Below the pieces are notes generated by a model. It had not been told where the DNA came from. It saw nothing but the letters and a program-made list of their open reading frames with translations, and did no database searches. A stretch of DNA of 64,000 nt from an uncultured Gemmatimonadales bacterium (GTDB lineage Bacteria > Gemmatimonadota > Gemmatimonadetes > Gemmatimonadales > GWC2-71-9), in assembly GCA_963825055.1 (NCBI GenBank), contig CAWGSK010000012.1:544001-608000 (forward strand), given 5' to 3'. The position numbers and the translations under genes are program-made. Below, piece by piece: positions 1 to 64,000 of this stretch (the stretch's first letter is position 1; every line of letters starts with the position of its first letter).

Positions 1-656
1 ATGCCGGTAGGGCCGTCGGCCGCAATGGCAAGACCGAGGGCGATGCGCCCACTGTCGCCCGGCGGAATGGTCACGTTGGAAAGGCCCGCCCCGCTGTAGA
101 GAAGGCGCAGGCCACCCGACCGCAGCGTATCCGCCACCATGATGCTGTCGAGCAGGTTGGCAGCCACGAGGGACGTGTCGATGTCTGCGAACGTGGTGGT
201 GCTGTCGAGCGTCGGGGGAAGCCGGTACAGGAGCACCCGCAGGTTATGCACCGTCGTGTCCCGCGCCTGCAGGAAGAAGGAAATCGACAGCGAGTCCACG
301 GTATAGCTTCGCAGCGTGTCGCGCACCAGGACCGAGTCGGGGAGCGGCAGGAACTGGATCAGGGCCCGGTCGTCGGAGGCGGCCAGGTTGTTGCTGACCC
401 GGAGGGAGGCCCCCAGCCCCGGCTTGACGTACCCGACGTAGGCGCTGTCCTGGCCGAGGTCCGCGGTGATCACGGTGTCCAGCACCGTGGGCTGGCCGCC
501 CGGACAGAGCGCGGGACAGTCGCCCGGCGCGGTCAGCTCATCGCGACAGGCCACGACCAGCAGCGCGAGCCCGAACAATCCCACGCCGAGCGGCAGGAAC
601 CGCCGGGGCCGGAAGAACGAGGCCCGGCGCACCGGGCAGGCAGAGCTATCCGTCAT
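1..656 (-). CDS. Putative lipoprotein, hypothetical (runs off the left edge; not in ORF track)
   Basis: Read manually from ATG at 656: MTDSSACPVRRASFFRPRRFLPLGVGLFGLALLVVAC-RDELTAPGDCPALCPGG..., with a basic N-region, hydrophobic core and LVVAC lipobox; open frame to position 1. Confidence 0.7.
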   Translation of the reverse strand, partial: MTDSSACPVRRASFFRPRRFLPLGVGLFGLALLVVACRDELTAPGDCPALCPGGQPTVLDTVITADLGQDSAYVGYVKPGLGASLRVSNNLAASDDRALIQFLPLPDSVLVRDTLRSYTVDSLSISFFLQARDTTVHNLRVLLYRLPPTLDSTTTFADIDTSLVAANLLDSIMVADTLRSGGLRLLYSGAGLSNVTIPPGDSGRIALGLAIAADGPTG

Positions 657-695
657 ATGCAGAAAGATCCATGCATCCCGTGTGTCCCGTGAGTC

Positions 696-1079
696 CTACA
701 GGTCCCGCTTGGTAAAGGCGTCGGGCAGGAGCTGATCCAGTGTCCAGGAGCGCTCGCCCGCCGGTCCGACTGCGCGGACCTCGAGGCCCGGGGCGAACTC
801 CGACAACACCTGGCGACAGCCGCCGCAGGGCGCCGACGGCGGGTCCGCGTCAGTCACGACCACGATGCGGGTGAATCCCCGCGCCCCTGCGGTAACAGCC
901 GCGCCCACCGCCATTCTTTCCGCGCAGATCGCGAGCGGATGCGCGGCGTTCTCCACATTACAGCCGGTGAAAATCCGGCCGTCGTCGGTCTCCAGGGCCG
1001 CCCCGACCCGGAACTTCGAGTAGGGCGCGTAGGCCTGTCGCTGCGCTGCCCTCGCGGCTTCCACCAGGCGGTCAATCAC
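696..1079 (-). CDS. cdd: Cytidine deaminase (homotetrameric type)
   Basis: AYAPYSKFRVGAA, GCNVENA, CAER and PCGGCRQ zinc motifs; GTG start at 1079 overlaps the deoB stop. Confidence 0.93.
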   Translation of the reverse strand: MIDRLVEAARAAQRQAYAPYSKFRVGAALETDDGRIFTGCNVENAAHPLAICAERMAVGAAVTAGARGFTRIVVVTDADPPSAPCGGCRQVLSEFAPGLEVRAVGPAGERSWTLDQLLPDAFTKRDL

Positions 1080-2238
1080 CCAGGACCTCACCAAGAAAGG
1101 ACGTACCGGCCCCGAGCGGGGCGGCGCCCAGGAACTCCGCCACCGTCTGGCCGATGTCGGCGAACGTCGCCCGCTCGCCGAGGGAGACCGGCTGTATCCG
1201 GGGACCGTACACCAGGAGCGGCACGACCTCCCGCGCATGGTCGCTCGACGCGGTGGTGGGGTCGTTGCCGTGATCGGCAGTAAGTATAACCATGTCGTCG
1301 CTTCGCACGGACTCCAGCAGCGCGGGAAGGGCACGGTCCAGCTCTCCGAGGCCGGCATGGAACCCGGCGACATCGTTGCGGTGTCCCCACGACTGGTCGA
1401 ACTCGATCACGTTCGCGAAGATCAGTCCCGTCTCGAGCGCCTCCAGTGCCTCGCGGAGCAGGCGGTAGGCATCGGCGTTCGTGGGCGTATGGACGCTGCT
1501 GATCCCCCGCCCCGCGAAGAGGTCGTCCACCTTGCCGACGCCGACCCGGGGGATGCCGTGAGCCGCGAGCGCGTCCAGCAGCGTGTCGCCCGGCGGCGCA
1601 ACGCTGTAGTCCCGTCGGCCGGACGTGCGCCGCCAGGCGCCGGGCGTGCCGATGAACGGCCGCGCGATCACGCGTGACACCGCGTGCTCCCCGGTGAGTA
1701 TCCCACGAGCGGCCTCGCAGGCGGCGTACAGTTCCGCGAGCGGCACGACTTCCTCGTGGGCCGCGACCTGGAAGACGCTGTCCGCTGAGGTATAGACGAT
1801 CCAGTCGCCCGTGCGGACATGCTCCTCGGCCAGCTCATCCAGAATGGCAGTGCCTGACGCAGCCCGGTTGCCGAGCACGCCGCGACCGGTCAGGCGAGTG
1901 AACTCTTCCACCACCACGGCCGGAAATCCGTCCGGGTAGGTGGGAAACGGCTCGGCCAGCCGGATCCCGCAGATCTCCCAGTGGCCCGTCGTGCTGTCCT
2001 TGCCGGGGCTCGCCGGCGCGCACGCGCCCCACGCGGCCCGCGGTTCCGCCACCGCTGCGATCCCCTGGAGGGGCCGGATGCGTCCCAGTCCCAGGCTTTC
2101 GAGGACCGGCAGGTGCAGCCCGCCGACAGCGCGTGCCACGTTGCCGAGGGTGTCACTCCCGGCGTCCCCGTACCGGTCGGTATCGGGCGCGGGTCCGATC
2201 CCGAGACCATCGAGCACGATGATCGCCGCGCGGCGCAT
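1072..2238 (-). CDS. deoB: Phosphopentomutase
   Basis: IVLDGLGIG, GKDSTTGHWE, YTSADSVFQ, FDQSWGHRND, TADHGNDP motifs. Confidence 0.95.
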   Translation of the reverse strand: MRRAAIIVLDGLGIGPAPDTDRYGDAGSDTLGNVARAVGGLHLPVLESLGLGRIRPLQGIAAVAEPRAAWGACAPASPGKDSTTGHWEICGIRLAEPFPTYPDGFPAVVVEEFTRLTGRGVLGNRAASGTAILDELAEEHVRTGDWIVYTSADSVFQVAAHEEVVPLAELYAACEAARGILTGEHAVSRVIARPFIGTPGAWRRTSGRRDYSVAPPGDTLLDALAAHGIPRVGVGKVDDLFAGRGISSVHTPTNADAYRLLREALEALETGLIFANVIEFDQSWGHRNDVAGFHAGLGELDRALPALLESVRSDDMVILTADHGNDPTTASSDHAREVVPLLVYGPRIQPVSLGERATFADIGQTVAEFLGAAPLGAGTSFLGEVLGD

Positions 2239-2486
2239 CAGCCCTTCGGCTCGCTCTGGACAAAACGGAACCGAAGCCCCGTGATCAGGTCATCGAGCAG
2301 TTTCTGCTCATCCTGGTCAAGCTGTCCAGCTGTCTTCTCCTGCAGCATGCCCAGCGTATCGATCATGGTACGGGCCATGTCGCGCACGGAGGTGCCCTCG
2401 GGCAGTCCCTCCGGGGCCTGGCCCTGGATGAGTCCCTCGGCCTGCTGGCCGATACCGATAACGAGCGACGCGAACAATGGGTTCAT
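2238..2486 (-). CDS. DUF1844-like small helical protein
   Basis: ARTMIDTLGMLQEKTAGQLDQDEQKLLDDLITGLRFRFV signature; ATGA overlap with the alr stop and 1-nt overlap with the deoB start. Confidence 0.8.
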   Translation of the reverse strand: MNPLFASLVIGIGQQAEGLIQGQAPEGLPEGTSVRDMARTMIDTLGMLQEKTAGQLDQDEQKLLDDLITGLRFRFVQSEPKG

Positions 2487-3568
2487 GCGCTGGTGCCTCC
2501 ATAACGCCGGATGACGCGCCTTCCGAGCGAGGTGAGCAGTTCGTAACTGATGGTACCGGCCAGTTGCGCCTGGCGGTCGAGGGTCAGATCGTCTCCGATG
2601 ATCGTCGCAACCGCGCCCACGGCGGTATGGGTTTCGCCCAGGTGAACCATGGTCATGTCCATGGTGATCGAGCCGGCCATCGAGTGGATCGTGCCACCGA
2701 GCCGCACCAGGCCCCGGTTTTCCAGGCTCCGCAGGAGCCCGTCGGCATAGCCGATGGACAGGGTGGCTACCCACCCCGCTCGAGCGGCGCGCCAGCGTCT
2801 CCCATAGCCGACCGTATCGCCGGGCTGGACCCCCCGCACAGCCACCACCCGCGCCGAGACCCGGAGAACGGCCCGTGGCGCCCGCCCGCCGGCGGCGCCC
2901 CCGTAGAGATAGATGCCCGGACGGACCATGTCGGCCGCATACCGCCTGTCGCGGAGCGAAGCGGAGCTGTTCGCCATGTGGAGAATCGGAGGGCGGCTGG
3001 GCATGGCCTCCGTCACGGCGGCGAACCGCCCGGCCTGGACGTCCAGGGTGTCCGGCGCATCGTCCGCGGAATGGAAATGGGTGAAAAGCCCTTCCCAGCC
3101 GCCACAACCGGCCAGGCGGGAGCCAAGCTCCCCGATGGCCGGTGCGTCGTCCCAGCGGAATCCCGCCCGGCCCATCCCAGTGTCCACTTCCACATGGAAG
3201 GGGCGCGCGGTACGCGCCGTCCAGGCCTCCAGCGCGGCCAGGTCGCCAATGACGGGTCGGATATCGTGCTCGAGGAAGGACTCGACCAGCGCCGGCAGGA
3301 GGGGCGTAAATGCGATGACGGGGCGGTCGAGACCGGCGGCGCGGAGCTCCAGCGCCTCGGGAAGCGTGGCAACCCCGTAGCCGAAGGGCTCAACCGCCTC
3401 CAGCGCCCGGGCGACCGGAACCGCGCCAAGCCCATAGGCGTCCGCCTTGACCATCGGCAGGAGTCGAGTTCCCGACGCCTCGGCGATGTTCCGGGCGTTA
3501 GCCACGATTGCGGCCAGATCGATGTCGGCCCAGGCGCGGGCGGTATCCGCCGAGTTTGACGTGGTCAC
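2483..3568 (-). CDS. alr: Alanine racemase
   Basis: AWADIDL, VKADAYG (PLP Lys), VDTGMGRAG, HMANS, VRPGIYLYG, VGYG, IGYADG, MDM, ISYELLT; GTG start at 3568 inferred. Confidence 0.93.
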   Translation of the reverse strand: MTTSNSADTARAWADIDLAAIVANARNIAEASGTRLLPMVKADAYGLGAVPVARALEAVEPFGYGVATLPEALELRAAGLDRPVIAFTPLLPALVESFLEHDIRPVIGDLAALEAWTARTARPFHVEVDTGMGRAGFRWDDAPAIGELGSRLAGCGGWEGLFTHFHSADDAPDTLDVQAGRFAAVTEAMPSRPPILHMANSSASLRDRRYAADMVRPGIYLYGGAAGGRAPRAVLRVSARVVAVRGVQPGDTVGYGRRWRAARAGWVATLSIGYADGLLRSLENRGLVRLGGTIHSMAGSITMDMTMVHLGETHTAVGAVATIIGDDLTLDRQAQLAGTISYELLTSLGRRVIRRYGGTSA

Positions 3569-3584
3569 AGGCGGCGGGTATGAT
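3556..3584 (+). promoter_or_regulatory. Putative sigma70 promoter for mazG
   Basis: TTGACG (3556-3561), 17-nt spacer, TATGAT (3579-3584); GGAGG RBS at 3594-3598 before ATG 3603. Confidence 0.65.
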
Positions 3585-3602
3585 ACCGGCCACGGAGGAT
3601 AA

Positions 3603-4388
3603 ATGCAAGAGAAATCAGCGCTTGGGCGCGCCCTGGAGACCGTGCGGGACCTCAGGAAGCGCTGCCCGTGGGACCGGGCCCAGACCCGGGAAACCCTGCG
3701 GCCGTATCTGGTGGAAGAGGTGCTCGAACTGGACGCCGCCCTGCGCGAGGAGGATCGTCCGGCCATCCGGGAGGAGATAGGGGATTTCCTCCTTCACCTG
3801 GCCTGGCAGTTCGTCATCGCCGAGGAGAACGGGGAGTTCACGCCGGAGGAGATCGGACGGGAGCTGGAGGCCAAGATGCGGCGCAGACATCCCCACCTGT
3901 ACGACCTGGGGCCCGCCGAGCCGTGGGAACGGCTCAAGCAACGGGAAGGTCCCCGCGCCACGTTCGACGGCCTGCCCCGCACCCTGCCGGCCCTGATGAT
4001 GGCCTTCCGGCTCCAGCAGCGCGCGGCGGCACTGGGGTTTGACTGGCCTGACACGGACGGCCCGGCTGCCAAGGTCCGCGAGGAGCTGGCGGAAGTGGAG
4101 GAGCACCTGCCGCGCGCTGCGCCACCCGACCCCGCCGCGGACCCGAACCAGCCGTCCCTCCCGGCGGAAGCGCTCGTGGAGGAGATCGGGGACCTGCTTT
4201 TCGCAGTGGTGAACCTCGCCCGGAAGGCGCAGGTCGACCCGACCCTGGCACTGGACCGGGCCAACAGGAAGTTCCGTGAGCGGTTTGCTGGCATCGAGCG
4301 GCTGGCCGTCGAGCGTGGCGTGGACGTGGGAACCGCGGGGCTGGAGGTGCTGGATGGGATGTGGGAGGAGGTGAAGAGTAGTGAGTAG
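3603..4388 (+). CDS. mazG: Nucleoside triphosphate pyrophosphohydrolase MazG
   Basis: CPWDRAQT, EEVLEL, EEIGD, KMRRRHPHL, GFDWP, EEIGDLLFAVVNLAR, ANRKFRERF (two MazG domains). Confidence 0.93.
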   Translation: MQEKSALGRALETVRDLRKRCPWDRAQTRETLRPYLVEEVLELDAALREEDRPAIREEIGDFLLHLAWQFVIAEENGEFTPEEIGRELEAKMRRRHPHLYDLGPAEPWERLKQREGPRATFDGLPRTLPALMMAFRLQQRAAALGFDWPDTDGPAAKVREELAEVEEHLPRAAPPDPAADPNQPSLPAEALVEEIGDLLFAVVNLARKAQVDPTLALDRANRKFRERFAGIERLAVERGVDVGTAGLEVLDGMWEEVKSSE

Positions 4389-4487
4389 TGAGTAGTGAGT
4401 AGTGCTTCAGGGCTGGCGATGGTTAGCGCAGCGCACATTCGCTGCACGCCCAGGCACTATCCACTATTCACTACTCACTGCTCACTG
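4376..4487. repeat. Inverted pair of heptamer tandem arrays forming a long hairpin; probable bidirectional terminator or REP-like element
   Basis: (GAGTAGT)x4 at 4376-4403 and degenerate complementary units (CACTATC, CACTATT, CACTACT, CACTGCT, CACTG) at about 4455-4487; inner GCAGCG/CGCTGC hairpin; lies between convergent mazG and asnS. Confidence 0.8.
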
Positions 4488-4490
4488 TCG

Positions 4491-5786
4491 TCACGGATAC
4501 AACCGGTGAATCTGCCGCGGAAACGCGATCGCCTCCCGGATGTGCGGGATACCGCAGATCCAGGCGACCGTGCGCTCAAGGCCGAGGCCGAAGCCCGAAT
4601 GCACGAAGGTGCCGTACCTCCGGAGATCCAGGTACCAGCGGTAGGCCTCCGGATCCAGCCCCTGTTCCCGAATCCGCGCCAGGAGGCGGTCGTAGTCGTC
4701 CTCGCGTTGTGATCCGCCGATGATTTCGCCGTAGCCTTCCGGGGCGAGGCAGTCGTTGCCCAGCACGGTGCGCGGGTCGTCGGGGTTCTCCTTCATGTAG
4801 AAGGCCTTGACCTCGCGGGGATAGTTGAACACGAACACGGGCCGGTCGTACTGTTGGGCCAGCAGGGTCTCGTCGTCGCCCCCCAGGTCACTGCCCCACT
4901 GGATATCGGAGCCGAGACCGTTGAGTTTCGTGACCGCATCAGTGTAGGAGATCCGCGGGAACGGCGCCGTCACCCGCTCGAGCGGGGCCGTGTCGCGTTC
5001 CAGTTCCTTGAGTTCCTCCGTCCTGGCCTCGAGGGCGCGGGCCACGATGTAGCTGACGAACCGCTCCTGCAGGCGCATGTTATCATCGGAATCGTTGAAG
5101 GCGACCTCGGGCTCCACCATCCAGAACTCGGTGAGATGGCGGCGGGTCTTGGACTTTTCCGCCCGGAACGTGGGCCCGAAACAGTAGATCTTGCCGAGCG
5201 CGGCCGCGGCGGCCTCCCCATACAGCTGGCCGGTCTGGGCAAGATACGCCCGGCCGAGATCGAAGTACTCCGTCGAGAAGAGGTTCCCGGCTTCCTCGCC
5301 GATGGACCCCGTCAGGATGGGTGTGTCGACCAGCGTAAAGCCATCCGCGTAGAAGAAGTCCCGGATGGCCTGGACAACCTCGTGGCGGACCCTGGCGATG
5401 GCGACCTGGCGGCGGCTCCGGAGCCAGAGGTGTCTATGTTCGAAGAGGTAAGTCGTCCCATGTTCTTTAGGAGTGATGGGAAAGTCGACGCTGGGCCCGA
5501 TCAGGGCGACGCCGGTGGCATGCAGCTCATACCCACCGGGGGCCCGCTCGTCTGCCCGGACCGTTCCCGTCACCGCGATGCTGGACTCCTGGGTCAGCCC
5601 GCCGGCAAGTTCCCAGTCGGCCTCGGGCACCTCGCGCCGGCTCACGACCGCCTGGAGATACCCGGTCCCGTCCCGCAGCACGATGAACGCCACCTTGCCA
5701 CTGGACCGGACGGTCATGACCCAGCCCTGGACGGTGACCGACGTGTCGACGTGCGCTGACAGTTCGTTGATCCTGACCGAGGCCAT
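4491..5786 (-). CDS. asnS: Asparagine--tRNA ligase
   Basis: OB-fold N-terminus, RHLWLRS, YLAQTGQLY, FRAEKSKTRRHLTEFWMVEPE, GEIIGGSQRE, HSGFGLGLER. Confidence 0.96.
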   Translation of the reverse strand: MASVRINELSAHVDTSVTVQGWVMTVRSSGKVAFIVLRDGTGYLQAVVSRREVPEADWELAGGLTQESSIAVTGTVRADERAPGGYELHATGVALIGPSVDFPITPKEHGTTYLFEHRHLWLRSRRQVAIARVRHEVVQAIRDFFYADGFTLVDTPILTGSIGEEAGNLFSTEYFDLGRAYLAQTGQLYGEAAAAALGKIYCFGPTFRAEKSKTRRHLTEFWMVEPEVAFNDSDDNMRLQERFVSYIVARALEARTEELKELERDTAPLERVTAPFPRISYTDAVTKLNGLGSDIQWGSDLGGDDETLLAQQYDRPVFVFNYPREVKAFYMKENPDDPRTVLGNDCLAPEGYGEIIGGSQREDDYDRLLARIREQGLDPEAYRWYLDLRRYGTFVHSGFGLGLERTVAWICGIPHIREAIAFPRQIHRLYP

Positions 5787-5795
5787 GATCTGCCT

Positions 5796-6902
5796 ATGCT
5801 GAAGTGTGGTTCCTGGGGACGACGCGGCTGGATTCTAGCCCTCCTGCTGGGGACCGTCAACGCGGCCTGCGGGGGGTATCGCCGCGTGCCCGACGTGCGC
5901 ACCACCCCCGACGGAGCACCGCGCGAGGTACCCGGGAGCCCGCTCCTCGAGATCTGGCGTCACCATGTCAGCCGCGGGCTGAGCGGCGTCACCGCGATGG
6001 CGGGAGACACCGTGCTGTACCTCGCCAGCTCCGATCGCCACGTGACGGCGGTGGATCTCCGAAGCGGTGTCGAGCGGTGGAAGATCAGGATCGCGGGGCC
6101 GGCCGCGCTCGGCGTGCTGCTGTGGGAGGCGCTGGTGTTTGTGCCGACGGAGCTGCCCGATGGCAGCGTTCACGCCCTGAGCGCCGTACGCGGCTCCCCG
6201 GTATGGGAAAGCGACGTCGGTCCCGCCAATGCCCCGCTGGCCGTCGTGGACGATGTCCTCATCGTCCTGGCCCGCGACGGTCGGGCTTACGGCCTGAACC
6301 CCCGGACGGGGAAGGTCCGCTGGCGGCAGCGCGCAGGGATCGCGCGCGCGCCGGCCCTGCAGGCCGGCCCCGGCCGGGCGTTCGTGGGAACCCTCGATTC
6401 CCTCTTCCTGCTGGAGAGCGACAACGGTCGCATCGTGGAGCGACGCCGGGCCCCCGGCCCCGTCGTCTCCCGCTGGGTGCGCGAGGGAGACCTGTACCTG
6501 GCCGGTACCACCGACAGCCAGCTGGTCGCGGTTCACGCCGACGACCTGACCACCGCATGGAGCGTTCCGCTCGATGCGCCCGTGACTACCACGCCGGTCG
6601 TCAGGGATGGTGCCGCAATCCTCGTGACGCGTATCGGCACGCTGTACCGTGTCCCCCTCGCCTCCCCGGATGATGCAGCGGCAATCGCAGGGCTCCGGTG
6701 GCCGGCTACGACCGCTCCCCTTCCCCTGGGCGACGTGATCATCCTGGGCGGCGCCGACGGGACGATCCAGGCGATCAGCGATGAAGGGAGGGTCGCGTGG
6801 CACGTCTCGCTCACCCCACCCCTCACCCAGGACCTGCTGCGGATGGATGACGGGCTCCTGGCCATCGGGGGCCGCGGCGACCTGATCCGGTACCGGCAAT
6901 GA
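5796..6902 (+). CDS. PQQ-like beta-propeller lipoprotein (BamB-like)
   Basis: Signal peptide with VNAAC lipobox; repeated A(V/L)D..(S/T)G...W propeller blades (AVDLRSGVERW, GLNPRTGKVRW). Confidence 0.75.
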   Translation: MLKCGSWGRRGWILALLLGTVNAACGGYRRVPDVRTTPDGAPREVPGSPLLEIWRHHVSRGLSGVTAMAGDTVLYLASSDRHVTAVDLRSGVERWKIRIAGPAALGVLLWEALVFVPTELPDGSVHALSAVRGSPVWESDVGPANAPLAVVDDVLIVLARDGRAYGLNPRTGKVRWRQRAGIARAPALQAGPGRAFVGTLDSLFLLESDNGRIVERRRAPGPVVSRWVREGDLYLAGTTDSQLVAVHADDLTTAWSVPLDAPVTTTPVVRDGAAILVTRIGTLYRVPLASPDDAAAIAGLRWPATTAPLPLGDVIILGGADGTIQAISDEGRVAWHVSLTPPLTQDLLRMDDGLLAIGGRGDLIRYRQ

Positions 6903-7369
6903 AACGACTCTTCACGGTGCTCCTCCTCCCGGCCCTCCTCGCCGCCCCGCTCGGCGCCCAGCAGCGGACAGCGGCGCAGCCGTCGCCACCCCTGGTCAAG
7001 TACGGCAAGTGGGCCCTCGTGGCCGCCTCGGGGCTCCTCAACATCATGGCGGCCCGGGAACACAACGATGCCGAGTCGGCTTTCGGGCAGATCCGGGAGC
7101 AGTGTACAGTCGACTCGTCTCTCTGTGCGACGGATCCATCCGGCGCCTACGCCGATGCGGCGCTCGAGGCGCTCTATCAGACCACGCTCGACCATGACCG
7201 GTCGGCCCGCCGCTACCTGTTCGCCGGGGAAACCGCGCTGGCCGGCGCCGCCGTGATGTTCATCTGGGAGCTCACCCGTCCCAAGGGCGGACCGGACAAT
7301 ATTCCCTTCGAACCAACGGTCGACTACCGCGCCGGCGGGACGACTATCGGGCTGCAATTCCGCTTCTGA
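6899..7369 (+). CDS. Hypothetical exported/membrane protein
   Basis: Signal peptide (MKRLFTVLLLPALLAAPLGA|QQ), two hydrophobic segments, a Cys pair, C-terminal IGLQFRF; ATGA overlap with the upstream gene. Confidence 0.7.
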   Translation: MKRLFTVLLLPALLAAPLGAQQRTAAQPSPPLVKYGKWALVAASGLLNIMAAREHNDAESAFGQIREQCTVDSSLCATDPSGAYADAALEALYQTTLDHDRSARRYLFAGETALAGAAVMFIWELTRPKGGPDNIPFEPTVDYRAGGTTIGLQFRF

Positions 7370-7398
7370 CCGACCCTGCTTCCGGGAAGGAGGCCCCC

Positions 7399-9675
7399 AT
7401 GATCGCGCGCAACCTCGTCCTCCCCTCCGTGGTGGGACTCGCGCTCTGTGCCGCTCCCTCACTGGCCGCGCAGGAGCCTGCGCAGCGTTCCCGCCTCGCC
7501 GCCCTGGAAGACTCCCTCGCCCACACCGTGGACAGTGCTGCCCTTCTCGCGAGGGAGGCCCGCGTGATCGAGCGTGCGAAAGCCGATCGGGACAACCCGA
7601 TGATCCACCTGGAACTGGGCCTGCTCGCGCTGCGCCTGGGACGCCTGGCCGGGTCCCCCGATCACCTGGATGACGCAGGAAGCGAGTTCGAATGGGCCGC
7701 AGAGCTGGAGCCGGACTGGCCGTGGCCGTGGTACGGCCTCGGCCTGACCGAACTCGAACTCGTTGATCACCCGCTCCAGCCGGTGGTCGGGCTGAACCGG
7801 GTCAGGAACGCACTGGACCTGGACGAGGTGAACAAGTCCGCCCGGGCCTTCGAGCACGCGCTCGATACCGACCCGAACTTCGCCCCGGCCCTCGGGGGTC
7901 TCGCGGAGGCTGCCCTCCGGGAGCAGGGCGCGTCGCACCTGGAGAGCGCGCTGCGCCGGCTCCGGGACGCCGCCGGAAGGCCGGCCGGCCGTTCTCCGCC
8001 CATGCAGCTCGCCCGTGGACGGCTCGAGCGACAGATTGGGTCCGCCGACAGCGCGCTCGCCGCATTCCGGGCCTACCTCCGGGCGGGGGGCGACAGCGGC
8101 GTCGGGCTGCTGGAGGTGTCCCGGAGCCTGTTCGACCTCGGCCGTACGCGGGAGGCGATCGCCACCTGGCAGGATGCATCCGAGCACGTGCGCAGCGACG
8201 ACGCGGTGTCGATGATGCGCTCGGACATTGCCTGGATCGCCACGGCGGAGGAACTGAAGGAGTGGGACGGGCTCTCCGCTGGCGGGCGGGCGTCGTGGCT
8301 GGCCGGTTTCTGGCGCGAACGCGACATCGAAAGCGGGCGCGCGGCCGGAGAGCGCCTCGCGGAGCACTACCGCCGCTGGTTCGTCGTCATGCGCAGTTTC
8401 CGGCGCCCGGCGAGCCTCTACCGTGAGCGGGACCTGATCTACCCCTATCACAGTGACCAGCGCCTGGTGGACGATCGCGGGATCATCTACATGCGCCATG
8501 GTCCGCCCGATGACATCGCGAGCTTCTCGGGCAGCGGCACCGAGGAGGTCGGCATCCCGGTCAACGTCTCCTGGCGCTACTACCGGCCCGACGGCGACCT
8601 CATCCTCCATTTCCGGGCCGCGTCGGGAGTCATGGACTACCGCCTGATCGAAAGCCTGACGGATGTCTACGGCTTCGAGCTCGGAGTGGCCCTCCAGACC
8701 GGCGCGCTGCAGAACAGCCACCCACCCGTCCTCTCGACCGACACGGACAAGGTCAGGCAGTTCCGGCCCCTGATGGCCTCGCGGAGTGGCCTGGACCCGC
8801 GCTACCAGCTGATGGCGACGTCGCTCGACCTCGGCCGCGGCCTGGTGCTGGCCAACGAGCGCGAGCGGGGCCACAAAGCCATCGCCACGGCGACAACGAC
8901 CGACAGCTACCTCCTGAAATACGAGCACCCGCTCCACGCCACGGTCGCGCGATATGCACTCGCCCCCAGTGGCCCCGGCAGCAGCCGGTTGCTCCTGGTG
9001 TACGCGCTCCCCGCCGACGACCTCGCGCCATCAGGGCACGACAGCGTTTCCGTCCGGCTCCACGTTATCGCCGTGGATGGAGACAATGGCGTCATCGAGG
9101 CGGACTCGACACGCACGGTGGCCGTTCCCCCGGCGGGTGGGCACTCCGTGGGATTCCTTGACCTCGCCGCAGCCCCGGGACGGTATCGTGTGACAGCCGT
9201 GCTCGAGACAGGAGACGGCAGCACCGGCCGCGCACTCCGGTGGGACGATGTCGTGGTGCCGTCGCTCGGCGGAAACTCCGTGGAGTTGTCGGACCTGGTC
9301 GTGGGGAAGAGTGGCGGCCTGACATGGAGGGCGGGCGGGCGCACGGTGGACCTCAACCCCGGCAACCGTTTTGCGGGCGAGGATACCCTGTCGCTCTATT
9401 ACGAGGTGGGCGGCATCGCACCGGGGACCAGGTACCGCACGCGCATCGAGGTGCAGCGCACCGACAGGAGCCTGGTGGAACGTGTGACGGGACAGGAACG
9501 TCGTCCGATCGTGCTCGGGTTCGAGGAGCAGGCTTCTGCCGCGCCGATGCGCCTGACCCGCGCCGTGGACCTTCAGCTGCTCCCACCGGGCAACTACCGG
9601 ATCACTGTTTCCCTCGAGCTCCCGGGCGGCGAGGCGCTTGCCTCGCGCAGCAGCGTCTTCCGGGTGGACCGGTGA
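7399..9675 (+). CDS. Exported TPR + GWxTD-like domain protein
   Basis: Signal peptide; TPR-like N-half; FWRERD...ERLAEHYRR and DDRGIIYMRHGPPD matching the GWxTD-domain core; beta-rich C-terminal domains; AGGAGG RBS. Confidence 0.75.
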   Translation: MIARNLVLPSVVGLALCAAPSLAAQEPAQRSRLAALEDSLAHTVDSAALLAREARVIERAKADRDNPMIHLELGLLALRLGRLAGSPDHLDDAGSEFEWAAELEPDWPWPWYGLGLTELELVDHPLQPVVGLNRVRNALDLDEVNKSARAFEHALDTDPNFAPALGGLAEAALREQGASHLESALRRLRDAAGRPAGRSPPMQLARGRLERQIGSADSALAAFRAYLRAGGDSGVGLLEVSRSLFDLGRTREAIATWQDASEHVRSDDAVSMMRSDIAWIATAEELKEWDGLSAGGRASWLAGFWRERDIESGRAAGERLAEHYRRWFVVMRSFRRPASLYRERDLIYPYHSDQRLVDDRGIIYMRHGPPDDIASFSGSGTEEVGIPVNVSWRYYRPDGDLILHFRAASGVMDYRLIESLTDVYGFELGVALQTGALQNSHPPVLSTDTDKVRQFRPLMASRSGLDPRYQLMATSLDLGRGLVLANERERGHKAIATATTTDSYLLKYEHPLHATVARYALAPSGPGSSRLLLVYALPADDLAPSGHDSVSVRLHVIAVDGDNGVIEADSTRTVAVPPAGGHSVGFLDLAAAPGRYRVTAVLETGDGSTGRALRWDDVVVPSLGGNSVELSDLVVGKSGGLTWRAGGRTVDLNPGNRFAGEDTLSLYYEVGGIAPGTRYRTRIEVQRTDRSLVERVTGQERRPIVLGFEEQASAAPMRLTRAVDLQLLPPGNYRITVSLELPGGEALASRSSVFRVDR

Positions 9676-9681
9676 CCTACC

Positions 9682-11748
9682 CTACCCTACCCGGAAGAGT
9701 TCGATCGCGCGCGGGTAGCGTGCAAAGGCCCGCTCCCGCAAACCGGCGTTGGCGGGCCGCCGCAGGGTCGGGTCGTCGGCCAGGATTTCCGCGGCGAGGT
9801 CACGGGCGCGCGTGAGCAGTGCCGAGTCGTCCGGCAATCGCGCGTGCCGGAGCTCGAATCCCCCCGCCTGGCGGGCGCCGATCAGGTCGCCCATGCCACG
9901 TTCCTGCAGGTCCAGCTCCGCGATCCTGAATCCGTCGTTCGTGGCGGCGAAGGCGCGGAGCCGGTCCGGAATCTTTCCCTCAGAGAGCAGGACGCACTCA
10001 CTCCGATCGTTCCCGCGACCGATCCGCCCGCGCAGCTGGTGCAGCTGGGCCAGCCCGAACCTTTCGGGATGCTCGATCACCATGATGGACGCATTCGCAA
10101 CATCGATGCCGACCTCGATGACCGTGGTGGCCACCAGGACCTGGACCTCGCCGTCGCGGAAGGCGCGCATGGTGGCATCGCGCTCCTCGGTCCGCAGCCT
10201 GCCGTGGACCAGCCCCACCCGCACATCGGGCCATTTCGCCTGGAGCGCCGTTGCCATCGTGCTCGCAGCCCGCAGGTCGCTCTGTTCCGATTCCTCGATG
10301 ACCGGGAAGACGATGTAGGCCTGCCTGCCCCCGAGCCCCTGTTCACGCACCCAGGAATAGACCTTGTCGCGCTGGCGCGCGCCGCGAACGGCCGTGCGCA
10401 CGTCGCCACGCCCGGGCGGCCTCTCGCGCAGAGTCGAGACGTCAAGGTCGCCGTAGATGGTGAGCGCGAGCGACCGTGGGATCGGGGTGGCCGACAGGAG
10501 CAGCGTGTCCGGGGCGTCTCCCTTCCCGATCAGCGTCGCCCGCTGTTCCACGCCGAAGCGGTGCTGTTCGTCGATGACGACCAGGCCCAGGCGGCGAAAA
10601 CCCACTGAGCCCTGCAGCAACGCGTGGGTACCAACCACGATCCGGATGGCGCCGGTGGAAAGCCGCTTGCGGATATCGTCCTTCTCCGACGCCGGGAGCC
10701 GGCCGAGCAGCAGCGCCGGCTGCATGTCGAGCGGCGCCAGGAGGGCCGTGAGCGTGGCCATGTGCTGTTCGGCCAGCAGCTCGGTCGGAGCCATGAGCGC
10801 CGCCTGGCAGTCGTTCTCTACCGCCAGCAGCATGGCGAAGAGGGCCACGATCGTCTTCCCGGTTCCCACATCTCCCATGAGCAGCCGGTGCATCCGGGTC
10901 GATGCGGTCATGTCGGAGGAAATCTCCCGGATTGCCTTGCGCTGGTCGCCGGTGAGTTCCCACGGGAGACTGTCCTTGAGCCGGCTCGTAAAAGTCCGGT
11001 GCAGGGTGAATACAGTGCCACTTCGCGCCCGCTTGGCGAGCTGCCTGGCGCGCGTCAGCATGAGCTGGAGGTCGAGCAGTTCGTCGAACGCAAGGCGCCG
11101 CCGGCCGGCCTCGGCCTCCGCGATGCTGGCCGGCTGGTGCACCATGCGCAGGGCCGCCGGGACCTCCGGCAGGTCCAGCCCGGCGAGCCGGCCGCGCGGC
11201 AGCGGGTCGGCCGCCAGTGTGATGAGCTCGTCGAGGTGGCGCGCGACCAGTGAGCGGATCTGCCGGTGGCTCAGGCCTTCGGTCGCGGGGTAGACCGGCA
11301 GGATACGGCCCGCGGTGCCGTCCGTGCTGTCCTCCGCGTCTGCCAGCACGAGGAACTCACGGGGAGCAAGCTGCCGGCCGTGATAGAACCGGACCGGTCC
11401 GGTGACAAGGAGCAACTGCCCTTCCACGATGGACCGGTCGAGGAACGGCTGGCCCGGCCAGACACACTCCAGGACCCCGCTCTCGTCGCGGATCACCGCC
11501 CGGAAAACCCGGAGCCCACGACGGGTGGGCACCACACGCTTGGCCACGACCCGGCCGATACAGGTAACCTCGCTTCCCACGGTGGCGCGAGCCACCGGGG
11601 TGACGGCCGACGCGTCGAGGTATTGTCGAGGGAGGTGCCAGAGGAGGTCGCGTGCCGTGGTGACGCCGAGCCGCGCAAAGGCCTCGGCCCGGCGCTCGCC
11701 GATGCCCTTCAGGAACTTGACCGGGGTGTCCAGCCGGAGCCGGCCCAT
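9682..11748 (-). CDS. recG: ATP-dependent DNA helicase RecG
   Basis: Wedge domain, GDVGTGKT, APTELLAEQH, IDEQHRFG, SATPIPRSL, ERFGLAQLHQLRGRIGRG, DGFRIAELDL. Confidence 0.97.
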   Translation of the reverse strand: MGRLRLDTPVKFLKGIGERRAEAFARLGVTTARDLLWHLPRQYLDASAVTPVARATVGSEVTCIGRVVAKRVVPTRRGLRVFRAVIRDESGVLECVWPGQPFLDRSIVEGQLLLVTGPVRFYHGRQLAPREFLVLADAEDSTDGTAGRILPVYPATEGLSHRQIRSLVARHLDELITLAADPLPRGRLAGLDLPEVPAALRMVHQPASIAEAEAGRRRLAFDELLDLQLMLTRARQLAKRARSGTVFTLHRTFTSRLKDSLPWELTGDQRKAIREISSDMTASTRMHRLLMGDVGTGKTIVALFAMLLAVENDCQAALMAPTELLAEQHMATLTALLAPLDMQPALLLGRLPASEKDDIRKRLSTGAIRIVVGTHALLQGSVGFRRLGLVVIDEQHRFGVEQRATLIGKGDAPDTLLLSATPIPRSLALTIYGDLDVSTLRERPPGRGDVRTAVRGARQRDKVYSWVREQGLGGRQAYIVFPVIEESEQSDLRAASTMATALQAKWPDVRVGLVHGRLRTEERDATMRAFRDGEVQVLVATTVIEVGIDVANASIMVIEHPERFGLAQLHQLRGRIGRGNDRSECVLLSEGKIPDRLRAFAATNDGFRIAELDLQERGMGDLIGARQAGGFELRHARLPDDSALLTRARDLAAEILADDPTLRRPANAGLRERAFARYPRAIELFRVG

Positions 11749-11759
11749 GGAACGGGTGC

Positions 11760-12683
11760 CTAGTCCTCGCCGATCAGGTTGCCGGCAAAGGCATCGGGGT
11801 CAAACGGCTGCAGGTCCTCCACCGCCTCGCCCAGGCCGACGAAGCGGATCGGGAGGCCGAGCTCGCGACAGAGCGCCACCACGCCGCCACCCCGCGCACT
11901 GCCGTCGAGCTTCGTCACGACGATGCCGGTCGGCATCACCGCGTCGCGGAACAGGCGGCCCTGCTGGATTGCGTTCTGGCCCACCGTCCCATCCACCACG
12001 AGGAGGGTCTCATGCGGCGCTCCCTCGACCTTCCGGGCCACGACACGATGAACCTTCCGCAACTCCTCCATGAGCCCTTCCTGGGTGTGGAGCCGGCCCG
12101 CGGTGTCGATGAGGACCACATCGACTCCGCGCGAGAGGCCGGCCTCGATCGCGTCGAACGCCACGGCAGCCGGGTCGCCGCCGGGTGCGCCCGCGACACA
12201 CTCCACCCCGATACGCTCAGCCCAGGTCTGAAGCTGGGCGATGGCACCCGCGCGCCACGTATCGGCGGCCGCGAGCAGGACCGAGCGCCCCGCGCGCTTC
12301 TCCCGCGCCGCGAGCTTCGCCGCCGTGGTCGTCTTCCCCACCCCATTCACGCCGACGACCAGGACCACAGACGGTCCGCTGGCGGGCCGGGCGAGCCGTT
12401 CCGGGTGCTCGGGACCGCGGACCATCTCGGCGAGCCGGGTGCGCAGTGACTCCCGCAGGTCCGCCTCGGTCTTGAGGCGACCTGCCCGGACTCCGTCTTC
12501 CAGTGCCTCGGTGAGCTCGACGGTGGCTGGCACGCCGAAGTCCGCCTCGATCAGCGTCCGCTCGATGGCCTCGAGGTCCGACGCATTGAGCTGCCGCAAC
12601 AGCGCGCTCACGTCGGTGAGCGCCAGGCGCTTGATACGCTTCCAGATGCTTTTCTTCTGCGTGCCGATACGGTCCGTCGCCAT
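11760..12683 (-). CDS. ftsY: Signal recognition particle receptor FtsY
   Basis: GVNGVGKTTT, DTWRAGA, DTAGR, TKLDGSARGG, GLGE..DLQPF; start at 12683 (alternative 12695). Confidence 0.95.
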   Translation of the reverse strand: MATDRIGTQKKSIWKRIKRLALTDVSALLRQLNASDLEAIERTLIEADFGVPATVELTEALEDGVRAGRLKTEADLRESLRTRLAEMVRGPEHPERLARPASGPSVVLVVGVNGVGKTTTAAKLAAREKRAGRSVLLAAADTWRAGAIAQLQTWAERIGVECVAGAPGGDPAAVAFDAIEAGLSRGVDVVLIDTAGRLHTQEGLMEELRKVHRVVARKVEGAPHETLLVVDGTVGQNAIQQGRLFRDAVMPTGIVVTKLDGSARGGGVVALCRELGLPIRFVGLGEAVEDLQPFDPDAFAGNLIGED

Positions 12684-12751
12684 CGTGCCCCTCATGCGGG
12701 TGCCGGGTTCTGTGAGCCCGAAGTATAGCCACCCCCTCAGGCGGGATTCCG

Positions 12752-14546
12752 CTAGCGCAGACCGAGGCGCCGGCGGGCCAGCCATTCCCCGGCGAGTGCG
12801 ATGATGGCGAGCGCGAAGAGCCAGAGCCATCCACGCGCCGGGGAGGTCACGAGGGCCGCCCGCCGCACGGCTGTCCGCTCCTCCAGCGTTACCGGGCGCG
12901 GCAGCCATTCGGCGGACCAGGTGTCCACCACCACCACGCCATTCCCGCCCTCGGCGACGCGGTACTGCCACGTGCCAACCGGGAGCCAGGCCCTGGCGAG
13001 ACCCGCCCCGTCGAAGCGGAGTGAATCGCGGACCGTGCGGGCGGAGTCGACGAAGGTGACGGCAAGCGGCTCCGGTGCACCAGGACCGTTCCACTGAAAC
13101 ACCAGCGGCTGCGCACGATCGACCACCGCGCGCACCGGACGCGCCAGTCCGCGGGTGGAGTCCCGGCCGCCGAGCAGCCACGTGGCGCTGGCCGCTACGA
13201 GTGACCGGTACGCCTGTTCGCTGGATCCGCCCCGGAACGCCCACCGCCAGAGGCCGTCGGCGGCAACGGTAACTTCCCGGCGGCGCTCTCCCGGCCGGCC
13301 CACGATGACCGGGCGGGCGGCACCGCGACGTCCCGCCTGTGCGACCAGTCCCACCCAGTCACCATTGGCCGGCTCGATGGGGGTGACCTGGAGGAGGGGG
13401 GGAAAGGAATCGACCGGAAGGCCGGCGAGGGCGGCCCCCACCGGGGACCCGGGAGCGGACGTCGCGTACCAGTCACCGGGGAGGGTCGCCGCCCCGTTCT
13501 CCCCACTGGCCCACTTGAGCACTCCACGGGCGCCGGAACGCGACCCGTACTCCCCGACTCCGCCCTTCAGGACGAGCAGATCGGCGCCGCGCGCCGCGCG
13601 CGCGACCTCGCCCGCCGGACACGGTGGCGAGATTCTCCATCGAGCGCCACTGGTCACCCTGCAGTCGCACGTAACCGCGTACCGGCAACTGGGCGACATC
13701 GCCGAGAGTCCGGTAGAGAAAGCGGCTGTCCCAGTCCGCTGGGCCGGCCAGCAGGACCACACCGGGGGCCGCCGTCACGTCGACCACATGGCGGCGGGCA
13801 TCGTCACGCGGTTCCGCGTCATCCGCATGAACCACCTCCACCCGCAGGACAGCGGGACCTGCCTGCATCCCCCTAGACGTGGCCACCAGGCTGACCTCCG
13901 CACTGCCTCCGGCGAGCGCGACACGGCGCGTGTCGAGTTCGCGGCTCCCATGCATGAGGCGGATGGTGGCGCTGTCCGGCACATTGCCGCCCCCGGCGAT
14001 GACCTCCGCGCGGACCCGGAGCGAATCCCCGGCCGTGATCCTCGCGGGCCCGGCAATGGCCCCGATGGCCACGTCCGGATTCCGGGGGCGGGCCATCACG
14101 CGGATGGACACCTGCCGCACCACGTCGGGCGGCAGGTCGGCGGCATCCTCCACCTCACCATCCGTGAACACCACGACCGGACGGCCCGTGGCCACCGCGG
14201 GCACCAGCGCCGGGCGAAGCAGCGTCCGTCCCCGCTCCGCCAGCGAATCGGTGGGCGGTCGCTCGTCGCCGAACGTGCGTACCTCGCCGAGCCGGCTCGC
14301 CGAATCGGCCAGTGCGTTGAAGCGGGTGCTGTCCGCCCGCGCGCTCAGGGACCCGTCGAGCAGCACGAGCGGCGCTCCGTCACGCCCGGATACAGGGCAG
14401 CTCATGTTGGCCACGAGTATCCCCAGCGCCGACCAGGCGACGGCCCGGCAGGCCATGGGTACGAGCCCCCGCCGGCCCAGGCGTTCGAGACCGAGATACG
14501 TGGCGGCGGCCAGTGCCACGGCCGCGATGATAATCAGGATGAACAT
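12752..14546 (-). pseudogene. vWA-like domain membrane protein interrupted by a +1 frameshift near 13611-13620 (pseudogene or sequencing error)
   Basis: 5' frame has TM segments, a DGSLS (DxSxS) motif and a TDG motif; protein-like sequence switches frame at MENLATVS/GEVARAARGADLLVL; 3' frame ends with a TM segment and EWLARRRLGLR; total span 1795 nt = 3n+1. Confidence 0.7.
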
Positions 14547-14563
14547 GCAGGAAAGATAGGCTC

Positions 14564-14591
14564 CTCGATCTTCGACCTTCGACCTTCGACC
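14564..14591. repeat. Short heptamer tandem repeat (TTCGACC)x3 plus one degenerate unit
   Basis: CTCGATC TTCGACC TTCGACC TTCGACC in the 50-nt gap between hisA and the next gene. Confidence 0.7.
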
Positions 14592-14596
14592 CCACT

Positions 14597-15349
14597 TTAC
14601 GTCATCGGCGGCGGCCCCGTTTCATCAGGCCATGGGTCACAGCGCCGGATGCCCTCGGCGACGGTGAAGCGGCGCTCGTAGAGGGCGCGCCCGACGACCG
14701 CCCCTCCGAGTCCGGCCGTGCGCAGCGCATCGAGGTGATCGAGACTGCCCACCCCACCACGGGACACGATGTTCGGCGCGTGCTGGTGCAGGGCCGCCGC
14801 ACCGGTTGCGTCCGGTCCGGTCATGATCCCGTCGCGCGGGATATCGGTATAGATGATCGTGCGCACGCCTTCGGCGGCGACCCTTCGTGCCACCTCGTCC
14901 ACCCGCATCGTGCTGGTCTCGAGCCAGCCCTGGTACGCGACGTAGCCGAGTCGCGCATCGATCCCGACCGCCACGCGGTCGGGGCCGGCCAGGGTCAGGG
15001 CCTCCGGGATGAGCCCGGGCGTGATGACCGCGGCCGTCCCCAGCACGATGCGGGTGACCTCCAGTTCCAGGGCATTCTCGATCTGGCGGCGGTCGCGGAA
15101 CCCGCCACCCAGCTGGATCCGGACGTACGACCCGACCCGCGTGGTCAGGCGGCGAACCATCTCGATGTTGTCCCCGTCGCCGAAGGCCCGGTCGAGATCC
15201 ACGATGTGGATCCAGCGGGCACCCTGCAGCACAAACGCCTCCGCCTGCGCGACGGGATCCGCTTCGTACATGATTGCGGTCGAGGGGACACCCTGGCTCA
15301 GCCGGACGACACGTCCGTTGCGGATGTCGATGGCGGGGAAGAACTCCAC
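14597..15349 (-). CDS. hisA: HisA-family ProFAR isomerase
   Basis: PAIDIRNGRVVRL, HIVDLD, QLGGGFR, VLGTAA, VGIDA, YTDIPRDG..TGPD, GGVGS, VVGRALY. Confidence 0.85.
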   Translation of the reverse strand: MEFFPAIDIRNGRVVRLSQGVPSTAIMYEADPVAQAEAFVLQGARWIHIVDLDRAFGDGDNIEMVRRLTTRVGSYVRIQLGGGFRDRRQIENALELEVTRIVLGTAAVITPGLIPEALTLAGPDRVAVGIDARLGYVAYQGWLETSTMRVDEVARRVAAEGVRTIIYTDIPRDGIMTGPDATGAAALHQHAPNIVSRGGVGSLDHLDALRTAGLGGAVVGRALYERRFTVAEGIRRCDPWPDETGPPPMT

Positions 15350-15363
15350 CGCGCTGTTCCGCG

Positions 15364-16635
15364 CTACTCGGTGGCGCCCTGGGCGGAGTGCTCGGCCTGG
15401 GCCAGTTGGGAGGTTACGGCCGGATAGAGCAGGTCGCCCAGCGTCGACCGCTGGTGCTCGAACGCGGCCATCTCCGCGTGCGGTACCGGCTGCCCGTTGC
15501 CGAGGTCGATCCGGCGGGAATCGACGGCGGTCCCGTTCACGCGGAACTCGTAGTGCAGATGCGGGGCGGTGGCGAGACCGGTGCTCCCCACGTAACCGAT
15601 GGTCTGGCCCTGGGACACCCGGGCGCCCGCATGAATGCCGCTGGCGAACCCGCTCAGGTGCCCATACCGCGTGGTAATGCCGTTCGCGTGGCGCAATTCG
15701 ATCAGGCGTCCGTAGCCGCCGGCCCAGCCCGCCCGCACGACCGTACCGTTACCCGCCGCCATTACCGGAGTACCCGCGGCGGCGGCGTAGTCCGTCCCCT
15801 GGTGCGCACGGACCACGTTCAGGATCGGGTGACGGCGGCCGGGGTTGAAGTTCGACGAGATCCGGCGGAACTGCACCGGCGCCCGCAGGAACGCGCGCTT
15901 GAGCGACTCGCCCTTGTCGTCGTAGAACTGCTCGGTCCCGTCGGAGGCCCGGTAGCGGAAGGCCGGCAGGTCCCGACCGGAGATCCGCAGTTCGCTGGCC
16001 AGAATCCTGCCGAAACGAACCTCGCCCAGTTCGGAGGTATCGCGCTCCAGCACCACGTTGAACTTGTCGCCCGGCCGGATGTCCCGGGTGAAGTCCACCT
16101 GCCACATGTACGTATCCGCCAGGTCCCAGGCCAGACGGGTCCGCTCGCCGCTGTCCAGCAGGCGATCATCGACCTGATCATCCAGGGCAAGGTACAGCGA
16201 ATGGTCGATCCCGCCCTCCACCCGCACCGTGTCCGTACTCCAGGCGATCGGCTCGGCGGCCGCCGTCCACCCATCCGCCGCCCGCTCGAGCTCTGCCCGG
16301 TTCTCCAGATTCAGGCGGAAGTGCACCTCGGACGGCACGGAATCCGCCATGTCGCGCCGGAACCGGAACACCAGGCCGGGGCGCATCCGGCGGAAGTCCA
16401 TCGCCAGGTCACTGGCGAGGCCGCCAAGGTCCAGCCCGGCCACACGGTTCCGGGCGAACAGGTCGGAAATCGTCTCGCCTGGCCGCAGGGTATCAACCGA
16501 TTCCGCCCAGGCCCGCGTCACCACCACCGCCGGCCCCTCGAAGTGCGGGCGCTGCCACGGCCAACTGCCCCGGGCGGCAAAGGCGGCCGCTGCCACCAGA
16601 ATGACCGCCGACGCGGCCAGGACGAGCCGTCGCAT
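15364..16635 (-). CDS. M23 family peptidoglycan DD-endopeptidase (MepM-like)
   Basis: N-terminal TM/signal segment; DFTRDIRPGDKF; HQGTDY (HxxxD), YGHLS, TGLATAPHLHYEF (HxH). Confidence 0.92.
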   Translation of the reverse strand: MRRLVLAASAVILVAAAAFAARGSWPWQRPHFEGPAVVVTRAWAESVDTLRPGETISDLFARNRVAGLDLGGLASDLAMDFRRMRPGLVFRFRRDMADSVPSEVHFRLNLENRAELERAADGWTAAAEPIAWSTDTVRVEGGIDHSLYLALDDQVDDRLLDSGERTRLAWDLADTYMWQVDFTRDIRPGDKFNVVLERDTSELGEVRFGRILASELRISGRDLPAFRYRASDGTEQFYDDKGESLKRAFLRAPVQFRRISSNFNPGRRHPILNVVRAHQGTDYAAAAGTPVMAAGNGTVVRAGWAGGYGRLIELRHANGITTRYGHLSGFASGIHAGARVSQGQTIGYVGSTGLATAPHLHYEFRVNGTAVDSRRIDLGNGQPVPHAEMAAFEHQRSTLGDLLYPAVTSQLAQAEHSAQGATE

Positions 16636-17787
16636 TCAGTCCATCTGCCGTCGGATGAAGGTGGGAATTTCCATGTCCGGCACCTCGCCCTGTTTCCCCG
16701 GCTCGGCGGGCCGCTGCTCGGGCCGTGCCGGCTGCTGGGCGGCCGGCTGGCCGGTGCGCTTGGCGGGGAAGTTCAGGACGCCGGACGTCTTGCCGCCCAC
16801 CGCGCGAAGCGGGATTTCCGGGGACACGGTCTTGTCGAAGCCCGTCGCGATGACGGTGACCCGGACCTCGCCCTGCATTGCGGCGTCGGTTGCGGCACCG
16901 AAGATGATCTCGGCGTCGTCACCCGAGGCATCGTGTACGATCTCGCTGATCTGCGTGGTCTCGCCGAGAGTAAGATCCTCGCCACCCACGATGTTGATCA
17001 GCACGCCGGTGGCGCCCGCGATGGAGACGTTGTCGAGCAGCGGACTCGAGATCGCCTGCTGGGCGGCCTCCATGGCGCGGTTCTCGCCGCGACCGATGCC
17101 GGTGCCCATGAGTGCGGCGCCACCGTTCTGCATGATGGTGCGCACGTCCGCGAAGTCCACGTTGATGATGCCGGTCCGGGTGATCAGGCCCGCAATGCCC
17201 TGCGTCGCATGGAGCAGGACCTCATCGGCCTTCTTGAGCGCATCCTGGAACGGGATGCCCTTCCCGACGACCGCCAGCAGCCGTTCGTTCGGCACGACGA
17301 TCATCGTGTCGACACTCTTGGCCATCTCAGCGATGCCCATCTCTGCCTGGCGCATCCGCTTGCGCCCCTCGAAGAGGAACGGGCGGGTCACGATGCCCAC
17401 CGTCAGCGCGCCGGACTCACGCGCCATCTCGGCGATGATCGGGGCGGCGCCGGTACCGGTGCCGCCACCCATGCCGCACGTGACGAAGACGAGGTCCGCG
17501 CCGGTGATGCTGGCGGAGACCTCGTCCCGGTTCTCCTCGATCGCCTGGCGCCCGATCTCCGGACGCGCCCCGGCGCCGAGGCCGCGCGTCAGCTTGCGGC
17601 CGATCTGCACCTTGACGTCCGATTTCGAACTCGATAGCGCCTGCGCGTCGGTGTTCACCGAGATGAACTCGACCCCCTGGAGCTGTTCGTCGATCATCCG
17701 GTTGACGGCGTTCCCGCCGCCGCCGCCGACGCCAACGACTTTCATGCGCGCGTTCTGCGCGGTCGACTCTTCCAGTTCGAAGATCAT
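16636..17787 (-). CDS. ftsZ: Cell division protein FtsZ
   Basis: [30 protein letters not shown]-terminal EIPTFIR peptide; start MIFELEE at 17787. Confidence 0.98.
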
Positions 17788-17809
17788 GGATGCACCCCGT
17801 GCGCCCGTA

Positions 17810-19063
17810 TCAGAAGAAATCCTGCAGCCATCGCTTGACCGGCCCGAGTACCTTCTCCATCGACTGCGACCGCCGTCCCGCCGCCCCCGTGCCACCCGAC
17901 AGCGCAAGCTGGCGGGCTCCGTACAGTATAAGGCCGGTGGCCACCGCCATGCGCGGTCGGTCCACGCTGTCCACCAGCCCGGTGAGCCCCTGCCCCGGGC
18001 AGCCGGCCCGCGCCGGGGTCGCGAAGACCTCCCGCGCCAGCTCCACGATACCCGGGGTCTCCGCCCCGCCCCCGGCCAGGATAACCCCCGCGGGCAGCCG
18101 CTGGTGGTATCCGGCCCGGGTGACCTCTTCGCGCGCGTACTCCAGCACCTCCTGCAGGCGCATGTGCATGATGTGCGCGAGGACCCGGCGGTCCGCGTTC
18201 CGGGGGCCCTGCCCCGGCGTACCGGGCAGCTCGAAGGTCTCGCCATCGGGCACGATCGGCTCGTACGCCGCGCCGTAACGCTCCTTGAGCCGCTCGGCAT
18301 CCTGCTGGGTGACCTGGAGCCCGTGGACGATGTCGCCCGTCACATGCCCGCCGGCGCAGAGCAGCGAGGCGGTATGGCGGATCTTCCCGGCGTGGAAGAT
18401 CGCGACGTTGGTGGAACCGCCGCCCAGCTCGACCAGAGCACAGCCGAGTTCCAGCTCGTCCAGCGTCAGCACCGCCAGGGAGGCCGCAAGGGGCTCCAGG
18501 ACGAACTCACCCACGTGAAAGCCGGCCCGCTCCACGCACTTTCTGAGGTTGAGCAGTACGCTCGACAGCACGGTCACGAGGTAGACCTCGGCCTCGAGCC
18601 GGGAACCGGTCATGCCGATCGGGTCGCTGATCCCCGCCTGCTGGTCGATCAGGTAGTCCTGGGGGATCGCATGGAGCAGCTCGTGGTCCCGGCCGAACGA
18701 GACGTTGCTGGCCATGTCGTTGACCCGGGCCACGTCGCCGGTACGGATCTCGGTGCCGGCCACGGAGACCATGCCGTGCATGCTCCGCCCCGCCACATGC
18801 TCGCCGGCCACGCCGCAGTACACCGTTCCGACCTCGACACCTGCCATCCGCTGGGCGTCTTTCATCGCCTTGGCGATGGCGCGGGTGGTCTCCTCGATGT
18901 CGCGGACAACGCCGCGGCGGATACCGCTGGTGCGTTCCGCGCCCACCCCGAGGATCCGCGCGCCGGGCACGCGCCCGTCGCCCTTCACCTCTCCAATGAC
19001 GGCCACCACGCTGGAGCTGCCGATGTCGAGGGCGGCGACCAGTTGCCGGGAGGGTGCGCTCAT
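17810..19063 (-). CDS. ftsA: Cell division protein FtsA
   Basis: [45 protein letters not shown]. Confidence 0.96.
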
Positions 19064-19773
19064 GCCCCCGCCCCAGGCCTGGCCCCGCGGACCACGATCT
19101 GGCCCCGATACCGGGCGTCCAACTCGATCCAGGTCGTCCCCCGGGCCGCGAGATCCTCCGCCACTGCCGTCACCGCCGCTATCGCCTCCGCTGTGGCATC
19201 CGGCCGGAACCAGACGCGCGTCTCGTTGACCTGAAGCACCACGTCACCTCCCGAACGCCAGGCGGCCGAGGTTCGGCCGAAAAGCGACGGATCGAGGTCC
19301 CGCAACCTCCCCAGCAGGCCGGTCACCAGCGTATCCGGCCGGGCAAGCACCGGGAGATCAGGAGCGGTAGCCGCCGGGTCGAAGGGGAGGACCTCCCCGT
19401 GCGCGTCGATCAGCGACATGCCCTTCGACTCCGCGACCAGCGCCACCGGGCGCGCCTCCCGCACCCGCACCCGCACGGTGCCGGGCAAACGGCGACCCAC
19501 CGACACCTCCTGCACTCCGGGGACGGCCTGTACCGCTGCCCGGATCGGGGCGAGGTCGTCGAAGACGCTCGCATCCGCCGGGAGATCCAGCTCCGCCAGC
19601 AGTGTGCGGGGCCGGAGATACCGCACCCCCACGAACTCGATCCGGCGGAGCCGGAAGAAGTCGAGACCCCGCGCGAGCCGCGGCAGACCGAGCCAGGCGA
19701 GCGCCAGGAGCACCGTGCCCCCGAGCACGAGCCAGCCGGGGCGCCGCAGCCGGCTCAGGCGGCCTTGAGCCAT
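19060..19773 (-). CDS. ftsQ: Cell division protein FtsQ/DivIB
   Basis: Single TM segment, POTRA-like region (RRLPGTVRVRVRE), C-terminal LDARYRGQIVVR; lies between murC and ftsA. Confidence 0.85.
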   Translation of the reverse strand: MAQGRLSRLRRPGWLVLGGTVLLALAWLGLPRLARGLDFFRLRRIEFVGVRYLRPRTLLAELDLPADASVFDDLAPIRAAVQAVPGVQEVSVGRRLPGTVRVRVREARPVALVAESKGMSLIDAHGEVLPFDPAATAPDLPVLARPDTLVTGLLGRLRDLDPSLFGRTSAAWRSGGDVVLQVNETRVWFRPDATAEAIAAVTAVAEDLAARGTTWIELDARYRGQIVVRGARPGAGA

Positions 19774-21122
19774 TCCACCAGCTCCCGCCCGACCCGCGTG
19801 ATGTCTCCAGCGCCCATCGTGACTACGACGTCGCCGGGCTGGACCAGTCCGGCTACGCGCCGGGTGAGCTCGGCCCGCACCGGCTCGTACAGGACCGTGG
19901 CGCCCGCCGCGCGGGCGGCGTCAGCCACCAGGCGCCCCGTGACACCGGGAATCGGCTGCTCCCGCGCAGGATAGATGTCTGCCACCACGACCAGGTCCGC
20001 CTTCGCGAGAGCCTGCCCCATGAGGTCGGCGTAGGCCTGCGTCCGGCTGAACAGGTGCGGCTGGAAGACCGCAACCAGACGGCGCCCGGGAAATGCCTGT
20101 CGCGTGGCGGAAAGCGTCGCCGCGAGTTCGCTGTGGTGATGCGCGTAATCGTCCACCACCGCCACCCCAGCCACCTCGCCCAGGCGCTCGAATCGCCGCC
20201 CGAGCCCCCGGTATTCCGCCAGGGCGGCTGCCGCACCCTCAAGATTTCCATCGAGGGCCCAGACGGCGCAGAGGGCCCCGGCGGCGTTCCGCACGTTGTG
20301 GAGCCCCGGGACGGCCAGCCTGAGGTCCACGGAACGCCCATCGGGAAAGCTGACCGTTGTCCGCGACTCCGCCGCTGACCGGGCGACCGGGCCGATCCGG
20401 ACATCCGCGCCCTCGAACCCGAACCAGTGGGCGCCGGACACCCGCGCGCCAACCCTCCGCGCCCCCGCATCATCTGCCCCGAGAAAAGCGTGCCGCGCGC
20501 GGGAGGCAAATTCGGCGAACGACGCCTCGAGGGCATCCACCGAACCATAGCACTCGAGGTGGTCGGCTTCGACATTGCTGACCACGGCCACCGTCGGCTG
20601 GAGCGCGAGGAAGGCCTTGTCGTACTCGTCGGCCTCGACCACGAAGAGCTGGTCATCGCCCGGGCGCGCGTTGCCGCCCCATTGCTCGACCCTGCCCCCG
20701 GCCAGTCCCGTCGGGTCGCGCCCCGCAGCGGCCAGGGCGAGGGTCGTCATGACGGTGGTGGACGTCTTGCCGTGCGTTCCCGCGAGCGCGACCGACTCCC
20801 GACCGCCGATCAATCCCGCCAGGGCTTCCTTCCGCGGGACAACCGGGATGCCCGCCGCCCGGGCGGCAGCAATCTCGGGATGATCCGGGGCGATAGCCGC
20901 CGTCACCACCAGGGCCCTCACCCCCTGGACGTGGCCCGCCGAGTGGCCGCGCTCCACGGGCACACCCTCGCCCAGGAGGTCGCCGGCGCCCGACAGATCA
21001 GCATCGCAGCCACTCACAGCCACACCCCGGCGGTGCGCGATGAGCGCCAGGGCGCTCATCCCCGCCCCACCGATTCCCATGAAGTGTACGGGTCGGGTAT
21101 CCGAGGGATTGAAAAGGTCCAT
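19755..21122 (-). CDS. murC: UDP-N-acetylmuramate--L-alanine ligase
   Basis: HFMGIGGAGMS, GTHGKTSTT, VEADEYD, DDYAHH, FQPHLFSRT, MGAGDI. Confidence 0.96.
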   Translation of the reverse strand: MDLFNPSDTRPVHFMGIGGAGMSALALIAHRRGVAVSGCDADLSGAGDLLGEGVPVERGHSAGHVQGVRALVVTAAIAPDHPEIAAARAAGIPVVPRKEALAGLIGGRESVALAGTHGKTSTTVMTTLALAAAGRDPTGLAGGRVEQWGGNARPGDDQLFVVEADEYDKAFLALQPTVAVVSNVEADHLECYGSVDALEASFAEFASRARHAFLGADDAGARRVGARVSGAHWFGFEGADVRIGPVARSAAESRTTVSFPDGRSVDLRLAVPGLHNVRNAAGALCAVWALDGNLEGAAAALAEYRGLGRRFERLGEVAGVAVVDDYAHHHSELAATLSATRQAFPGRRLVAVFQPHLFSRTQAYADLMGQALAKADLVVVADIYPAREQPIPGVTGRLVADAARAAGATVLYEPVRAELTRRVAGLVQPGDVVVTMGAGDITRVGRELVEWLKAA

Positions 21123-21132
21123 CCTTGGAGGG

Positions 21133-22260
21133 CTAATTTACACTCTCGCCATAAGTTGCGAAAGAGCGACCCTGTTGCCAGAGTGTCGAGAATCTAGACA
21201 CAATTTCATCCACTGCGTGAGGTCGACCCCGGCTTCGCGCGGCTTCGGACATGGCCTGCCGGAGGGCCGGGTCCTGCAGGATGGCGGAGACTTCCCGCCC
21301 CAGGCGCTCGCCGCTGAGGTCCCCCTGCTTCAGCATGATCGAGGCACCGGCCTCGGCCATCGCCTCGGCGTTGCGCATCTGGTGGTCGGCTGCTGCGGTG
21401 GGCAGCGGGATGAGAATGGATGGCAGGCCCCAGACGCAAAGCTCCGCGAGCGTGCTCGCCCCGGCCCGGGTGATGGCAAGATCCGCCACCGCGTAGGCGT
21501 CGGCGATCGGATCGAGGAAGTCCACGACGGTCCGGCCCGGTGGTGCATGCCAGTGTCGGAATTCATCGTGGGTGCCCCGTCCGGTCGCCCAGATGAGCTG
21601 GCAGGACGGGAAACTACCCGTCTCCAGCGCCTGTGCGACGGCACGATTGAGCGCCAGGGCGCCCTGGCTCCCGCCCGTGACCAGGACGACGGGAAGACCA
21701 GGCGCCAGGCCGAATCGCTCGCGAGCGGCGCCGCGGCGTGACGGATCTGCCGGCACGACGGGGTTGCCGGTATCGAAGAGGCTGGCATGCGGAACCGCGG
21801 GGAGTCCCGCACGGATCTCCGGCACGCCGAGGTAGATGTGTCGCACCCGGCGGGCAAGCCACCGGGTGGCGACCCCCGGAACGGCGTTCTGCTCCTGCAG
21901 GGCGCAGGGAATGCCCCGCCGGCTCGCCTCCCACAGGACGGGACCGGCTGCATATCCCCCCGTGCCCAGGACCGCCACCGGCGATTCATCCTGCAGAATG
22001 CGCCGCACCTGAGCGAGGAGGCGCCACGCGAGAATGGGCCACCGGAGGTTGCGCCACCACTGACGGCGATAAATGGGCTCAGCGGGCAGGAGGTAGTGCC
22101 GGAAGTCACGCGTCGGGAGGATGTCCCGCTCCACCCCGCGTTCCGCGCCAATGAGCACCGGCTCCACTTCGGGCCACCTCTCGCGGAGCCGCGTGGCTAT
22201 GGCCAGGGCCGGCATCAGGTGGCCCCCGGTACCGCCGCCGGCAATCAGGACCGTGGGCAC
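21133..22260 (-). CDS. murG: Lipid II GlcNAc transferase MurG
   Basis: GGGTGGH, GTGGY, EQNAVPG, GGSQGA, RAGASTLAE, DHQMRNA. Confidence 0.96.
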   Translation of the reverse strand: MPTVLIAGGGTGGHLMPALAIATRLRERWPEVEPVLIGAERGVERDILPTRDFRHYLLPAEPIYRRQWWRNLRWPILAWRLLAQVRRILQDESPVAVLGTGGYAAGPVLWEASRRGIPCALQEQNAVPGVATRWLARRVRHIYLGVPEIRAGLPAVPHASLFDTGNPVVPADPSRRGAARERFGLAPGLPVVLVTGGSQGALALNRAVAQALETGSFPSCQLIWATGRGTHDEFRHWHAPPGRTVVDFLDPIADAYAVADLAITRAGASTLAELCVWGLPSILIPLPTAAADHQMRNAEAMAEAGASIMLKQGDLSGERLGREVSAILQDPALRQAMSEAARSRGRPHAVDEIVSRFSTLWQQGRSFATYGESVN

Positions 22261-23415
22261 TCAGTCGTTTTCCCGTTCGGGGGAACGTTCCGCCCGGGCG
22301 GGCCGTCCCCGTTGTCGGCCGATGTTGATCAGGATGCCCGTCGCCCCGAGCGAGACGACCAGCCCGCTGCCGCCGGCCGACATGAACGGGAGGAGCACGC
22401 CGGTGCTGGGCATGAGGCCCAGGGTGACGGACATGTGCAGGATAGCGGCGACGCCGACGGCGGTGGTGAGTCCCACCGCGAGGAACTGCCCGAACGGGTC
22501 CGGTGCCGTACGCGCGATCCGGAAACCCATCCAGCAGAACATGGCGAACAGCATGATCACCACCAGCACGCCCAGCAGGCCCCATTCCTCGCCGATGACG
22601 CTGAAGAGGAAGTCTACGTACGCGTAGGGGAGGAAGCCGAGCTTCTGCTGTCCTTCGCCGAACCCCACGCCGAAGATCCCGCCGGCCCCGAACCCCACCA
22701 GTGACTGGTGCAGCTGGGTACTCTCGGGCCCACCTCCGCTCCGGAAGGCCAGAATCCGCTGCAGCCGGTAGTCAACCTGGAGCTGGTTGGCCAGGATCGG
22801 GGTCATGGCGATGGCGAGCAGGATGAGGTGCCCGATGCGGGCGCCAGCGGTGAACACCACGATGAGCCCGAGCACGCCCACGAGCGCCGCCATGGACAGG
22901 TTGGGCTCCAGCAGGATGAGCCCGGCCACCATCCCGATGATGAGCAGGAAGGGGACGACGCCTTTCTTGAAGTCCCGCACCTGCGCGCCTTTCTTCGCCG
23001 CCAGCATGGCACACCACACCACCAGGGTGACCCGCGCAACCTCGGAAGGCTGCAGCGTGACCGGCCCGAAACGGATCCAGCGCCGAGCGCCGTTGATGAC
23101 CGGTGCGATGTCATGGGTGAACGGGAGGAGGGGGAGCAGCAGCAGCCCGAGCGTGCCCAGCAACAGCGGCCACGCCAGCCGGCGCCAGACGTGATAGTCG
23201 ACACGCGCCGCGATGAGCAGTACGACACCGCCCACGATGGCCGCAATGAACTGCTTGAAGGCGAGATTGCCGCCGAACCGGCCGCTGTTGGCCAGGAGGC
23301 TGGAAGCCGCGTAGCTGCTGGTGATCCCCAGGACGACCAGCGTGGTCGTGACCACCGCGAGCAGCCTCGTCTCCCAGCGCAGGTCGCCCGGGTGGCGAAT
23401 GGCCGGTGCGCTCAC
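22261..23415 (-). CDS. ftsW: SEDS peptidoglycan polymerase FtsW
   Basis: NGARRWI, LQPSE, LEPNL, FLPYAYVDFLFSVIGEEWG, MPSTGVLLPFMSAGGS; GTG start overlaps the murD stop. Confidence 0.94.
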   Translation of the reverse strand: MSAPAIRHPGDLRWETRLLAVVTTTLVVLGITSSYAASSLLANSGRFGGNLAFKQFIAAIVGGVVLLIAARVDYHVWRRLAWPLLLGTLGLLLLPLLPFTHDIAPVINGARRWIRFGPVTLQPSEVARVTLVVWCAMLAAKKGAQVRDFKKGVVPFLLIIGMVAGLILLEPNLSMAALVGVLGLIVVFTAGARIGHLILLAIAMTPILANQLQVDYRLQRILAFRSGGGPESTQLHQSLVGFGAGGIFGVGFGEGQQKLGFLPYAYVDFLFSVIGEEWGLLGVLVVIMLFAMFCWMGFRIARTAPDPFGQFLAVGLTTAVGVAAILHMSVTLGLMPSTGVLLPFMSAGGSGLVVSLGATGILINIGRQRGRPARAERSPEREND

Positions 23416-24752
23416 ATCGCCTCCACGAGGCGGCGGAAGGTGGTGCCCCGCTCTTCGTAGTTGCGGAACATGTCGAAGCTGGAGCACGCGGGTGAGAGCA
23501 GCACGGCATCTCCCGGGCGGGCGAGCCGCCGCGCCTCCGCCATCACCTCATCGAAGGCCCCCGCCCCGGACACCGGGATGCTCCCGGCCAGGTCATGCTC
23601 GACCATGGCCCGGGCCTCGCCGAACGCGACCACGGCGCGACAGCGGGTGAGCCCATCCAGGAGCGCGGTATAGGGCTCCCCCTTGTGACGGCCGCCGAGC
23701 AGCACGACGAACGGGCGGTCCATCGCCTCCAGGGCCACCCGGGTGGACGCGACGTTCGTGGCCTTCGAGTCATTGATCCACAGCACGCCCGACACCTCCC
23801 GGACCGGCTCCAGCCTGTGGGACAGGGCCCGGAACGTGCCGAGCCCGCGGGCGATCGCGGCGGGGGCCACGCCGGCGGTGGCCACGGCGAGGGAGGCCGC
23901 CAGGGCATTGGCGACGTTGTGGTCGCCCAGCAGCTGGAGGTGGCCGCGCGGCAGGAGCGGCTCACCGTGGAGCACCAGTTCCTGTTTGTCCCGGTCGTAC
24001 CACGCGTCCGCGCGTTCCCGGACCGAGAAGGTCCGCCGGGTTCCCGCCACGTCCCAGGCCAGCCCCATCACCTCGGCATCGTCGGCATTCAGGACCCAGG
24101 TCGACTCCGGGCGCGCGTTGCGGAACAGCAGCGCCTTATCGGCGTAGTACTCCGCGAGCGAGGCGTACCGGTCCAGGTGGTCAGGCGAGAGGTTGGTCAG
24201 CACGCCAACCGTCGGCACGAACTGCGTCGTGTCATGCAGCTGGAAGGACGAGATCTCGACGGCCACCCAGTCGTAGGGTTGCTCCTCGAGGACGACGGCC
24301 GAGAGGGGCAGCCCGATGTTGCCCGCGGCAGTGGCCCGGAGCCCGCCCGCCTCCAGCAGGTGGGCAGCCAGGGCCGTGGTGGTGGTTTTGCCGTTGGTGC
24401 CGGTGACGACGATGGTCCGCTGCTCGGGCCGGGCCTCCGCCGCCAGGTCGATCTCGCTCGACACGGGCACGCCGGCTTCGCGCGCCGCGACGAGTGGCGG
24501 CGCTTCCGGCGGAATTCCCGGCGAGACGATCACCCGCACCGCGTGCTCGATCCGCGCGAGGTTATGTGTGCCCACGTCCACGTCAGCGCCGAGCCGCCGC
24601 AGGTCCGCCGCGACGGGCTCGAGTGCCTCGCCGCCCGAACGGTCCGAGGCATAGACCGGCACGCCGTGGTGCCGCAGGAGCCGCACGGCGGCGCTCCCGC
24701 TCCGGCCCAGCCCGAGCACGGCGACCTCCCGGTCGCGCCAGGCATCGAACAT
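23412..24752 (-). CDS. murD: UDP-MurNAc-L-Ala--D-Glu ligase
   Basis: GLGRSG, SPGIP, TGTNGKTTT, EISSFQL, DHLDRY, NDSKATN, LLSPACSSFDMF. Confidence 0.96.
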   Translation of the reverse strand: MFDAWRDREVAVLGLGRSGSAAVRLLRHHGVPVYASDRSGGEALEPVAADLRRLGADVDVGTHNLARIEHAVRVIVSPGIPPEAPPLVAAREAGVPVSSEIDLAAEARPEQRTIVVTGTNGKTTTTALAAHLLEAGGLRATAAGNIGLPLSAVVLEEQPYDWVAVEISSFQLHDTTQFVPTVGVLTNLSPDHLDRYASLAEYYADKALLFRNARPESTWVLNADDAEVMGLAWDVAGTRRTFSVRERADAWYDRDKQELVLHGEPLLPRGHLQLLGDHNVANALAASLAVATAGVAPAAIARGLGTFRALSHRLEPVREVSGVLWINDSKATNVASTRVALEAMDRPFVVLLGGRHKGEPYTALLDGLTRCRAVVAFGEARAMVEHDLAGSIPVSGAGAFDEVMAEARRLARPGDAVLLSPACSSFDMFRNYEERGTTFRRLVEAM

Positions 24753-25879
24753 CAGCGCAGCTTGAGCGTCGAGAATGCGATCAGGGCGCAGAGGACTCCC
24801 ACGATGTAGAAGCGGGTCACGACCGTGGTCTCGGTCCAGCCAAGTTTCTCGAAATGGTGATGGATCGGGGCCATGCGGAAGACACGGTGCGCATCGGCAT
24901 ACTCCCTGCCGCGCGTCCGCTTGAACCAGCGGTAGACCCCGGTCTGCAGGATCACCGAGAAAGCCTCTGCCGCAAACACCCCGCCGATCAGCAGGAGGAG
25001 GAACTCCGACTTGAGGAGGATGGCCACGGTGCCGATGGCCCCGCCGATGGCCAGGCTCCCGGTGTCGCCCATGAAGACCTGCGCCGGGTGGGCGTTGAAC
25101 CAGAGGAACCCGAGGCAGCCCCCCATGAGTGCCGCGCAGAAGACCGCAAGCTCGCCCGCACCGGGCAGGAAGAACAGGTTCAGGTACTCGGTCGCGTCCA
25201 CCCTGCCCAGCAGGTAGGCGAAGAAGGCAAAGGCAGCCGCGGCAATGGCCGCGAGCCCGGTGGCGAGGCCGTCGAGGCCATCAGTCAGATTGACCGCGTT
25301 GGTGCTGCCCGTGATGACGGTGGTGACGAAGAGCAGGTAGAGCCACGGCGCGAAGACCACCACCAGGTACTTGAAGAACGGCAACGTGGTGCCCGTCGCG
25401 GGGATGGAGGACGGGTCCACCATCGGCCAGCGGAGCAACACGAATCCCAGCACCACGCCGAACGTGACCTGCCCCAGCAGCTTCCACTTCGCCACCAGCC
25501 CGCGGGACTTGCCCTGCACCACCTTGAGGTAATCGTCAAGGAAGCCGATGCCGCCCATCCAGAGCGTGGCGAAGAGCGCCACGATCACGAGCCGGTTGGT
25601 GATCTGGGCCCAGAGCAGCGTGGGGACGACCGTCGAGAGCAGGATGATGAGCCCGCCCATGGTCGGGGTGCCACGCTTGCCCTGGTGTGATGCAGGCCCT
25701 TCCGCCCGGATAATCTGTCCGACCTTCCGTGCCCGGAGCACCCGGATGATACCCGGCCCGAACACGAACGCCATGAGGAGCGCGGTCGCCATCGCCCCCG
25801 CCGCCCGGAAGCTCAGGTAATTGAAGAGATTGAAAATGATGTAGGTCTTGCCGAGCGGGGCGAGCAGGTGGTAGAACAT
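24752..25879 (-). CDS. mraY: Phospho-MurNAc-pentapeptide transferase
   Basis: KRGTPTMGG, GFLDDYLK, NAVNLTDGLDGL, FMGDTGSL, MAPIHHHFE. Confidence 0.97.
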   Translation of the reverse strand: MFYHLLAPLGKTYIIFNLFNYLSFRAAGAMATALLMAFVFGPGIIRVLRARKVGQIIRAEGPASHQGKRGTPTMGGLIILLSTVVPTLLWAQITNRLVIVALFATLWMGGIGFLDDYLKVVQGKSRGLVAKWKLLGQVTFGVVLGFVLLRWPMVDPSSIPATGTTLPFFKYLVVVFAPWLYLLFVTTVITGSTNAVNLTDGLDGLATGLAAIAAAAFAFFAYLLGRVDATEYLNLFFLPGAGELAVFCAALMGGCLGFLWFNAHPAQVFMGDTGSLAIGGAIGTVAILLKSEFLLLLIGGVFAAEAFSVILQTGVYRWFKRTRGREYADAHRVFRMAPIHHHFEKLGWTETTVVTRFYIVGVLCALIAFSTLKLR

Positions 25880-25885
25880 CGCGCC

Positions 25886-27241
25886 TCAGTGCGAGGGGGC
25901 GGGGCGGTCGGTCAACCAGGGTAAGATACGCTCCAGGGCGACGCCTCGCGACGCCTTCAGGATGATCACTTCGTGGCCCGTCAGCCGGCGGGCCAGTTCC
26001 GGACCCAGGGATTCGACGTCCGGGGCGGTCAGGAGCCCCTCGCCGAGCCGTCCCCGGAAGGGTTCCAGCGCGCTCGCGAACTCCCCGACTCCCGCCAGCA
26101 CGTCAGGGGCAAGGTCCACCAGTTCGCCGGCGATGGCGGCATGGAGCTCGGAGGAGGCCTCCCCGAGTTCGCGCATGGTGCCGGCCACGAACACCAGGCG
26201 GCGGCCCTGCCGGAGCGCCCGTGCCGTGGCTATCGCCGCCCGGAAGGACAGCGGGTTGGCATTGTACGCATCGTGCAGGATCGTAAGCCCACCCGACGTC
26301 AGGAGTTCGCCCCGGCCGCCGGGAAGCGTGAGGCCCGAGAGCGCCGCCGCGGCCGGCTGGCGATCGAGCCCGAGCTCCCGGACCAGGACCCAGGCCAGCA
26401 TGGCGTTCGCCACCAGGTGCGGCCCCGGGATGGGAAGCGTGACCCGCACGCCGTCGATCCGGAACCACCCCTGCCCCGCCTCGTCCACGCCGGTCTCCTC
26501 CGGGGTCACATCCGCGTCCGCGAAACCGGCGGTGACCACCCGCCCGGCCAGCGCCCGGGCGCTTTCCGCCAGCGACGGCGGCGCGGTGCCGACGATCGCC
26601 AGCGGCACGCCGTGCGCCAGCGACAGTTTCTCCCGCATGACGCCCTCCACCGAACCGAAACCCTCAAGGTGCGCCTCGGCCACGTTCGTGATGACCGTGA
26701 TGCGCGGCTCGATGATATGGCGGGCGCGCTCCAGCTCGCCCGTCTCGCTCGCCCCCGCCTCGATCACCAGCGCCTCGGTATCCTCCGGGGCGTCGAGGAG
26801 GGTCAGCGGAATGCCGACCAGGTTATTCAGGTTGGCCCGGGTGGCGTGCGTCCGGTAGCGGGTACGAAGCACGGCCGCCACCATCTCCTTCGTGCTCGTC
26901 TTCCCGTTGCTGCCGGTGATGGCCACGACGGGACCGGGGACCGCACGGCGACGCACCCGGCCGAGGGCCCCGAGCGCGACGAGGGTGTCCTCGACTTCCA
27001 GCACCGGAAGGCCGGAGGGGGGCACCGTGCCGCGCCGGACCACCGCCGCACCAGCGCCGGCGTCTCGCGCCCGGTCGAGGTGGTCGTGCGCGTCATGGCG
27101 CGGACCGGCGAGGGCCACGAACAACTCCCCCGGCGCCAGGGTACGGGTATCGGTCGAGACGCCCGCAAATTCCAGGGGTGGCGACCCCGTCCAGATCCCG
27201 TCGGTGGCTTCGCGCACGCGCGCGGCGGTCCAGGCTGTCAT
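25886..27241 (-). CDS. murF: UDP-MurNAc-tripeptide--D-Ala-D-Ala ligase
   Basis: STDTR, ITGSNGKTSTKE, NNLVGIP, DAYNANP, MRELG, KASRG. Confidence 0.95.
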   Translation of the reverse strand: MTAWTAARVREATDGIWTGSPPLEFAGVSTDTRTLAPGELFVALAGPRHDAHDHLDRARDAGAGAAVVRRGTVPPSGLPVLEVEDTLVALGALGRVRRRAVPGPVVAITGSNGKTSTKEMVAAVLRTRYRTHATRANLNNLVGIPLTLLDAPEDTEALVIEAGASETGELERARHIIEPRITVITNVAEAHLEGFGSVEGVMREKLSLAHGVPLAIVGTAPPSLAESARALAGRVVTAGFADADVTPEETGVDEAGQGWFRIDGVRVTLPIPGPHLVANAMLAWVLVRELGLDRQPAAAALSGLTLPGGRGELLTSGGLTILHDAYNANPLSFRAAIATARALRQGRRLVFVAGTMRELGEASSELHAAIAGELVDLAPDVLAGVGEFASALEPFRGRLGEGLLTAPDVESLGPELARRLTGHEVIILKASRGVALERILPWLTDRPAPSH

Positions 27242-28692
27242 GAGTCCAGCGCCTCCAGCACGATGGCACGCTCGTCGAAGGGCAGCTTCTCCCGTCCGAC
27301 CACCTGGTACGTCTCATGTCCCTTGCCTGCGAGCAGCACGGTATCCTCGGGGCGGGCCAGCGACAGGGCCAGGCGGATCGCCTCGCGGCGGTCGGTCCGC
27401 CGCTCGTGCCGGCGGCCGGGCATCCCGGCTTCGATGTCGTCGATGATCGCGTCGGGTTTCTCGGTGCGGGGGTTGTCGCTGGTCACCACCGCCAGGTCAG
27501 CGCCCTCCGCGGCGATGCGGCCCATCTCCGGACGCTTGCCCCGGTCGCGGTCACCACCGCAGCCGAAGACCACCATCAGGCGCCCCTTCGTGACCGGCCG
27601 CAGGGCCGCCAGGGCGCGCTCCAGCGCGTCGGGAGTGTGCGCATAGTCCCGGAGCACCACGCACGGTTCCTCGACGAGCACCTCCATCCGTCCCGGCACC
27701 TGCGGCGCGTCCGACAACCGCCCCGCCACTTCCGGCAGCGGCCGCCCCAGGGCGAGGGCGGCGGCGGCGGCCGCCAGCGCGTTCGCGACGTTGTAATCCC
27801 CCAGGAGCGGGAGGCGCACCTCGGCGTCTCCCCACGGCGAGCTCAACCGGAACGCGCTTCCCGCCCGGTGCAGGTACAGGTCGGTTGCGCGAACGTCCGC
27901 ATCCGGACCCAGGCCGAAGGTCACGCGCTCCTGCCGCGGGGGCAGCGCCACCCAGGCCGGGTCGTCCGCGTTCACGATTTCCACCCCACCGGGGATCAGG
28001 AGGCCGGAGAGCCGGAGCTTCGCGGCAAGGTAGTTCTCCATCGTGCCGTGATAATCGAGGTGATCGCGCGTCACGTTGGTGAACACCGCCGCGGCAAACC
28101 GGAGCGTGTCGAGACGGCCCTGATCGAGGCTGTGGGAACTGGCCTCCATCACCACGTGATCGCAGCCGCGGTCTCGGAGGGCGGCCAGCGTGGCCTGCAG
28201 CTCGATCGGACCGGGGGTGGTGAGGGAACCGGCCTCGGAGGGGATCGCCTCGCCCGCTCCATCGTACGCGCCCAGGGTACCGATGCCCCCCGCCGTGCCG
28301 TCACCGTTGAGCAGGTGCCGGGTCAGGGCGGTGGTGGTCGTCTTGCCGTTCGTGCCGGTGACGCCGACCAGGGTCATCTCCGCCGACGGGTTCCCGTACC
28401 ACTCCCGGGCCGCGATCCGGGCCGCGCGGCGTCCGTCCCGTACCACGACGCGAGGTACCGGCAGATCGGCATCAGCCTCCAACACAACCGCCACCGCACC
28501 ACGGCGGACCGCGTCGGGCAGGAAGGCGTGGCCGTCACTCTGGCTGCCCCGGATCGCGAAGTAGACATCGCCGGGGACCACGGCGCGACTGTCCAGCGTG
28601 AGGCCCGAGACCGCCGGATCATTTGCCGGCGCGTGGAGCACCTCGCCGGCGGCCGCAAGGTGCCGCACCAGTTCGGAGAGGGTGCGGCTCAC
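27238..28692 (-). CDS. murE: UDP-MurNAc-dipeptide--meso-DAP ligase
   Basis: GTNGKTTT, MEASSHSL, DHLDYH, DYAHTPDAL, FGCGGDRD, DNPR (mDAP-type), AGKGHE; GTG start at 28692. Confidence 0.96.
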   Translation of the reverse strand: MSRTLSELVRHLAAAGEVLHAPANDPAVSGLTLDSRAVVPGDVYFAIRGSQSDGHAFLPDAVRRGAVAVVLEADADLPVPRVVVRDGRRAARIAAREWYGNPSAEMTLVGVTGTNGKTTTTALTRHLLNGDGTAGGIGTLGAYDGAGEAIPSEAGSLTTPGPIELQATLAALRDRGCDHVVMEASSHSLDQGRLDTLRFAAAVFTNVTRDHLDYHGTMENYLAAKLRLSGLLIPGGVEIVNADDPAWVALPPRQERVTFGLGPDADVRATDLYLHRAGSAFRLSSPWGDAEVRLPLLGDYNVANALAAAAAALALGRPLPEVAGRLSDAPQVPGRMEVLVEEPCVVLRDYAHTPDALERALAALRPVTKGRLMVVFGCGGDRDRGKRPEMGRIAAEGADLAVVTSDNPRTEKPDAIIDDIEAGMPGRRHERRTDRREAIRLALSLARPEDTVLLAGKGHETYQVVGREKLPFDERAIVLEALDS

Positions 28693-30653
28693 TGCGCCTC
28701 CGCTGCCCACAGGGTCACCGTGCCGCCGGTCCGGAGGGAGTCCCCTGCGCCGGGTGACATCCGCCGCACCATGCCGAGCCCGTGGAGGGCGACCCGGAAC
28801 CCGCGCCGGTGGAGGAGCAATGCGGCCTGCCTGACCGTCTTCCCGTCCACATCCGGCACCGCGAACCGCCGAGGCGATTCCGCGCGGTCGGGTGCGAGCG
28901 GCCAGGAAACCGCCTCGACCGGCGCGGGCTCGGGACGCGCCGCCTGGGTCCGTGGTGTCACGGCGGTGGCCGGCCGGGTTCCGATACGCGACCGGTCCAG
29001 CGCGACGTGCGAGGATGCCATGACCTGCTTGAGGAGGTCGTGCGTCACCGGCGCCGCCGTCTCGCTGGCGTAATAACGGCCTGCGGGGCTGTCGAGCTTC
29101 ACCACCGTGACCAGCTGGGGATCCTCGGCGGGAAAGATGGAGGCGAACGAGGCGGTGTAATCAGCAGTGTACCGCCCGTTGACGAGCTTCTTCGCGGTGC
29201 CGGTCTTTCCCAGGATCTGGAAGTTTGCCAGCTGGGCCCGGGCGCCGGTCCCGCCGGTGCCCGCGGCGGACGCGAGGTAGGAGCGGAGGCGTGCCGCCAC
29301 CTCCGGCGACACCGCGCGACGCACGGGCTCGGGTTGGTGCCGGTAGAGAATGGCGCCCTCCGGCGCACGGATCTCCCGGACCAGCGCCGGATTGAGGAGG
29401 AGGCCATCGTTCGCGATGGCGCCGTAGGCCGCGGCGAGCTGGACCGGCGTCACGGAGAACTCATACCCCATCGCGAGGCTCGCCTGGGTATAGGCGTCCC
29501 ACCGGTCCGGGGAACGCAGGAACCCGCGTGATTCGGAGGGATACTCCACGCCCGTGGGGCTGCCGAACCCGAAGTCGCGGAGCTGGTCGTACTGTTCCTC
29601 GTAGCTGAGCATGTGCGAGAACTTGCCCATCGCGATGTTGCTCGAGACCTCCACCGCCTCGGCCAGCGTGAGGTATCCCTCCACGACATGGCTGTCCTCG
29701 ATGCGGCGGGTGCGGGTGCTGTCGCGATTGAGCGGCATGAGCCAGCGGCCGTGCTCGCCGTAGACCACGGTCGAGCTGTCGATCCGGTCGTGCGCCAGCA
29801 GGGCGGCAGCCGTGAAGAGTTTGGCCGTGCTTCCGGGCTCGTAGGTGTCGGTGAGCGCGGAGGGACGGGCGGTTCCGTCCCGGCGCCGGCTGGCCATGGC
29901 CAGAATTTCCCCCGTGGCCGGGTCGACCATGACGATATCACCCGCGGCCGCGTCGTATTCCTCGAGCGCTGACGCGAGGCTCGCCTCGGCGATCTCCTGC
30001 AGCTCGCTGTCCAGGGTGAGGTAGACATCCGCCCCCGGCACGGGGTCGCGTATCTCGCGTGATGGGGACGGATATTCCCTGCCCCGGGAGTCCTTCAGCA
30101 CCACGCGTTCGCCGGGGCGTCCCGTGAGTATGGAATCCAGGGAGAGTTCCAGCCCCGAGCGTCCCACGCCGCTGTCCGAGGTGACGCGGCCGATGATAGG
30201 GGCGGCGAGATCCAGATTCTGGTACGTGCGGGAGTACACCGGGTCGGGGTGCACCCCGTTCTGCCCCCGCAGGTCCGCGATCTGGTCGGCGGTGAACGGG
30301 CCATGGTAGTAGATCCACGGGCGCCCCTTCCCGAAGTCCTGGCGCACGCGTGCGGCGGGTATCCTGAGATCGCGCGTCAGCAGCCGTCGTACCGTCGTCT
30401 CGTCCCGCAGCTCATTGGGGGCGATGCCGATGTGGTAGACCTCATTGGTGGTCGCGAGCGGGACGCCGTTGCGGTCCAGGATCGCGCCGCGCCGCGCCGG
30501 GACAACCTGGTGCTCCGTGCGCGTCCGCGCTGCTTCCCTCGCCCAGGTATCCTGCTCGAACACCTGCACCTGCACGGCCCGGCCGACAACGGCCGCGAAG
30601 GCGAGGAAAAAGCCGAACTGCACGAAGGCGATGCGCGCGGTCGGGCGGGCCAT
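28689..30653 (-). CDS. ftsI: Division transpeptidase PBP3 with C-terminal PASTA domain
   Basis: RRGAILDRNG, EPGSTAK (SxxK), SSN, KTGTA, C-terminal VPDVDGKT PASTA-like repeat. Confidence 0.93.
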   Translation of the reverse strand: MARPTARIAFVQFGFFLAFAAVVGRAVQVQVFEQDTWAREAARTRTEHQVVPARRGAILDRNGVPLATTNEVYHIGIAPNELRDETTVRRLLTRDLRIPAARVRQDFGKGRPWIYYHGPFTADQIADLRGQNGVHPDPVYSRTYQNLDLAAPIIGRVTSDSGVGRSGLELSLDSILTGRPGERVVLKDSRGREYPSPSREIRDPVPGADVYLTLDSELQEIAEASLASALEEYDAAAGDIVMVDPATGEILAMASRRRDGTARPSALTDTYEPGSTAKLFTAAALLAHDRIDSSTVVYGEHGRWLMPLNRDSTRTRRIEDSHVVEGYLTLAEAVEVSSNIAMGKFSHMLSYEEQYDQLRDFGFGSPTGVEYPSESRGFLRSPDRWDAYTQASLAMGYEFSVTPVQLAAAYGAIANDGLLLNPALVREIRAPEGAILYRHQPEPVRRAVSPEVAARLRSYLASAAGTGGTGARAQLANFQILGKTGTAKKLVNGRYTADYTASFASIFPAEDPQLVTVVKLDSPAGRYYASETAAPVTHDLLKQVMASSHVALDRSRIGTRPATAVTPRTQAARPEPAPVEAVSWPLAPDRAESPRRFAVPDVDGKTVRQAALLLHRRGFRVALHGLGMVRRMSPGAGDSLRTGGTVTLWAAEAQ

Positions 30654-30655
30654 GG

Positions 30656-30949
30656 TTAGTCGCCGTCCTGCGGGGCGATCTCGATCCGCCGGTAGGCGTC
30701 ACCCTCGGGGAGAACCAGGCCGAAATCACGCGCGGCCTTCGCCATGAGAACCCGCCGTCCCGTCGCCCGCTTGATGCGGGCCTCGAGGTCAATCCGCTGC
30801 GCCTCCAGGTTGCGCGTCTCGACCTCGAGCCGGCGCAGATCCGCGGCGAGCCTCAGTGCGAGCGTCTGCCTCAGGTTCACCGCGGTGGCCACGGCGAGGA
30901 AGAGCCCCAGCCAGGCGAGCAGCCAGTGACGGCCACGCAACTGGATCAC
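30656..30949 (-). CDS. ftsL: Probable cell division protein FtsL
   Basis: About 97 aa with a TM segment, coiled coil and A...GL..P tail; lies between rsmH and ftsI; GTGA overlap with the rsmH stop. Confidence 0.7.
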   Translation of the reverse strand: MIQLRGRHWLLAWLGLFLAVATAVNLRQTLALRLAADLRRLEVETRNLEAQRIDLEARIKRATGRRVLMAKAARDFGLVLPEGDAYRRIEIAPQDGD

Positions 30950-31857
30950 GGCGTGACGCGGAAGATCCGCAGGTGAGCGCTGCGGGCGCGGGGGTTGCGG
31001 GACACTTCGTCCTCCGAGGGAACGACGGGGCGCCGCGGCTCCACGCGTCCGAGCGCATGACCACGGCACGTGCAGACCGGCTGGCGTGGCGGGCAGACGC
31101 AGGCGCGCGCCCACTCCCGGAAGGCGTGTTTCACCAGCCGGTCCTCGCCTGAATGGTAACTGATGACCGCCAGCGTCCCAACGGGCTCGAGCGCGTCGCG
31201 GAAGGCCGGCAGCGCGTGTTCGAGCCCCTCCAGCTCGTCGTTCACCACGATGCGCACCGCCTGAAAGAGGCGGGCGAAGTCCCCCGGCCCGCTGCTGCGG
31301 CCCAGCACCGCCCGGATCGCGTTCACGAGGTCGTCGCTGTCCAGGAAGGGCGCGCGGGCCCGCCGGCGGACGATCTCCCGCGCCAGCGGCCGCGCGCGAC
31401 GCTCGTCGCCATAGTCGGCGAACATCCGCTGGAGCCCGGATTCAGGCTCTTCGTTCAGGACGTCGGCCGCGGTGCGCCCCGACCTGCCCATCCGCATGTC
31501 GAGTGGCGCGCCAGGCCGGAACGTGAAACCGCGCCCCTCCTCATCAATCTGCGGGCTGGAAACGCCGAGATCCATGAGGATGAAGTCGGGCGCAAACCCC
31601 CGGACCGCGGCCAGCGCTTCGTCGTCGGCATACGCGGCCTCCAGCAACGTGATCTCCCGGCCGGTCAGCCGCTCGCGGGCGCGGGCAATCGCGGCAGGAT
31701 CGCGATCAATGCCGAGCACCGTGAATCCCGCCTCCAGCAGGGCGGCGGCGTGCCCGCCGTCGCCAATGGTGGCGTCGACCGCGCGCGTTCCTCCCTCGGC
31801 CGCGGCAAGGACCGCGTCCAGCAGGACGGGAGCGTGATACGGCGACGGATCGGTCAT
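30946..31857 (-). CDS. rsmH: 16S rRNA m4C1402 methyltransferase
   Basis: HAPVLL, DATIGDGGH, DLGVSS, PLDMRM, FQAVRIVVN, SYHSGEDR, NPRARSA. Confidence 0.96.
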   Translation of the reverse strand: MTDPSPYHAPVLLDAVLAAAEGGTRAVDATIGDGGHAAALLEAGFTVLGIDRDPAAIARARERLTGREITLLEAAYADDEALAAVRGFAPDFILMDLGVSSPQIDEEGRGFTFRPGAPLDMRMGRSGRTAADVLNEEPESGLQRMFADYGDERRARPLAREIVRRRARAPFLDSDDLVNAIRAVLGRSSGPGDFARLFQAVRIVVNDELEGLEHALPAFRDALEPVGTLAVISYHSGEDRLVKHAFREWARACVCPPRQPVCTCRGHALGRVEPRRPVVPSEDEVSRNPRARSAHLRIFRVTP

Positions 31858-31880
31858 CGGCCTGTGGACTCAGGGGGGCC

Positions 31881-31914
31881 AAAGGAAACACCCCGCCGGC
31901 GAACCGGCGGGGTG
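31881..31914 (-). terminator. Intrinsic terminator-like hairpin after tRNA-Asp
   Basis: Minus strand CACCCCGCCGG-TTCG-CCGGCGGGGTG (perfect 11-bp stem) followed by an interrupted U-tract TTTCCTTT. Confidence 0.75.
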
Positions 31915-31930
31915 GACATCCTCAAAGGAA

Positions 31931-32005
31931 CGGGGCTGACGGGGCTCGAACCCGCGACCTCCGCAGTGACAGTGCGGCACTCTAACCAAACTGAGCTACA
32001 GCCCC
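31931..32005 (-). tRNA. tRNA-Asp (GTC), CCA not encoded
   Basis: GGGGCTG/CAGCCCC acceptor stem, TAGCTCAGTTTGGTTAGAG D-arm, CCGCA-CTGTCAC-TGCGG anticodon arm, GGTTCGAGCC T-loop. Confidence 0.96.
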
Positions 32006-32018
32006 TGAAGAGCGCCGG

Positions 32019-32047
32019 AATATAGATACCCCACTGCCCCCCTGGAA
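32019..32047 (-). promoter_or_regulatory. Putative sigma70 promoter for tRNA-Asp (possibly also the dcw cluster)
   Basis: TTCCAG (32047-32042), 17 nt, TATATT (32024-32019), then a GC-rich discriminator CCGGCGC, 13 nt upstream of the tRNA. Confidence 0.5.
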
Positions 32048-32052
32048 GTCCC

Positions 32053-33750
32053 CTACTTGCAGTACGCCTTGACCATGGAGTCGGTCCGCTTCACCAGGCT
32101 CCGCAGGTAACCCAGGTACTGGTCCACGAGGTCCGGCTTGACAGCCCGGCCCTTCGTGAGCGCGTCGAGTGACTCGTTCACCAGCGACTGTTCCTGCCGT
32201 GCCATATCGCACGACTTCGCCTTCTCCGTCTCGGGATCCATCTTCGAGACCTGGATGACCGTCGCGAGCCCGAGGACGTAGTTGGCATTCGGGTAGACCC
32301 GCCCCGCGGGATCGGCGAGCTTCAGGGCCTCCCGCGCCAGCATGGCCGCCCCCTCGAGGTCCTGCGGCTCCTGGAGGAGCGGCAGCGCGCCGTTCACCAG
32401 GATGATGGCCGCGTTCTCCTTGTCCTGCGGCGTGCCCCGCTGGCCGACGATCTCGAACAGCGGCAGCGCCTCCTTGACCCGCTTGGCGGTCGCCAGGTTC
32501 TGCGCCGCGGCCAGCGCCGGTGCGACCGTCGTCGTGTCCATCTGCAGCACGCGCTGGGTGACCACGAGCACGCTGTCCAGCTCGCCCGTCAGCGAGTACG
32601 CCGTCAGGAGCTGGCTGTTGAGGTCGACGTTCTGCGGGAACTTCGCGGCACCGGCCCGCGCCCACTTGAGCAGCCGCAGCGTGTCCGGCTGCTGGGCAGC
32701 CGTCACGGTGATCTTCATGTAGAAGGTGCTGTCGACCTTGGTCGAGTCGATCTGGTACGCCTGTTCCAGGGCGTCGACCGCGCAGCCGTAGTTGCTCTCG
32801 AAGATGCAGACATTGCTGAGCAGGTCGTAGTTGTCCGGATTGTACGGGTCGGCTTCGATCGCCTCCTCCACGGCCGCGCGCGCCGCGTCCGTGCGCCCGG
32901 TCTGGATGAAGTACTGGAACGCCTGCTTACGCAGTTCCTCGTTCGTCGGGGCCACCTGGATCATCTTCTGGTACGCCTCGACAACCTTGGCCGTATCGCC
33001 CTTCGCGTCGAACCGCGCGGCGAGCAGGGTCCAGGCCTTCAGGCTGAGCTCGTCACCCTCGACGGTCTTCTGCAGCAGCGCGATCACGGAATCGCCTGAC
33101 GCGTTGTTCTTGATCGCCATCTGAGTCAGGCAGTACCAGGCCAGCCCGTTTTCCGGGTCGGTCTTGAGCGCCTTCTTCGCCGCGTCCGAGGCCTTGTCCG
33201 GCTTCGTGGCGGAGTTGTCGATGCATTCCTTGGCGTCGGACATGGCGTCCAGCGCCGGGTTCAGCGCGTTGGCGGCCTGTTCCCCCAGGGACTGGGGGTT
33301 GGCAGTCGCGCCACTCACCACCACTGTCCGTCCGGCATCATCGTTGAGCCCGGCCAGTCGGGTGGTGAGACGCGTGGCGCCGCTGGTGCGTGCCAGCGTG
33401 GAGGAGACATAGGTCCGGGCCGAGATCGTGCCGGCAAATCTCCGCTGCACGACCGGGCTCAGGATGGCGTCGGGCGGATACCCGAACGTGGCGAGGGCGT
33501 CGTTCATCTGCTCGCGCTTGATCACCTGGAAGTTGCGCCCCCCGATCTTGTCGATCCGCTGCCGCATTGCAGAACCGACCTGCACCGCGGCCAGTGAATC
33601 GCCCGACGCGAAGGCATACGGGTTGGCCACCATGAGCCGCGGGGCGTTATTCACCCGCGTCGTGACCGCCCCCCTCGGAATCTGTGCCATCATGGGACTG
33701 GCGAGGAGCAGCCCCACCGCCGCGAGGACCATCGCACGCGAGTAACGCAT
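32053..33750 (-). CDS. Exported TPR-repeat protein
   Basis: Signal peptide (MRYSRAMVLAAVGLLLASPMMA|Q), many TPR-like helices (ALKTDPENGLAWY, AIEADPYNPDNY), Cys pairs, GGAGG RBS. Confidence 0.8.
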   Translation of the reverse strand: MRYSRAMVLAAVGLLLASPMMAQIPRGAVTTRVNNAPRLMVANPYAFASGDSLAAVQVGSAMRQRIDKIGGRNFQVIKREQMNDALATFGYPPDAILSPVVQRRFAGTISARTYVSSTLARTSGATRLTTRLAGLNDDAGRTVVVSGATANPQSLGEQAANALNPALDAMSDAKECIDNSATKPDKASDAAKKALKTDPENGLAWYCLTQMAIKNNASGDSVIALLQKTVEGDELSLKAWTLLAARFDAKGDTAKVVEAYQKMIQVAPTNEELRKQAFQYFIQTGRTDAARAAVEEAIEADPYNPDNYDLLSNVCIFESNYGCAVDALEQAYQIDSTKVDSTFYMKITVTAAQQPDTLRLLKWARAGAAKFPQNVDLNSQLLTAYSLTGELDSVLVVTQRVLQMDTTTVAPALAAAQNLATAKRVKEALPLFEIVGQRGTPQDKENAAIILVNGALPLLQEPQDLEGAAMLAREALKLADPAGRVYPNANYVLGLATVIQVSKMDPETEKAKSCDMARQEQSLVNESLDALTKGRAVKPDLVDQYLGYLRSLVKRTDSMVKAYCK

Positions 33751-33810
33751 TCCATTACCTCCAGGAGCGTGAACCGTCCGGCCGGCGCCTGCCGCCGGAC
33801 CCGTCTGACA

Positions 33811-33885
33811 TGGGCGAAGAGGGATTCGAACCCCCGACTTCCTGCGTGTAAGGCAGGCGCTCTGAACCAGCTGAGCTATTCGCCC
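33811..33885 (-). tRNA. tRNA-Val (TAC), CCA not encoded
   Basis: GGGCGAA/TTCGCCC acceptor stem, CCTGC-CTTACAC-GCAGG anticodon arm, GGTTCGAATCC T-loop. Confidence 0.96.
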
Positions 33886-33909
33886 CGAGCACCGCTGCCG
33901 AATGTGCCG

Positions 33910-34101
33910 CTAGATCGCAATGCCCAGCGGAAAGAGGACACAATACCCGAGTACCAGTAAGGCAGCCGCAACCGTCGTGCCGCCCCCGGCGAGCAGGACG
34001 TACCCCAGGGCGACGGACGCAACCGCCGCGGCGAGAACCACCAGATTGCGCATGCCGAGTAGGGAACCCGAACCCGGTGCGCTGTCAGAAGATGCGGGCA
34101 T
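33910..34101 (-). CDS. Small two-TM membrane protein (DUF3098-like)
   Basis: NLVVLAAAVASVALGYVLLAGG...AALLVLGYCVLFPLGI; alternative start at 34053. Confidence 0.6.
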   Translation of the reverse strand: MPASSDSAPGSGSLLGMRNLVVLAAAVASVALGYVLLAGGGTTVAAALLVLGYCVLFPLGIAI

Positions 34102-34110
34102 AGACCGGGG

Positions 34111-34140
34111 AGATTAACTCCCCCGCCGCTTCCGGGTCAA
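34111..34140 (-). promoter_or_regulatory. Putative sigma70 promoter for the small membrane protein and tRNA-Val
   Basis: TTGACC (34140-34135), 18 nt, TAATCT (34116-34111). Confidence 0.55.
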
Positions 34141-34229
34141 GCACCGCCCCTGCACGTCTCCTCATGCTGCCGGAAGTGTCCCCTGACGAGGCCACCCGGG
34201 ACACGTCAGCACCCCCCGCCACGAACGCC

Positions 34230-35240
34230 TCAGGGCCCGGGTGCGGAGGGGCCTCCATCACTATGGCCTCCCGCGCCCGGAAGCGCGGTGGGTTCAGTCA
34301 CACCCTCGGGATCGTCAGGTGGCGGCGCGGGCCAGCCACGGTCCAGGGCGGCGCGCCTCGGCCGGTCCATGCGCCGGCGGTTCCAGGCGAGGAACCCGAG
34401 CGCGACGGCAATGACCCCCCACATCCCACCCGCCGCCAGCCAGATGAAGAAGTTGTACCGGCGCCGGAGCCCGCGATGCCATTCGCTTTCGAACTGACCG
34501 GTCGTGAGCCCGGTGGACGCACGGAGCGCCTGGTCGAAGTCCTCGTCGTTTACCAGGCGCGTCATGAACGGCTCGAGTTGTCCACCGGGAATCCGGCGCT
34601 GGATCTCCAGCACGGCCGACATGGCCAGCGCATAGGCGTCCTCCGCCTCGCTGGAGCGGCCACGCAGCCCGGCATCGAGCGTGCGGAAGTCCGGGAGCCG
34701 CCCGCGAAGAACCGTCCATGACAGGCGAGCCGCATCCAGCCGGTCCCACTCCCCGCTCGCCATGCCCGCATAGCCCTCGTCAAACCAGAGCGGCAGCCGG
34801 ACGTGCACCGCGTCGTGCAGCGCGAGGTGGGCCAGTTCGTGGCGCAGCGTCCTCGGGAGTTCGCCGAGATCGGCACGGAGAAGGATCGTCCGGCTTGAGG
34901 GAAAGGCGAGCGCCGCGCCCCACGATGGCGCCCTGCCCTGCGTGAAACGGCGCATCGCCGTCTCGTCCCGCACCACGACGAGTCGAAGGGGGCCCGGGTC
35001 GCGCCGGCCGAGTCCGGGCCAGTCAGCAGGGCGGTCGGCGATTTCGGCCAGGCCGACCGCAAGGGAGGCCTGCGCCTCCGGGGCTACCACCACCACGTTT
35101 CCCACGCGCACGGACCGGTAGCCCGAGTCGGGCTGCTGCGCCCGGACCGGGACCGTGACCGCGAGGAGAGCCGCGGTCAGGCCGAGCCGGAACGCGGCGG
35201 CTCGCCACCACCGGCGACGAGCTCGAGCATTTCCCGACAC
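34230..35240 (-). CDS. Membrane-anchored zinc metallopeptidase (peptidase MA-like/gluzincin)
   Basis: Signal peptide ending VRA|QQ; HELAH followed by LPLWFDEG; C-terminal TM segment followed by a basic RRR stretch; start uncertain. Confidence 0.8.
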   Translation of the reverse strand: MSGNARARRRWWRAAAFRLGLTAALLAVTVPVRAQQPDSGYRSVRVGNVVVVAPEAQASLAVGLAEIADRPADWPGLGRRDPGPLRLVVVRDETAMRRFTQGRAPSWGAALAFPSSRTILLRADLGELPRTLRHELAHLALHDAVHVRLPLWFDEGYAGMASGEWDRLDAARLSWTVLRGRLPDFRTLDAGLRGRSSEAEDAYALAMSAVLEIQRRIPGGQLEPFMTRLVNDEDFDQALRASTGLTTGQFESEWHRGLRRRYNFFIWLAAGGMWGVIAVALGFLAWNRRRMDRPRRAALDRGWPAPPPDDPEGVTEPTALPGAGGHSDGGPSAPGP

Positions 35241-36046
35241 CGTTTGCCCCACGGGTTGAAGCGGTTGGCCTTGGCGCCGTCCTCCCACGCCCGCCGCGCC
35301 TCGTTCCTCGCGCCGGAGAACCAGCGCGCGCGTCCCAGCTCGTACCACGCTTCCACCAGGTTCGGCCCTATCTCCAGTGTCTTACGGAAGAATGCCTCCG
35401 CATCCTCATACATGTCCCGCTCGAGATAGACCAGGCCGAGGTAGAAATGCGCGTAGAGCATGGCTTTCGGATCGTTGTTGAGCCGGATCGCCTTGGACAG
35501 GTGCTCGATGGCCTCACCAAAGATGCCCTTCTTCAGACAGATGTACCCGACGTTGATCCGGGCCAGCGAATTCTCCGGCTCGCGCATGAGCACGCGGGAG
35601 AAAGTTGACAGAGACTCGTCATATTCCTCGTGCAGCATCTGGGCCCAGCCGAGCAGGCTCTGCGCCTGGGTGTCCTCGGGCGCCAGGTCCAGCGCCTTGC
35701 GCAGCGCGTCGATGGCCCCGACGTGATCCCCGAGCGAGATGAGGCTCCAGCCCTTTTCGACAAACGTCGATGCTCCCAGGTGATCGGCGTGCAGTATCGG
35801 GCGGGCGGCGGCGAACTGGGGGCCCGAAGGCCGGTCGCCCCGGCGCGTCTGCTGCTTGTAGCGGTCCACCAGGGTGCGGATCTCCTCCCGCAGTTCGCCC
35901 AGTTCCTGGAGCGCCGTCTCCACTTCCTTGAAGAAACCGATGATGTCGCGCTTGATGGATTCGAGCGCGGCCGGGTCGGGCTCGGCCCCCAGTCGCCTGT
36001 CGAGTTCGGCGTACCGGGAACGGAACGGCTCGAGTGGGGCGCTCAT
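35177..36046 (-). CDS. Cytoplasmic coiled-coil + TPR protein
   Basis: N-terminal amphipathic helices, then about 5 TPRs (ALDLAPEDTQAQSLLG, AHFYLGLVYLE, PNLVEAWYELG); ATGA overlap with cheW. Confidence 0.85.
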   Translation of the reverse strand: MSAPLEPFRSRYAELDRRLGAEPDPAALESIKRDIIGFFKEVETALQELGELREEIRTLVDRYKQQTRRGDRPSGPQFAAARPILHADHLGASTFVEKGWSLISLGDHVGAIDALRKALDLAPEDTQAQSLLGWAQMLHEEYDESLSTFSRVLMREPENSLARINVGYICLKKGIFGEAIEHLSKAIRLNNDPKAMLYAHFYLGLVYLERDMYEDAEAFFRKTLEIGPNLVEAWYELGRARWFSGARNEARRAWEDGAKANRFNPWGKRCREMLELVAGGGEPPRSGSA

Positions 36047-36540
36047 GAGCGCTTCCGGCTCCCGCGCGCGTCGGCGGCCGCGGTGGCCACCCCGGCCAGG
36101 GCGAGCCGTTCCTTAGAACTGAGCAGCCGTCCGGCGTTCAGCATCAGGATGGTGCGCTCGCCGCGACGGACGATGCCCGAGAGGAACTCGGCGGCGAGCC
36201 CCCGCACGATGGGCGGCGGCGGGGTAATGGTGGTGCTGTCGATCCGGAGAACCTCGATCACCTGGTCCACCAGGACCCCGACCCGGTCATCATCCAGCAG
36301 CAGGATCATGATGCGGACCTCCTCGGTGAGGCCGGCGGGGACCTCCAGGCGCTTGCGCAGGTCCACCACTGGCGCAACGCCATCGCCGTAGCCGACGACA
36401 CCCTCCAGGAAATCCGGCGCATGCGGGACGCGGGACGGACGCTCATAGCGGAGAATCCGCTCGAGCTGGAAAATATCGAGTGCGAATTCCTGGTCACCGA
36501 CCCGGAATACCACAATCTGGATTTCGTCGTCAGTCGGCAC
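36043..36540 (-). CDS. cheW: Chemotaxis coupling protein CheW
   Basis: IVVFRVGDQEFALDI, VPHAPDFLEGVV, PVVDLRKRL, VGVLVDQVIEV; GTG start with GGAGG RBS. Confidence 0.9.
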   Translation of the reverse strand: MPTDDEIQIVVFRVGDQEFALDIFQLERILRYERPSRVPHAPDFLEGVVGYGDGVAPVVDLRKRLEVPAGLTEEVRIMILLLDDDRVGVLVDQVIEVLRIDSTTITPPPPIVRGLAAEFLSGIVRRGERTILMLNAGRLLSSKERLALAGVATAAADARGSRKRS

Positions 36541-36979
36541 CACTGGCCTCCACCGGCTGCAACCTGGCCGCGAGCAGTTCGAGATCGAGCACCGGCACGT
36601 AGGCTCCTGCCTGGCCGGCCAGTCCTGCCGCCCACGGCAGCGGGGCGCCCTGTTCCACCGGACGCAGTTCTTCGTGAATGATCGCGACGGCGTCGTCCAC
36701 CTTGAGGCAGAGCACCCGCTCATGCACCCGCATGATCACCCCCATTCCTCCCATCGCCCCGTCTGCATCGTCGTCCCCGGCCGGTCCGAGCAGCCGGGAC
36801 AGGCTGAAGAGCGGGACCAGCCGGTTGCGCGCCGGGACGACCCCGAGCAGCGCCGTCGCGGTCGCCGGCACCGGGAAGTGCTCCGGCACGTCCACTACGG
36901 CTTCGACCGACTCCACCGGGAGCCCGATGCGGCGTCCGCCCGCCACCACGAGCAGGAAGGAGGCGACGCGAGGCGTCAT
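36530..36979 (-). CDS. cheW: CheW-like protein (divergent)
   Basis: [49 protein letters not shown]. Confidence 0.8.
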
Positions 36980-38037
36980 GCGACGGCCCGGTAGAGCAGC
37001 CCCGAGACATGCTCGGCGATGCGGCCGAGGGGCAGGACGACGTTCGCGCCGCCGGCCTGGACCGCGGCATTGGGCATTCCGTAAACCGTAGAAGTCGAGC
37101 GATCCTGCGCCACGCCGTAACCCCCCGCGTCGTGAATAGCGCGCAGGCCCGCCGCGCCGTCCCGCCCGAGTCCGGTCAGGACCACACCGATCGCACGGGG
37201 GCCATAAATCCGGCTGATGCTCTCGAAGAGCGGATCGGCGGCGGGGCGGACGCCCCAGATGGACGGTGACTGGTCGAGTGTAATGACGGGGCCGGCGGGG
37301 CCATCACCCACGCGCATATGATAACCGCCCGGGGCGACATAGGCGGTATCCGCCTGCACCACCGTGCCCTCCGACGCCTCCACGACGGCGAGCGCGCTCT
37401 GCGCGGCGAGGCGCGCGGCCAGGCCGCGGGTGAAATCGGGTGGCATGTGCTGCACGATGAGCACCGCAGCCCCGGTGCCGGTGGGCAGGTGCGGCACGAC
37501 GTCGGCCAGCGCGCGCGGCCCCCCGGTGGAGGCGGCGATGGCGACGGCGCGGGTCGCGGCCCCGATGGAACGCGAGGGCCGGGGAGGCGCCTGTGAGGGT
37601 CGGGCGAGGACCGGAAGCCGGCCGATGTCGGCCGCGCGAGCGGCGTCGAGCGCCTCCAGCAGCCGCGGTGCCAGCGCCCGGATGCCCTCCCGGCTCGGGC
37701 GGTTCTCCTTGGCCACGATCTCCACCGCGCCGAGTTCCAGCGCGCGGATCGCGCCCGCGCTGCCCGACCCGGCGTGGGAGCTGAAGACGACGATAGGGGT
37801 GGGGATCTCCGACATGATGTACCCGATCGCGCCCGCCCCGTCCAGCTGGGGCATCTCCAGATCCATCGTGATGAGGTCGGGGTGGTACTGGTGCACCTTC
37901 TGGAGGCCGTCGATTCCGTTCCGCGCGGTGGCCACGACGGCATACCGGCCGGAGTCATTGATGATCTCCGTGAGCATCTGCCGGATGAGCGCACTGTCAT
38001 CCACGATCAGCACCTTCGGCCGCTCATCAGATGACAT
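36976..38037 (-). CDS. cheB: Chemotaxis response-regulator methylesterase CheB
   Basis: REC domain (VDDS, TMDLEMP) plus ASTGGP, VQHMP and LTGLGRDG (Ser/His/Asp triad), VYGMP. Confidence 0.94.
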
Positions 38038-38506
38038 ACTCGCCCTGTGCCACCGTGCGCACGCGGATCTCTCCGGTGTCGACACTGAACCAGAGAGACC
38101 GGCCCGCGTTGCCACCGACGAGCTCACCGGTGATGGGGATCGCGTGCTGGTTCAGCACGCGGCGGACCGAGACCACGTTGCGTTCTCCCATCTGGATGGA
38201 CCCCGGCGCGCTCAGCAGGGCGAAAAGGCCCGCCCCGCCAATCAGCCGGGCAGTAATGCGACCCGCATCGGCGCCCCGGGCCTGCATGGCCACGACCAGC
38301 GCCGGCACGGCGGTCTCCGGGACCTTGGCCGGGTTATCGCTCCGGGCCAGCGTGCGGGACGGCAGCATGATGTGCGCCAGGCCGCCCACCTTGCCCGCGG
38401 GGTCGTAGAGCGCGATCGCCACGCAGCTGCCGAGGCCCAGGGTGACCAGCGTATCCCCCGCGCCCCCGGTGTTCATGTCGGCCACCCGTACCATGATGTC
38501 GCTCAT
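38027..38506 (-). CDS. cheD: Chemoreceptor glutamine deamidase CheD
   Basis: [36 protein letters not shown]. Confidence 0.92.
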
Positions 38507-39318
38507 CCGGCGAGCCGGTAAATGCGTTCACGGACATCCACTATCTCAAAACGTTCACGGATGGGGCCGAGTATGGTTTCCACCTTTCCCAGGACGAGGA
38601 GCCCACCCGGGGCGAGGGCACGGGCGAACCCCTCAAAGATGCGGTCCTGCCCCGCGCGGTCGAAGTAGATGAGCACGTTGCGGCAGATGATCATGTCGTA
38701 GGGCGCCGCAACCGGCGGGTCACGATGCAGGTCGAGCCGGGCGACGCGCACCCGCCGCCGCAGCCGCTCGCTGATCCGGAGCTGCCCGCCATCCGGTTCG
38801 GTGTAGCGCTCGACGAGGGCCGGAGGAGTATCCTTGAAGAGGATCGTGGGATACAGGGCCGCCGCCGCGCGTTCCAGCGAGGCGCGGTCGATGTCAGTTG
38901 CATCCACCGTGACGCCCCCGAGTGCCCCGGGCCGACCGTTGCGTTCCGCGACCTCGGCCACCGCCATGATCAGGGAGTACGGCTCCTCGCCTGAGGCGCA
39001 CCCGGCGCTCCAGAGGCGGATCGGAACCCGCTCGAGCAGGCCGGCGAGCAGGTCGTCGCGGAGCCGGGCCCACAATTCCGGGTTCCGGAAGAAGGTGGTC
39101 ACGTTGATCGTGAGCACGTCGGCCAGCTTCCCGTACTCCGCCGGGTCGCGCTCCAGGACCTTGAGGTAGTCCTCGTAGCTTTCCACACCGTGTGCCCGCA
39201 TCCGGACCGCGATCCGCCGCTGAAGGCAGCGCGGCTTGTAGGACGCCGGGCAGAGCACCCCGTGGTCCGCGATGACTCGCGTGAGCGCCTCGAATCCGGG
39301 ATCCACCGGCGTGCTCAC
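38503..39318 (-). CDS. cheR: Chemotaxis methyltransferase CheR
   Basis: RRIAVRMR, TINVTTFFRN, WSAGCASGEEPYSL, ATDID, CRNVLIYF; GTG start overlaps the upstream stop. Confidence 0.94.
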   Translation of the reverse strand: MSTPVDPGFEALTRVIADHGVLCPASYKPRCLQRRIAVRMRAHGVESYEDYLKVLERDPAEYGKLADVLTINVTTFFRNPELWARLRDDLLAGLLERVPIRLWSAGCASGEEPYSLIMAVAEVAERNGRPGALGGVTVDATDIDRASLERAAAALYPTILFKDTPPALVERYTEPDGGQLRISERLRRRVRVARLDLHRDPPVAAPYDMIICRNVLIYFDRAGQDRIFEGFARALAPGGLLVLGKVETILGPIRERFEIVDVRERIYRLAG

Positions 39319-40928
39319 TGCCCCGCCCCCAGCGTCTCGAGGTTGGTGCGGGCCAGCTCGTGCCCGGGATTGATCGCCGTCGCCCGCTCCCAGCAATGTC
39401 GCGCCGTGTCGGGGTCACGCTGCCGGTACGCGATATTGCCGAGCTTGAAGTAGAGGTCGTCTCCCAGCTCGGGCGCGAGGCGCGCCGCCCGCTGGTACGC
39501 GTCGCGGGCTTCGTCATACCGTCCCGCGCGGTACAGCAGGTCGCCGAGGTTCTTGGTGATCTGCGGAAGGGTTGGGGCCTCCTCCAGCGCCTCACGGACG
39601 AGCGACTCGGCCTCGCCCACATCGCCCCGCAGCTCCAGCAGGACGGCGAGATTGTTCCGGAGGACCGGGTTCGAGGGCCATGCCGCGATCCCCTCGCGGC
39701 CGACTTCCACCGCCTCGTCCACGTCATCCTGCAGGGCGGCGGACATCATGGCTGCCCAGAACCACAACGGCGATGGTGTCGCGTCCCCCCAGGCCTCGCG
39801 CGCATCGGTGAGCCGGTCCCGGGCCTTCGCGGCATCGTCCCTCCGGAGCGCCAGGATGGCCCAGCCGGTCAGCGCGGCGGGGCCTGCGCCCAGGTCCACG
39901 GCCCTGGCATACGCCCCCTCAGCGTCTTCATCCTGTCCGAGGTGCTCGAGGGCGACACCGAGATTGTGGCACACGTCGGCCCGGTCGCCGCCCAGGTCCC
40001 GGGCGCGGGCGAGGGCGTGCACGGCGTCGCCCCAGCGGGACTCCCGCAGCGCAATCTGGCCGAGCTGCCGGGGCGCGTCAGGATCAGCTGGACGCAGTTC
40101 CTCCACCCGACGGTACTCGCGCTTCGCTTCCTCGAGCATGCCTGTCTTGTAGAAGGCGACTCCCAGGTTCCGGTGCTCCTCCACCCGGACATCCCGCGCC
40201 CGCGGTGCCGCCGTGGCGGTGGTGCCGGTCCGGTGCAGGAAGCCCGCGGTGAGGAGGCCGTAAAGGGCCTGCCCGACCTCGAACTCCACCAGGCCGGCGT
40301 CCTCGATGAGCTGGCGGATGTCACGGGTGCCGTCCAGCAGGGGCAGCAGCCGCTGCTGGTGCGGCGACAGGCTCACGTCGGAACGATCGACGTGGTCGCT
40401 GTCCAGGGTGAAGATGATGTCGAAGCTGGGGATTTTCTTCTCGATAATGCTCCACTCGTCCACCCGCCTGGCACCTTCGAGGAGGAGCGACTCGGGATTG
40501 ATCTGGACGAGGAAGTCCTGCTCGTCGGGCGTGATGCCCGCCTCAAAGTTGAACGTGCCGCTGTTCCAGGTGAACAGATAGTAGACCGCCTCCTCGATCT
40601 GGAGCCGGATATACGACTCCAGGTCGGCCCGTGAGATCGCGCCGTCATCAACCAGGATCTCCCCGAGTTTCCTGCCGCGGTCGGTCGCCTGGCGGGCCAT
40701 CGCCTGCTCCAGTTGCGACTGGCTGATCTGCCCGTTCTTGACGAGGATATCGCCCAGGCGGTCCCGGCGGTTTACGATGGACGCGTAGGTGATCCGGCCA
40801 CGCTCGAAGTAGATGTATCCGAAGTTGTGGCGGTCGGCAACGGCAAGACAGCCGGTCTTCCGTCCGAGCGCGAGCAACTGGAGGACGTCCGGGAGGCTCG
40901 CTTCCTTGAGACTGCCGCGGATCGCCAT
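39315..40928 (-). CDS. DUF4388 (PATAN-like) + tandem MshEN-like motif + TPR protein
   Basis: GSLKEASLPDVLQLL...KTG.L...IYFERGRI; RLGDILVKNG...Q and KLGEILVDDG...Q; WNSGTFNF, LLLEGARRVDEW; C-terminal TPRs. Confidence 0.85.
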   Translation of the reverse strand: MAIRGSLKEASLPDVLQLLALGRKTGCLAVADRHNFGYIYFERGRITYASIVNRRDRLGDILVKNGQISQSQLEQAMARQATDRGRKLGEILVDDGAISRADLESYIRLQIEEAVYYLFTWNSGTFNFEAGITPDEQDFLVQINPESLLLEGARRVDEWSIIEKKIPSFDIIFTLDSDHVDRSDVSLSPHQQRLLPLLDGTRDIRQLIEDAGLVEFEVGQALYGLLTAGFLHRTGTTATAAPRARDVRVEEHRNLGVAFYKTGMLEEAKREYRRVEELRPADPDAPRQLGQIALRESRWGDAVHALARARDLGGDRADVCHNLGVALEHLGQDEDAEGAYARAVDLGAGPAALTGWAILALRRDDAAKARDRLTDAREAWGDATPSPLWFWAAMMSAALQDDVDEAVEVGREGIAAWPSNPVLRNNLAVLLELRGDVGEAESLVREALEEAPTLPQITKNLGDLLYRAGRYDEARDAYQRAARLAPELGDDLYFKLGNIAYRQRDPDTARHCWERATAINPGHELARTNLETLGAGQ

Positions 40929-42898
40929 CAGGACAGTCCCTCGAGCAGGCGGTCCGCGGGCGTTGGCCAGTCCCAGATCATCTTCTCCCGATTCCGCACG
41001 ACACCGCGCCCGATGACCCCGCTCGTCCGCGAACCATTGCGCCGTGGGGGACGCGGCGCCGCGCCCTCGAGCACGTCGCGGGCGAACCCCGCCGAGAGGG
41101 TGGCGGACTGGGACTCCGCCTTACGGGCCAGGCGCTGGACGATCTCCTGGAGCGCACGCACACTGTCCACTGCGTGGCCCGCGAGGTACTGGACCAGCTC
41201 CGGGTCAGCGGCTTCACCATCGAGCATGTTCCGCACAATGGCCCGCCGGACTTCCGGGCCGGGCACGGGCAGCTCCGCCACGAGGCCACCTTCGAGCCGG
41301 CTGGCGAGGCGCGGGGCGAGACCCTCGAGTTCGCCGGGAGGCCGGTGCGAGGTGAACATCATCTGCCGCCCCTGCTCCTGCAGATGGTTGAACAACCAGA
41401 AGAGTTCCTCCTGGGTACGGTCGGTGCCGGCGAGCAGGTCAATATCGTCCAGGAGGAAGGCCGTGGCTCGGCGGTAGCGTTGCCGCCACCAGTCCACCCG
41501 GTCCTGGTCGATGGCCGCGATGAGTTCTTCCACGAACTCCCGCGCATTGAGGCACGCAACGACCGCATCGGCCTGGGCCGCCAGCAGGTTGCCCACCGCG
41601 TGCAGCAGGTGAGTCTTCCCGGTGCCGGGGGGGCCGACCAGTACCAGCGGGTTGTAGCGCTGGCCGGGGGAGTCAGCCACGGCCAGTGCGGCCCGCACGG
41701 CCACCCGGTTCGTCTCGCCCTCGGCAAAATCCTCCAGCTGCCAGTGGGGGGAGGGCGCCGGCAGCGGGGTAGCTCCTTCCCGCGCCGCGGCGACCAGTTT
41801 CTCGACCTCGGCCACGCGGTCCGGGTCGCGGAAGGCCGGGTCTCCGGCCACGGACGGGTCAATGGCCTCCGCCTCGGCGGCCAGCAATCGCAGCCGCTCG
41901 ATGTCGGTTTCGAACCGCTCGACTTCCTGCTCGACGTCCCGCTCGCCCGGGTCCTCGAACAGGTCGCGGAGCCGCGCCACGCGATAGCCCTCGCCCTCCC
42001 AGCGGGCGATCGCTTCCCCGAGACGCACGCGCCACTGCTCAAGCTGTCGCGCGACCGTGGTCGAGATCTCGCTCAGGAAGGAGCCGAACTCATCGTCCGA
42101 GGACGGCGTGAAGGCCGGCCCGTCTTCCCCGCCCTCCGGCGGCAATGCGTCGGCGTCCGCGGGAGGCTCCACCCCGGCACGATCGGTACGCAGGATCTCG
42201 CGGGCGCGGGCTTCGCCGAGCGGTTCCTGGTTGGCCATCTGCCAGGCGATGAGCCGGTTGAGCGCGCCGAGCAGTTCCCGGATGCTGGCGACGTCGAGCG
42301 TGGCGGCGGCCTCGATGACACCGGGGTCGAACGTGAGCCCGCGGCTCTCGGCGTGCCGGCGCAGGATGGCGACCCGGGTTTCGTAGTCCGGCGCGGCAAT
42401 ATCAATCACCAGTCCCCCGGCGAAGCGGCTGATGAGCCGCTCGTCCAGCGACTCGATTTCCGATGGGGGGCGGTCGCTCGTCAGCACAATCTGGTGGCCG
42501 GCGGTCTGCATGGCATTGACCAGCCGGAGCAGCTCGGCCTGCATCTCGCGACGCCGGGCCAGGAACTGCACGTCGTCGAGCAGGAGCAGGTCGAGTTCCG
42601 CGTAGCGGCGGCGGTAGGCATCGCCCTGCCCGGCCCCGACCGCGGCGTGGAACGCCTCGACGAAGTCATCGAGGGTCTGGTAGGCGATCCCGAGACCGGG
42701 CGCGATCGTCCGGGCGGCCTGCGCGATCGCCATCAGCAGGTGCGTCTTGCCGAGCCCGGGACCGCCATAGATGAAGAGGGGGTTATACACCACGCCGGGA
42801 CTCTCGCTCACCGCACGCGCGGCGGTGGCCGCAAGCCGGTTGGCCGCCCCGACCACGAAGGTCTCGAACCGGAATCGGTGATTCAGCTCGAGTGTCAT
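40928..42898 (-). CDS. Protein with two tandem DnaA/Hda-type AAA+ domains, lacking DnaA domains I/II and IV
   Basis: Domain 1: FETFVVGAAN, YNPLFIYGGPGLGKTHLL, LLLDDVQFL, TSDRPP, RLISRFAGGL, IRELLGAL. Domain 2: YNPLVLVGPPGTGKTHLL, LLDDIDLL, TQEELFWLFN, TSHRPP, RLASRLEGGL, VRALQ. Confidence 0.9.
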   Translation of the reverse strand: MTLELNHRFRFETFVVGAANRLAATAARAVSESPGVVYNPLFIYGGPGLGKTHLLMAIAQAARTIAPGLGIAYQTLDDFVEAFHAAVGAGQGDAYRRRYAELDLLLLDDVQFLARRREMQAELLRLVNAMQTAGHQIVLTSDRPPSEIESLDERLISRFAGGLVIDIAAPDYETRVAILRRHAESRGLTFDPGVIEAAATLDVASIRELLGALNRLIAWQMANQEPLGEARAREILRTDRAGVEPPADADALPPEGGEDGPAFTPSSDDEFGSFLSEISTTVARQLEQWRVRLGEAIARWEGEGYRVARLRDLFEDPGERDVEQEVERFETDIERLRLLAAEAEAIDPSVAGDPAFRDPDRVAEVEKLVAAAREGATPLPAPSPHWQLEDFAEGETNRVAVRAALAVADSPGQRYNPLVLVGPPGTGKTHLLHAVGNLLAAQADAVVACLNAREFVEELIAAIDQDRVDWWRQRYRRATAFLLDDIDLLAGTDRTQEELFWLFNHLQEQGRQMMFTSHRPPGELEGLAPRLASRLEGGLVAELPVPGPEVRRAIVRNMLDGEAADPELVQYLAGHAVDSVRALQEIVQRLARKAESQSATLSAGFARDVLEGAAPRPPRRNGSRTSGVIGRGVVRNREKMIWDWPTPADRLLEGLS

Positions 42899-43497
42899 CC
42901 GAGGTTCCCCCCGGCGGCAAGCCGCTGGAGCACGCCTTCGGAAATGCCGCGAAGTGTCTCGAAGACGCCTCCGCCGCGGAGCGCGTCGGCCGGGTAGCTC
43001 CGCACGTTGCGGAAGTTGAGGGCGTCATCCATCGCGGCGCGGTCCAGGACCAGGTCGCGCGGCAGGTCCTGCTTGTTGTACTGCAGGACGAGGGGAAAAT
43101 GACGGAGCTCGATGCCCTGCTGCAGCAGGTTGGCCTGCAGGTTCTGGAGGCTCTCCAGATTCTCGTCGAACCGACGGGCCTGACTGTCGGCGACGAAGAC
43201 GACGCCATCCGCGCCCTGAAGGACGAGCTGGCGGGTGGCATTGTAGTACACCTGTCCCGGCACGGTGTAGAGCTGGAATCGCGTGGAAAACCCGGAGATG
43301 GTCCCGAGGTCGAGCGGCAGGAAATCAAAGAAAAGCGTCCGGTCCGCCTGGGTGGCGAGCGACACCATGCGGCCTCGCCGCGCATCCGGCACGCGACCGT
43401 AAATGTACTGCAGGTTCGTGGTCTTCCCGGAGCGGCCCGGGCCGTAGTACACGATCTTGCAGGTGATTTCACGTGCGGTAAAGTTGACCAGCGACAT
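42895..43497 (-). CDS. mglA: MglA-family small Ras-like GTPase
   Basis: REITCKIVYYGPGRSGKTTNL, DRTLFFDFLP (intrinsic Arg finger), LYTVPGQVYY, DGVVFVADSQ, QYNKQDL. Confidence 0.95.
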   Translation of the reverse strand: MSLVNFTAREITCKIVYYGPGRSGKTTNLQYIYGRVPDARRGRMVSLATQADRTLFFDFLPLDLGTISGFSTRFQLYTVPGQVYYNATRQLVLQGADGVVFVADSQARRFDENLESLQNLQANLLQQGIELRHFPLVLQYNKQDLPRDLVLDRAAMDDALNFRNVRSYPADALRGGGVFETLRGISEGVLQRLAAGGNLG

Positions 43498-43500
43498 CGG

Positions 43501-43962
43501 CTAGCGTCCAAACAGCGAGCGGAGGCTCGCGTTGAGGTCACGTTCAAAGTCGGGCGCCAGGGCGGTCCGGCTGGCCGTCTCCGGCGGCGCGGCGGCCTCG
43601 AGCTGGGTGACCAGGTCGTCGAAAAAGATCTGGACGAGTCCCAGCGACGTCTCGTTGCCATAGACGACGAGCGCGATCCACCCACCCCCCGGCATCTCGA
43701 AGCGCGAGAGGAAATGGCCATGGGTGTGCCCCTGGTGCGCGACGCGCTCGAACGGTGGCCAGTCCATGATCCGCGCGAGTTCCTGGGCGGACGCCACGAT
43801 GCCCGCGCCCAGCGCCGCCGTTGACATCACGTCAATCGCGCGGGTAAACCCATGCTGCGCGATCACCTGGCCCGTCGTCGTCATAAGGAGGGCGACACGC
43901 GCGGAAGACTCCCGCAGGAACGCGTTGAGCGGGCCGGCCACCCAGGGTTCGACCGTGCGCAT
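43501..43962 (-). CDS. mglB: MglB-like Roadblock/LC7 protein
   Basis: GQVIAQHG..IDVMSTAALGAG, LARIM...F...HQG, VVYGNETSLGLV, C-terminal ...LRSLF helix; immediately upstream of mglA. Confidence 0.82.
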   Translation of the reverse strand: MRTVEPWVAGPLNAFLRESSARVALLMTTTGQVIAQHGFTRAIDVMSTAALGAGIVASAQELARIMDWPPFERVAHQGHTHGHFLSRFEMPGGGWIALVVYGNETSLGLVQIFFDDLVTQLEAAAPPETASRTALAPDFERDLNASLRSLFGR

Positions 43963-44312
43963 CAGGCCACCCGCTCCGCGGCGCGCGCCATCTCAAGCCT
44001 CACGCGCCCCGCGTTGGCATCCCGCTCACCGATGGCGACAATCACGATTTCCTCTCCCGCCGGCATGACGAACACGGCTCCTCCGGCGGCCTGCAGGTGC
44101 AGGAAGGCCGGTGCTCCGGCCGCCGCCACACGGGCGGCGGCCTCGAGCCGGGCCAGCAGGCTGGCCGCCAGTGCGGCCAGGGCCGGACCGCGGACATCCT
44201 CCATGACCGACTCGGCGATCACGATCCCGTCGCGCCGGCTCACCAGCATGGCGCCCTGGATCCCGCTGAGGCACACCAGCAGCTCGAGGGCTGCCTCGTG
44301 TTCGGCGATCAT
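43962..44312 (-). CDS. Stand-alone Roadblock/LC7 protein
   Basis: GIQGAMLVSRRDGIVIAE, ALAALAASL, ANAGRVRLEM; ATGA overlap with the upstream gene. Confidence 0.8.
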   Translation of the reverse strand: MIAEHEAALELLVCLSGIQGAMLVSRRDGIVIAESVMEDVRGPALAALAASLLARLEAAARVAAAGAPAFLHLQAAGGAVFVMPAGEEIVIVAIGERDANAGRVRLEMARAAERVA

Positions 44313-45127
44313 GGGCCCGACTCCAGCCATTCGCGGGCCGCCCGCGCCGCCCGCACCGCCGTCAGGGCTACCCGACCCATCGGTTGCGAGGCCTCGCGTG
44401 CCACAAGGAGGAGCGTGTCTTTCGTGGGGGAGACCAGGACGAAATTGGCCCGCTCCGTCTCCACAGCCAGGCTCTCCCATTCACCGAGCTCGAGCAGGCG
44501 CGCCGCGCGGGATGCCTCCCGCGACACCCCAGCCAGCTCCGCGGAGACCTCGTCACTTACGTCCACCCGCTCCGGAGTGCGCAGCCGGCCGTCAAGCCGC
44601 CGGCCGGCCGCATCCACGAGCAGGAGTCCGCTCGCCCCCCCTGGCAGAGTGGCAAACGCCGGACCGGGCTCCGGCGCCTGAAGCTCATCCGATGGGCCGT
44701 TGACGGGGGTGGTGACCGGAGGGCGAGCCATCGCCGCGCGCACCCGGCGCACGGCGGGCTCCAGCGAGGCATCGTCCGGCAGGGCGGTCCGGGCATACTC
44801 CAGATGCTCGAGTGCGCGGGGGAAGTCCTGCGCCGTGAAGTAGAGGAAGCCGATGCCCTTGTGGGCGCCCGGATGCGCAGGGTCGAGGCGGAGGGTGATG
44901 TCCCACTCGTCGAAGGCCCGCTCGAAGTCGCCCTGGTCGGCGAGGATCCGGGCGTAGAGATCGTGCGCCGCCGGGAGCTCGGCATAGCGACCCAGCCCCT
45001 GCAGGGCAACCTTCGCCGCGGCCTCCAGCCGGCCGTCACGGCGCAGTGCCTCGCCCAGCTCCAGGAAAACCAGGCTGGTCGGGTCGGCGGCCAGTTCCGC
45101 CGTCAGCGCGCGAATGTCGTCAGCCAC
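44309..45127 (-). CDS. TPR + C-terminal Roadblock/LC7-like protein
   Basis: DPTSLVFLELGEALRR and further TPRs, a Pro-rich linker, then GLLLVDAAGRRLDG...LGEWESLAVET...PMGRVAL. Confidence 0.78.
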   Translation of the reverse strand: MADDIRALTAELAADPTSLVFLELGEALRRDGRLEAAAKVALQGLGRYAELPAAHDLYARILADQGDFERAFDEWDITLRLDPAHPGAHKGIGFLYFTAQDFPRALEHLEYARTALPDDASLEPAVRRVRAAMARPPVTTPVNGPSDELQAPEPGPAFATLPGGASGLLLVDAAGRRLDGRLRTPERVDVSDEVSAELAGVSREASRAARLLELGEWESLAVETERANFVLVSPTKDTLLLVAREASQPMGRVALTAVRAARAAREWLESGP

Positions 45128-46265
45128 TCAAGCCTCGCAAGACATGCTCCAGAGTCCCGGCCGCGTCACGGGCGGCCCGAACCGATTCGTCGTGTCCCAT
45201 TTCCTCAGGTCCGCGGGCACCAAGCCATTGCTCCCAGTGCTCCCGCGCCAAATGGAACCGTCCCAGTTGTGCCGCGGCGGTTCCCGCGTGGCGGTGTGCC
45301 GCCGCCAGCCCCGGGTCGAGCTGCAGCGCGCGCTCGGATGCACCCAGGGCATCCGCCGAGCGTCCCGCCGCGAGGAGGACCCGGGCCAGCACCAGATGCG
45401 CGAGGGGCTGTTCCGGATGCACGACGGCGGCGTCCCCGGCCGCGACCAGCGCAGCCTCGACCCGCCCGGCGGCAAGGTCGTCCTCCGCGCGTGCGATGGC
45501 CATGGCCAGCCCGCCCTCTCTCCCGATCTCAGCGGCCGGAGGCACCGCCGTGTCCTCAAGGAGGATAATGCCCGCCGTGGCCAGGCCGAAGAGCGTCTTC
45601 GCGACCTCGAACTCGGAGCGGTTGAGCGTGATGGACAGGTCATGGACGTTACGGCTGCCGTCAATGGAGGCGAGCACCTCCCACTCGAACGGCATGAGGT
45701 CCAGCGGCCCCGCGTCGGTTCCCACGGGCGCCAGCCGGGCGACGATGCCCAGATGCGGAATGCGGGTCTCGATGCGTGACCACTCGTCGATCCGCCGGGC
45801 GGCTTCCATCACGAGGGCCTCAGTCGGGATGCGGACGGCCGCTTCCATCGACATGCGGGTGGGATCGCCCTCCTCGAAGGAGAAATATCCCTCCGACCAT
45901 CCGAGGAGCTCGAACACGACCTCCTCGGTCTGCCGTCGGATAATCCGGTCCACCTCGCGGCGGCTGATCGACCCGGCCTCGACCAGGAGATCGCCGAGCC
46001 GGCGCGTGTCGCCGGCCTCCTGCAGGGCGCGCACGCGCGACAGTTCCTCCTCGGACACCTTGCCGGCTTTCAGCAGGAGACCGCCCAGCGGGTGTGGGTT
46101 GGTCCGGATCTCAGCCCCGATCACCGCGCCGCTCTCGAAATACACCGTGCCCGCGTTCTGTCGCAGCGCCGAGCGCACGCGGAGCACACCGGTCTTCCGG
46201 CTCAGGTCGAGGAGCTGGAAGACATCGTGAATGCCCAGCTCGCGGAGGGGGCCCTCGATCGCCAT
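45120..46265 (-). CDS. DUF4388 (PATAN-like) + MshEN-like motif + TPR protein (paralog of 39315-40928)
   Basis: GPLRELGIHDVFQLL..SRKTGVL, VYFESG, RLGDLLVEAGSI...Q, WSEGYFSF, LVMEAARRIDEW, C-terminal TPRs. Confidence 0.85.
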   Translation of the reverse strand: MAIEGPLRELGIHDVFQLLDLSRKTGVLRVRSALRQNAGTVYFESGAVIGAEIRTNPHPLGGLLLKAGKVSEEELSRVRALQEAGDTRRLGDLLVEAGSISRREVDRIIRRQTEEVVFELLGWSEGYFSFEEGDPTRMSMEAAVRIPTEALVMEAARRIDEWSRIETRIPHLGIVARLAPVGTDAGPLDLMPFEWEVLASIDGSRNVHDLSITLNRSEFEVAKTLFGLATAGIILLEDTAVPPAAEIGREGGLAMAIARAEDDLAAGRVEAALVAAGDAAVVHPEQPLAHLVLARVLLAAGRSADALGASERALQLDPGLAAAHRHAGTAAAQLGRFHLAREHWEQWLGARGPEEMGHDESVRAARDAAGTLEHVLRGLSG

Positions 46266-46268
46266 GGG

Positions 46269-48947
46269 TCAGGCCGTCTGGCGTGTGAGGATGTACTGGA
46301 GGTCGCGCGCACTGCGGCTCTCGGCCCGCGCGGCCAGCGCGAAGGATGATTGCGGATGCAGCCGGACCAGCCGCTCCCATGCGCGCACCGCCTCGGGGAA
46401 CCGGCGCAGTCGTGTCAGGCCGACGCCCGCGTAGTAGAGGCCGTCAGCCCGGTCCGGCACGAGGCGAAGCAGGCGCAGGAAGGCCTCGATGCCACGCTCG
46501 GTCCGCCCCGCGTCGAGCAGGGTGCGGCCGAGCAGGGCGAGCGACTCGAGGTCGGACGGGTCACCCTCGAGCGCGCCCACGAGCAGGCGGATGGCCTCGG
46601 CATGTTCGCTGTTACGCCGGAGGAGGTCGGCGAGCGCGTGAATCGCCTCGGCATACGTCGGCAGGAGGTCGAGCGCGTGCTCGTAGGCCATGCGCGCGGC
46701 GATCCAGTTCTCCCGCCGTTCCTCCAGTTCCCCGAGCTCGCGCCAGAGCTGGGCCCGGCCGGTATCGAGCTGCAACGCGCCCTGGCAGGCCTCGACCGCC
46801 GCGTCCACCTCGCCAAGCTGGGCGCAGATCCGGGCCTGGAGCTGCAGCAGGTCGGCACGACCGGGCGCGCGGGCCCGCCCGGCCCGGATCAGATCGAGGG
46901 CCGCAACGGGATCACCGGTGCGGTGCCGGACCGTGGCTGCCGCCAGCAGGCCGTCGACGTTGCCCGGATCCGAGGCGATCAGGGCCTCGGCCAGGGGCGC
47001 CGCCTCCCGGGAGCGGTCCAACGCCACGAGGGAACGCACCTCGCCAAGCAGCGCGTGAGGATCGTCGCCCAGTACCTCGCGCGCCTCGCGGTAGCGTTCG
47101 AGCGCCTCGCCGTGCAGGCCGCGCCGGGCGTACACGTCGGCCAGGAGCAGCCGGGCGGGCGCCTCGGGCGCGCCGCGCGCGATGGCGCGGTCCACCTCCG
47201 CCGCCGCCCGGTCGAGCATCCCCTTGTGCAGGCAGTCGCGCGCCAGGGCAAGCGGGTCCCCCTCGGGCGCGGGACCCGGCTCTCCCGCCCGCGGCGCGAG
47301 GTCGCGGAAGATCTGGTCGAGCAGCCGGGGGTCGAAGCTGAAGGCCTCGCCCACCTCCGCGGCACTTACGTCGCCGGAGATCTCCGGCACGATGGAGATG
47401 GTCGGGTCCTCGTACTGGAGGTCAATTGTCAGCGAGAACTTCTGCGGCACGTAGTACGGCTCCAGCTCGAGGGCGCGCTTGGTCTCCCGCAACGCCCCGT
47501 CGAAGTCGCCGAGTTGGCTCAGGGTGAAGCTCAGGTTGTAATGCGCGGAGGCGTTGTCAGGCGCGCCGTCCACGGCGCGGGCAAAGGCATTGCGTGCGTC
47601 CTCGAAGCGCTTGAGTTCAGTGAGGACGAGGCCGATTCCGTTCCACGCGAGCGGGTGATCGGTGTGATCCTCGAGCACGCGCTGGAACGCCTCAAGCGCG
47701 AGCTGGAGCCGCTGGCGGTGCAGCAGGAGGAGCCCGAGGTTGAGGCGGGCCGTCACGAGATCCGGCGTGCCCCGCAGGGCTTCCTGGAACGCGTCGGCCG
47801 CCACTTCCGTGTCCACGCCGTGCGCGAGCAGGACGCCGAGGTTGTTCCAGGCGAGGGCATACCCGCCGTCGAGATCAATCGCGCGCCGGTACGAGCGGGC
47901 TGCTTCGTCCCGGCGGCCTGCGTGGTGGAGGCAGACTCCCCGCTCGTTCCAGAGCTTGGGCGAATCCTCGAACTCGCGGATCAGTTCCTCGTAGAGGTCC
48001 AGGGCGGCCGAGAGGTCGCGGCGCAGCAGGTGGACCTCGGCGATTGCCTGCATGGCCAGGCGGCGATCCTCCCCGTGTTCCAGGGCGAGGCGATATTCGC
48101 GGAGCGCCTCGGCGTGGTATCCCTTCTGCCGGAACGCGAGACCAAGGTTGTAGTGGGCGAGGGCGCCGCCCTGGCTGATCCCGGGCCGGGTGGGCCCGGC
48201 TGGGCGGGATTCCCCGACGTGCTCCGGTTCGCGCAGTGAAAGGTTGGTGTGCGCGCGGGCGAAGGTCGGGTTCAGGGCGATGGCCTGCTTCGTGGCCGCC
48301 TTCGCCGCCTCGTGCTCACCGAGATCGCCGTACAGGAAGGCCAGGAGGTAATGCGCGTCGGCGTTGTCGGGGTTCAGGCGCAGCGCCGCCTCGAGCGCCG
48401 TGCGGGCGGGATCGTTCAGGCCGCGGTGGTACAGCGCCTCGCCGAGGTAGAACAGGGCAAGCGGGCTGTCGGGGTCGAGCTCGACGGCATGCTGGAAATG
48501 GTCCGTGGCCGCCTCGAGGTCACCGCTGGCCTTCTCGGCGAGGCCGAGCTGGATGAGGGTGGCCGGATCGTCGGGACGATGGCCCAGCAGCAGGGTGAAC
48601 TCGCGGATGGCCTCGGGGTGGTGGCCCAGGGCGCCGTAGATGCGGCCCAGTTCCCAGCGTGCCTCGAGGTCCTCACCCGAGTCCCGAATCCTCTCGCCGA
48701 GCTCGGCGACGCGACGGTCGTAGTAGCCGGTGTTGCGGTAGGCGATCTCCAGATTGGCCTGCGCGACCTGCATGCGGGGGTCGAGTTCCAGCGCGCGGGT
48801 GAACTCGCTGACCGCCTCCGGGACCAGTCCTTTCTGGAAATAGAGGACGCCCAGGTTGTTGTGGGCGCCCGCGTCGGAAGGGTCGATGCGCCCGGCGAAG
48901 GAGCGGAGGACCGCAAGATCGCGCTCCGACAGCACCTGGCCGGCCAT
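46269..48947 (-). CDS. Large cytoplasmic TPR-repeat protein (892 aa)
   Basis: Many canonical TPRs (AHNNLGVLY, AHYNLGLAF, AWNNLGVLL, AWNGIGLVL, AHYNLSFTL); no signal peptide; central non-TPR acidic segment. Confidence 0.88.
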   Translation of the reverse strand: MAGQVLSERDLAVLRSFAGRIDPSDAGAHNNLGVLYFQKGLVPEAVSEFTRALELDPRMQVAQANLEIAYRNTGYYDRRVAELGERIRDSGEDLEARWELGRIYGALGHHPEAIREFTLLLGHRPDDPATLIQLGLAEKASGDLEAATDHFQHAVELDPDSPLALFYLGEALYHRGLNDPARTALEAALRLNPDNADAHYLLAFLYGDLGEHEAAKAATKQAIALNPTFARAHTNLSLREPEHVGESRPAGPTRPGISQGGALAHYNLGLAFRQKGYHAEALREYRLALEHGEDRRLAMQAIAEVHLLRRDLSAALDLYEELIREFEDSPKLWNERGVCLHHAGRRDEAARSYRRAIDLDGGYALAWNNLGVLLAHGVDTEVAADAFQEALRGTPDLVTARLNLGLLLLHRQRLQLALEAFQRVLEDHTDHPLAWNGIGLVLTELKRFEDARNAFARAVDGAPDNASAHYNLSFTLSQLGDFDGALRETKRALELEPYYVPQKFSLTIDLQYEDPTISIVPEISGDVSAAEVGEAFSFDPRLLDQIFRDLAPRAGEPGPAPEGDPLALARDCLHKGMLDRAAAEVDRAIARGAPEAPARLLLADVYARRGLHGEALERYREAREVLGDDPHALLGEVRSLVALDRSREAAPLAEALIASDPGNVDGLLAAATVRHRTGDPVAALDLIRAGRARAPGRADLLQLQARICAQLGEVDAAVEACQGALQLDTGRAQLWRELGELEERRENWIAARMAYEHALDLLPTYAEAIHALADLLRRNSEHAEAIRLLVGALEGDPSDLESLALLGRTLLDAGRTERGIEAFLRLLRLVPDRADGLYYAGVGLTRLRRFPEAVRAWERLVRLHPQSSFALAARAESRSARDLQYILTRQTA

Positions 48948-48953
48948 CGGGAT

Positions 48954-49574
48954 TCAGGACAGCCGGATGGCGTCGAAGACGGCCCGGAGCGACGCCACGT
49001 CGGGCATGAGCAGGAAGTGGCCGCGCAGTCCCTCGGCCTCCTTGGCGAACTGGAACTCGGTCTCGAGGCAAAAGACGAACTCGCGCTCGTGGCCGAAGTT
49101 CAGGTAGGCGGACGTCAGCACCGCGCCCAGCAGGTCGATTACGAGGCTCGGGACGCTGGGCAGGAGCATCATCCCCATGAAGTCGCTCAGCGCGTTGAGG
49201 TAGGCGCTGCTGAGAATGTTGCCCGCCTCCTTGAGGCCGGACTGCTCCATGACGCCGAAGTCCGTCGTGGTGGGGATGGGCCGCCGGAGGAGAATGTCAC
49301 AGAGCACCTTCGCGGAGTCTTCCGGGAAGAGAATCATGGTGCGTCCCGTCAGGTCGCCCATCATGTGCATGAGCACGGCCGCGACGACATCATCCGTCTT
49401 GCCCAGCACATTGGCGACTTCCTCGAGCCGCGTGATGTTCACCTCGGGGACACTGATCATGATCTTGTGGCCCGTCATCTGGGACAGGGCGGTAGCCGCA
49501 TGCCCCGCGCCGATGTTGGCCACCTCGCGCAGGGCGTCGAGCTGCAGCGCCTCCAGGTTCCGGATGTCGTCCAT
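48954..49574 (-). CDS. cheC: CheY-P phosphatase CheC
   Basis: DALREVANIGAGHAATALSQM and SGLKEAGNILSSAYLNAL (two E-x-x-N sites), FLLMPD. Confidence 0.93.
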   Translation of the reverse strand: MDDIRNLEALQLDALREVANIGAGHAATALSQMTGHKIMISVPEVNITRLEEVANVLGKTDDVVAAVLMHMMGDLTGRTMILFPEDSAKVLCDILLRRPIPTTTDFGVMEQSGLKEAGNILSSAYLNALSDFMGMMLLPSVPSLVIDLLGAVLTSAYLNFGHEREFVFCLETEFQFAKEAEGLRGHFLLMPDVASLRAVFDAIRLS

Positions 49575-49583
49575 ACCCACTCC

Positions 49584-51464
49584 TCAGGTGAGAGCTGCAG
49601 CGTCGAGAATGAGCGCGGGGTGACCATCCCCGAGGATGGTGGCACCGCTGAACACCGGGAGCATGCCCCGGGGCGCATCGAAGGCCTCCACCACGATCTC
49701 GTGCTGGCCCAGAAGCTGGTCCACCACCAGGGCGGCGCGGCGCTCGCCGGCCACGAGGATGATGGTGGGCCGGCGCCCGGTTACCGCCATCGCCGGCGCG
49801 GATATCTCGAGCACGTCGCGCAGGTGGCGCGTGGGGATGACGTCATCCCGGAGCACCAGCGCCTCGCGTCCGCCGAGCGAGGTGACGCGCTCGGGATCGA
49901 ATTGCACCGTCTCCGCCACGTGGGTGAGGGGCACGGCGTACCGCTCCTCGCCCACCCCGGCCAGCAGCACCTTGAGCACGGCCAGGGTGACCGGCAACTG
50001 CATGGTGACCGTCGTGCCCCGCCCGGGATCTGTCCGGAGGCTGACCCGCCCGCCCAGCTGCCGCACGCGGGACAGGACGGCGTCCACCCCCACGCCGCGG
50101 CCGGAGACGTCCGTCACCTGCTCGGCCGTGCTGAACCCGGCGCGCGAGAGGATCCGCAGCAGCTGGTCATCCGGGAGGGTGCGCGCGTCAGGCTCGACCA
50201 GCCCCTCCTTCCGGGCACGCGTGAGGACCCCCTCCCGATCGATCCCCCGGCCATCATCGATCACCCGGATCGCGACGCCCTGACGGTCCCGCGCGGCCGA
50301 CAGCACGATCCGGCCGGCGGCGGGCTTGCCCAGCCGCTCCCGCTCGCGGGCGGGCTCGATGCCGTGGTCCACCGCGTTCCGCAGCAGGTGCAGCAGCGGG
50401 TCGCCGATCTCGTCCAGGATCGCGCGGTCGAGCTCGATATCCCCGCCCTCGATCTGGAACTCCACCCGCTTGCCGAGCTGGCGCGCGAGATCGCGGATAA
50501 TCCTGGGGTAGCGGTCGAACACCTGCCACACCGGAGTCAGTCGCACGGCGATCACTTCGCTCTGGAGCGTGTTCACCAGCCGCGTGATCCTGGCGCTCAC
50601 CGCCTCGAGCTCCGGCGACGCCGAGCCGGTCACGACGTCGGTCAGGCGGCCGCGCGCCACCACCAGCTCACCCATCACGTTCATGAGCGTGTCGAGCCGC
50701 CCGAGGTCCACCCGGATATGCCGGCGGGCGCCGCTGCCGGTCTCGCCGGGCGCGACCTCGGCATGGACAGGCGCCTCACCGATGGCGACCTCGTCGATGT
50801 CACCGGCGGAGCGGATGGCCGCCTCCAGCGCGGCGTCGTCCGCGCTGCCGTCGAAGCGGAACGAGAAGGCGCCATCGAAATCGTCACGCTCGAATGCCGC
50901 GACCGCCGGGCGCACCCCGTCCAGCCGCCCGAGGCCCTCCGCCTTCCGGAGCGCGATCGTCGCGCGGCCGCCGCGCATGATCGCGTCGCGACGGACACGG
51001 ACCCGGACCAGGCGTCCCGCGGCGGGCTCCGCCCTTGACGCGGAAGCCGCGCCGGGCATGGCAATCGGGAACTCGGCCGTGCCCATGCGGGCGGCGGCAG
51101 CATCGAGATCGGAAAGCAGCGACCCGAGATGCGCCCCGGCATCCTCGCCCCTGACGGCGATGTCGATCCCCTGTTCCAGCGCGTCCACCGATCGGAACAG
51201 CAGCTCGAGGACCTCTGGAGAGGCAGGGGTAATCCGCTCGCGCAGCAACGCGAGGAGGTTCTCCGCGCGATGGGCGAGGTCGGTGACGGGCCCGTAGCCC
51301 ATCGTCGCCGCCATGCCCTTGATCGTGTGCATGGCACGGAAGATCCCGCCGACCGGCTCCACCGAAGCCGGGTCGCGCTCCAGCTCCAGCAGGAGCCGGT
51401 TGCACGTCAGGAGATGTTCGCGACTTTCCGCGAGGAACAGCGAGGCGTAGCGGGAGACGTCCAT
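49584..51464 (-). CDS. cheA: Chemotaxis histidine kinase CheA (with P2 domain)
   Basis: Hpt IFRAMHTIKGMAATMG, P2-like region, LDTLMNVMGELVV, HLLRNAVDHGIE, DDGRGID, GFSTA..VSGRGVGVD, P5 CheW-like domain. Confidence 0.96.
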   Translation of the reverse strand: MDVSRYASLFLAESREHLLTCNRLLLELERDPASVEPVGGIFRAMHTIKGMAATMGYGPVTDLAHRAENLLALLRERITPASPEVLELLFRSVDALEQGIDIAVRGEDAGAHLGSLLSDLDAAAARMGTAEFPIAMPGAASASRAEPAAGRLVRVRVRRDAIMRGGRATIALRKAEGLGRLDGVRPAVAAFERDDFDGAFSFRFDGSADDAALEAAIRSAGDIDEVAIGEAPVHAEVAPGETGSGARRHIRVDLGRLDTLMNVMGELVVARGRLTDVVTGSASPELEAVSARITRLVNTLQSEVIAVRLTPVWQVFDRYPRIIRDLARQLGKRVEFQIEGGDIELDRAILDEIGDPLLHLLRNAVDHGIEPARERERLGKPAAGRIVLSAARDRQGVAIRVIDDGRGIDREGVLTRARKEGLVEPDARTLPDDQLLRILSRAGFSTAEQVTDVSGRGVGVDAVLSRVRQLGGRVSLRTDPGRGTTVTMQLPVTLAVLKVLLAGVGEERYAVPLTHVAETVQFDPERVTSLGGREALVLRDDVIPTRHLRDVLEISAPAMAVTGRRPTIILVAGERRAALVVDQLLGQHEIVVEAFDAPRGMLPVFSGATILGDGHPALILDAAALT

Positions 51465-51468
51465 GGTA

Positions 51469-51831
51469 TCACCCGAGGACGCGCTGCACCGCCTCGAGCA
51501 CCCGGGATGGCTGGAAGGGCTTGACGACGAAATCCTTGGCGCCGGCCTGGATCGCCTCGACCACGAGCGCCTGCTGTCCCATCGCACTGCACATGAGCAC
51601 CTTGGCATCGGGATCCGCCTTGCAGATCTCGCGCACCGCCTCGATCCCGCCCATGTCCGGCATGACGATGTCCATCGTGACGAGGTCGGGCTTCAGCTGG
51701 CCGTACTTCTCGACCGCCTGCCGCCCCGTCTCCGCTTCGCCCACGACATCGAAGCCGGCCTGGGAGAGAATGTCGCTGATCATGGTGCGCATGAAGATCG
51801 CATCATCGCAAACGAGGACGGTCTGAGCCAC
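51469..51831 (-). CDS. cheY: Chemotaxis response regulator CheY (Bacillus/Thermotoga-like)
   Basis: CDDAIFMR, PDLVTMDIVMP, MCSAMGQQALVVEAIQAGAKDFVVKPF; GTG start with GGAGG RBS. Confidence 0.94.
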   Translation of the reverse strand: MAQTVLVCDDAIFMRTMISDILSQAGFDVVGEAETGRQAVEKYGQLKPDLVTMDIVMPDMGGIEAVREICKADPDAKVLMCSAMGQQALVVEAIQAGAKDFVVKPFQPSRVLEAVQRVLG

Positions 51832-51914
51832 GCGAACGCCTCCGTGCCTTGTGCCTCGGTGATCCTGCGGCCCAAGCGGGCGGCTCCCGCCGCACTGCCT
51901 GGGAACGACTGCCA

Positions 51915-52355
51915 TCAGCCCCCGAACACGGGAGCCAGTAAGACCTCGGTATCGAGGACGATGAAGACCTCGTCACCGCGCCGACCCACGGCCCCGACGA
52001 GACGTCCGTCCACGCCGGGCAGGTCCTCCCTGGCATCGAGGGCGTCGGCGGAAACCTTCACCAGGTCAGCCACCTCATCCACCAGCAATCCGAGCGGCCG
52101 GCCGGCCACCTCCAGCAGGAGGATGGACGGGTCGTCCGGCGGCGGACCGGCATGGCGACCCAGGACCCGGCGCCCGTCCACGACCGTGACCAGCCGGCCA
52201 CGGACGTTGACCAGGCCTTCGACATTTTCCGGTGCACCGGGAATACGCGCCGCGGCCCCAGCGGGGACAATTTCCCGCACGCTCCGTACCGGTACCGCAC
52301 AGTGCAGGTCCCCGATGCGGAACAGCAGCAGCGACACCTGGGTATGGTCAGCCAT
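51915..52355 (-). CDS. cheW: Chemotaxis coupling protein CheW
   Basis: LLLFRIG, VREIV, IPGAPENVEGLVNVRGRLVTVVD, GLLVDEV; start overlaps the rluD end by 8 nt. Confidence 0.9.
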   Translation of the reverse strand: MADHTQVSLLLFRIGDLHCAVPVRSVREIVPAGAAARIPGAPENVEGLVNVRGRLVTVVDGRRVLGRHAGPPPDDPSILLLEVAGRPLGLLVDEVADLVKVSADALDAREDLPGVDGRLVGAVGRRGDEVFIVLDTEVLLAPVFGG

Positions 52356-53388
52356 GTTGTTCCAGGAAACCAAGATACCGCAACGAAAGACGATCAGCAA
52401 CCAGCCCTGTGCCGGCGGCGGCGGCCGCCAGCAAAGGCCGCAGGTCCTGGGGCCATTCGGAAAGAAATTGCAGCGGCGTTCCGCGGGTGGGATGGCGAAA
52501 GGCCAGCGACGCGGCGTGCAAGGCCTGGCGCGGTGCCAGTCGCTCCAGCCGTTCCGCCTCGGGCCTTCCCGGGCCGCTGATCCGGCGGCTGCCGCCACCC
52601 CCATAGACCGGATCGCCCACTACCGGGTGCCCCACATGGGCAAGATGGACCCGGATCTGGTGGGTCCGTCCGCTATGGAGGGTAAGGTGGAGGAGGTCAA
52701 CCACCCCGAATCGCGCGAGCACCCGGGCATCGGTGCGCGCAGCCCGCCCTCCGTCAAGCACCGCCATGCGCTTCCGGTCCCGGGGATGGCGGGCGACGGG
52801 CGCCTCGATCGTGAGCGGGCTGGCATCGAGGTGGCCCCAGGCGAGCGCGGCGTACTGCCGGATGATCCGGCGGGCGGCAAGGGCGGCGCCGAGGCGGCGG
52901 TGGGCCAGGTCGGTCCGGGCGACCACCATCAGCCCGGAGGTGTCCCGATCGAGCCTGTGCACGATCCCGGGCCGCCCGGCCGCGCCTCCGGAAAGGCTCG
53001 TGCCACGCGCCGCCAGTGCGTTGACCAGGGTGTCGTCCCAGTGTCCGGGCGCGGGATGGACCACGAGGCCCGCCGGCTTGTCGATCACCAGCAGGTCCTC
53101 ATCTTCGTAGACGACATCGAGCGGGATGTGGGCGGGGGTAATGTGCCGGACTTCGCGCTCGGCCGGCATCGTCACGGCAATCGTGTCTCCGCGAAGCACG
53201 ACCCGGCTGGCGCGCGCCGGGCTCTCGTTCACCTGGACCAGGCGGTCGGCGATCAGCCTGGCGGCCTGCGTCCGTGAGATCCCGAGCTGGTCGGCGAGAA
53301 AACGGTCGAGGCGTTCCCCGGCGTCGCGCGCCGCGGTGAAGACGGCGCGCGCGCCCTCAGCCGGCGGAAGCGGATTCCGGCTGGGCAC
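52348..53388 (-). CDS. rluD: RluA/RluD-family pseudouridine synthase with S4 domain
   Basis: RLDRFLA, KPAGLVVHP, GIVHRLDRDTSG, SGRTHQIRVH, GDPVYG, RQALHA. Confidence 0.93.
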   Translation of the reverse strand: MPSRNPLPPAEGARAVFTAARDAGERLDRFLADQLGISRTQAARLIADRLVQVNESPARASRVVLRGDTIAVTMPAEREVRHITPAHIPLDVVYEDEDLLVIDKPAGLVVHPAPGHWDDTLVNALAARGTSLSGGAAGRPGIVHRLDRDTSGLMVVARTDLAHRRLGAALAARRIIRQYAALAWGHLDASPLTIEAPVARHPRDRKRMAVLDGGRAARTDARVLARFGVVDLLHLTLHSGRTHQIRVHLAHVGHPVVGDPVYGGGGSRRISGPGRPEAERLERLAPRQALHAASLAFRHPTRGTPLQFLSEWPQDLRPLLAAAAAGTGLVADRLSLRYLGFLEQHG

Positions 53389-53866
53389 GGCGGGCGTCCT
53401 CCCGCCAGAGCGAGATGGCCAGCGCGATGGCGCCGCAACTGACGGCGACGTCGGCCAGGTTGAAGGTCCACCAGCGGAGGTTGCCGATCCCGAAGTCGAG
53501 GAAGTCCACCACCCCGAAGGGGCTGCGGACGCGGTCGATCAGGTTGCCGATGGCGCCGCCGCAGATGAGCCCCAGGGAGAGCTGCCGGAACCGGTCGCCC
53601 GGTTCGGCCGAGCGCGACATCCGCACCAGCACCACGACGGCCACCACCGCAATGGCGAAGAAAATCCACCGGGAGTAGACACCCAGGTGCAGCCCGAAGG
53701 CTGCCCCCGGGTTGTAGACCAGGCGCAGCTGGAAGAAGTCGCCCAGGACACGCAGGCTGGCCGACCGGAGCAGGGTGGCCTCGGCGAGGAGCTTGCTGGC
53801 CAGGTCGGCCAGCACCACCGCCAGGGCCACGGCCCAGAAGAGCCGCCGGTCAGCGCCGCTTGGCAT
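53357..53866 (-). CDS. lspA: Lipoprotein signal peptidase II
   Basis: DLASK, NPGAAFG, GGAIGNLIDR, VVDFL, FNLADVA. Confidence 0.95.
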   Translation of the reverse strand: MPSGADRRLFWAVALAVVLADLASKLLAEATLLRSASLRVLGDFFQLRLVYNPGAAFGLHLGVYSRWIFFAIAVVAVVVLVRMSRSAEPGDRFRQLSLGLICGGAIGNLIDRVRSPFGVVDFLDFGIGNLRWWTFNLADVAVSCGAIALAISLWREDARRAQPESASAG

Positions 53867-54233
53867 CCTCTTCCGCCTCCTTGCAGGAAATGCAGAGCCG
53901 GGCGTGCGGCAGCGCGTCCAGCCGTTCGAAGTTGATCTCCTGGCCGCACTGATGGCAGAGGCCGAACTTCTCGGGTGCCTGGTACATCCGGCGCAACGCC
54001 TCGTTCACGTGCCAGAGATACCGCCCTTCCTGCGACGCGAAGAGGAACTGTTTCTCCCGCTCCATCGCGTCGGTGCCCTGGTCGGCCATGTGGAACGAAT
54101 AAGACGACAGGTCCCCGTCGGAGGACTGGAGGGTGGCATTGAAGGACTCGTCGTAGTGGCCCAGTTCCTTCATGACCCGGGCACGTTCCTCGAGCAGTCG
54201 CTGCTCGAGGTGGGCGAGCTGTTTCTTGGTCAT
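53850..54233 (-). CDS. TraR/DksA-family C4 zinc-finger transcription factor
   Basis: Coiled coil with HMADQGTD tip; GLCHQCG...ERLDALPHARLCISCK. Confidence 0.9.
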   Translation of the reverse strand: MTKKQLAHLEQRLLEERARVMKELGHYDESFNATLQSSDGDLSSYSFHMADQGTDAMEREKQFLFASQEGRYLWHVNEALRRMYQAPEKFGLCHQCGQEINFERLDALPHARLCISCKEAEEDAKRR

Positions 54234-54262
54234 TAGCGCTTCCGTCTGTGGGTGACGCCGGC

Positions 54263-57200
54263 CTACGGCCTGCCGTCGTCGATCCGTTGAATTCCGACCT
54301 TCACCGTATGGCCCTCGATGTTGACATCCTGCTCGGCCTCGCCCGGGCTCCCTGCCCCGAAGGTCAGCCGCCGCGCCAGCGTTTCCTGCTGAATGAACGC
54401 CCCGTGGGCCCGCGCCGCCTCCACCACCGGCTCCGGCCCCTCGATGGCGAGCGCGATCCGCGTGGTGTACTCGAGGCCGGCGTCCTTGCGCAGCCGCTGG
54501 ACGTGGTGCACCAGCTCGCGCGCCATGCCCTCCTGCCGGAGCTCGTTGCTGAGCGCGGGGTCCAGCGCTGCCACGAACGGCCCGTCACTCTGGACGACCC
54601 AGTCGCTCGTGACCTCCCGCTCCACGGTCACGTCCTCCGGGAGGAACTCGAGGGCGCCGTCCGCGTGCTCCACCGCGACCGCCTCGCCGCCCTCGAGACG
54701 ACGGAGCTCCGCCGACCCCAGCGCCGACGCCACCTCCGCGACGGCCGGCGTGCGCTTGCCGTACCGCTTCCCCAGGGAGCGGAAGTTCGGTCGCGCCCGC
54801 AGGCGGACCAGGTCGGCGTCGGAATGGACGACTTCCACCGCCTTCACGTTCACTTCCCGGCAGACGAGATCCAGCAGCGCGTCAAAGTCCGGCCCCCGGA
54901 CCTGCTCCGGCACGGCGACCTGCAGGCGCGCCAGGGGCTGCCGGACCCGGAGGTTCACCGACTCCCGGCCTGCGCGCGCCAGCGAAGCGAGCCGCCTGGC
55001 GCCGTCCATCGCGGCATCGAGGGCGGGGTCGCCGCGGTCGCGTGGGACGGGGAAACGCGCGAGGTGCACGCTCTCCCCCGTCAGCGCGCGGTGCATCCAG
55101 TCCGTCAGGAACGGCGCGGCCGGCGCCAGCAGCCGTGCCACGGTCTCCAGTACCTCGCGCAGGGTGGCAACCGCAGCGGCATCGGGCTCGCGATCCGGTG
55201 CCCAGAAGCGCGCGCGGTTGATCCGCACGTACCAGTTCGACACATCCTGGTCCACGAAATCCATGATGGCCCGGACACCGCCCGTGGCGTCGTAGGACCC
55301 CCACGCGTCCCGGACCGCCGTCACGGTCGCGTCGAGCCGGCTCAGGATCCAGCGGTCACTGATCTCCGTCGCACCGCCGGGCACATCGGGGACATCGGCC
55401 GGCGCGTACCGCGCAAAGAACTCGTAGGTATTCCTGAGCCGGTTCAGGAAGCCGCCCACGAATTCCTGGATGCCGGCGGCATCGAACCGCTTGGGCAGCC
55501 AGACCTGGCTCGAGGCCAGGAGATACAGCCGGACCGCGTCCGCACCGAACCGTCCGAGGACGTCCCACGGGTCGACCACGTTGCCGCGGGACTTGGACAT
55601 CTTCTGGCCCTCGGCATCCAGCACCAGGCCGTTCACGATCACGTTGCGGTACGCCGGCTGGTCGAAGGCGCAGGTCGCGATCGCGAGCAGCGAGTAGAAC
55701 CACCCCCGGGTCTGGTCCACGCCCTCGCAGATGAAGTCCGCGGGGAAGTGCCGGGCGAATTCCGTCTCGTGCTCGAACGGGTAGTGCCACTGGCCGTAGG
55801 GCATGCTCCCCGAGTCGAACCAGGTATCGATAACCTCGGGAGTGCGCCGCATGGTGCCGCCGCAGTCGCAGGCCCAGGTGTACCCGTCAATGAACGGCTT
55901 GTGCGGGTCGAAGTCGTCCGGCAGCGCACGGCCCCAGCGCTCCGCCAGCCTGGCGTAGCTGCCGATGACCTCGACATGCTCCGCATCCCGGTCGCACACC
56001 CAGACCGGCAGGGGCGTACCCCAGTAGCGGTCACGCGAGAGGGCCCAGTCCACGTTGTTCTCGAGCCACTCCCCGAAGCGGCCACTCCCCATTTCAGGGG
56101 GATGCCAGTCCACGGCCCGGTTGTGCGCCAGCATCCGGTCCTTCATGGCCGACGTCCGCACGAACCACGAGTCCCTGGCGTAGTAAATCAGCGGGCTGCG
56201 GCAGCGCCAGCAGTGCGGGTAGCTGTGCCGGTGCTCCTGGGCGAGGTGGAACCGGCCGTCGGCCTTGAGCCGGTCGATGATCAGCCGGTTCGTGTCCCGG
56301 TCGGTCACCAGGAGGCCCTCGATCGCGGGCCACCGCGTCCCATGGAAAGTGCCGTCGGCCGCGACCGGACGCGCGAGCGCCAGGCCGTGCTCCTGCCCCG
56401 CGGCGAAATCGTCCGCGCCGAAAGCCGGCGCGAGGTGTACGAGACCGCTCCCGTCTTCCGCGGTCACGAACGCGCCGGGGACTACCTCCGCCGCCTTTCC
56501 CTCGGGCAGGTCGACCACGTCGAGCGGACGGGTGTAGCGCTTCCCGACGAGTGCGCGGCCCGGGAAGGTGGCCGAGGCCCCGATCTCGGCGAACCTCGGG
56601 GCGCCCTTTGCCGCCGAGCTCGGCAGGGCCGCCCGCGCGGTGGCCAGGATGAGCCGCCGCCCGTCGACCTCGTACTCCCCGTATTCCATGTCCGGATGCA
56701 CCGCGACCGCGACGTTCGAGAGCAGGGTCCACGGCGTCGTGGTCCACACCAGGAGCTGCCGGGAGGGATCGTCCTCGAGCGGGAAGGTCACGTACACCGA
56801 GGTCGTCGAGATATCCTCGTAGCCCTGGGCAAGCTCGTGACTGGACAGTACCGTGCCGCAGCGCGGACAGTACGGGAGTACCCGGTGGCCCCGCGTGAGG
56901 AGGTCCCGCTCGAACAGGCGGTGCAGCAGCCACCAGACCGTCTCGACGTAGGAATTCGCATACGTGATGTACGGGTGCCCATAGTCGAGCCAGTACGCGA
57001 TCCGGTCGGACAACTCCTCCCACTCGGACTGGTAGCGGAAGACACTCTCACGGCAGAGGGCATTGAAGCGCTCCACGCCGTAGGCCTCGATATCCTGCTT
57101 GCCCTTCAGCTGGAGCTGTTTCTCGACCTCGATTTCCACCGGCAGGCCGTGTGTGTCCCATCCGGCGATCCGGGTGACCGACTCGCCCTGCATGGCGTGG

Positions 57201-57418
57201 AAACGGCAGACCATGTCCTTGATGGTCCGGGAGAACACGTGGTGGATCCCGGGACGGCCGTTGGCGGTGGGCGGCCCCTCGTAGAACACGAACGGCGGCC
57301 CGTCACGGGTGGCGTCGAGCGTGCGGTGGAAGAGGTCTTCCTCCTTCCAGCGCTCGAGCAGGCTCCGCTCGAAAGCATCGGCCCCGCCCTGGGGCCAGAG
57401 GGGCCAGGCGGTACTCAT
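54263..57418 (-). CDS. ileS: Isoleucine--tRNA ligase, type 2
   Basis: FYEGPPTANG, GIHH (HIGH variant), GWDTHGLPVE, WTTTPWTL, SRDRYWGTP, EGVDQTRGWFY, KMSKS, EGMARE C-terminal domain. Confidence 0.97.
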   Translation of the reverse strand: MSTAWPLWPQGGADAFERSLLERWKEEDLFHRTLDATRDGPPFVFYEGPPTANGRPGIHHVFSRTIKDMVCRFHAMQGESVTRIAGWDTHGLPVEIEVEKQLQLKGKQDIEAYGVERFNALCRESVFRYQSEWEELSDRIAYWLDYGHPYITYANSYVETVWWLLHRLFERDLLTRGHRVLPYCPRCGTVLSSHELAQGYEDISTTSVYVTFPLEDDPSRQLLVWTTTPWTLLSNVAVAVHPDMEYGEYEVDGRRLILATARAALPSSAAKGAPRFAEIGASATFPGRALVGKRYTRPLDVVDLPEGKAAEVVPGAFVTAEDGSGLVHLAPAFGADDFAAGQEHGLALARPVAADGTFHGTRWPAIEGLLVTDRDTNRLIIDRLKADGRFHLAQEHRHSYPHCWRCRSPLIYYARDSWFVRTSAMKDRMLAHNRAVDWHPPEMGSGRFGEWLENNVDWALSRDRYWGTPLPVWVCDRDAEHVEVIGSYARLAERWGRALPDDFDPHKPFIDGYTWACDCGGTMRRTPEVIDTWFDSGSMPYGQWHYPFEHETEFARHFPADFICEGVDQTRGWFYSLLAIATCAFDQPAYRNVIVNGLVLDAEGQKMSKSRGNVVDPWDVLGRFGADAVRLYLLASSQVWLPKRFDAAGIQEFVGGFLNRLRNTYEFFARYAPADVPDVPGGATEISDRWILSRLDATVTAVRDAWGSYDATGGVRAIMDFVDQDVSNWYVRINRARFWAPDREPDAAAVATLREVLETVARLLAPAAPFLTDWMHRALTGESVHLARFPVPRDRGDPALDAAMDGARRLASLARAGRESVNLRVRQPLARLQVAVPEQVRGPDFDALLDLVCREVNVKAVEVVHSDADLVRLRARPNFRSLGKRYGKRTPAVAEVASALGSAELRRLEGGEAVAVEHADGALEFLPEDVTVEREVTSDWVVQSDGPFVAALDPALSNELRQEGMARELVHHVQRLRKDAGLEYTTRIALAIEGPEPVVEAARAHGAFIQQETLARRLTFGAGSPGEAEQDVNIEGHTVKVGIQRIDDGRP

Positions 57419-58245
57419 GCCCCCAGCTCCCCCACCACCGCCCGGACCAGCCGGCGCAGGTGGGGCTCCGCGCCTGCCGCGGCGGCCAGGATCGCCTCCA
57501 GCGAGGCCGGCTCCAGGGCGTCAGGCAGGCACCGGTCTGTGATCACGGTGATGCCCAGCAGCCGCATGCCGGCCTGGACCCCCGCCAGCGCTTCGGGCAC
57601 CACGGACATTCCCACCACGTCCGCGCCGCTCGCGCGGAGCCAGCGGTACTCCGCGCGGGTTTCGAGGCTCGGGCCGAGCACGGCCGCGTAGATCCCCTCC
57701 CGGAGCGTGATGCCGAGGCGCGTGGCGTGTGCGCGCGCCGCGGTCCGAAGCCCGCCATCCCATGCATCGGTGAGGTCGGGAAACCGCTCGCCCAGGACGG
57801 GATCGTGCGCGCCCCCGAGCGGCGTGGTACCCATGAGGTTCAGGTGATCCGCCAGGAGAACAAGATCGCCGGCCTCCCAGAGCGGATGCATCCCGCCGCA
57901 GGCTCCCGTGAGAACCAGCGTGTCCGCGCCCAGCGCGGCGAGGACGCGCACCGGCCAGGTGGAGGTGGCGGCATCCCAGCCCTCATACTGGTGCCCGCGG
58001 CCTTCGAGCACCGCCACCGGGGTCCCGTCGAGTCGTCCGAGCAGGAACCTCCCGGCATGGCCCGCCACCGCGGTGTGGGGAAAGCCCGGGATGGCATCGT
58101 ACGACATGGCGACCACCTCGGTGAGGTCGTCCGCGATACCGCCGAGGCCGGTGCCCAGCACCAGGCCCGCGCGCGGACGCAGGTCGGACTGCGCGCGGAT
58201 TCCGGCCACGGCATCCTGGAGGCGGGCAGCGACGGCAGTGCTCAC
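57415..58245 (-). CDS. Purine nucleoside phosphorylase (trimeric PNP/MTAP family)
   Basis: LVLGTGLG, GHAG, GRGHQYEG, DHLN, GPSLETRAE, GADVVGMS..PE, VITD; GTG start inferred. Confidence 0.9.
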   Translation of the reverse strand: MSTAVAARLQDAVAGIRAQSDLRPRAGLVLGTGLGGIADDLTEVVAMSYDAIPGFPHTAVAGHAGRFLLGRLDGTPVAVLEGRGHQYEGWDAATSTWPVRVLAALGADTLVLTGACGGMHPLWEAGDLVLLADHLNLMGTTPLGGAHDPVLGERFPDLTDAWDGGLRTAARAHATRLGITLREGIYAAVLGPSLETRAEYRWLRASGADVVGMSVVPEALAGVQAGMRLLGITVITDRCLPDALEPASLEAILAAAAGAEPHLRRLVRAVVGELGA

Positions 58246-58252
58246 GACGGCC

Positions 58253-58768
58253 TCAGGCCCCCTGGCCCCGGAGGATCTCAGTCTGTGCGCCAGCCGACTG
58301 CTGGGCATGTGCCTCGAGCCCCTCGACCTCGCCGAGCTGGCGCTCGAGGAGCGCGCGGAAGTTCGAGAGATAGGAGGCAAAGCGGCGCGCGGCCTGGTCC
58401 ACCCGCTCCCGCACCAGCCGCTCCTCCTGCTGGACCTCGTGCAACTGGCGCAGCGCCTCGCTCTTGGCCTCGCGGATGATGGACTCGGCCTCCCGGTCGG
58501 CGATCTCCTTCACCTCGGCGCGCAGCTGCTGGGCCGCGATGAGGGCGTCGTTCATGGCCCGCTCGCGGTCGCGGAAGGCGCGGAGCTGCTCCTGCATGTT
58601 GCGCAGGCGCTCCTCCCAGTGCGCGCGCTCCCGAAGCAGGCGCTCGATCTCGGCGCTGACCCGCTCCTTGAACTCGTCGACCTGGTGCCGGTTGTAGCCA
58701 CGGACGCCGACCTGGAATTCCTGGGCGCGCACGTCATGTGGTGTGAGATGGAACGCGTCATCCGTCAT
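58253..58768 (-). CDS. divIVA: DivIVA-domain protein
   Basis: LTPHDVRAQEF...RGYNRHQVDEF, long coiled coil, ALIAAQ...A.REAESIIREA. Confidence 0.88.
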   Translation of the reverse strand: MTDDAFHLTPHDVRAQEFQVGVRGYNRHQVDEFKERVSAEIERLLRERAHWEERLRNMQEQLRAFRDRERAMNDALIAAQQLRAEVKEIADREAESIIREAKSEALRQLHEVQQEERLVRERVDQAARRFASYLSNFRALLERQLGEVEGLEAHAQQSAGAQTEILRGQGA

Positions 58769-59447
58769 GCTGGCGTTCTCCGAAAAGCACAGTTCCAAGG
58801 CGGACCAGAGTGGCCCCCTCCTCGACAGCGACCGCAAAGTCGTCGGACATACCCATGGACAGTTCCGGGAGCTGATCCCCCCGGGTGGCGGCCTCGTCCC
58901 GGAGACGGCGCAGCAGCCCGAAGGTCCGGCGCTGTTCCGCCTCGTCCGCGCCGAAAGCGGCCATGGTCATCAGCCCCCTGGCGGAGAGGTGCGCCATCGG
59001 ACGCAGTGCCTCGAGCAGCGCGGGCAGCGCCTCCGGTTCCACCCCACCCTTCTGCGGCTCGCTGGAGCAGTTCACCTGCACCAGCACCTCCTGCCGGCCC
59101 GAGGCCACCCGGCGGTCCAGTTCCAGCGCCAGCTCCAGCCGGTCCAGCGAGTGGATCAGGGAAAAGCGACCCACCACCTGACGCGCCTTCCGGCGCTGCA
59201 GTGTCCCGATCAGGTGCCAGGCGACCGGCAGGCCGGCCAGCTCATCCTGCTTCGCCAGCGCCTCCTGTACGCGGTTCTCCCCGACGTCCTCCAGCCCCGC
59301 CTCCAACGCGGCGCGGACCGCCTCGGGGCCGTGCGTCTTGGTGACGGCCACCACGCGGACGGGGCGGGTCCAGCCACCCCGGGCGCGGCGATCCTCGATC
59401 ACCCCGCGCACATGGGCCAACCGGGCCGGGAGATCGGGGAAATACAT
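58758..59447 (-). CDS. yggS: PLP homeostasis protein YggS/PLPBP
   Basis: VAVTK, GENRVQE, WHLIGTLQ, HSLD, QVNCS.E..KGG, GLMTM, LSMGMSDDF, GATLVRLGT. Confidence 0.95.
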   Translation of the reverse strand: MYFPDLPARLAHVRGVIEDRRARGGWTRPVRVVAVTKTHGPEAVRAALEAGLEDVGENRVQEALAKQDELAGLPVAWHLIGTLQRRKARQVVGRFSLIHSLDRLELALELDRRVASGRQEVLVQVNCSSEPQKGGVEPEALPALLEALRPMAHLSARGLMTMAAFGADEAEQRRTFGLLRRLRDEAATRGDQLPELSMGMSDDFAVAVEEGATLVRLGTVLFGERQHDG

Positions 59448-59493
59448 AGCCTTACAATTTAGCTAAGCCGGGGAGTGAATTGAAGATGCGGGC

Positions 59494-61873
59494 TCAGGGC
59501 GTGTCGGGGGCCTGGCGGGGGCCGGCGTCTTCCGCCCGCCGGATCAGGGAACGCAGCGCGGGATCGGCGGCAAGGTGGGCAGCGCGCTCGAGGTTCCGCG
59601 TGGCCTCTTCGAGGTTTCCGCGGTCGCCCCAGGCCCAGGCGAGCTGGGTGAACGGGAGGCTCAGGTTCCACGCGATACCTCGGCTCGTGGGATCGAGTTC
59701 GCCGATCTCGCCCTCGAAGATGTGCCCGTAGCGAAACGTCTCCCAGAGCAGGCGCTGCGTGGTCGGGACGTCGAGCAGGACTCCGGCGACCCGCCGCGCG
59801 TCCACGTCGGGGCTGGTGCTGTCAACCACCGCGCCCTGGAGATGGTATCCCAGACCGCGCTGGAGAAGCCAGGGGGCGAGCCCGTGGAAATTCCGGCCGG
59901 TGGTGAGGCTCAGGACGACTGGACGGCGACCGGCGTTCTGTTGCAGGACCTTGATCTCCAGCACCTCGCCCGGATAGATCGGCGTCTCCGCCGGGATCAC
60001 GTAGGTGCCCGCGCCGACCCGGGTGGTCAGGTCGCGGGGGAGCATCGTCGGGGTGATGGCATCGATCTCCCGGTCGGTGAGTGTGTGCAGCGGGAAATCG
60101 GGGGGCACGGGATTCCGCCCCTGCCAGATGGCCGGCGCGGCGGCCTCGTCAAACGGCCGGACAGGATAGTCCCTGAGTTGCTTCATGTACCAGGGCGTGT
60201 TCGCCAGGGCGAGGCAGACGACGGTCACGTCACGCCTGACCCCCGCCACCTCCTGCGCCCACCAGAGCGGGAAGGTGTCGTTGTCCCCGAAGGTGAAGAG
60301 CACACCGTATGGCGGAACGGAATTGAGCACGTCGTAGGCAAAATCGGCGGCGAGGGTGGCGTCGGGCCCCTGCCGCCGGCCCGCCGACCGGAAGTTGAGC
60401 GCGAAGGGGATGAGGGCGAGCCCCAGCACGCCGAACCCCGCCGCCCGCCGCGCGGCCCCACCGCCCAGCAGGCCTCCCGCCCACCGGGCCAGACCCATCC
60501 CCGCCCAGAGCCCCCAGATGATGAAGCTCACCACAAAGAAATAGTCCCGCTCGCGCACCTCGTGATCCGCCCCCGATGGCCACCGGTCGTAGAAGATGCT
60601 GTATCCCGGGCGGAAATTCATGTACAGCACGAGGCCGATGCCCGTGACCAGGAAGATGCCGAAGAGAAGCCAGAAGCCCGCCGGATCCGACCTGCGATGC
60701 AGGAAGAGGCCGGTGATGCCCAGCGATCCCATCGCCATCGTGAAGAGCGTGTGCCAGGGCAGGGTCCCGAACGGCAGGGGCAGGCCTCCCTGCACATCGC
60801 GGGCCCACTGCCAGTCGAAATACTGGATGTAGTTGGCCGTCTGCGCGCCGAGCATGACGAGCGAGCGTCCCGGATTGTCGGGGCCGTGCAGCCGGTTCGG
60901 ATCGTCGAGCGGCGTGCGCACCGGATACTGGGCGCGCCGGATGACGTCGAGCAGCGCGTCGAAGTTGTCGGGCTGGGCCTCATTGATGACGGGATGCTGC
61001 CCCGCCCGGATGTAGAGGTAGCCGTAGGACGTGATGCCGACGCCGGCCACCAGCAGCGCGAGCAGGGCAAATACGGCCGATTGCCTGAGCGCGGCAAACA
61101 CCGCGGCCGCCAGGAAGAGCACTCCCCCGACCACCATGAGCGCGGTGTTCCCGAGCCCGGTTCCGATTACGAGGGCCCAGACCCCCGCGAGCACGGCGAG
61201 CCGGCTCCATTCCCGGCGCGCGATCACGGGATTCCCGGCGGGTTCCTTCCAGAGCGTGACCCCGATGAACAGCATCACGCCCGGGCCCCGCGAGCAGCGA
61301 CAGGAGGTGGTTGCCGATGGACGCGCCGGCGAGATAGACGATCAGGAACAGGATCCGCGCGGAGGCCGGCGTCCCCCGGCGGCGGCGCCAGACGAGGCAG
61401 AGCCACGCCATGGCCGCGGCGACGAACGTGGCGACGGAGTAGACCTCGGTTTCGTTCGAGTTCTGCCACGCCGTAAATGTGAACGCCGCCAGCACGACAG
61501 CCGCCATCGCGCCGCCGGTGCGGACCCATCGCGCCGCCGCGGGTGGCGCCTCGCGGGTGGCGCGGGTGAGGGCCTCGTGTACCACCAGGAACCAGCACCC
61601 CGCAGCTGCCGCGCTGAAGAGCGCCGTGAGCAGGTTCAGGCGCCACGCGAACTCGCCGAACGGGATGATCGAGCCCCAGACGTGCGCCAGCAGGACGAAC
61701 AGCGGCGTCCCCGGTGGATGGGGAATGCCGAGGATTTTCGAGGCCGCGATGAGTTCCCCCGCATCCCAGAACGTGACGGTCGGCGCGAGCGTGAACACGT
61801 AGCCCGCGAGAACCACGAGCCCGCTGGCGAGGGCGCCCTTCCAGGGAATGGGTGTTTCGGCGGCGTCAGTCAT
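59494..61873 (-). pseudogene. DUF2723/TMEM260-like multi-pass GT-C-type membrane protein interrupted by a +1 frameshift near 61280 (pseudogene or sequencing error)
   Basis: LAPTVTFWDAGE, GIPHPPGTP, ETEVY, GNH in the 5' frame; EVRERDYFF and GDNDTFPLW in the 3' frame; junction GGG CCC GG(G)C GTG ATG; span 2380 nt = 3n+1. Confidence 0.8.
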
Positions 61874-63065
61874 CGGCGGACGGGTTGGAGGAATCGGCAT
61901 CACGGACGACGGCGGAGGCGAGGGCGAGGGCATCGCGCACGGCGGCGGCATCGTGGACCCGGAAGATGGTCGCGCCCCGCTCCCAGGCCATGGCGCAGGC
62001 AACGGCGGTGACCGGATCGCGCGCCCCGGTTTCCCGCCCGGTGGCCTCGCCCAGGAAGCGCTTCCGGGACGGACCGACGTAGAGCGGTCGTCCGAGGACG
62101 TGCAGCTCCGCGAGCCGGTCGAGCAGCTCCAGGCTCTGGGAGGCCGTCTTGGCGAACCCGAAGCCGGGGTCGAGGACGATCCGGTCCACCTCGATACCCG
62201 CGTGCTCCGCGCGGTCGAGCATTTCCCGGCATTCCTCCAGGATGCCACGGACGGCGTCCACGCCGTAGTCCGTGTCATCGAGCGAGGCCATGCGATCGAC
62301 GGTGCCCCGGCTGTGCATCAGCACGAGCCCCGCGCCGGCCCGCGCGACCGTGCCGCCCATGTCCGGGTCAAGCCGCAGCCCGGAGACATCATTGATGACG
62401 GCCGCGCCCGCGTCCAGCACACGTTCCGCTACTGTGGCTTTCACCGTGTCCACCGCGACGGGGACGCCGGGGTGCTCGCGCACGAGCCGCTCCACGACCG
62501 GCACCACCCGCGACAGTTCCTCCTCGACCGGCACCGGGAGGGCACCGGGCCGGGTGGACTCGCCCCCCACGTCCAGCATCGAGGCGCCGTCGTCGACCAG
62601 CCGCGCCGCGTGAGCGGCGGCGCGTCCGGGGTCCAGATGGAGCCCCCCATCGGAGAAGCTGTCGGGGGTGGCGTTGATGATGCCCGCAATCCGGGGCACA
62701 TCGAGCGACAGGTTCCCTGCGGCGTGACGCCACTGCCGGGGGCGGTCGCCCGGGAGCGCGGCGCCGACCGCGAAGGCCACTTCGGCCAGTTCGGGCGGGA
62801 GCTGCCATGGGCGGCTGAACGCGCCGAAGCGGCTCCGCATCCCCGCCAGGACGACCCAGTCCTCACCCGTCACGAGGTCGATGCCGAGCGACGCCCCCTG
62901 ACGCACGAGGGCCTCGACGCGTTCGGCGTCGAGGCCCGTGACGTGCAGGATGACCGGATCGCAGGCGGCCGCCGTGAGCACAGACCGGTGCGGATCCCAG
63001 CCGTGCCGTTCGAGGGTTTCCCGCACCGCCCGCGGCGAATGCGCCGCGAGTGGAGTGACCCTCAT
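61866..63065 (-). CDS. folP: Dihydropteroate synthase with ~115-aa N-terminal extension
   Basis: GIINATPDSFSDGG, DVGGESTRPG, INDVSG, LMHSRG, DPGFGF, SRKRF, FRVHD. Confidence 0.94.
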   Translation of the reverse strand: MRVTPLAAHSPRAVRETLERHGWDPHRSVLTAAACDPVILHVTGLDAERVEALVRQGASLGIDLVTGEDWVVLAGMRSRFGAFSRPWQLPPELAEVAFAVGAALPGDRPRQWRHAAGNLSLDVPRIAGIINATPDSFSDGGLHLDPGRAAAHAARLVDDGASMLDVGGESTRPGALPVPVEEELSRVVPVVERLVREHPGVPVAVDTVKATVAERVLDAGAAVINDVSGLRLDPDMGGTVARAGAGLVLMHSRGTVDRMASLDDTDYGVDAVRGILEECREMLDRAEHAGIEVDRIVLDPGFGFAKTASQSLELLDRLAELHVLGRPLYVGPSRKRFLGEATGRETGARDPVTAVACAMAWERGATIFRVHDAAAVRDALALASAVVRDADSSNPSADD

Positions 63066-64000
63066 GCCCCCGACGGCTCGGCGGGCGGTGTCCCGAGGAC
63101 GGGCGGCTTGACCGGCGAAGGCTCGGGCCGTGGACGGCGGGCCGGGGCCGGTTCGGCGGGCAGGTCCGCCGGCGCCGGCCGAGGCGGCAGTTCCCTCTTC
63201 TGGATCAGGAGATCCAGATCCTCGCGGTCGATCGTCTCGCGCTCGAGCAGCGCGTTGGCGATCCGATCCAGCAGTTCCCGATGCTCCACGACAAGCCGGC
63301 GGGCCGTGTCGTAGGCCTCGTCGATCAGCCGCTTGACCTCGTCGTCCACCATCTCGGCCGTGCGCTCCGACGTCTCCCGCCGGGTGGCGAACTCCCGCCC
63401 GAGGAAGATTTCCTGCTCAGGGTCGCCCACCGACATGGCACCGATCCGGTCACTCATCCCGAACTGGGTCACCATGCGGCGCGCCAGACTGGTCGCGCGC
63501 TCGATGTCGTTCCCCGCCCCGGTCGTCACCTTCTCCGGCCCGAATACGATCTCCTCGGCGACGCGGCCACCGAAGAACATCGCCAGGCTGCCGATGAGCC
63601 ATTCCTTCGTGTAGTTGTGCCGGTCCACTTCCGGCAGCGAGGCCGTCAGGCCGAGCGCCCGACCACGCGGAACGATGGTGACCTTGTGGATCGGGTCGCT
63701 GCCCGGCGTCATGAGCGCGACCACGGCGTGGCCGGCCTCATGGAACGCGGTGAGCTTCCGCTCGTCCTCGGTGAGCACCAGGCTCCGCCGCTCGACGCCG
63801 AGCATCACCTTGTCCTTGGCATCCTCGAAGTCCACCATATCCACGAGGGACTTGTTCCGCCGCGCGGCGAGGACCGCGGCCTCGTTCACGAGGTTGGCGA
63901 GGTCCGCGCCGGCGAGGCCCGGTGTCCCCTTGGCCAGCACGTCCAGCCGGACGTCGCTGCCGAGCGGAATCTTGCGGGTGTGCACCCGGAGGATGCCCTC
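63062..64000 (-). CDS. ftsH: ATP-dependent zinc metalloprotease FtsH (C-terminal part; runs off the right edge)
   Basis: TPGLAGADLANLVNEAA, TAFHEAGH, PRGRALG, GGRVAEE, TTGAGND, FGMS, LLERET. Confidence 0.96.
   Translation of the reverse strand, partial: EGILRVHTRKIPLGSDVRLDVLAKGTPGLAGADLANLVNEAAVLAARRNKSLVDMVDFEDAKDKVMLGVERRSLVLTEDERKLTAFHEAGHAVVALMTPGSDPIHKVTIVPRGRALGLTASLPEVDRHNYTKEWLIGSLAMFFGGRVAEEIVFGPEKVTTGAGNDIERATSLARRMVTQFGMSDRIGAMSVGDPEQEIFLGREFATRRETSERTAEMVDDEVKRLIDEAYDTARRLVVEHRELLDRIANALLERETIDREDLDLLIQKRELPPRPAPADLPAEPAPARRPRPEPSPVKPPVLGTPPAEPSGA

Follow-up and report, generated by a model that had tools for sequence, protein, structure and literature searches.

We identified a putative operon that joins a chemosensory relay, an MglA-type GTPase and a DnaA-like ATPase. 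It comprises 19 tightly packed genes, all on the minus strand at positions 34230–52355 of the window (the whole 64,000-nucleotide stretch of DNA analysed, from an uncultured Gemmatimonadales bacterium). We give roughly even weight to the proposal that one pair of proteins, the scaffold D43b and the double DnaA-domain ATPase dA2, integrates input from the chemosensory relay, the GTPase and c-di-GMP to gate type IV pili, an output that we infer. A broader idea, which we hold more tentatively, is that the DnaA ATPase core has been recruited repeatedly, in bacteria and archaea, as a DNA-free switch tethered to MshEN, PATAN or type IV filament motors; this operon would be its fullest wiring, with the ATPase docked by its tail on a scaffold that takes input from both a chemosensory relay and a Ras-like GTPase. 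To our knowledge, the Gemmatimonadota of soil and sediment are abundant but little studied, and almost nothing is known about their sensing and movement. If the proposal is true, most of the main class runs an F1-type relay without flagella, and relay, second MglA and c-di-GMP are routed through a scaffold and a DnaA motor put to new use. Chemosensing would then be coupled to pili or envelope in a new way, DnaA-type ATPases would gain a first role outside replication, and the name "chromosomal replication initiator", under which databases hold dA2-type proteins, would be corrected.

Gene order and its conservation

All 19 genes were identified by Pfam and NCBIfam profiles. Their order is cheW, cheY, cheA, cheC, TPR892, DUF4388-TPR (D43a), TPR-roadblock, roadblock, mglB-like, mglA, double DnaA-AAA+ (dA2), DUF4388-TPR (D43b), cheR, cheD, cheB, cheW, cheW, TPR289 and zinc peptidase. 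If the likeliest start codons are taken, neighbouring genes overlap by at most 11 nt or lie at most 9 nt apart at 17 of the 18 junctions, the single exception being the 83-nt gap between cheW and cheY. An earlier note on this DNA had described these co-oriented, mostly overlapping or near-abutting genes in the same order, and the profiles and a start-codon check confirmed it. Its placing of the beginning of the string at 52355 did not hold: the first cheW and rluD share 8 nt, and the close packing continues upstream through lspA, a dksA-type gene and ileS. The same string includes an upstream gene that we take, from a sequence motif, to be divIVA-like. A scan for promoters and terminators gave chance-level results (1 vs 0.8 and 7 vs 5.1).

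Contigs of 28 relatives cover the whole block; 27 of these have the same gene order, the remaining one being without the second cheW, and the other 17 of the 45 relatives show this order as far as their contigs reach. The arrangement is therefore not due to chance, and the gene-neighbourhood check that the note had proposed places the inner block next to che genes in relatives as well. The double-DnaA marker was present in 135 of 200 sampled genomes of the phylum; this is a lower bound, since the marker is a linker profile that misses dA2 copies whose linker is deleted or truncated at the end of a contig (G074, G176 and G200). A weak linker match in G075, whose locus has no operon gene, was excluded from the 135.

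Among the relatives, che genes, Mgl genes or the ATPase were each lost independently, which means that the complete wiring is not required. Loci without che genes (G105, G145, G155, G112 and G184) or without Mgl genes (G068, G070 and G180) would suit a loose coupling, in which a che operon shares its transcription unit with an MglA/PATAN/ATPase cassette and the target of CheY-P lies outside the block; the continuity of the string with the housekeeping genes rluD-lspA-ileS also fits. We nevertheless consider this explanation unlikely. The inner block splits the che genes at the same place across families, cheY is intact in G066 and G184 despite the loss of cheA, and loci otherwise reduced to che genes still have D43b. 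D43b was in fact kept in all reduced loci examined, whichever other genes were gone: with che genes and without Mgl genes in G068, G070 and G180, and with mglA and without dA2 in G110 and G164. Three loci retain nothing but che genes, D43b and TPR289, which makes D43b the first candidate through which CheY-P would reach the inner block.

Part of this arrangement has been recorded before. MglA and MglB genes often lie near PATAN genes, according to PMC4316618, and a table line in its supplementary file 3 gives the neighbourhood of GAU_1409 in Gemmatimonas aurantiaca, a cultured species, as "PATAN>MglA>-PATAN>". This is the core order seen here, the single gene that separates MglA from the second PATAN gene being left unnamed; G. 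aurantiaca also has a separate MglB>MglA pair, GAU_1115. That file holds no DnaA, CheC or CheW entry and gives no function. This line was all that a literature search with sparse coverage of subscription papers returned, and the system so far appears undescribed, as had been suggested.

The DnaA-like ATPase and its predicted docking on a PATAN scaffold

The gene for dA2 (40928–42898; Pfam, alignments and structure model) encodes two copies of DnaA domain III, AAA1 (residues 5–236) and AAA2 (384–610), with a helical repeat unit between them (about 270–380) and a conserved C-terminal peptide (633–656) that persists where AAA2 or the linker is deleted. The fold matches DnaA 8bv3 with a TM-score of 0.96 over the target and an rmsd of 1.3 Å. 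AAA1 is 42% identical to domain III of the genome's DnaA and, as in that domain, includes Walker A and B, sensor 1, arginine finger and sensor 2; the Walker A lysine and Walker B aspartate are present in 58 of 58 sequences and the arginine finger in 53 of 58. Judged by these motifs, AAA1 would bind ATP, oligomerise through its arginine finger like DnaA, and act on proteins rather than on the origin. Unlike DnaA and Hda, dA2 has two domain III copies without domains I, II and IV, as well as the repeat unit and the predicted docking peptide; no Bac_DnaA_C was among the Pfam matches listed, and the structure model contains neither domain IV nor domain I. The Hda model TIGR03420 scores 189.5 bits, with a cut-off of 194.8. 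The true dnaA lies on another contig, C20.

The likeness of AAA1 to DnaA and its retained oligomerisation residues could also mean that dA2 assembles together with DnaA, as a decoy or in the manner of Hda, and puts replication or division under the influence of polarity signals. The putative divIVA-like gene upstream agrees with this, as does the reported localisation of PatA to division sites. Such cell-cycle control seems very unlikely to us, as domain IV is missing, many genomes dispense with dA2, and both dA2 domains branch apart from the true DnaAs in a tree. The positions of the ssDNA-binding residues I190, K222 and T225 of B. subtilis DnaA (bioRxiv 10.1101/2022.03.18.484894) are occupied by His in 40, Arg in 37 and Thr in 22 of 58 sequences, so that the I190 position is changed. 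In addition, a clamp-binding motif was not seen by eye in the alignment of the dA2 N-terminus.

In other proteins, DnaA-type domains are fused to MshEN (P0290–P0298) or to a T2SSE/pilus-type ATPase (P0307). A fusion of dA2 to DUF4388 (P0304) was dropped as a probable assembly chimera, being one record with both halves cut, and a PATAN-likeness of the N-terminus of archaeal-type repeat proteins was not supported. A first metagenome scan for neighbourhoods of MshEN-DnaA and repeat-DnaA proteins returned none; a second returned 80 loci, none with the repeat and 78 with an ordinary domain IV.

D43b (39315–40928; Pfam, NCBIfam and model) is a PATAN/DUF4388 protein with a tandem MshEN insert (residues 57–110), a small alpha/beta domain and a TPR superhelix (244–536), and D43a (45120–46265; Pfam and NCBIfam) is a second one with a degenerate MshEN-like insert and a short TPR. 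MshEN is built from a pair of RLGxxLxxxG...LxxQ motifs, each of 24 residues, separated by a short spacer (PMC5013675). The note had put forward possible c-di-GMP sensors; of the two proteins only D43b passes the NCBIfam cut-off of 38 bits, its insert scoring 55.3 bits with R57 invariant in 58 sequences, and D43a, whose first motif starts P-L-G, reaches 31.1 bits. With 12 GGDEF matches in the genome, c-di-GMP is likely made, and from its motifs D43b likely senses it by binding through the MshEN insert.

Structure prediction of the AAA+–DUF4388 pair, a check that the note had called for, placed the tail peptide of dA2 in the TPR groove of D43b. The predicted complex of D43b 1–533 and dA2 617–656 scored 0.84 and the best of three controls, chosen from proteins other than the operon's TPR proteins, 0.01; among solved complexes 116 of 157 attained the docking mark, among mismatched pairs 2 of 215. 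The runs share at least 86% of contacts, with a partner pLDDT of at least 68. The nearest structures to D43b are OGT-type superhelices, and resemblance to known structures of TPR proteins with bound peptides may account for part of the score. In evidence separate from the prediction, the groove end of D43b is shortened by about 50–60 residues in 8 of 8 dA2-less loci vs 0 of 38 dA2-bearing sequences. Two different lesions, placed by FastTree in two lineages, account for the shortening, and the correlated loss counts as one or two events, as the starred FastTree branches do not force two. Backed by this loss, dA2 is predicted to bind the D43b scaffold through its C-terminal peptide. The MshEN insert was also lost in 7 of 8 dA2-less loci, G110 retaining it without dA2; with one clade and one counter-example, we set this loss aside as a sign of dA2 binding and treat it as a lead only.

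PATAN domains bind PilB1 and PilC, as described in bioRxiv 10.1101/2021.06.11.447907, and by analogy with those of cyanobacteria the PATAN domain here may contact PilB/PilC. The cyanobacterial PatA-type (PATAN-REC) pilus regulators likewise bring PATAN/DUF4388 into a chemosensory cluster. Unlike them, neither D43a nor D43b has a receiver; an MshEN insert and TPR superhelix are found instead, and CheY is separate.

The chemosensory relay and the MglA paralogue

On one side of the inner block, genes encode the first CheW (51915–52355; Pfam CheW, E 2.7e-28), a single-domain F1-type receiver CheY (51469–51831; best NCBIfam model CheY_Halo, PDB 1tmy at E 6.4e-51, phospho-site motifs), a CheA with Hpt-P2-dimer-HATPase-CheW architecture and without receiver (49584–51464; Pfam, NCBIfam), and the phosphatase CheC with both ExxN motifs (48954–49574; Pfam, NCBIfam, motifs). 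The other side encodes the methyltransferase CheR (38503–39318; Pfam), the deamidase CheD (38027–38506; Pfam, NCBIfam, motifs), the methylesterase CheB with receiver (36976–38037; Pfam, NCBIfam 352 bits with a cut-off of 293), a divergent second CheW (36530–36979; Pfam) and a third CheW (36043–36540; Pfam). CheA, CheY, CheC, CheD, CheB and CheR retain their catalytic motifs, and CheY is 83–93% identical in 30 of 31 close relatives. The best NCBIfam models for CheA, CheY and CheC (CheA_Halo, CheY_Halo and CheC_Thermotogales) all score below cut-off.

The set had been called complete, and all the listed W, Y, A, C, R, D and B genes are present, but the operon has no receptor gene. Three receptor genes were found elsewhere, on other contigs, and all three products have C-terminal arms of 153–157 residues (22 heptads), assigned to 44H by length only. 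Receptors were found in 125 of 126 genomes with dA2 and CheA vs 0 of 9 with dA2 and no CheA. As they vanish from genomes that lose CheA, the receptors encoded elsewhere belong to the operon's CheA, the only one found in this genome, and would feed it in an F1/Dif-type relay.

By its sequence features the che set is F1/Dif-like, not Frz-like. CheC and CheD together are a class F1 feature (PMC10746217). The Frz analogy drawn in the note is not supported in that form: CheA, with P2 and without receiver, resembles DifE and not FrzE, a CheA-receiver hybrid without P2 (domain table in PMC3945109). Shared with Dif/F1 are this CheA architecture, receptors of 44H length, the non-flagellar setting, CheC, and CheD as in F1. 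Unlike the M. xanthus Dif system, the operon has no receptor, three cheW genes, cheR, cheB and cheD in the same string, and the eight-gene MglA/PATAN/ATPase block inside the che genes. The dif gene order is W-Y-A-C.

F1 systems normally steer flagella, according to the literature, and FliG was found in 37 of the 135 dA2-bearing genomes (at least 90% completeness), as ordinary flagellar chemotaxis with unrelated passengers would have it. That explanation is highly improbable: 89 of 126 genomes with dA2 and CheA have no FliG match, none of the three flagellar families FliG, FliM and flagellin was found in this 87%-complete genome, and many flagellated genomes have additional CheA copies.

The inner block opens with TPR892 (46269–48947; Pfam), an 892-residue TPR protein that is cytoplasmic in a membrane-helix check. 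Between D43a and dA2 are a TPR-roadblock fusion (44309–45127; Pfam), a stand-alone roadblock protein (43962–44312; Pfam), an MglB-like roadblock protein with a C-terminal helix (43501–43962; NCBIfam; PDB MglB 6hjm, E 1.8e-9) and an MglA paralogue (42895–43497; PDB MglA 6h17, E 1.1e-72). The MglA aligns with 6h17, and in 42 close sequences its P-loop, R53, T54, Q82 and NKxD are invariant; R53, Q82 and the G1–G4 motifs are features of MglA group 1, and the P-loop, GPGRSGKT, carries an Arg in 42 of 42. These residues are degenerate in G034, and some relatives keep mglA without any roadblock gene at the locus. A CheC/CheD-containing relay, an MglA-type GTPase with its motifs intact, MshEN motifs and an oligomer-type AAA+ stand in one conserved unit, in line with the note.

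MglA-GTP, which the three roadblock proteins would cycle, could by analogy bind TPR proteins and position the complex in the cell. TPR892 is a candidate effector only by analogy with SgmX, in being a large TPR protein of the cytoplasm encoded close to mglA. A possible FliM-like CheY-binding motif at the start of TPR892 was discarded, as that segment continues into the first TPR and is retained in genomes without che genes. The locus shares group 1 MglA, several roadblock proteins and large TPR proteins with the M. xanthus Frz and MglA/MglB/MglC/RomY/SgmX proteins. It differs from that polarity module in being one locus rather than several, in its CheA, in the P-loop Arg of its MglA paralogue and in the presence of a second mglBA.

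That second, ordinary mglBA pair lies beside dnaX-ybaB-recR-like genes in the same genome, and its MglB is 35% identical to the operon's MglB-like protein. The idea that the operon's MglA/MglB is the cell's polarity switch is accordingly not upheld. The second pair could run pilus polarity without the operon, which counts against a pilus output.

Possible envelope and pilus outputs

The string ends with TPR289 (35177–36046; Pfam), a 289-residue helical-hairpin and TPR protein, and an MA-clan zinc peptidase (34230–35180; Pfam, HExxH), whose uncertain start is either a CTG that overlaps the stop codon of the preceding gene or a GTG lying another 60 nt upstream. The peptidase has one C-terminal membrane helix and a basic tail, and HExxH is present in 35 of 35 aligned copies. 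It occurs in 0 of 7 spanning dA2-less loci vs 34 of 37 spanning dA2-bearing ones. This joint loss with dA2 points to an envelope output, which the scaffold-pilus proposal leaves unexplained. The smallest loci, dA2-D43b-peptidase in G112 and G155 and dA2-D43b-TPR289-peptidase in G200, agree with a core in which an ATPase/c-di-GMP switch would be coupled across the membrane to the peptidase, acting on a surface or wall substrate (attachment, matrix or budding), with che and Mgl genes feeding in and pili not the target. Dif, the closest che type, controls exopolysaccharide (PMC3945109). We rate this explanation as rather unlikely, though: G065, G074 and G093 have dA2 without the peptidase, substrate and contact are hypothetical, and the literature on PATAN and MshEN links points to pilus ATPases.

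Gliding and asymmetric division, also named as outputs in the note, drew no support from our analyses; the gliding marker GltE gave no match, but neither did the controls, so that it is uninformative. Returning to gating of type IV pili by the D43b-dA2 pair, no pilus gene lies within the operon. PilM was found in 130 of the 135 genomes with the dA2 marker and also in 58 of 65 without it; PilM thus occurs almost throughout the phylum, and the presence of pili does not track that of the operon. PilB, PilT, PilC and PilM are all present in this genome, and control of pili by the operon is plausible.

Conservation of the gene string

The 19 co-oriented genes of the earlier note were confirmed on the minus strand, 52355 to 34230: cheW, cheY, cheA, cheC, genes for an 892-aa TPR protein (TPR892), a PATAN/DUF4388 protein (D43a, 45120..46265), a TPR-roadblock and a roadblock protein, mglB-like, mglA, a double DnaA-domain-III ATPase (dA2, 40928..42898), a second PATAN/DUF4388 protein (D43b, 39315..40928), cheR, cheD, cheB, cheW, cheW, a 289-aa TPR protein (TPR289) and a membrane zinc peptidase. 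The tight packing also held: given plausible starts, 17 of 18 junctions range from an 11-nt overlap to a 9-nt gap, the cheW-cheY junction (83 nt) being the outlier. The start codon of the peptidase is uncertain. A GTDB genome scan with the dA2 protein as sole query returned 45 loci from close relatives; 44 bear the label Gemmatimonadota, and the remaining one, labelled Acidimicrobiia, is likely from a mis-binned genome. The neighbourhood comparison proposed earlier bore out the unit, as all 19 genes occur in identical order in 27 of the 28 block-spanning loci; in the other 17 loci the order is identical as far as the contigs extend.

Upstream, the packed string goes on through rluD, lspA, a dksA-type gene and ileS. 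This housekeeping string (52348-59447, minus strand), continuous with the operon, also holds a purine nucleoside phosphorylase gene and two genes that we take, by their motifs, to be divIVA-like and yggS-like. The rluD gene adjoins the block in nearly all relatives, the most reduced ones included. On the 3' side (32053-33885) lie tRNA-Val(TAC) and a gene for an exported TPR protein of 565 aa, syntenic in most relatives.

A literature search for a description of the operon found none. MglA near PATAN genes is noted in the accessible part of PMC4316618, whose supplementary file 3 gives Gemmatimonas aurantiaca GAU_1409 as 'PATAN>MglA>-PATAN>' and has no DnaA or che entry; the accessible parts of PMC10782961 and PMC5847659 do not cover the operon. 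Its parts are of known kinds, and for their arrangement and the ATPase we found no published description.

The dA2 ATPase and its predicted docking on D43b

The AlphaFold2 model of dA2 (pLDDT 83.5, pTM 0.46; closest fold match 8bv3) shows the fold of DnaA domain III twice over, a linker made of helices and a loose tail. In an alignment of 58 copies, the first domain keeps the Walker A lysine and first Walker B aspartate without exception; its sensor 1 and arginine finger are each kept in 53 and its sensor 2 in 52. The second domain keeps Walker A and B in 52/58, and its sensor 1 is not kept. Unlike DnaA, dA2 has no domain IV, and the positions of the ssDNA-binding residues I190, K222 and T225 of B. 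subtilis DnaA (available text of bioRxiv 10.1101/2022.03.18.484894) are taken by His (40/58), Arg (37/58) and Thr (22/58). In a FastTree analysis of 72 domains, both dA2 domains fell into groups of their own, separate from eight true DnaAs. The source genome G000 carries its true dnaA on contig C20 and a second mglB-mglA pair at C12:190325-191507, beside genes that by eye resemble dnaX, ybaB and recR, so the operon's MglA and dA2 are not the housekeeping copies. Cell-cycle control, which DnaA folds might suggest, is a very unlikely role. The second MglA is 50% identical to that of the operon and has a ~28-residue insertion ahead of its last motif.

The dA2 tail, with the pattern EK-V-W-x-W-P...R-L-x-E-E, persists where AAA2 or the linker is deleted. 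Because of this constancy, the one-base dA2/D43b overlap and the joint survival of the two genes, we predicted the complex of D43b 1-533 with dA2 617-656. It scored 0.84, the best of three controls reaching 0.01; the docking mark was reached by 116/157 solved complexes and 2/215 mismatched pairs, a rough guide here because our prediction was run on alignments of our own. Runs agreed in at least 86% of contacts, with partner pLDDT of at least 68, and the peptide was modelled along the D43b TPR groove (291-492). The model supports predicted binding of the tail to D43b, with no other TPR proteins among the controls, and OGT-type TPR-peptide structures may have aided the score.

A check independent of the model came from groove loss. 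The groove end is 50-60 residues short in 8/8 dA2-less loci and in 0/38 dA2-bearing sequences (37 loci plus the window; the frameshifted G123 excluded). Seven of these lesions are C-terminal truncations in one clade, and that of G110, on another branch, is apparently an internal deletion; given the starred tree branches, two separate events are not forced. The seven-member clade retains most central groove asparagines, which tempers the argument. The MshEN insert of D43b, above the NCBIfam cut-off and matching the published tandem motif (accessible part of PMC5013675), is cleanly deleted in 7/8 dA2-less loci.

Gene losses across the phylum

Among 200 phylum genomes, each at least 90% complete (kin are not independent, and the unpublished G053, G093, G153 and G178 are included), the dA2 linker was strong in 135, with 95/97 in the source's own family and 0/15 outside the class, and the N-terminal part of D43b was present in 146. 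Of 123 genomes with dA2 and CheA positions listed, the two share a contig in 104, never more than 10 kb apart, and are on different contigs in 19. Receptors were found in 125/126 genomes with dA2 and CheA, the sole exception having a stop in cheA, and in 0/9 with dA2 and no CheA; receptor presence thus tracks CheA, which ties the scattered receptors to the operon's kinase.

We read 55 regions, hand-picked for divergence and mismatch, and found the operon's D43b in 46. G105 and G145 have lost the che genes; G068, G070 and G180 are left with nothing but che genes, D43b and TPR289; G110 and G164 keep mglA and D43b with dA2 absent; and G112 and G155 are reduced to dA2, D43b and the peptidase. D43b is kept in every one of these forms. 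The peptidase is absent from 7/7 spanning dA2-less loci and present in 34/37 spanning dA2-bearing ones (G093 among the three exceptions). As far as gene content can tell, these losses show how the operon is probably wired. That its modules are only loosely coupled, as the separate loss of che genes might indicate, appears unlikely. An envelope output by way of the peptidase would fit the joint loss of peptidase and dA2; we rate it as a minority reading, the pilus analogies below pointing elsewhere.

Two loci of one genus, L061 and L097 (G034, G033), have MglA without R53, cut-down TPR892 and D43a, and no cheR, cheD or cheB in the locus, with dA2, D43b and the peptidase all intact. Decay of the che genes into fragments is under way in L048 (G066), where cheY and the entire inner block are intact. 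Stand-alone paralogues of the PATAN-MshEN part of D43b occur outside the operon at L088, L089, L090 and L091 (G065, G089, G040, G086), with differing C-terminal regions and lengths up to ~970 aa.

Chemosensory class, output and related DnaA fusions

The operon's CheA, the sole CheA of G000 (87% complete, 6% contaminated), has the layout Hpt-P2-dimer-kinase-CheW without a receiver, as in DifE and in contrast to FrzE (accessible part of PMC3945109). Class F1 is recognised by CheC together with CheD and by 44H receptors (accessible part of PMC10746217), and the three G000 receptors, all on contigs other than the operon's, have arms of 153-157 residues, the 44-heptad length. The top NCBIfam models of CheA, CheY and CheC are haloarchaeal and Thermotogales, every one below cut-off, and the best solved-structure match of CheY is 1tmy. 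Filed by composition, the system is F1-like. One receptor gene (C4:39427-42419) directly follows a gene whose product looks, by eye, like a periplasmic branched-chain-amino-acid-binding protein, which hints at the ligand class of the receptor; another receptor, with a multi-helix membrane region and a GAF-like stretch, is encoded where the trp genes end, together with an HD-GYP-like gene (C13:222831-228940).

We established the gene set, its conservation, the intact motifs and the co-loss patterns. Docking of dA2 onto D43b is a supported prediction, and c-di-GMP binding and ATP-dependent oligomerisation are putative steps. MglA may bind TPR proteins, by analogy with MglA, SgmX and RomY (accessible parts of PMC11580455 and PMC9481161), and PilB/PilC may receive the output if the PATAN domains of cyanobacteria are a guide (available text of bioRxiv 10.1101/2021.06.11.447907). 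We give pili an even chance of being the output. G000 encodes PilT, PilC and a PilB that carries an MshEN motif of its own, and it has a pilM cluster (names beyond family matches by inspection) and 12 GGDEF matches. PilM occurs in 130/135 genomes with dA2 and 58/65 without; being common also in the latter, it does not discriminate. A flagellar output is highly improbable: FliG was detected in 37/135 dA2 genomes, and a search for FliG, FliM and flagellin in the 87% complete G000 found none. An ATPase of the PilB/GspE type that ends in a receiver domain (C7:118545-120929) is a possible further link from phosphorelay to pilus-type motor.

A linker profile search matched 392 proteins among 1.84 billion representatives; the 150 matches listed were mostly dA2 forms or fragments, and at least 14 carried the unit in tandem, three or more times. 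Of these 14, one was named from a Thermoplasmatota archaeon and three had a terminal DnaA domain. Profile comparison backed homology of linker and tandem repeat (94.5%, E 7.9e-8). Among the matches listed from one repeat protein, nine clusters combined MshEN with DnaA domains, the four scanned reading MshEN, DnaA, long helical region, DnaA; in P0307, a Thermoplasmata protein, DnaA is joined with a T2SSE ATPase, and fusions of DnaA with DUF835 also occurred. The MshEN-DnaA and DnaA-T2SSE proteins are not dA2 orthologues. By domain architecture, the fusions show apparent recruitment of DnaA domains to c-di-GMP sensors and pilus-type motors. The MshEN-DnaA-long helix-DnaA giants (P0290-P0298) are about 1900-2000 aa long. 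The repeat itself is an unannotated helical unit of ~98 residues with a W-x-x-E-G-Y pattern, one copy being the dA2 linker; in the large proteins P0133, P0156, P0166, P0176, P0177, P0194, P0195, P0209, P0216 and P0238, whose hosts are probably archaea, it shares a chain with DnaA, DUF835, zinc ribbons or membrane anchors.

Follow-up and report, generated by a model that had tools for sequence, protein, structure and literature searches.

The AAA+ core of DnaA is regarded as a dedicated replication engine. Hda and HdaA, proteins of about 230-250 amino acids with an N-terminal clamp-binding motif of the Q-L-x-L type, consist of a single DnaA-like AAA+ domain that inactivates DnaA and, to our knowledge, the relatives of this core that lack a DNA-binding domain (Hda, DnaC and IstB) all still act on DNA transactions. 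Here we describe a protein from a soil Gemmatimonadota bacterium that carries two DnaA-type modules in one chain and is encoded within a cluster of chemotaxis and polarity genes. We found no published description of such a tandem family in the literature. We think it moderately probable that the protein, a lineage-specific, non-replicative paralogue of the DnaA core, serves a polarity module of the MglA/Che/PATAN kind as an adaptor or switch under ATP control. Because the DNA-recognition parts are absent and the gene lies in a chemotaxis and polarity cluster, the ATP switch of the initiator has probably been put to use in signalling instead of replication.

The gene lies on the minus strand at 40928..42898 of the window (the whole 64,000-nucleotide stretch analysed) and, from the list of open reading frames and its translation, encodes 656 amino acids (P0002). 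The plus-strand frame over the same interval is likewise stop-free, but its translation does not match the protein described in the original prediction; that protein is the minus-strand translation, the reading frame is real, and all of the motifs quoted for it are found there. The junction sequences also bear out both proposed gene overlaps, with ATGA at the mglA stop and the tandem start (ctcggATGAcactc) and TGATG at the tandem stop and the next start (tccTGATGgcg). Pfam recognizes two Bac_DnaA stretches in the protein (E 2.5e-97) and matches neither Bac_DnaA_C, the domain IV helix-turn-helix, nor DnaA_N, domain I, as had been anticipated. The chain begins at the LN.R.RF motif that opens DnaA domain III, and NCBIfam TIGR00362 matches it twice, only over model positions 103-336 of 437, which correspond to domain III. 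The resulting 458.7 bits exceed the cut-off of 343.9 because the module is duplicated and the score sums two domain-III matches, and they do not signify membership among full-length DnaA proteins. An AlphaFold2 model (pLDDT 84.9) comprises two AAA+ modules, a disordered linker, a helical insert and a disordered tail; the relative placement of the modules in it is not confident (pTM 0.47). That the tandem gene could be the initiator of this genome is rejected: contig 20 carries a canonical dnaA with DnaA_N, Bac_DnaA and the only Bac_DnaA_C of the genome, and dnaN comes after it.

The two modules are asymmetric. Module 1 (residues 5-237; 42188..42886, minus strand) is, by structure and sequence match, DnaA domain III in full, base and lid included. 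It matches domain III of B. subtilis DnaA (8bv3) with an E-value of 3e-53 and 41-42% identity, and superposes on 8btg_B over 237 residues with a Z score of 31.5 and an rmsd of 1.4 A. All of its motifs are kept: Walker A (GGPGLGKT, 45-52), Walker B (LLDD, 105-109), SDRPP (141-145), RLISRF (154-159) and IRELLG (206-211). In an alignment of 27 family members, Walker A K51, Walker B D108/D109, the sensor I aspartate D142, box VII R154, the arginine finger R158 and the sensor II arginine R207 are each found in 27 of 27. Module 2 (residues 383-612; 41063..41752, minus strand), the second Bac_DnaA stretch, is a diverged DnaA/Hda-like AAA+ domain that is 38.6% identical to module 1 and 35.5% identical to the genome's own DnaA, and its closest solved relatives by sequence are Hda proteins (E 5e-8 to 1e-7). 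It bears Walker A (GPPGTGKT, 422-429), Walker B (LLDD, 482-485), SHRPP (517-521), RLASRL (530-535) and VRALQ (580-584). In the alignment the Walker motifs, the box VII arginines and the sensor II arginine are kept in both modules, with the module 2 Walker motifs and R530/R534 invariant. Different lineages have nevertheless lost different motifs of module 2. The SHRPP motif, read in the original prediction as a kept sensor I region, is present but not conserved, since the sensor I position is aspartate in 7 of the 27 members, is histidine in two including P0002, and has lost the aspartate in 20. The module 2 lid is absent from loci of the L098-L104 and L107 type, and Walker A and B are lost in P0213.

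The invariant box VII arginine fingers, R158 and R534 (27/27 each), agree with the idea, raised in the original prediction, that a covalent pseudo-dimer joins, caps or inactivates DnaA. It would do so through an unoccupied arginine finger or ATP face, acting on DnaA-ATP in the manner of Hda, and would tie replication initiation to polarity signalling or to division. Each finger is available to a further AAA+ protein, for instance DnaA, and this counts against the reading that we favour. Both modules also fall in the DnaA/Hda clade, and in the model both are predicted to carry a helix pair after strand 2 (residues 76-88/92-100 and 452-464/468-476), where the initiator-specific motif of DnaA sits. 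However, the protein has neither domain I nor domain IV, and in a 14-sequence alignment no motif of the clamp-binding type is visible in the N-terminal stretch, the linker or the tail. The Hda model TIGR03420 reaches 189.5 bits, summed over the two modules, against a cut-off of 194.8, and the Hda/HdaA models NF006571, NF005982 and NF051883 reach 65-73 bits against cut-offs of 268-300. In the tree, neither module nests inside the Gemmatimonadota DnaA clade (support 96).

Module 2 retains equivalents of the residues with which B. subtilis DnaA contacts single-stranded DNA: I460, I463, R472, K492 (in 23 of 27 members), E/D493 and E498 correspond to I190, I193, R202, K222, E223 and E228. A purely protein-binding adaptor should not need them, and they count against our favoured reading to that extent. 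Together with the invariant arginine fingers, they also leave the replication proposal some probability. They could instead belong to an ATP-dependent scaffold whose AAA+ face binds DNA without sequence recognition, the nucleoid serving as a platform for a receptor-less Che/MglA complex. Such an arrangement would resemble FrzCD of M. xanthus, which seats Frz arrays on the nucleoid; FrzCD is reported to bind the nucleoid and to bring signalling complexes to it (PMC5716589). The arginine-rich tail fits this proposal, as does the lack of any MCP gene in a cluster that has CheR, CheB and CheD, the three MCPs of the genome lying on other contigs. Against it, the I190 equivalent in module 1 is histidine in 23 of 27 members, the conserved residues of module 2 may be structural within the initiator-specific motif, a DNA-binding domain is absent, conservation of the tail spacer is low (28.1% identity) and lineages without the module 2 lid would have no sensor II. 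We regard nucleoid seating as unlikely.

The modules are accompanied by a linker, an insert and a tail. The acidic, proline-rich linker (residues 238-270; 42089..42187, minus strand) is disordered, with pLDDT below 50 at 241-270, and varies in length and sequence (mean pairwise identity 21.7%); in two genomes the gene is broken within it. The helical insert that follows (residues 271-382; 41753..42088, minus strand) has confident helices at 271-374 in the whole-protein model, folds alone with a pLDDT of 86 and is found in 39 of 39 related loci; structure searches returned no informative match for it, the best being a spectrin-like repeat of EzrA at Z 6.5. The basic tail (residues 613-656; 40931..41062, minus strand) is disordered, with pLDDT below 50 at 615-656, and ends in a conserved peptide, R-E-K-M-I-W-D-W-P...R-L-L-E (residues 634-656; 40931-40999, minus strand), with REKMIWDWP at 637-645. 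Mean pairwise identity is 57.7% in this peptide versus 28.1% in the preceding spacer; all 27 members have E638, W644, R650 and E653, and at least 90% have K639 and P645. All 11 variants compared retain the motif (EK..W.WP), even where the module 2 lid is missing, as do the long forms P0204, P0215 and P0216.

The interactions, ATP-dependent switching and cellular output that we infer for the protein would follow this anatomy. Module 1 would be a working ATP switch and module 2 a partly degenerate partner that retains its arginine finger; since the finger is kept, the covalent pair would imitate one contact between neighbouring DnaA molecules in a filament and create a composite ATP site, a conjecture given that the placement of the modules is not confident. 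The ATP state would determine which conformation the protein adopts or how it oligomerizes. The insert is predicted to be a three-helix element and the flexible tail to bear a docking peptide, through which the protein would be held by a peptide-binding partner, most plausibly the TPR part of the adjacent PATAN-TPR protein. In this way the tandem protein could gate or time MglA and Che output onto a polar machine. Type IV pili are our guess from gene content: the genome encodes PilB/PilT-type ATPases, and flagellin was not found in it at 87% completeness.

The gene lies in a cluster of about 20 genes, all minus-strand in the window, that joins a Che-type pathway (CheW, CheY, CheA, CheC, CheR, CheD and CheB) to an MglA/MglB GTPase switch with Roadblock proteins and PATAN/TPR adaptors. 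Directly upstream is mglA (42895..43497; 200 amino acids), identified correctly in the original prediction; its product matches MglA of M. xanthus (6h17) at E 1e-72 and that of Thermus (3t12) at E 3e-66. Beyond it are three Roadblock/LC7 genes (43501..45127) with Pfam Robl_LC7 and weak NCBIfam MglB matches and with uncertain start codons, encoding an MglB-like protein (43501-43962), a Roadblock protein (43962-44480) and a TPR-Roadblock protein (44309-45127). Pfam assigns the genes that follow to a PATAN(DUF4388)-TPR protein of 381 amino acids (45120-46265), a TPR protein of 892 amino acids (46269-48947), CheC/CheX (48954-49580), CheA (49584-51608), a CheY-like REC protein (51469-51915) and CheW (51915-52604); these four Che-type genes are also upstream in L098-L103 and L108-L110. 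Downstream, the ATG of a PATAN(DUF4388)-TPR gene (39315..40928; 537 amino acids, Pfam DUF4388 and TPR) overlaps the tandem stop. Its product carries an MshE-type c-di-GMP-binding motif at residues 57-107 (NCBIfam NF053729, 55.3 bits; cut-off 38). Next, by Pfam, come CheR (38503-39396), CheD (38027-38506), CheB (36976-38127), CheW (36043-36723), a TPR protein of 289 amino acids (35177-36046), a peptidase-MA-like protein (34230-35348) and a TPR protein of 565 amino acids (32053-33750). Che genes thus stand on both sides. Gene order is conserved across related loci and the tandem gene is fixed within it: the 537-residue PATAN-TPR gene is directly downstream in 35 of 35 loci (22/22, six of 28 ending too early to assess, and 13/13 further loci). 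Every conserved neighbour belongs to signalling or polarity and none to replication, and no gene for a helicase or transposase is found nearby.

Of the 40 loci that could be assessed, 38 have mglA immediately upstream (27/27, one of 28 having no upstream flank, and 11/13), and in the window the two reading frames overlap. This proximity raises the possibility that the tandem protein is a direct regulator or effector of MglA, binding its GTP or GDP form as an effector, exchange factor or polar receptor in place of the RomR/RomX of Myxococcus. Yet two loci from another family of the same class (L105 and L106) keep the tandem gene with PATAN-TPR without an adjacent mglA, which also counts against the favoured polarity adaptor. 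One subtype lacks CheR/D/B/W; there the adjacent GTPase no longer has the catalytic motifs PGQ and DRT, while identity of the tandem ATPase stays at about 50%. The tandem protein contains no known MglA-binding domain. Direct action on MglA seems very unlikely to us.

Four loci, namely the window, L102, L107 and L109, extend far enough to show what follows the supercluster, and in each of them mraW and the dcw operon of cell-division and cell-wall genes come immediately downstream of it. This position could point to cell division instead of the role that we favour, and it agrees with a coupling of replication to the cell cycle. Together with the single-stranded-DNA-contact residues of module 2, it also underlies a further reading, in which the DnaA core has become a sensor that goes on reading DNA or DnaA-ATP: module 2 would bind, depending on ATP, to the nucleoid, to unwound DNA or to DnaA, and the PATAN-TPR, MglA and Che proteins tethered by the tail would convert this state into a decision on polarity or division. 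Some Gemmatimonas species bud. We consider a sensor of this kind quite improbable.

More than 120 full-length two-module homologues exist, and all those with a taxon name are Gemmatimonadota; conservation in related genomes shows that the two-module form is not an assembly chimera. The gene was found in 132 of 200 sampled Gemmatimonadota genomes, mostly from one order. It was not found in about one third of them, nearly all of which still match at the level of an ordinary dnaA. The module 1 and module 2 subtrees are congruent, so the fusion is older than the spread of the family. In a representative library, P0213 is a collinear member with a C-terminal REC domain, P0202 and P0209 each have MshEN at the N-terminus, a domain also matched by residues 54-178 of the 537-residue PATAN-TPR protein (E 8e-7 and 2e-5), and P0246 and P0249 combine TPR with a single DnaA ATPase module. 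Natural fusions in this library thus involve REC, TPR and MshEN, and none involves a replication or DNA-recognition domain. Along with the patchy occurrence, the neighbours, the subthreshold Hda scores and the missing clamp-binding motif, these partners lead us to view capping or inactivation of DnaA as quite unlikely. The original prediction thus holds for the anatomy, the absence of domain IV, the separate dnaA and the integrity of the gene; its replication-capping proposal gained no positive support, and its alternative of a repurposed polar scaffold fits the context better.

If the favoured polarity adaptor is correct, the family represents a non-replicative use of the DnaA engine, in a phylum-restricted tandem form within a chemosensory/MglA cluster, and a new bacterial polarity component in a major soil phylum whose cell biology has hardly been studied. 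Were the sensor reading true, it would provide a direct wire from chromosome or replication state to front-rear or budding polarity in this phylum. Many family members are publicly annotated as "chromosomal replication initiator protein DnaA", a label that can mislead dnaA counts and origin prediction in Gemmatimonadota genomes. With one intact and one motif-losing module, the protein offers clear targets for mutation: K51, K428, R158, R534 and the tail.

Compared with DnaA (PF00308, TIGR00362; PDB 8bv3/8btg, 2z4r and 1l8q/2hcb/3r8f), the tandem protein shares the domain III core, the Walker motifs, the box VII arginines and the sensor II arginine. It differs in having two modules per chain, in lacking domains I, II and IV, in its C-terminal peptide and the helical insert peculiar to the family, and in the setting of its gene, which sits in a signalling cluster and not beside dnaN. 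Like Hda and HdaA, it is a DnaA-type AAA+ protein without a DNA-binding domain that keeps its arginine finger, and its module 2 is nearest to Hda by sequence; those proteins are single modules, and the context of the tandem gene is unrelated to replication. DnaC, DnaI and IstB belong to the same AAA+ clade, lack sequence-specific DNA recognition and are precedents for ATP-controlled adaptors, but they are single modules with helicase- or transposase-binding N-termini. Among the matches listed, IstB is the best structural match of module 2 beyond DnaA and Hda entries (Z 18.7). Identity as an IS21 IstB helper is rejected (NF038214, 108 bits against a cut-off of 200; no adjacent IstA transposase); Pfam IstB_IS21 is only a secondary match.

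The cluster itself recalls two known systems. Two PATAN (DUF4388) proteins flank the tandem gene, and PATAN is also the domain of the PixG/PixE/PatA-type regulators of type IV pili, although it is fused here to TPR repeats and there to REC. In the sections available to us of a preprint on Synechocystis, PATAN binds PilB1 and PilC, and a DnaA-type ATPase is not mentioned; nor is one mentioned in the portions we consulted of the literature on the Myxococcus polarity module. With the Frz and MglA/MglB/MglC-RomR/RomX systems of Myxococcus xanthus, the cluster has in common MglA, an MglB-like protein, extra Roadblock paralogues and CheA, CheW, CheY, CheR and CheB. Unlike in Myxococcus, all of the components lie here in one cluster, together with PATAN-TPR proteins and the tandem DnaA-type ATPase.

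The evidence places the tandem ATPase, a protein of two DnaA-type AAA+ modules, within a Che/MglA/PATAN signalling machine. The gene lies where the original prediction had put it (40928-42898) and is on the minus strand, and translation of the ORF gives 656 aa that include every motif the prediction had quoted. As anticipated, Pfam recovers two Bac_DnaA stretches (E 2.5e-97) and neither DnaA_N nor Bac_DnaA_C, and the overlaps with both neighbours are as described, ATGA joining the mglA stop to the tandem ATPase start and TGATG joining the tandem ATPase stop to the next ATG. The NCBIfam DnaA model matches twice, at domain-III positions only, and its cut-off is passed only by summing both modules; the NCBIfam Hda models score below their cut-offs. 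An identity as an IS21/IstB helper was rejected on Pfam and NCBIfam scores and on gene neighbours. Searches of the literature on MglA, PATAN, DnaA paralogues and Gemmatimonadetes yielded no published description of the protein. Group 1 MglA in Gemmatimonadetes and its PATAN neighbours are noted in PMC4316618, in passages that mention no AAA+ neighbour.

An AlphaFold2 model built from 27 aligned sequences (mean pLDDT 84.9, pTM 0.47) predicts two base-plus-lid AAA+ modules, module 1 (residues 5-237) and module 2 (residues 383-612), with a disordered linker at 241-270, a confidently predicted helical insert at 271-374 and a disordered tail at 615-656. In superpositions of the model, module 1 aligns with B. 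subtilis DnaA domain III over 237 residues (Z 31.5, rmsd 1.4 Å), and the best listed match of module 2 is IstB (Z 18.7). An ESM Atlas search with residues 262-386, spanning the insert, returned no usable match. Folded alone and compared with 48,161 chains, the insert found only generic helical bundles, with 5 chains at Z >= 5, none at Z >= 8 and EzrA (4uy3_A) the best at Z 6.5. A search with the insert sequence by itself recovered 44 proteins of 595-665 aa, all of which carry Bac_DnaA and, where a taxon is named, all of which are from Gemmatimonadota.

The genome is a metagenome-derived draft (3.53 Mb over 35 contigs) with 87% completeness and 6% contamination. Three Bac_DnaA matches were found in it, two of them the tandem ATPase gene itself and the third on contig 20, where, as the prediction required, a canonical dnaA with DnaA_N, Bac_DnaA and Bac_DnaA_C is followed by dnaN; Bac_DnaA_C occurs nowhere else in the genome. 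More than 120 homologues of full length (609-679 aa, 57-88% identity) came up in a protein search, and every name that gives a taxon is Gemmatimonadota or Gemmatimonadales. With one genome per species, and among the best 80 of 596 relatives, full-length tandem matches are confined to Gemmatimonadota records (L005-L031 and L063), including some labelled Gemmatimonas sp. (L026, L063) and one labelled Longimicrobiales; the remaining loci are ordinary dnaA genes from other phyla. JGI labels many of the homologues "chromosomal replication initiator protein" DnaA, a likely mis-annotation by which dnaA genes are overcounted in Gemmatimonadota. We also surveyed 200 sampled genomes of the phylum, scoring as positive a whole-protein match better than any single dnaA, with a threshold (E < 1e-62) set after the table was seen. 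By this measure 132/200 genomes are positive, or 128/196 without four unpublished genomes (G057, G182, G157 and G097), all of them positive. The gene's own family (f1) gave 94/96, two others of the same order 26/38 (f2) and 3/3 (f3), and further families of the same class 4/4 (f4), 1/1 (f5), 2/23 (f7), 2/3 (f8), 0/11 (f6) and 0/2 (f9); three families outside the class (f10-f12) together gave 0/19. The recurrence of the two-module form among homologues, one-per-species loci and surveyed genomes rules out an assembly chimera. Parts of the window are present in five DNA runs of soil metagenomes, which come from two studies, and no RNA run containing it is listed.

The cluster around the gene (32053-52604, minus strand) reads CheW, CheY, CheA, CheC, TPR892, PATAN-TPR381, TPR-Roadblock, Roadblock, MglB-like, MglA, tandem ATPase, PATAN-TPR537, CheR, CheD, CheB, CheW, TPR289, a peptidase-MA-like protein and TPR565 (PATAN and TPR proteins are named by their length in aa), after which come mraW, ftsI, murE and the remainder of the cell-division/cell-wall (dcw) operon. 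The upstream neighbour is a genuine MglA, matching 6h17 at E 1e-72. Among 28 related loci compared by tblastn, mglA lies directly upstream in 27/27 with an upstream flank and PATAN-TPR537 directly downstream in 22/22 with a downstream flank. In 13 further loci, a non-random sample picked for unusual C-termini or split genes, PATAN-TPR537 follows in 13/13 and mglA precedes in 11/13, the two exceptions (L105 and L106) coming from another family of the same class. PATAN-TPR is thus the most constant partner of the tandem ATPase gene. Residues 57-107 of PATAN-TPR537 (39315-40928, minus strand) contain an MshE-type c-di-GMP-binding motif (NF053729, 55.3 bits against a cut-off of 38). One subtype of six loci (L011, L013, L015, L017, L018 and L020) has no CheR, CheD, CheB or CheW between PATAN-TPR and TPR289; five of the six include an upstream flank (all except L018), and there the adjacent GTPase shares just 37-46% identity and lacks the DRT and PGQ catalytic motifs, while the subtype's tandem ATPase is still about 50% identical.

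Despite its CheA, CheY, CheC, CheR, CheB, CheD and two CheW genes, the cluster contains no chemoreceptor (MCP); the three MCPs of the genome are on contigs 4, 13 and 30. A 148-aa CheY-like receiver ORF (51469-51915, minus strand) overlaps the longest CheA ORF (49584-51608) over its first ~140 nt, and the true CheA start is therefore probably further downstream. A second free-standing pair, a Roadblock/MglB protein of 163 aa and an MglA paralogue of 224 aa that is 64% identical over residues 1-149, lies beside recR on contig 12 at ~190.3-191.5 kb (L112:993-2175), and most sampled genomes of the phylum have two MglA-type matches. Directly after the supercluster come mraW and the dcw operon, both in the window (30946-33750, minus strand) and in L102, L107 and L109, that is, in every locus that reaches this point; in the window there is no mraZ-sized gap before mraW.

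Residue roles of B. subtilis DnaA, as given in passages of PMC10721633, were mapped onto a 27-member alignment of the tandem ATPase. Each module conserves the Walker A lysine, the two box VII arginines (one of them the Arg finger), the two Walker B aspartates (the second in 26/27 for module 2) and the sensor II arginine (25/27 for module 2). The sensor-I aspartate is present in 27/27 members in module 1 versus 7/27 in module 2. Elsewhere the losses differ: some other lineages lack the whole module-2 lid and retain sensor I, and in P0213, a protein fused to a REC domain, module 2 has lost the Walker A threonine and Walker B. Pairwise identity averages 62.7% in module 1, 51.6% in module 2 and 48.2% in the insert, falls to 21.7% in the linker and 28.1% in the tail spacer, and reaches 57.7% in the terminal peptide. 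In two near-complete genomes, G127 (L109:8823-10819) and G198 (L110:9965-11943), the gene lies in two frames with the break inside the disordered linker; in G127 a clean 232-aa module-1 ORF is followed after 5 nt by a 430-aa ORF comprising the insert, module 2 and the tail. Either a genuine split of the gene or a frameshift error could explain the break.

Unexpectedly, module 2 retains equivalents of the ssDNA-contact residues I190, I193, R202, K222, E223 and E228 (B. subtilis numbering, same alignment and source), and module 1 has a histidine at the I190 equivalent in 23/27 members. Together with the position beside the dcw operon, these retained residues keep two rival explanations alive, one in which the protein would sit on the nucleoid as a scaffold, in the manner of FrzCD (PMC5716589), and one in which it would couple signalling to replication or division. 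The original prediction had favoured a pseudo-dimer acting on DnaA, and nothing in our evidence ties the tandem ATPase positively to replication.

The terminal ~23 residues (consensus ..EK.V W.WP....RL.E..) are kept in 11/11 variants examined, among them proteins whose module-2 lid has given way to a low-complexity acidic stretch, and also in the long forms P0204, P0215 and P0216. Such a conserved terminus on a disordered tail, beside a constant TPR-bearing neighbour, suggests a docking peptide. A complex prediction for the tandem ATPase with MglA, run without controls, scored 0.21 against a mark of 0.32 and counts neither for nor against binding.

Several fused forms were recovered from a representative library. 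P0213 (738 aa) adds a C-terminal REC to the tandem form, P0202 and P0209 (1876-1990 aa) have an N-terminal MshEN and two distant DnaA modules, and P0246 and P0249 (876-1368 aa) combine TPR with one DnaA module; all five are without domain IV. At their N-termini, P0202 and P0209 additionally match the MshEN-like region of PATAN-TPR537 (around residues 57-107). Each of the five fused proteins is the sole member of its cluster, has no taxon name and could be a gene-calling artefact, although two of these architectures turn up more than once, in independent clusters. In a rapid maximum-likelihood analysis of 57 rows (LG+G4, DnaC outgroup), module 1 and module 2 form clades with support 100 and 99 and have congruent subtrees, and the branching order among module 1, module 2, canonical DnaA and Hda groups is poorly supported. 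A recent duplication of the resident dnaA is not supported, since Gemmatimonadota DnaA forms its own clade (support 96) nested in a group that takes in every canonical DnaA (support 84); a tree joining it with module 1 is not rejected (p-AU 0.34). Grouping of the two modules with each other has support 74, and their origin by internal duplication is only weakly favoured.

We envision the tandem ATPase of this signalling machine as an ATP-controlled adaptor or switch, in which module 1 would be the active site, module 2 a regulatory half with lost motifs, and the C-terminal peptide a tether to the TPR partner. Type IV pili are probably the output, because the genome encodes PilB/PilT-type ATPases, no flagellin was found in the 87% complete assembly, and two pilus proteins, PilB1 and PilC, are binding partners of the PATAN domain in Synechocystis, according to a preprint.
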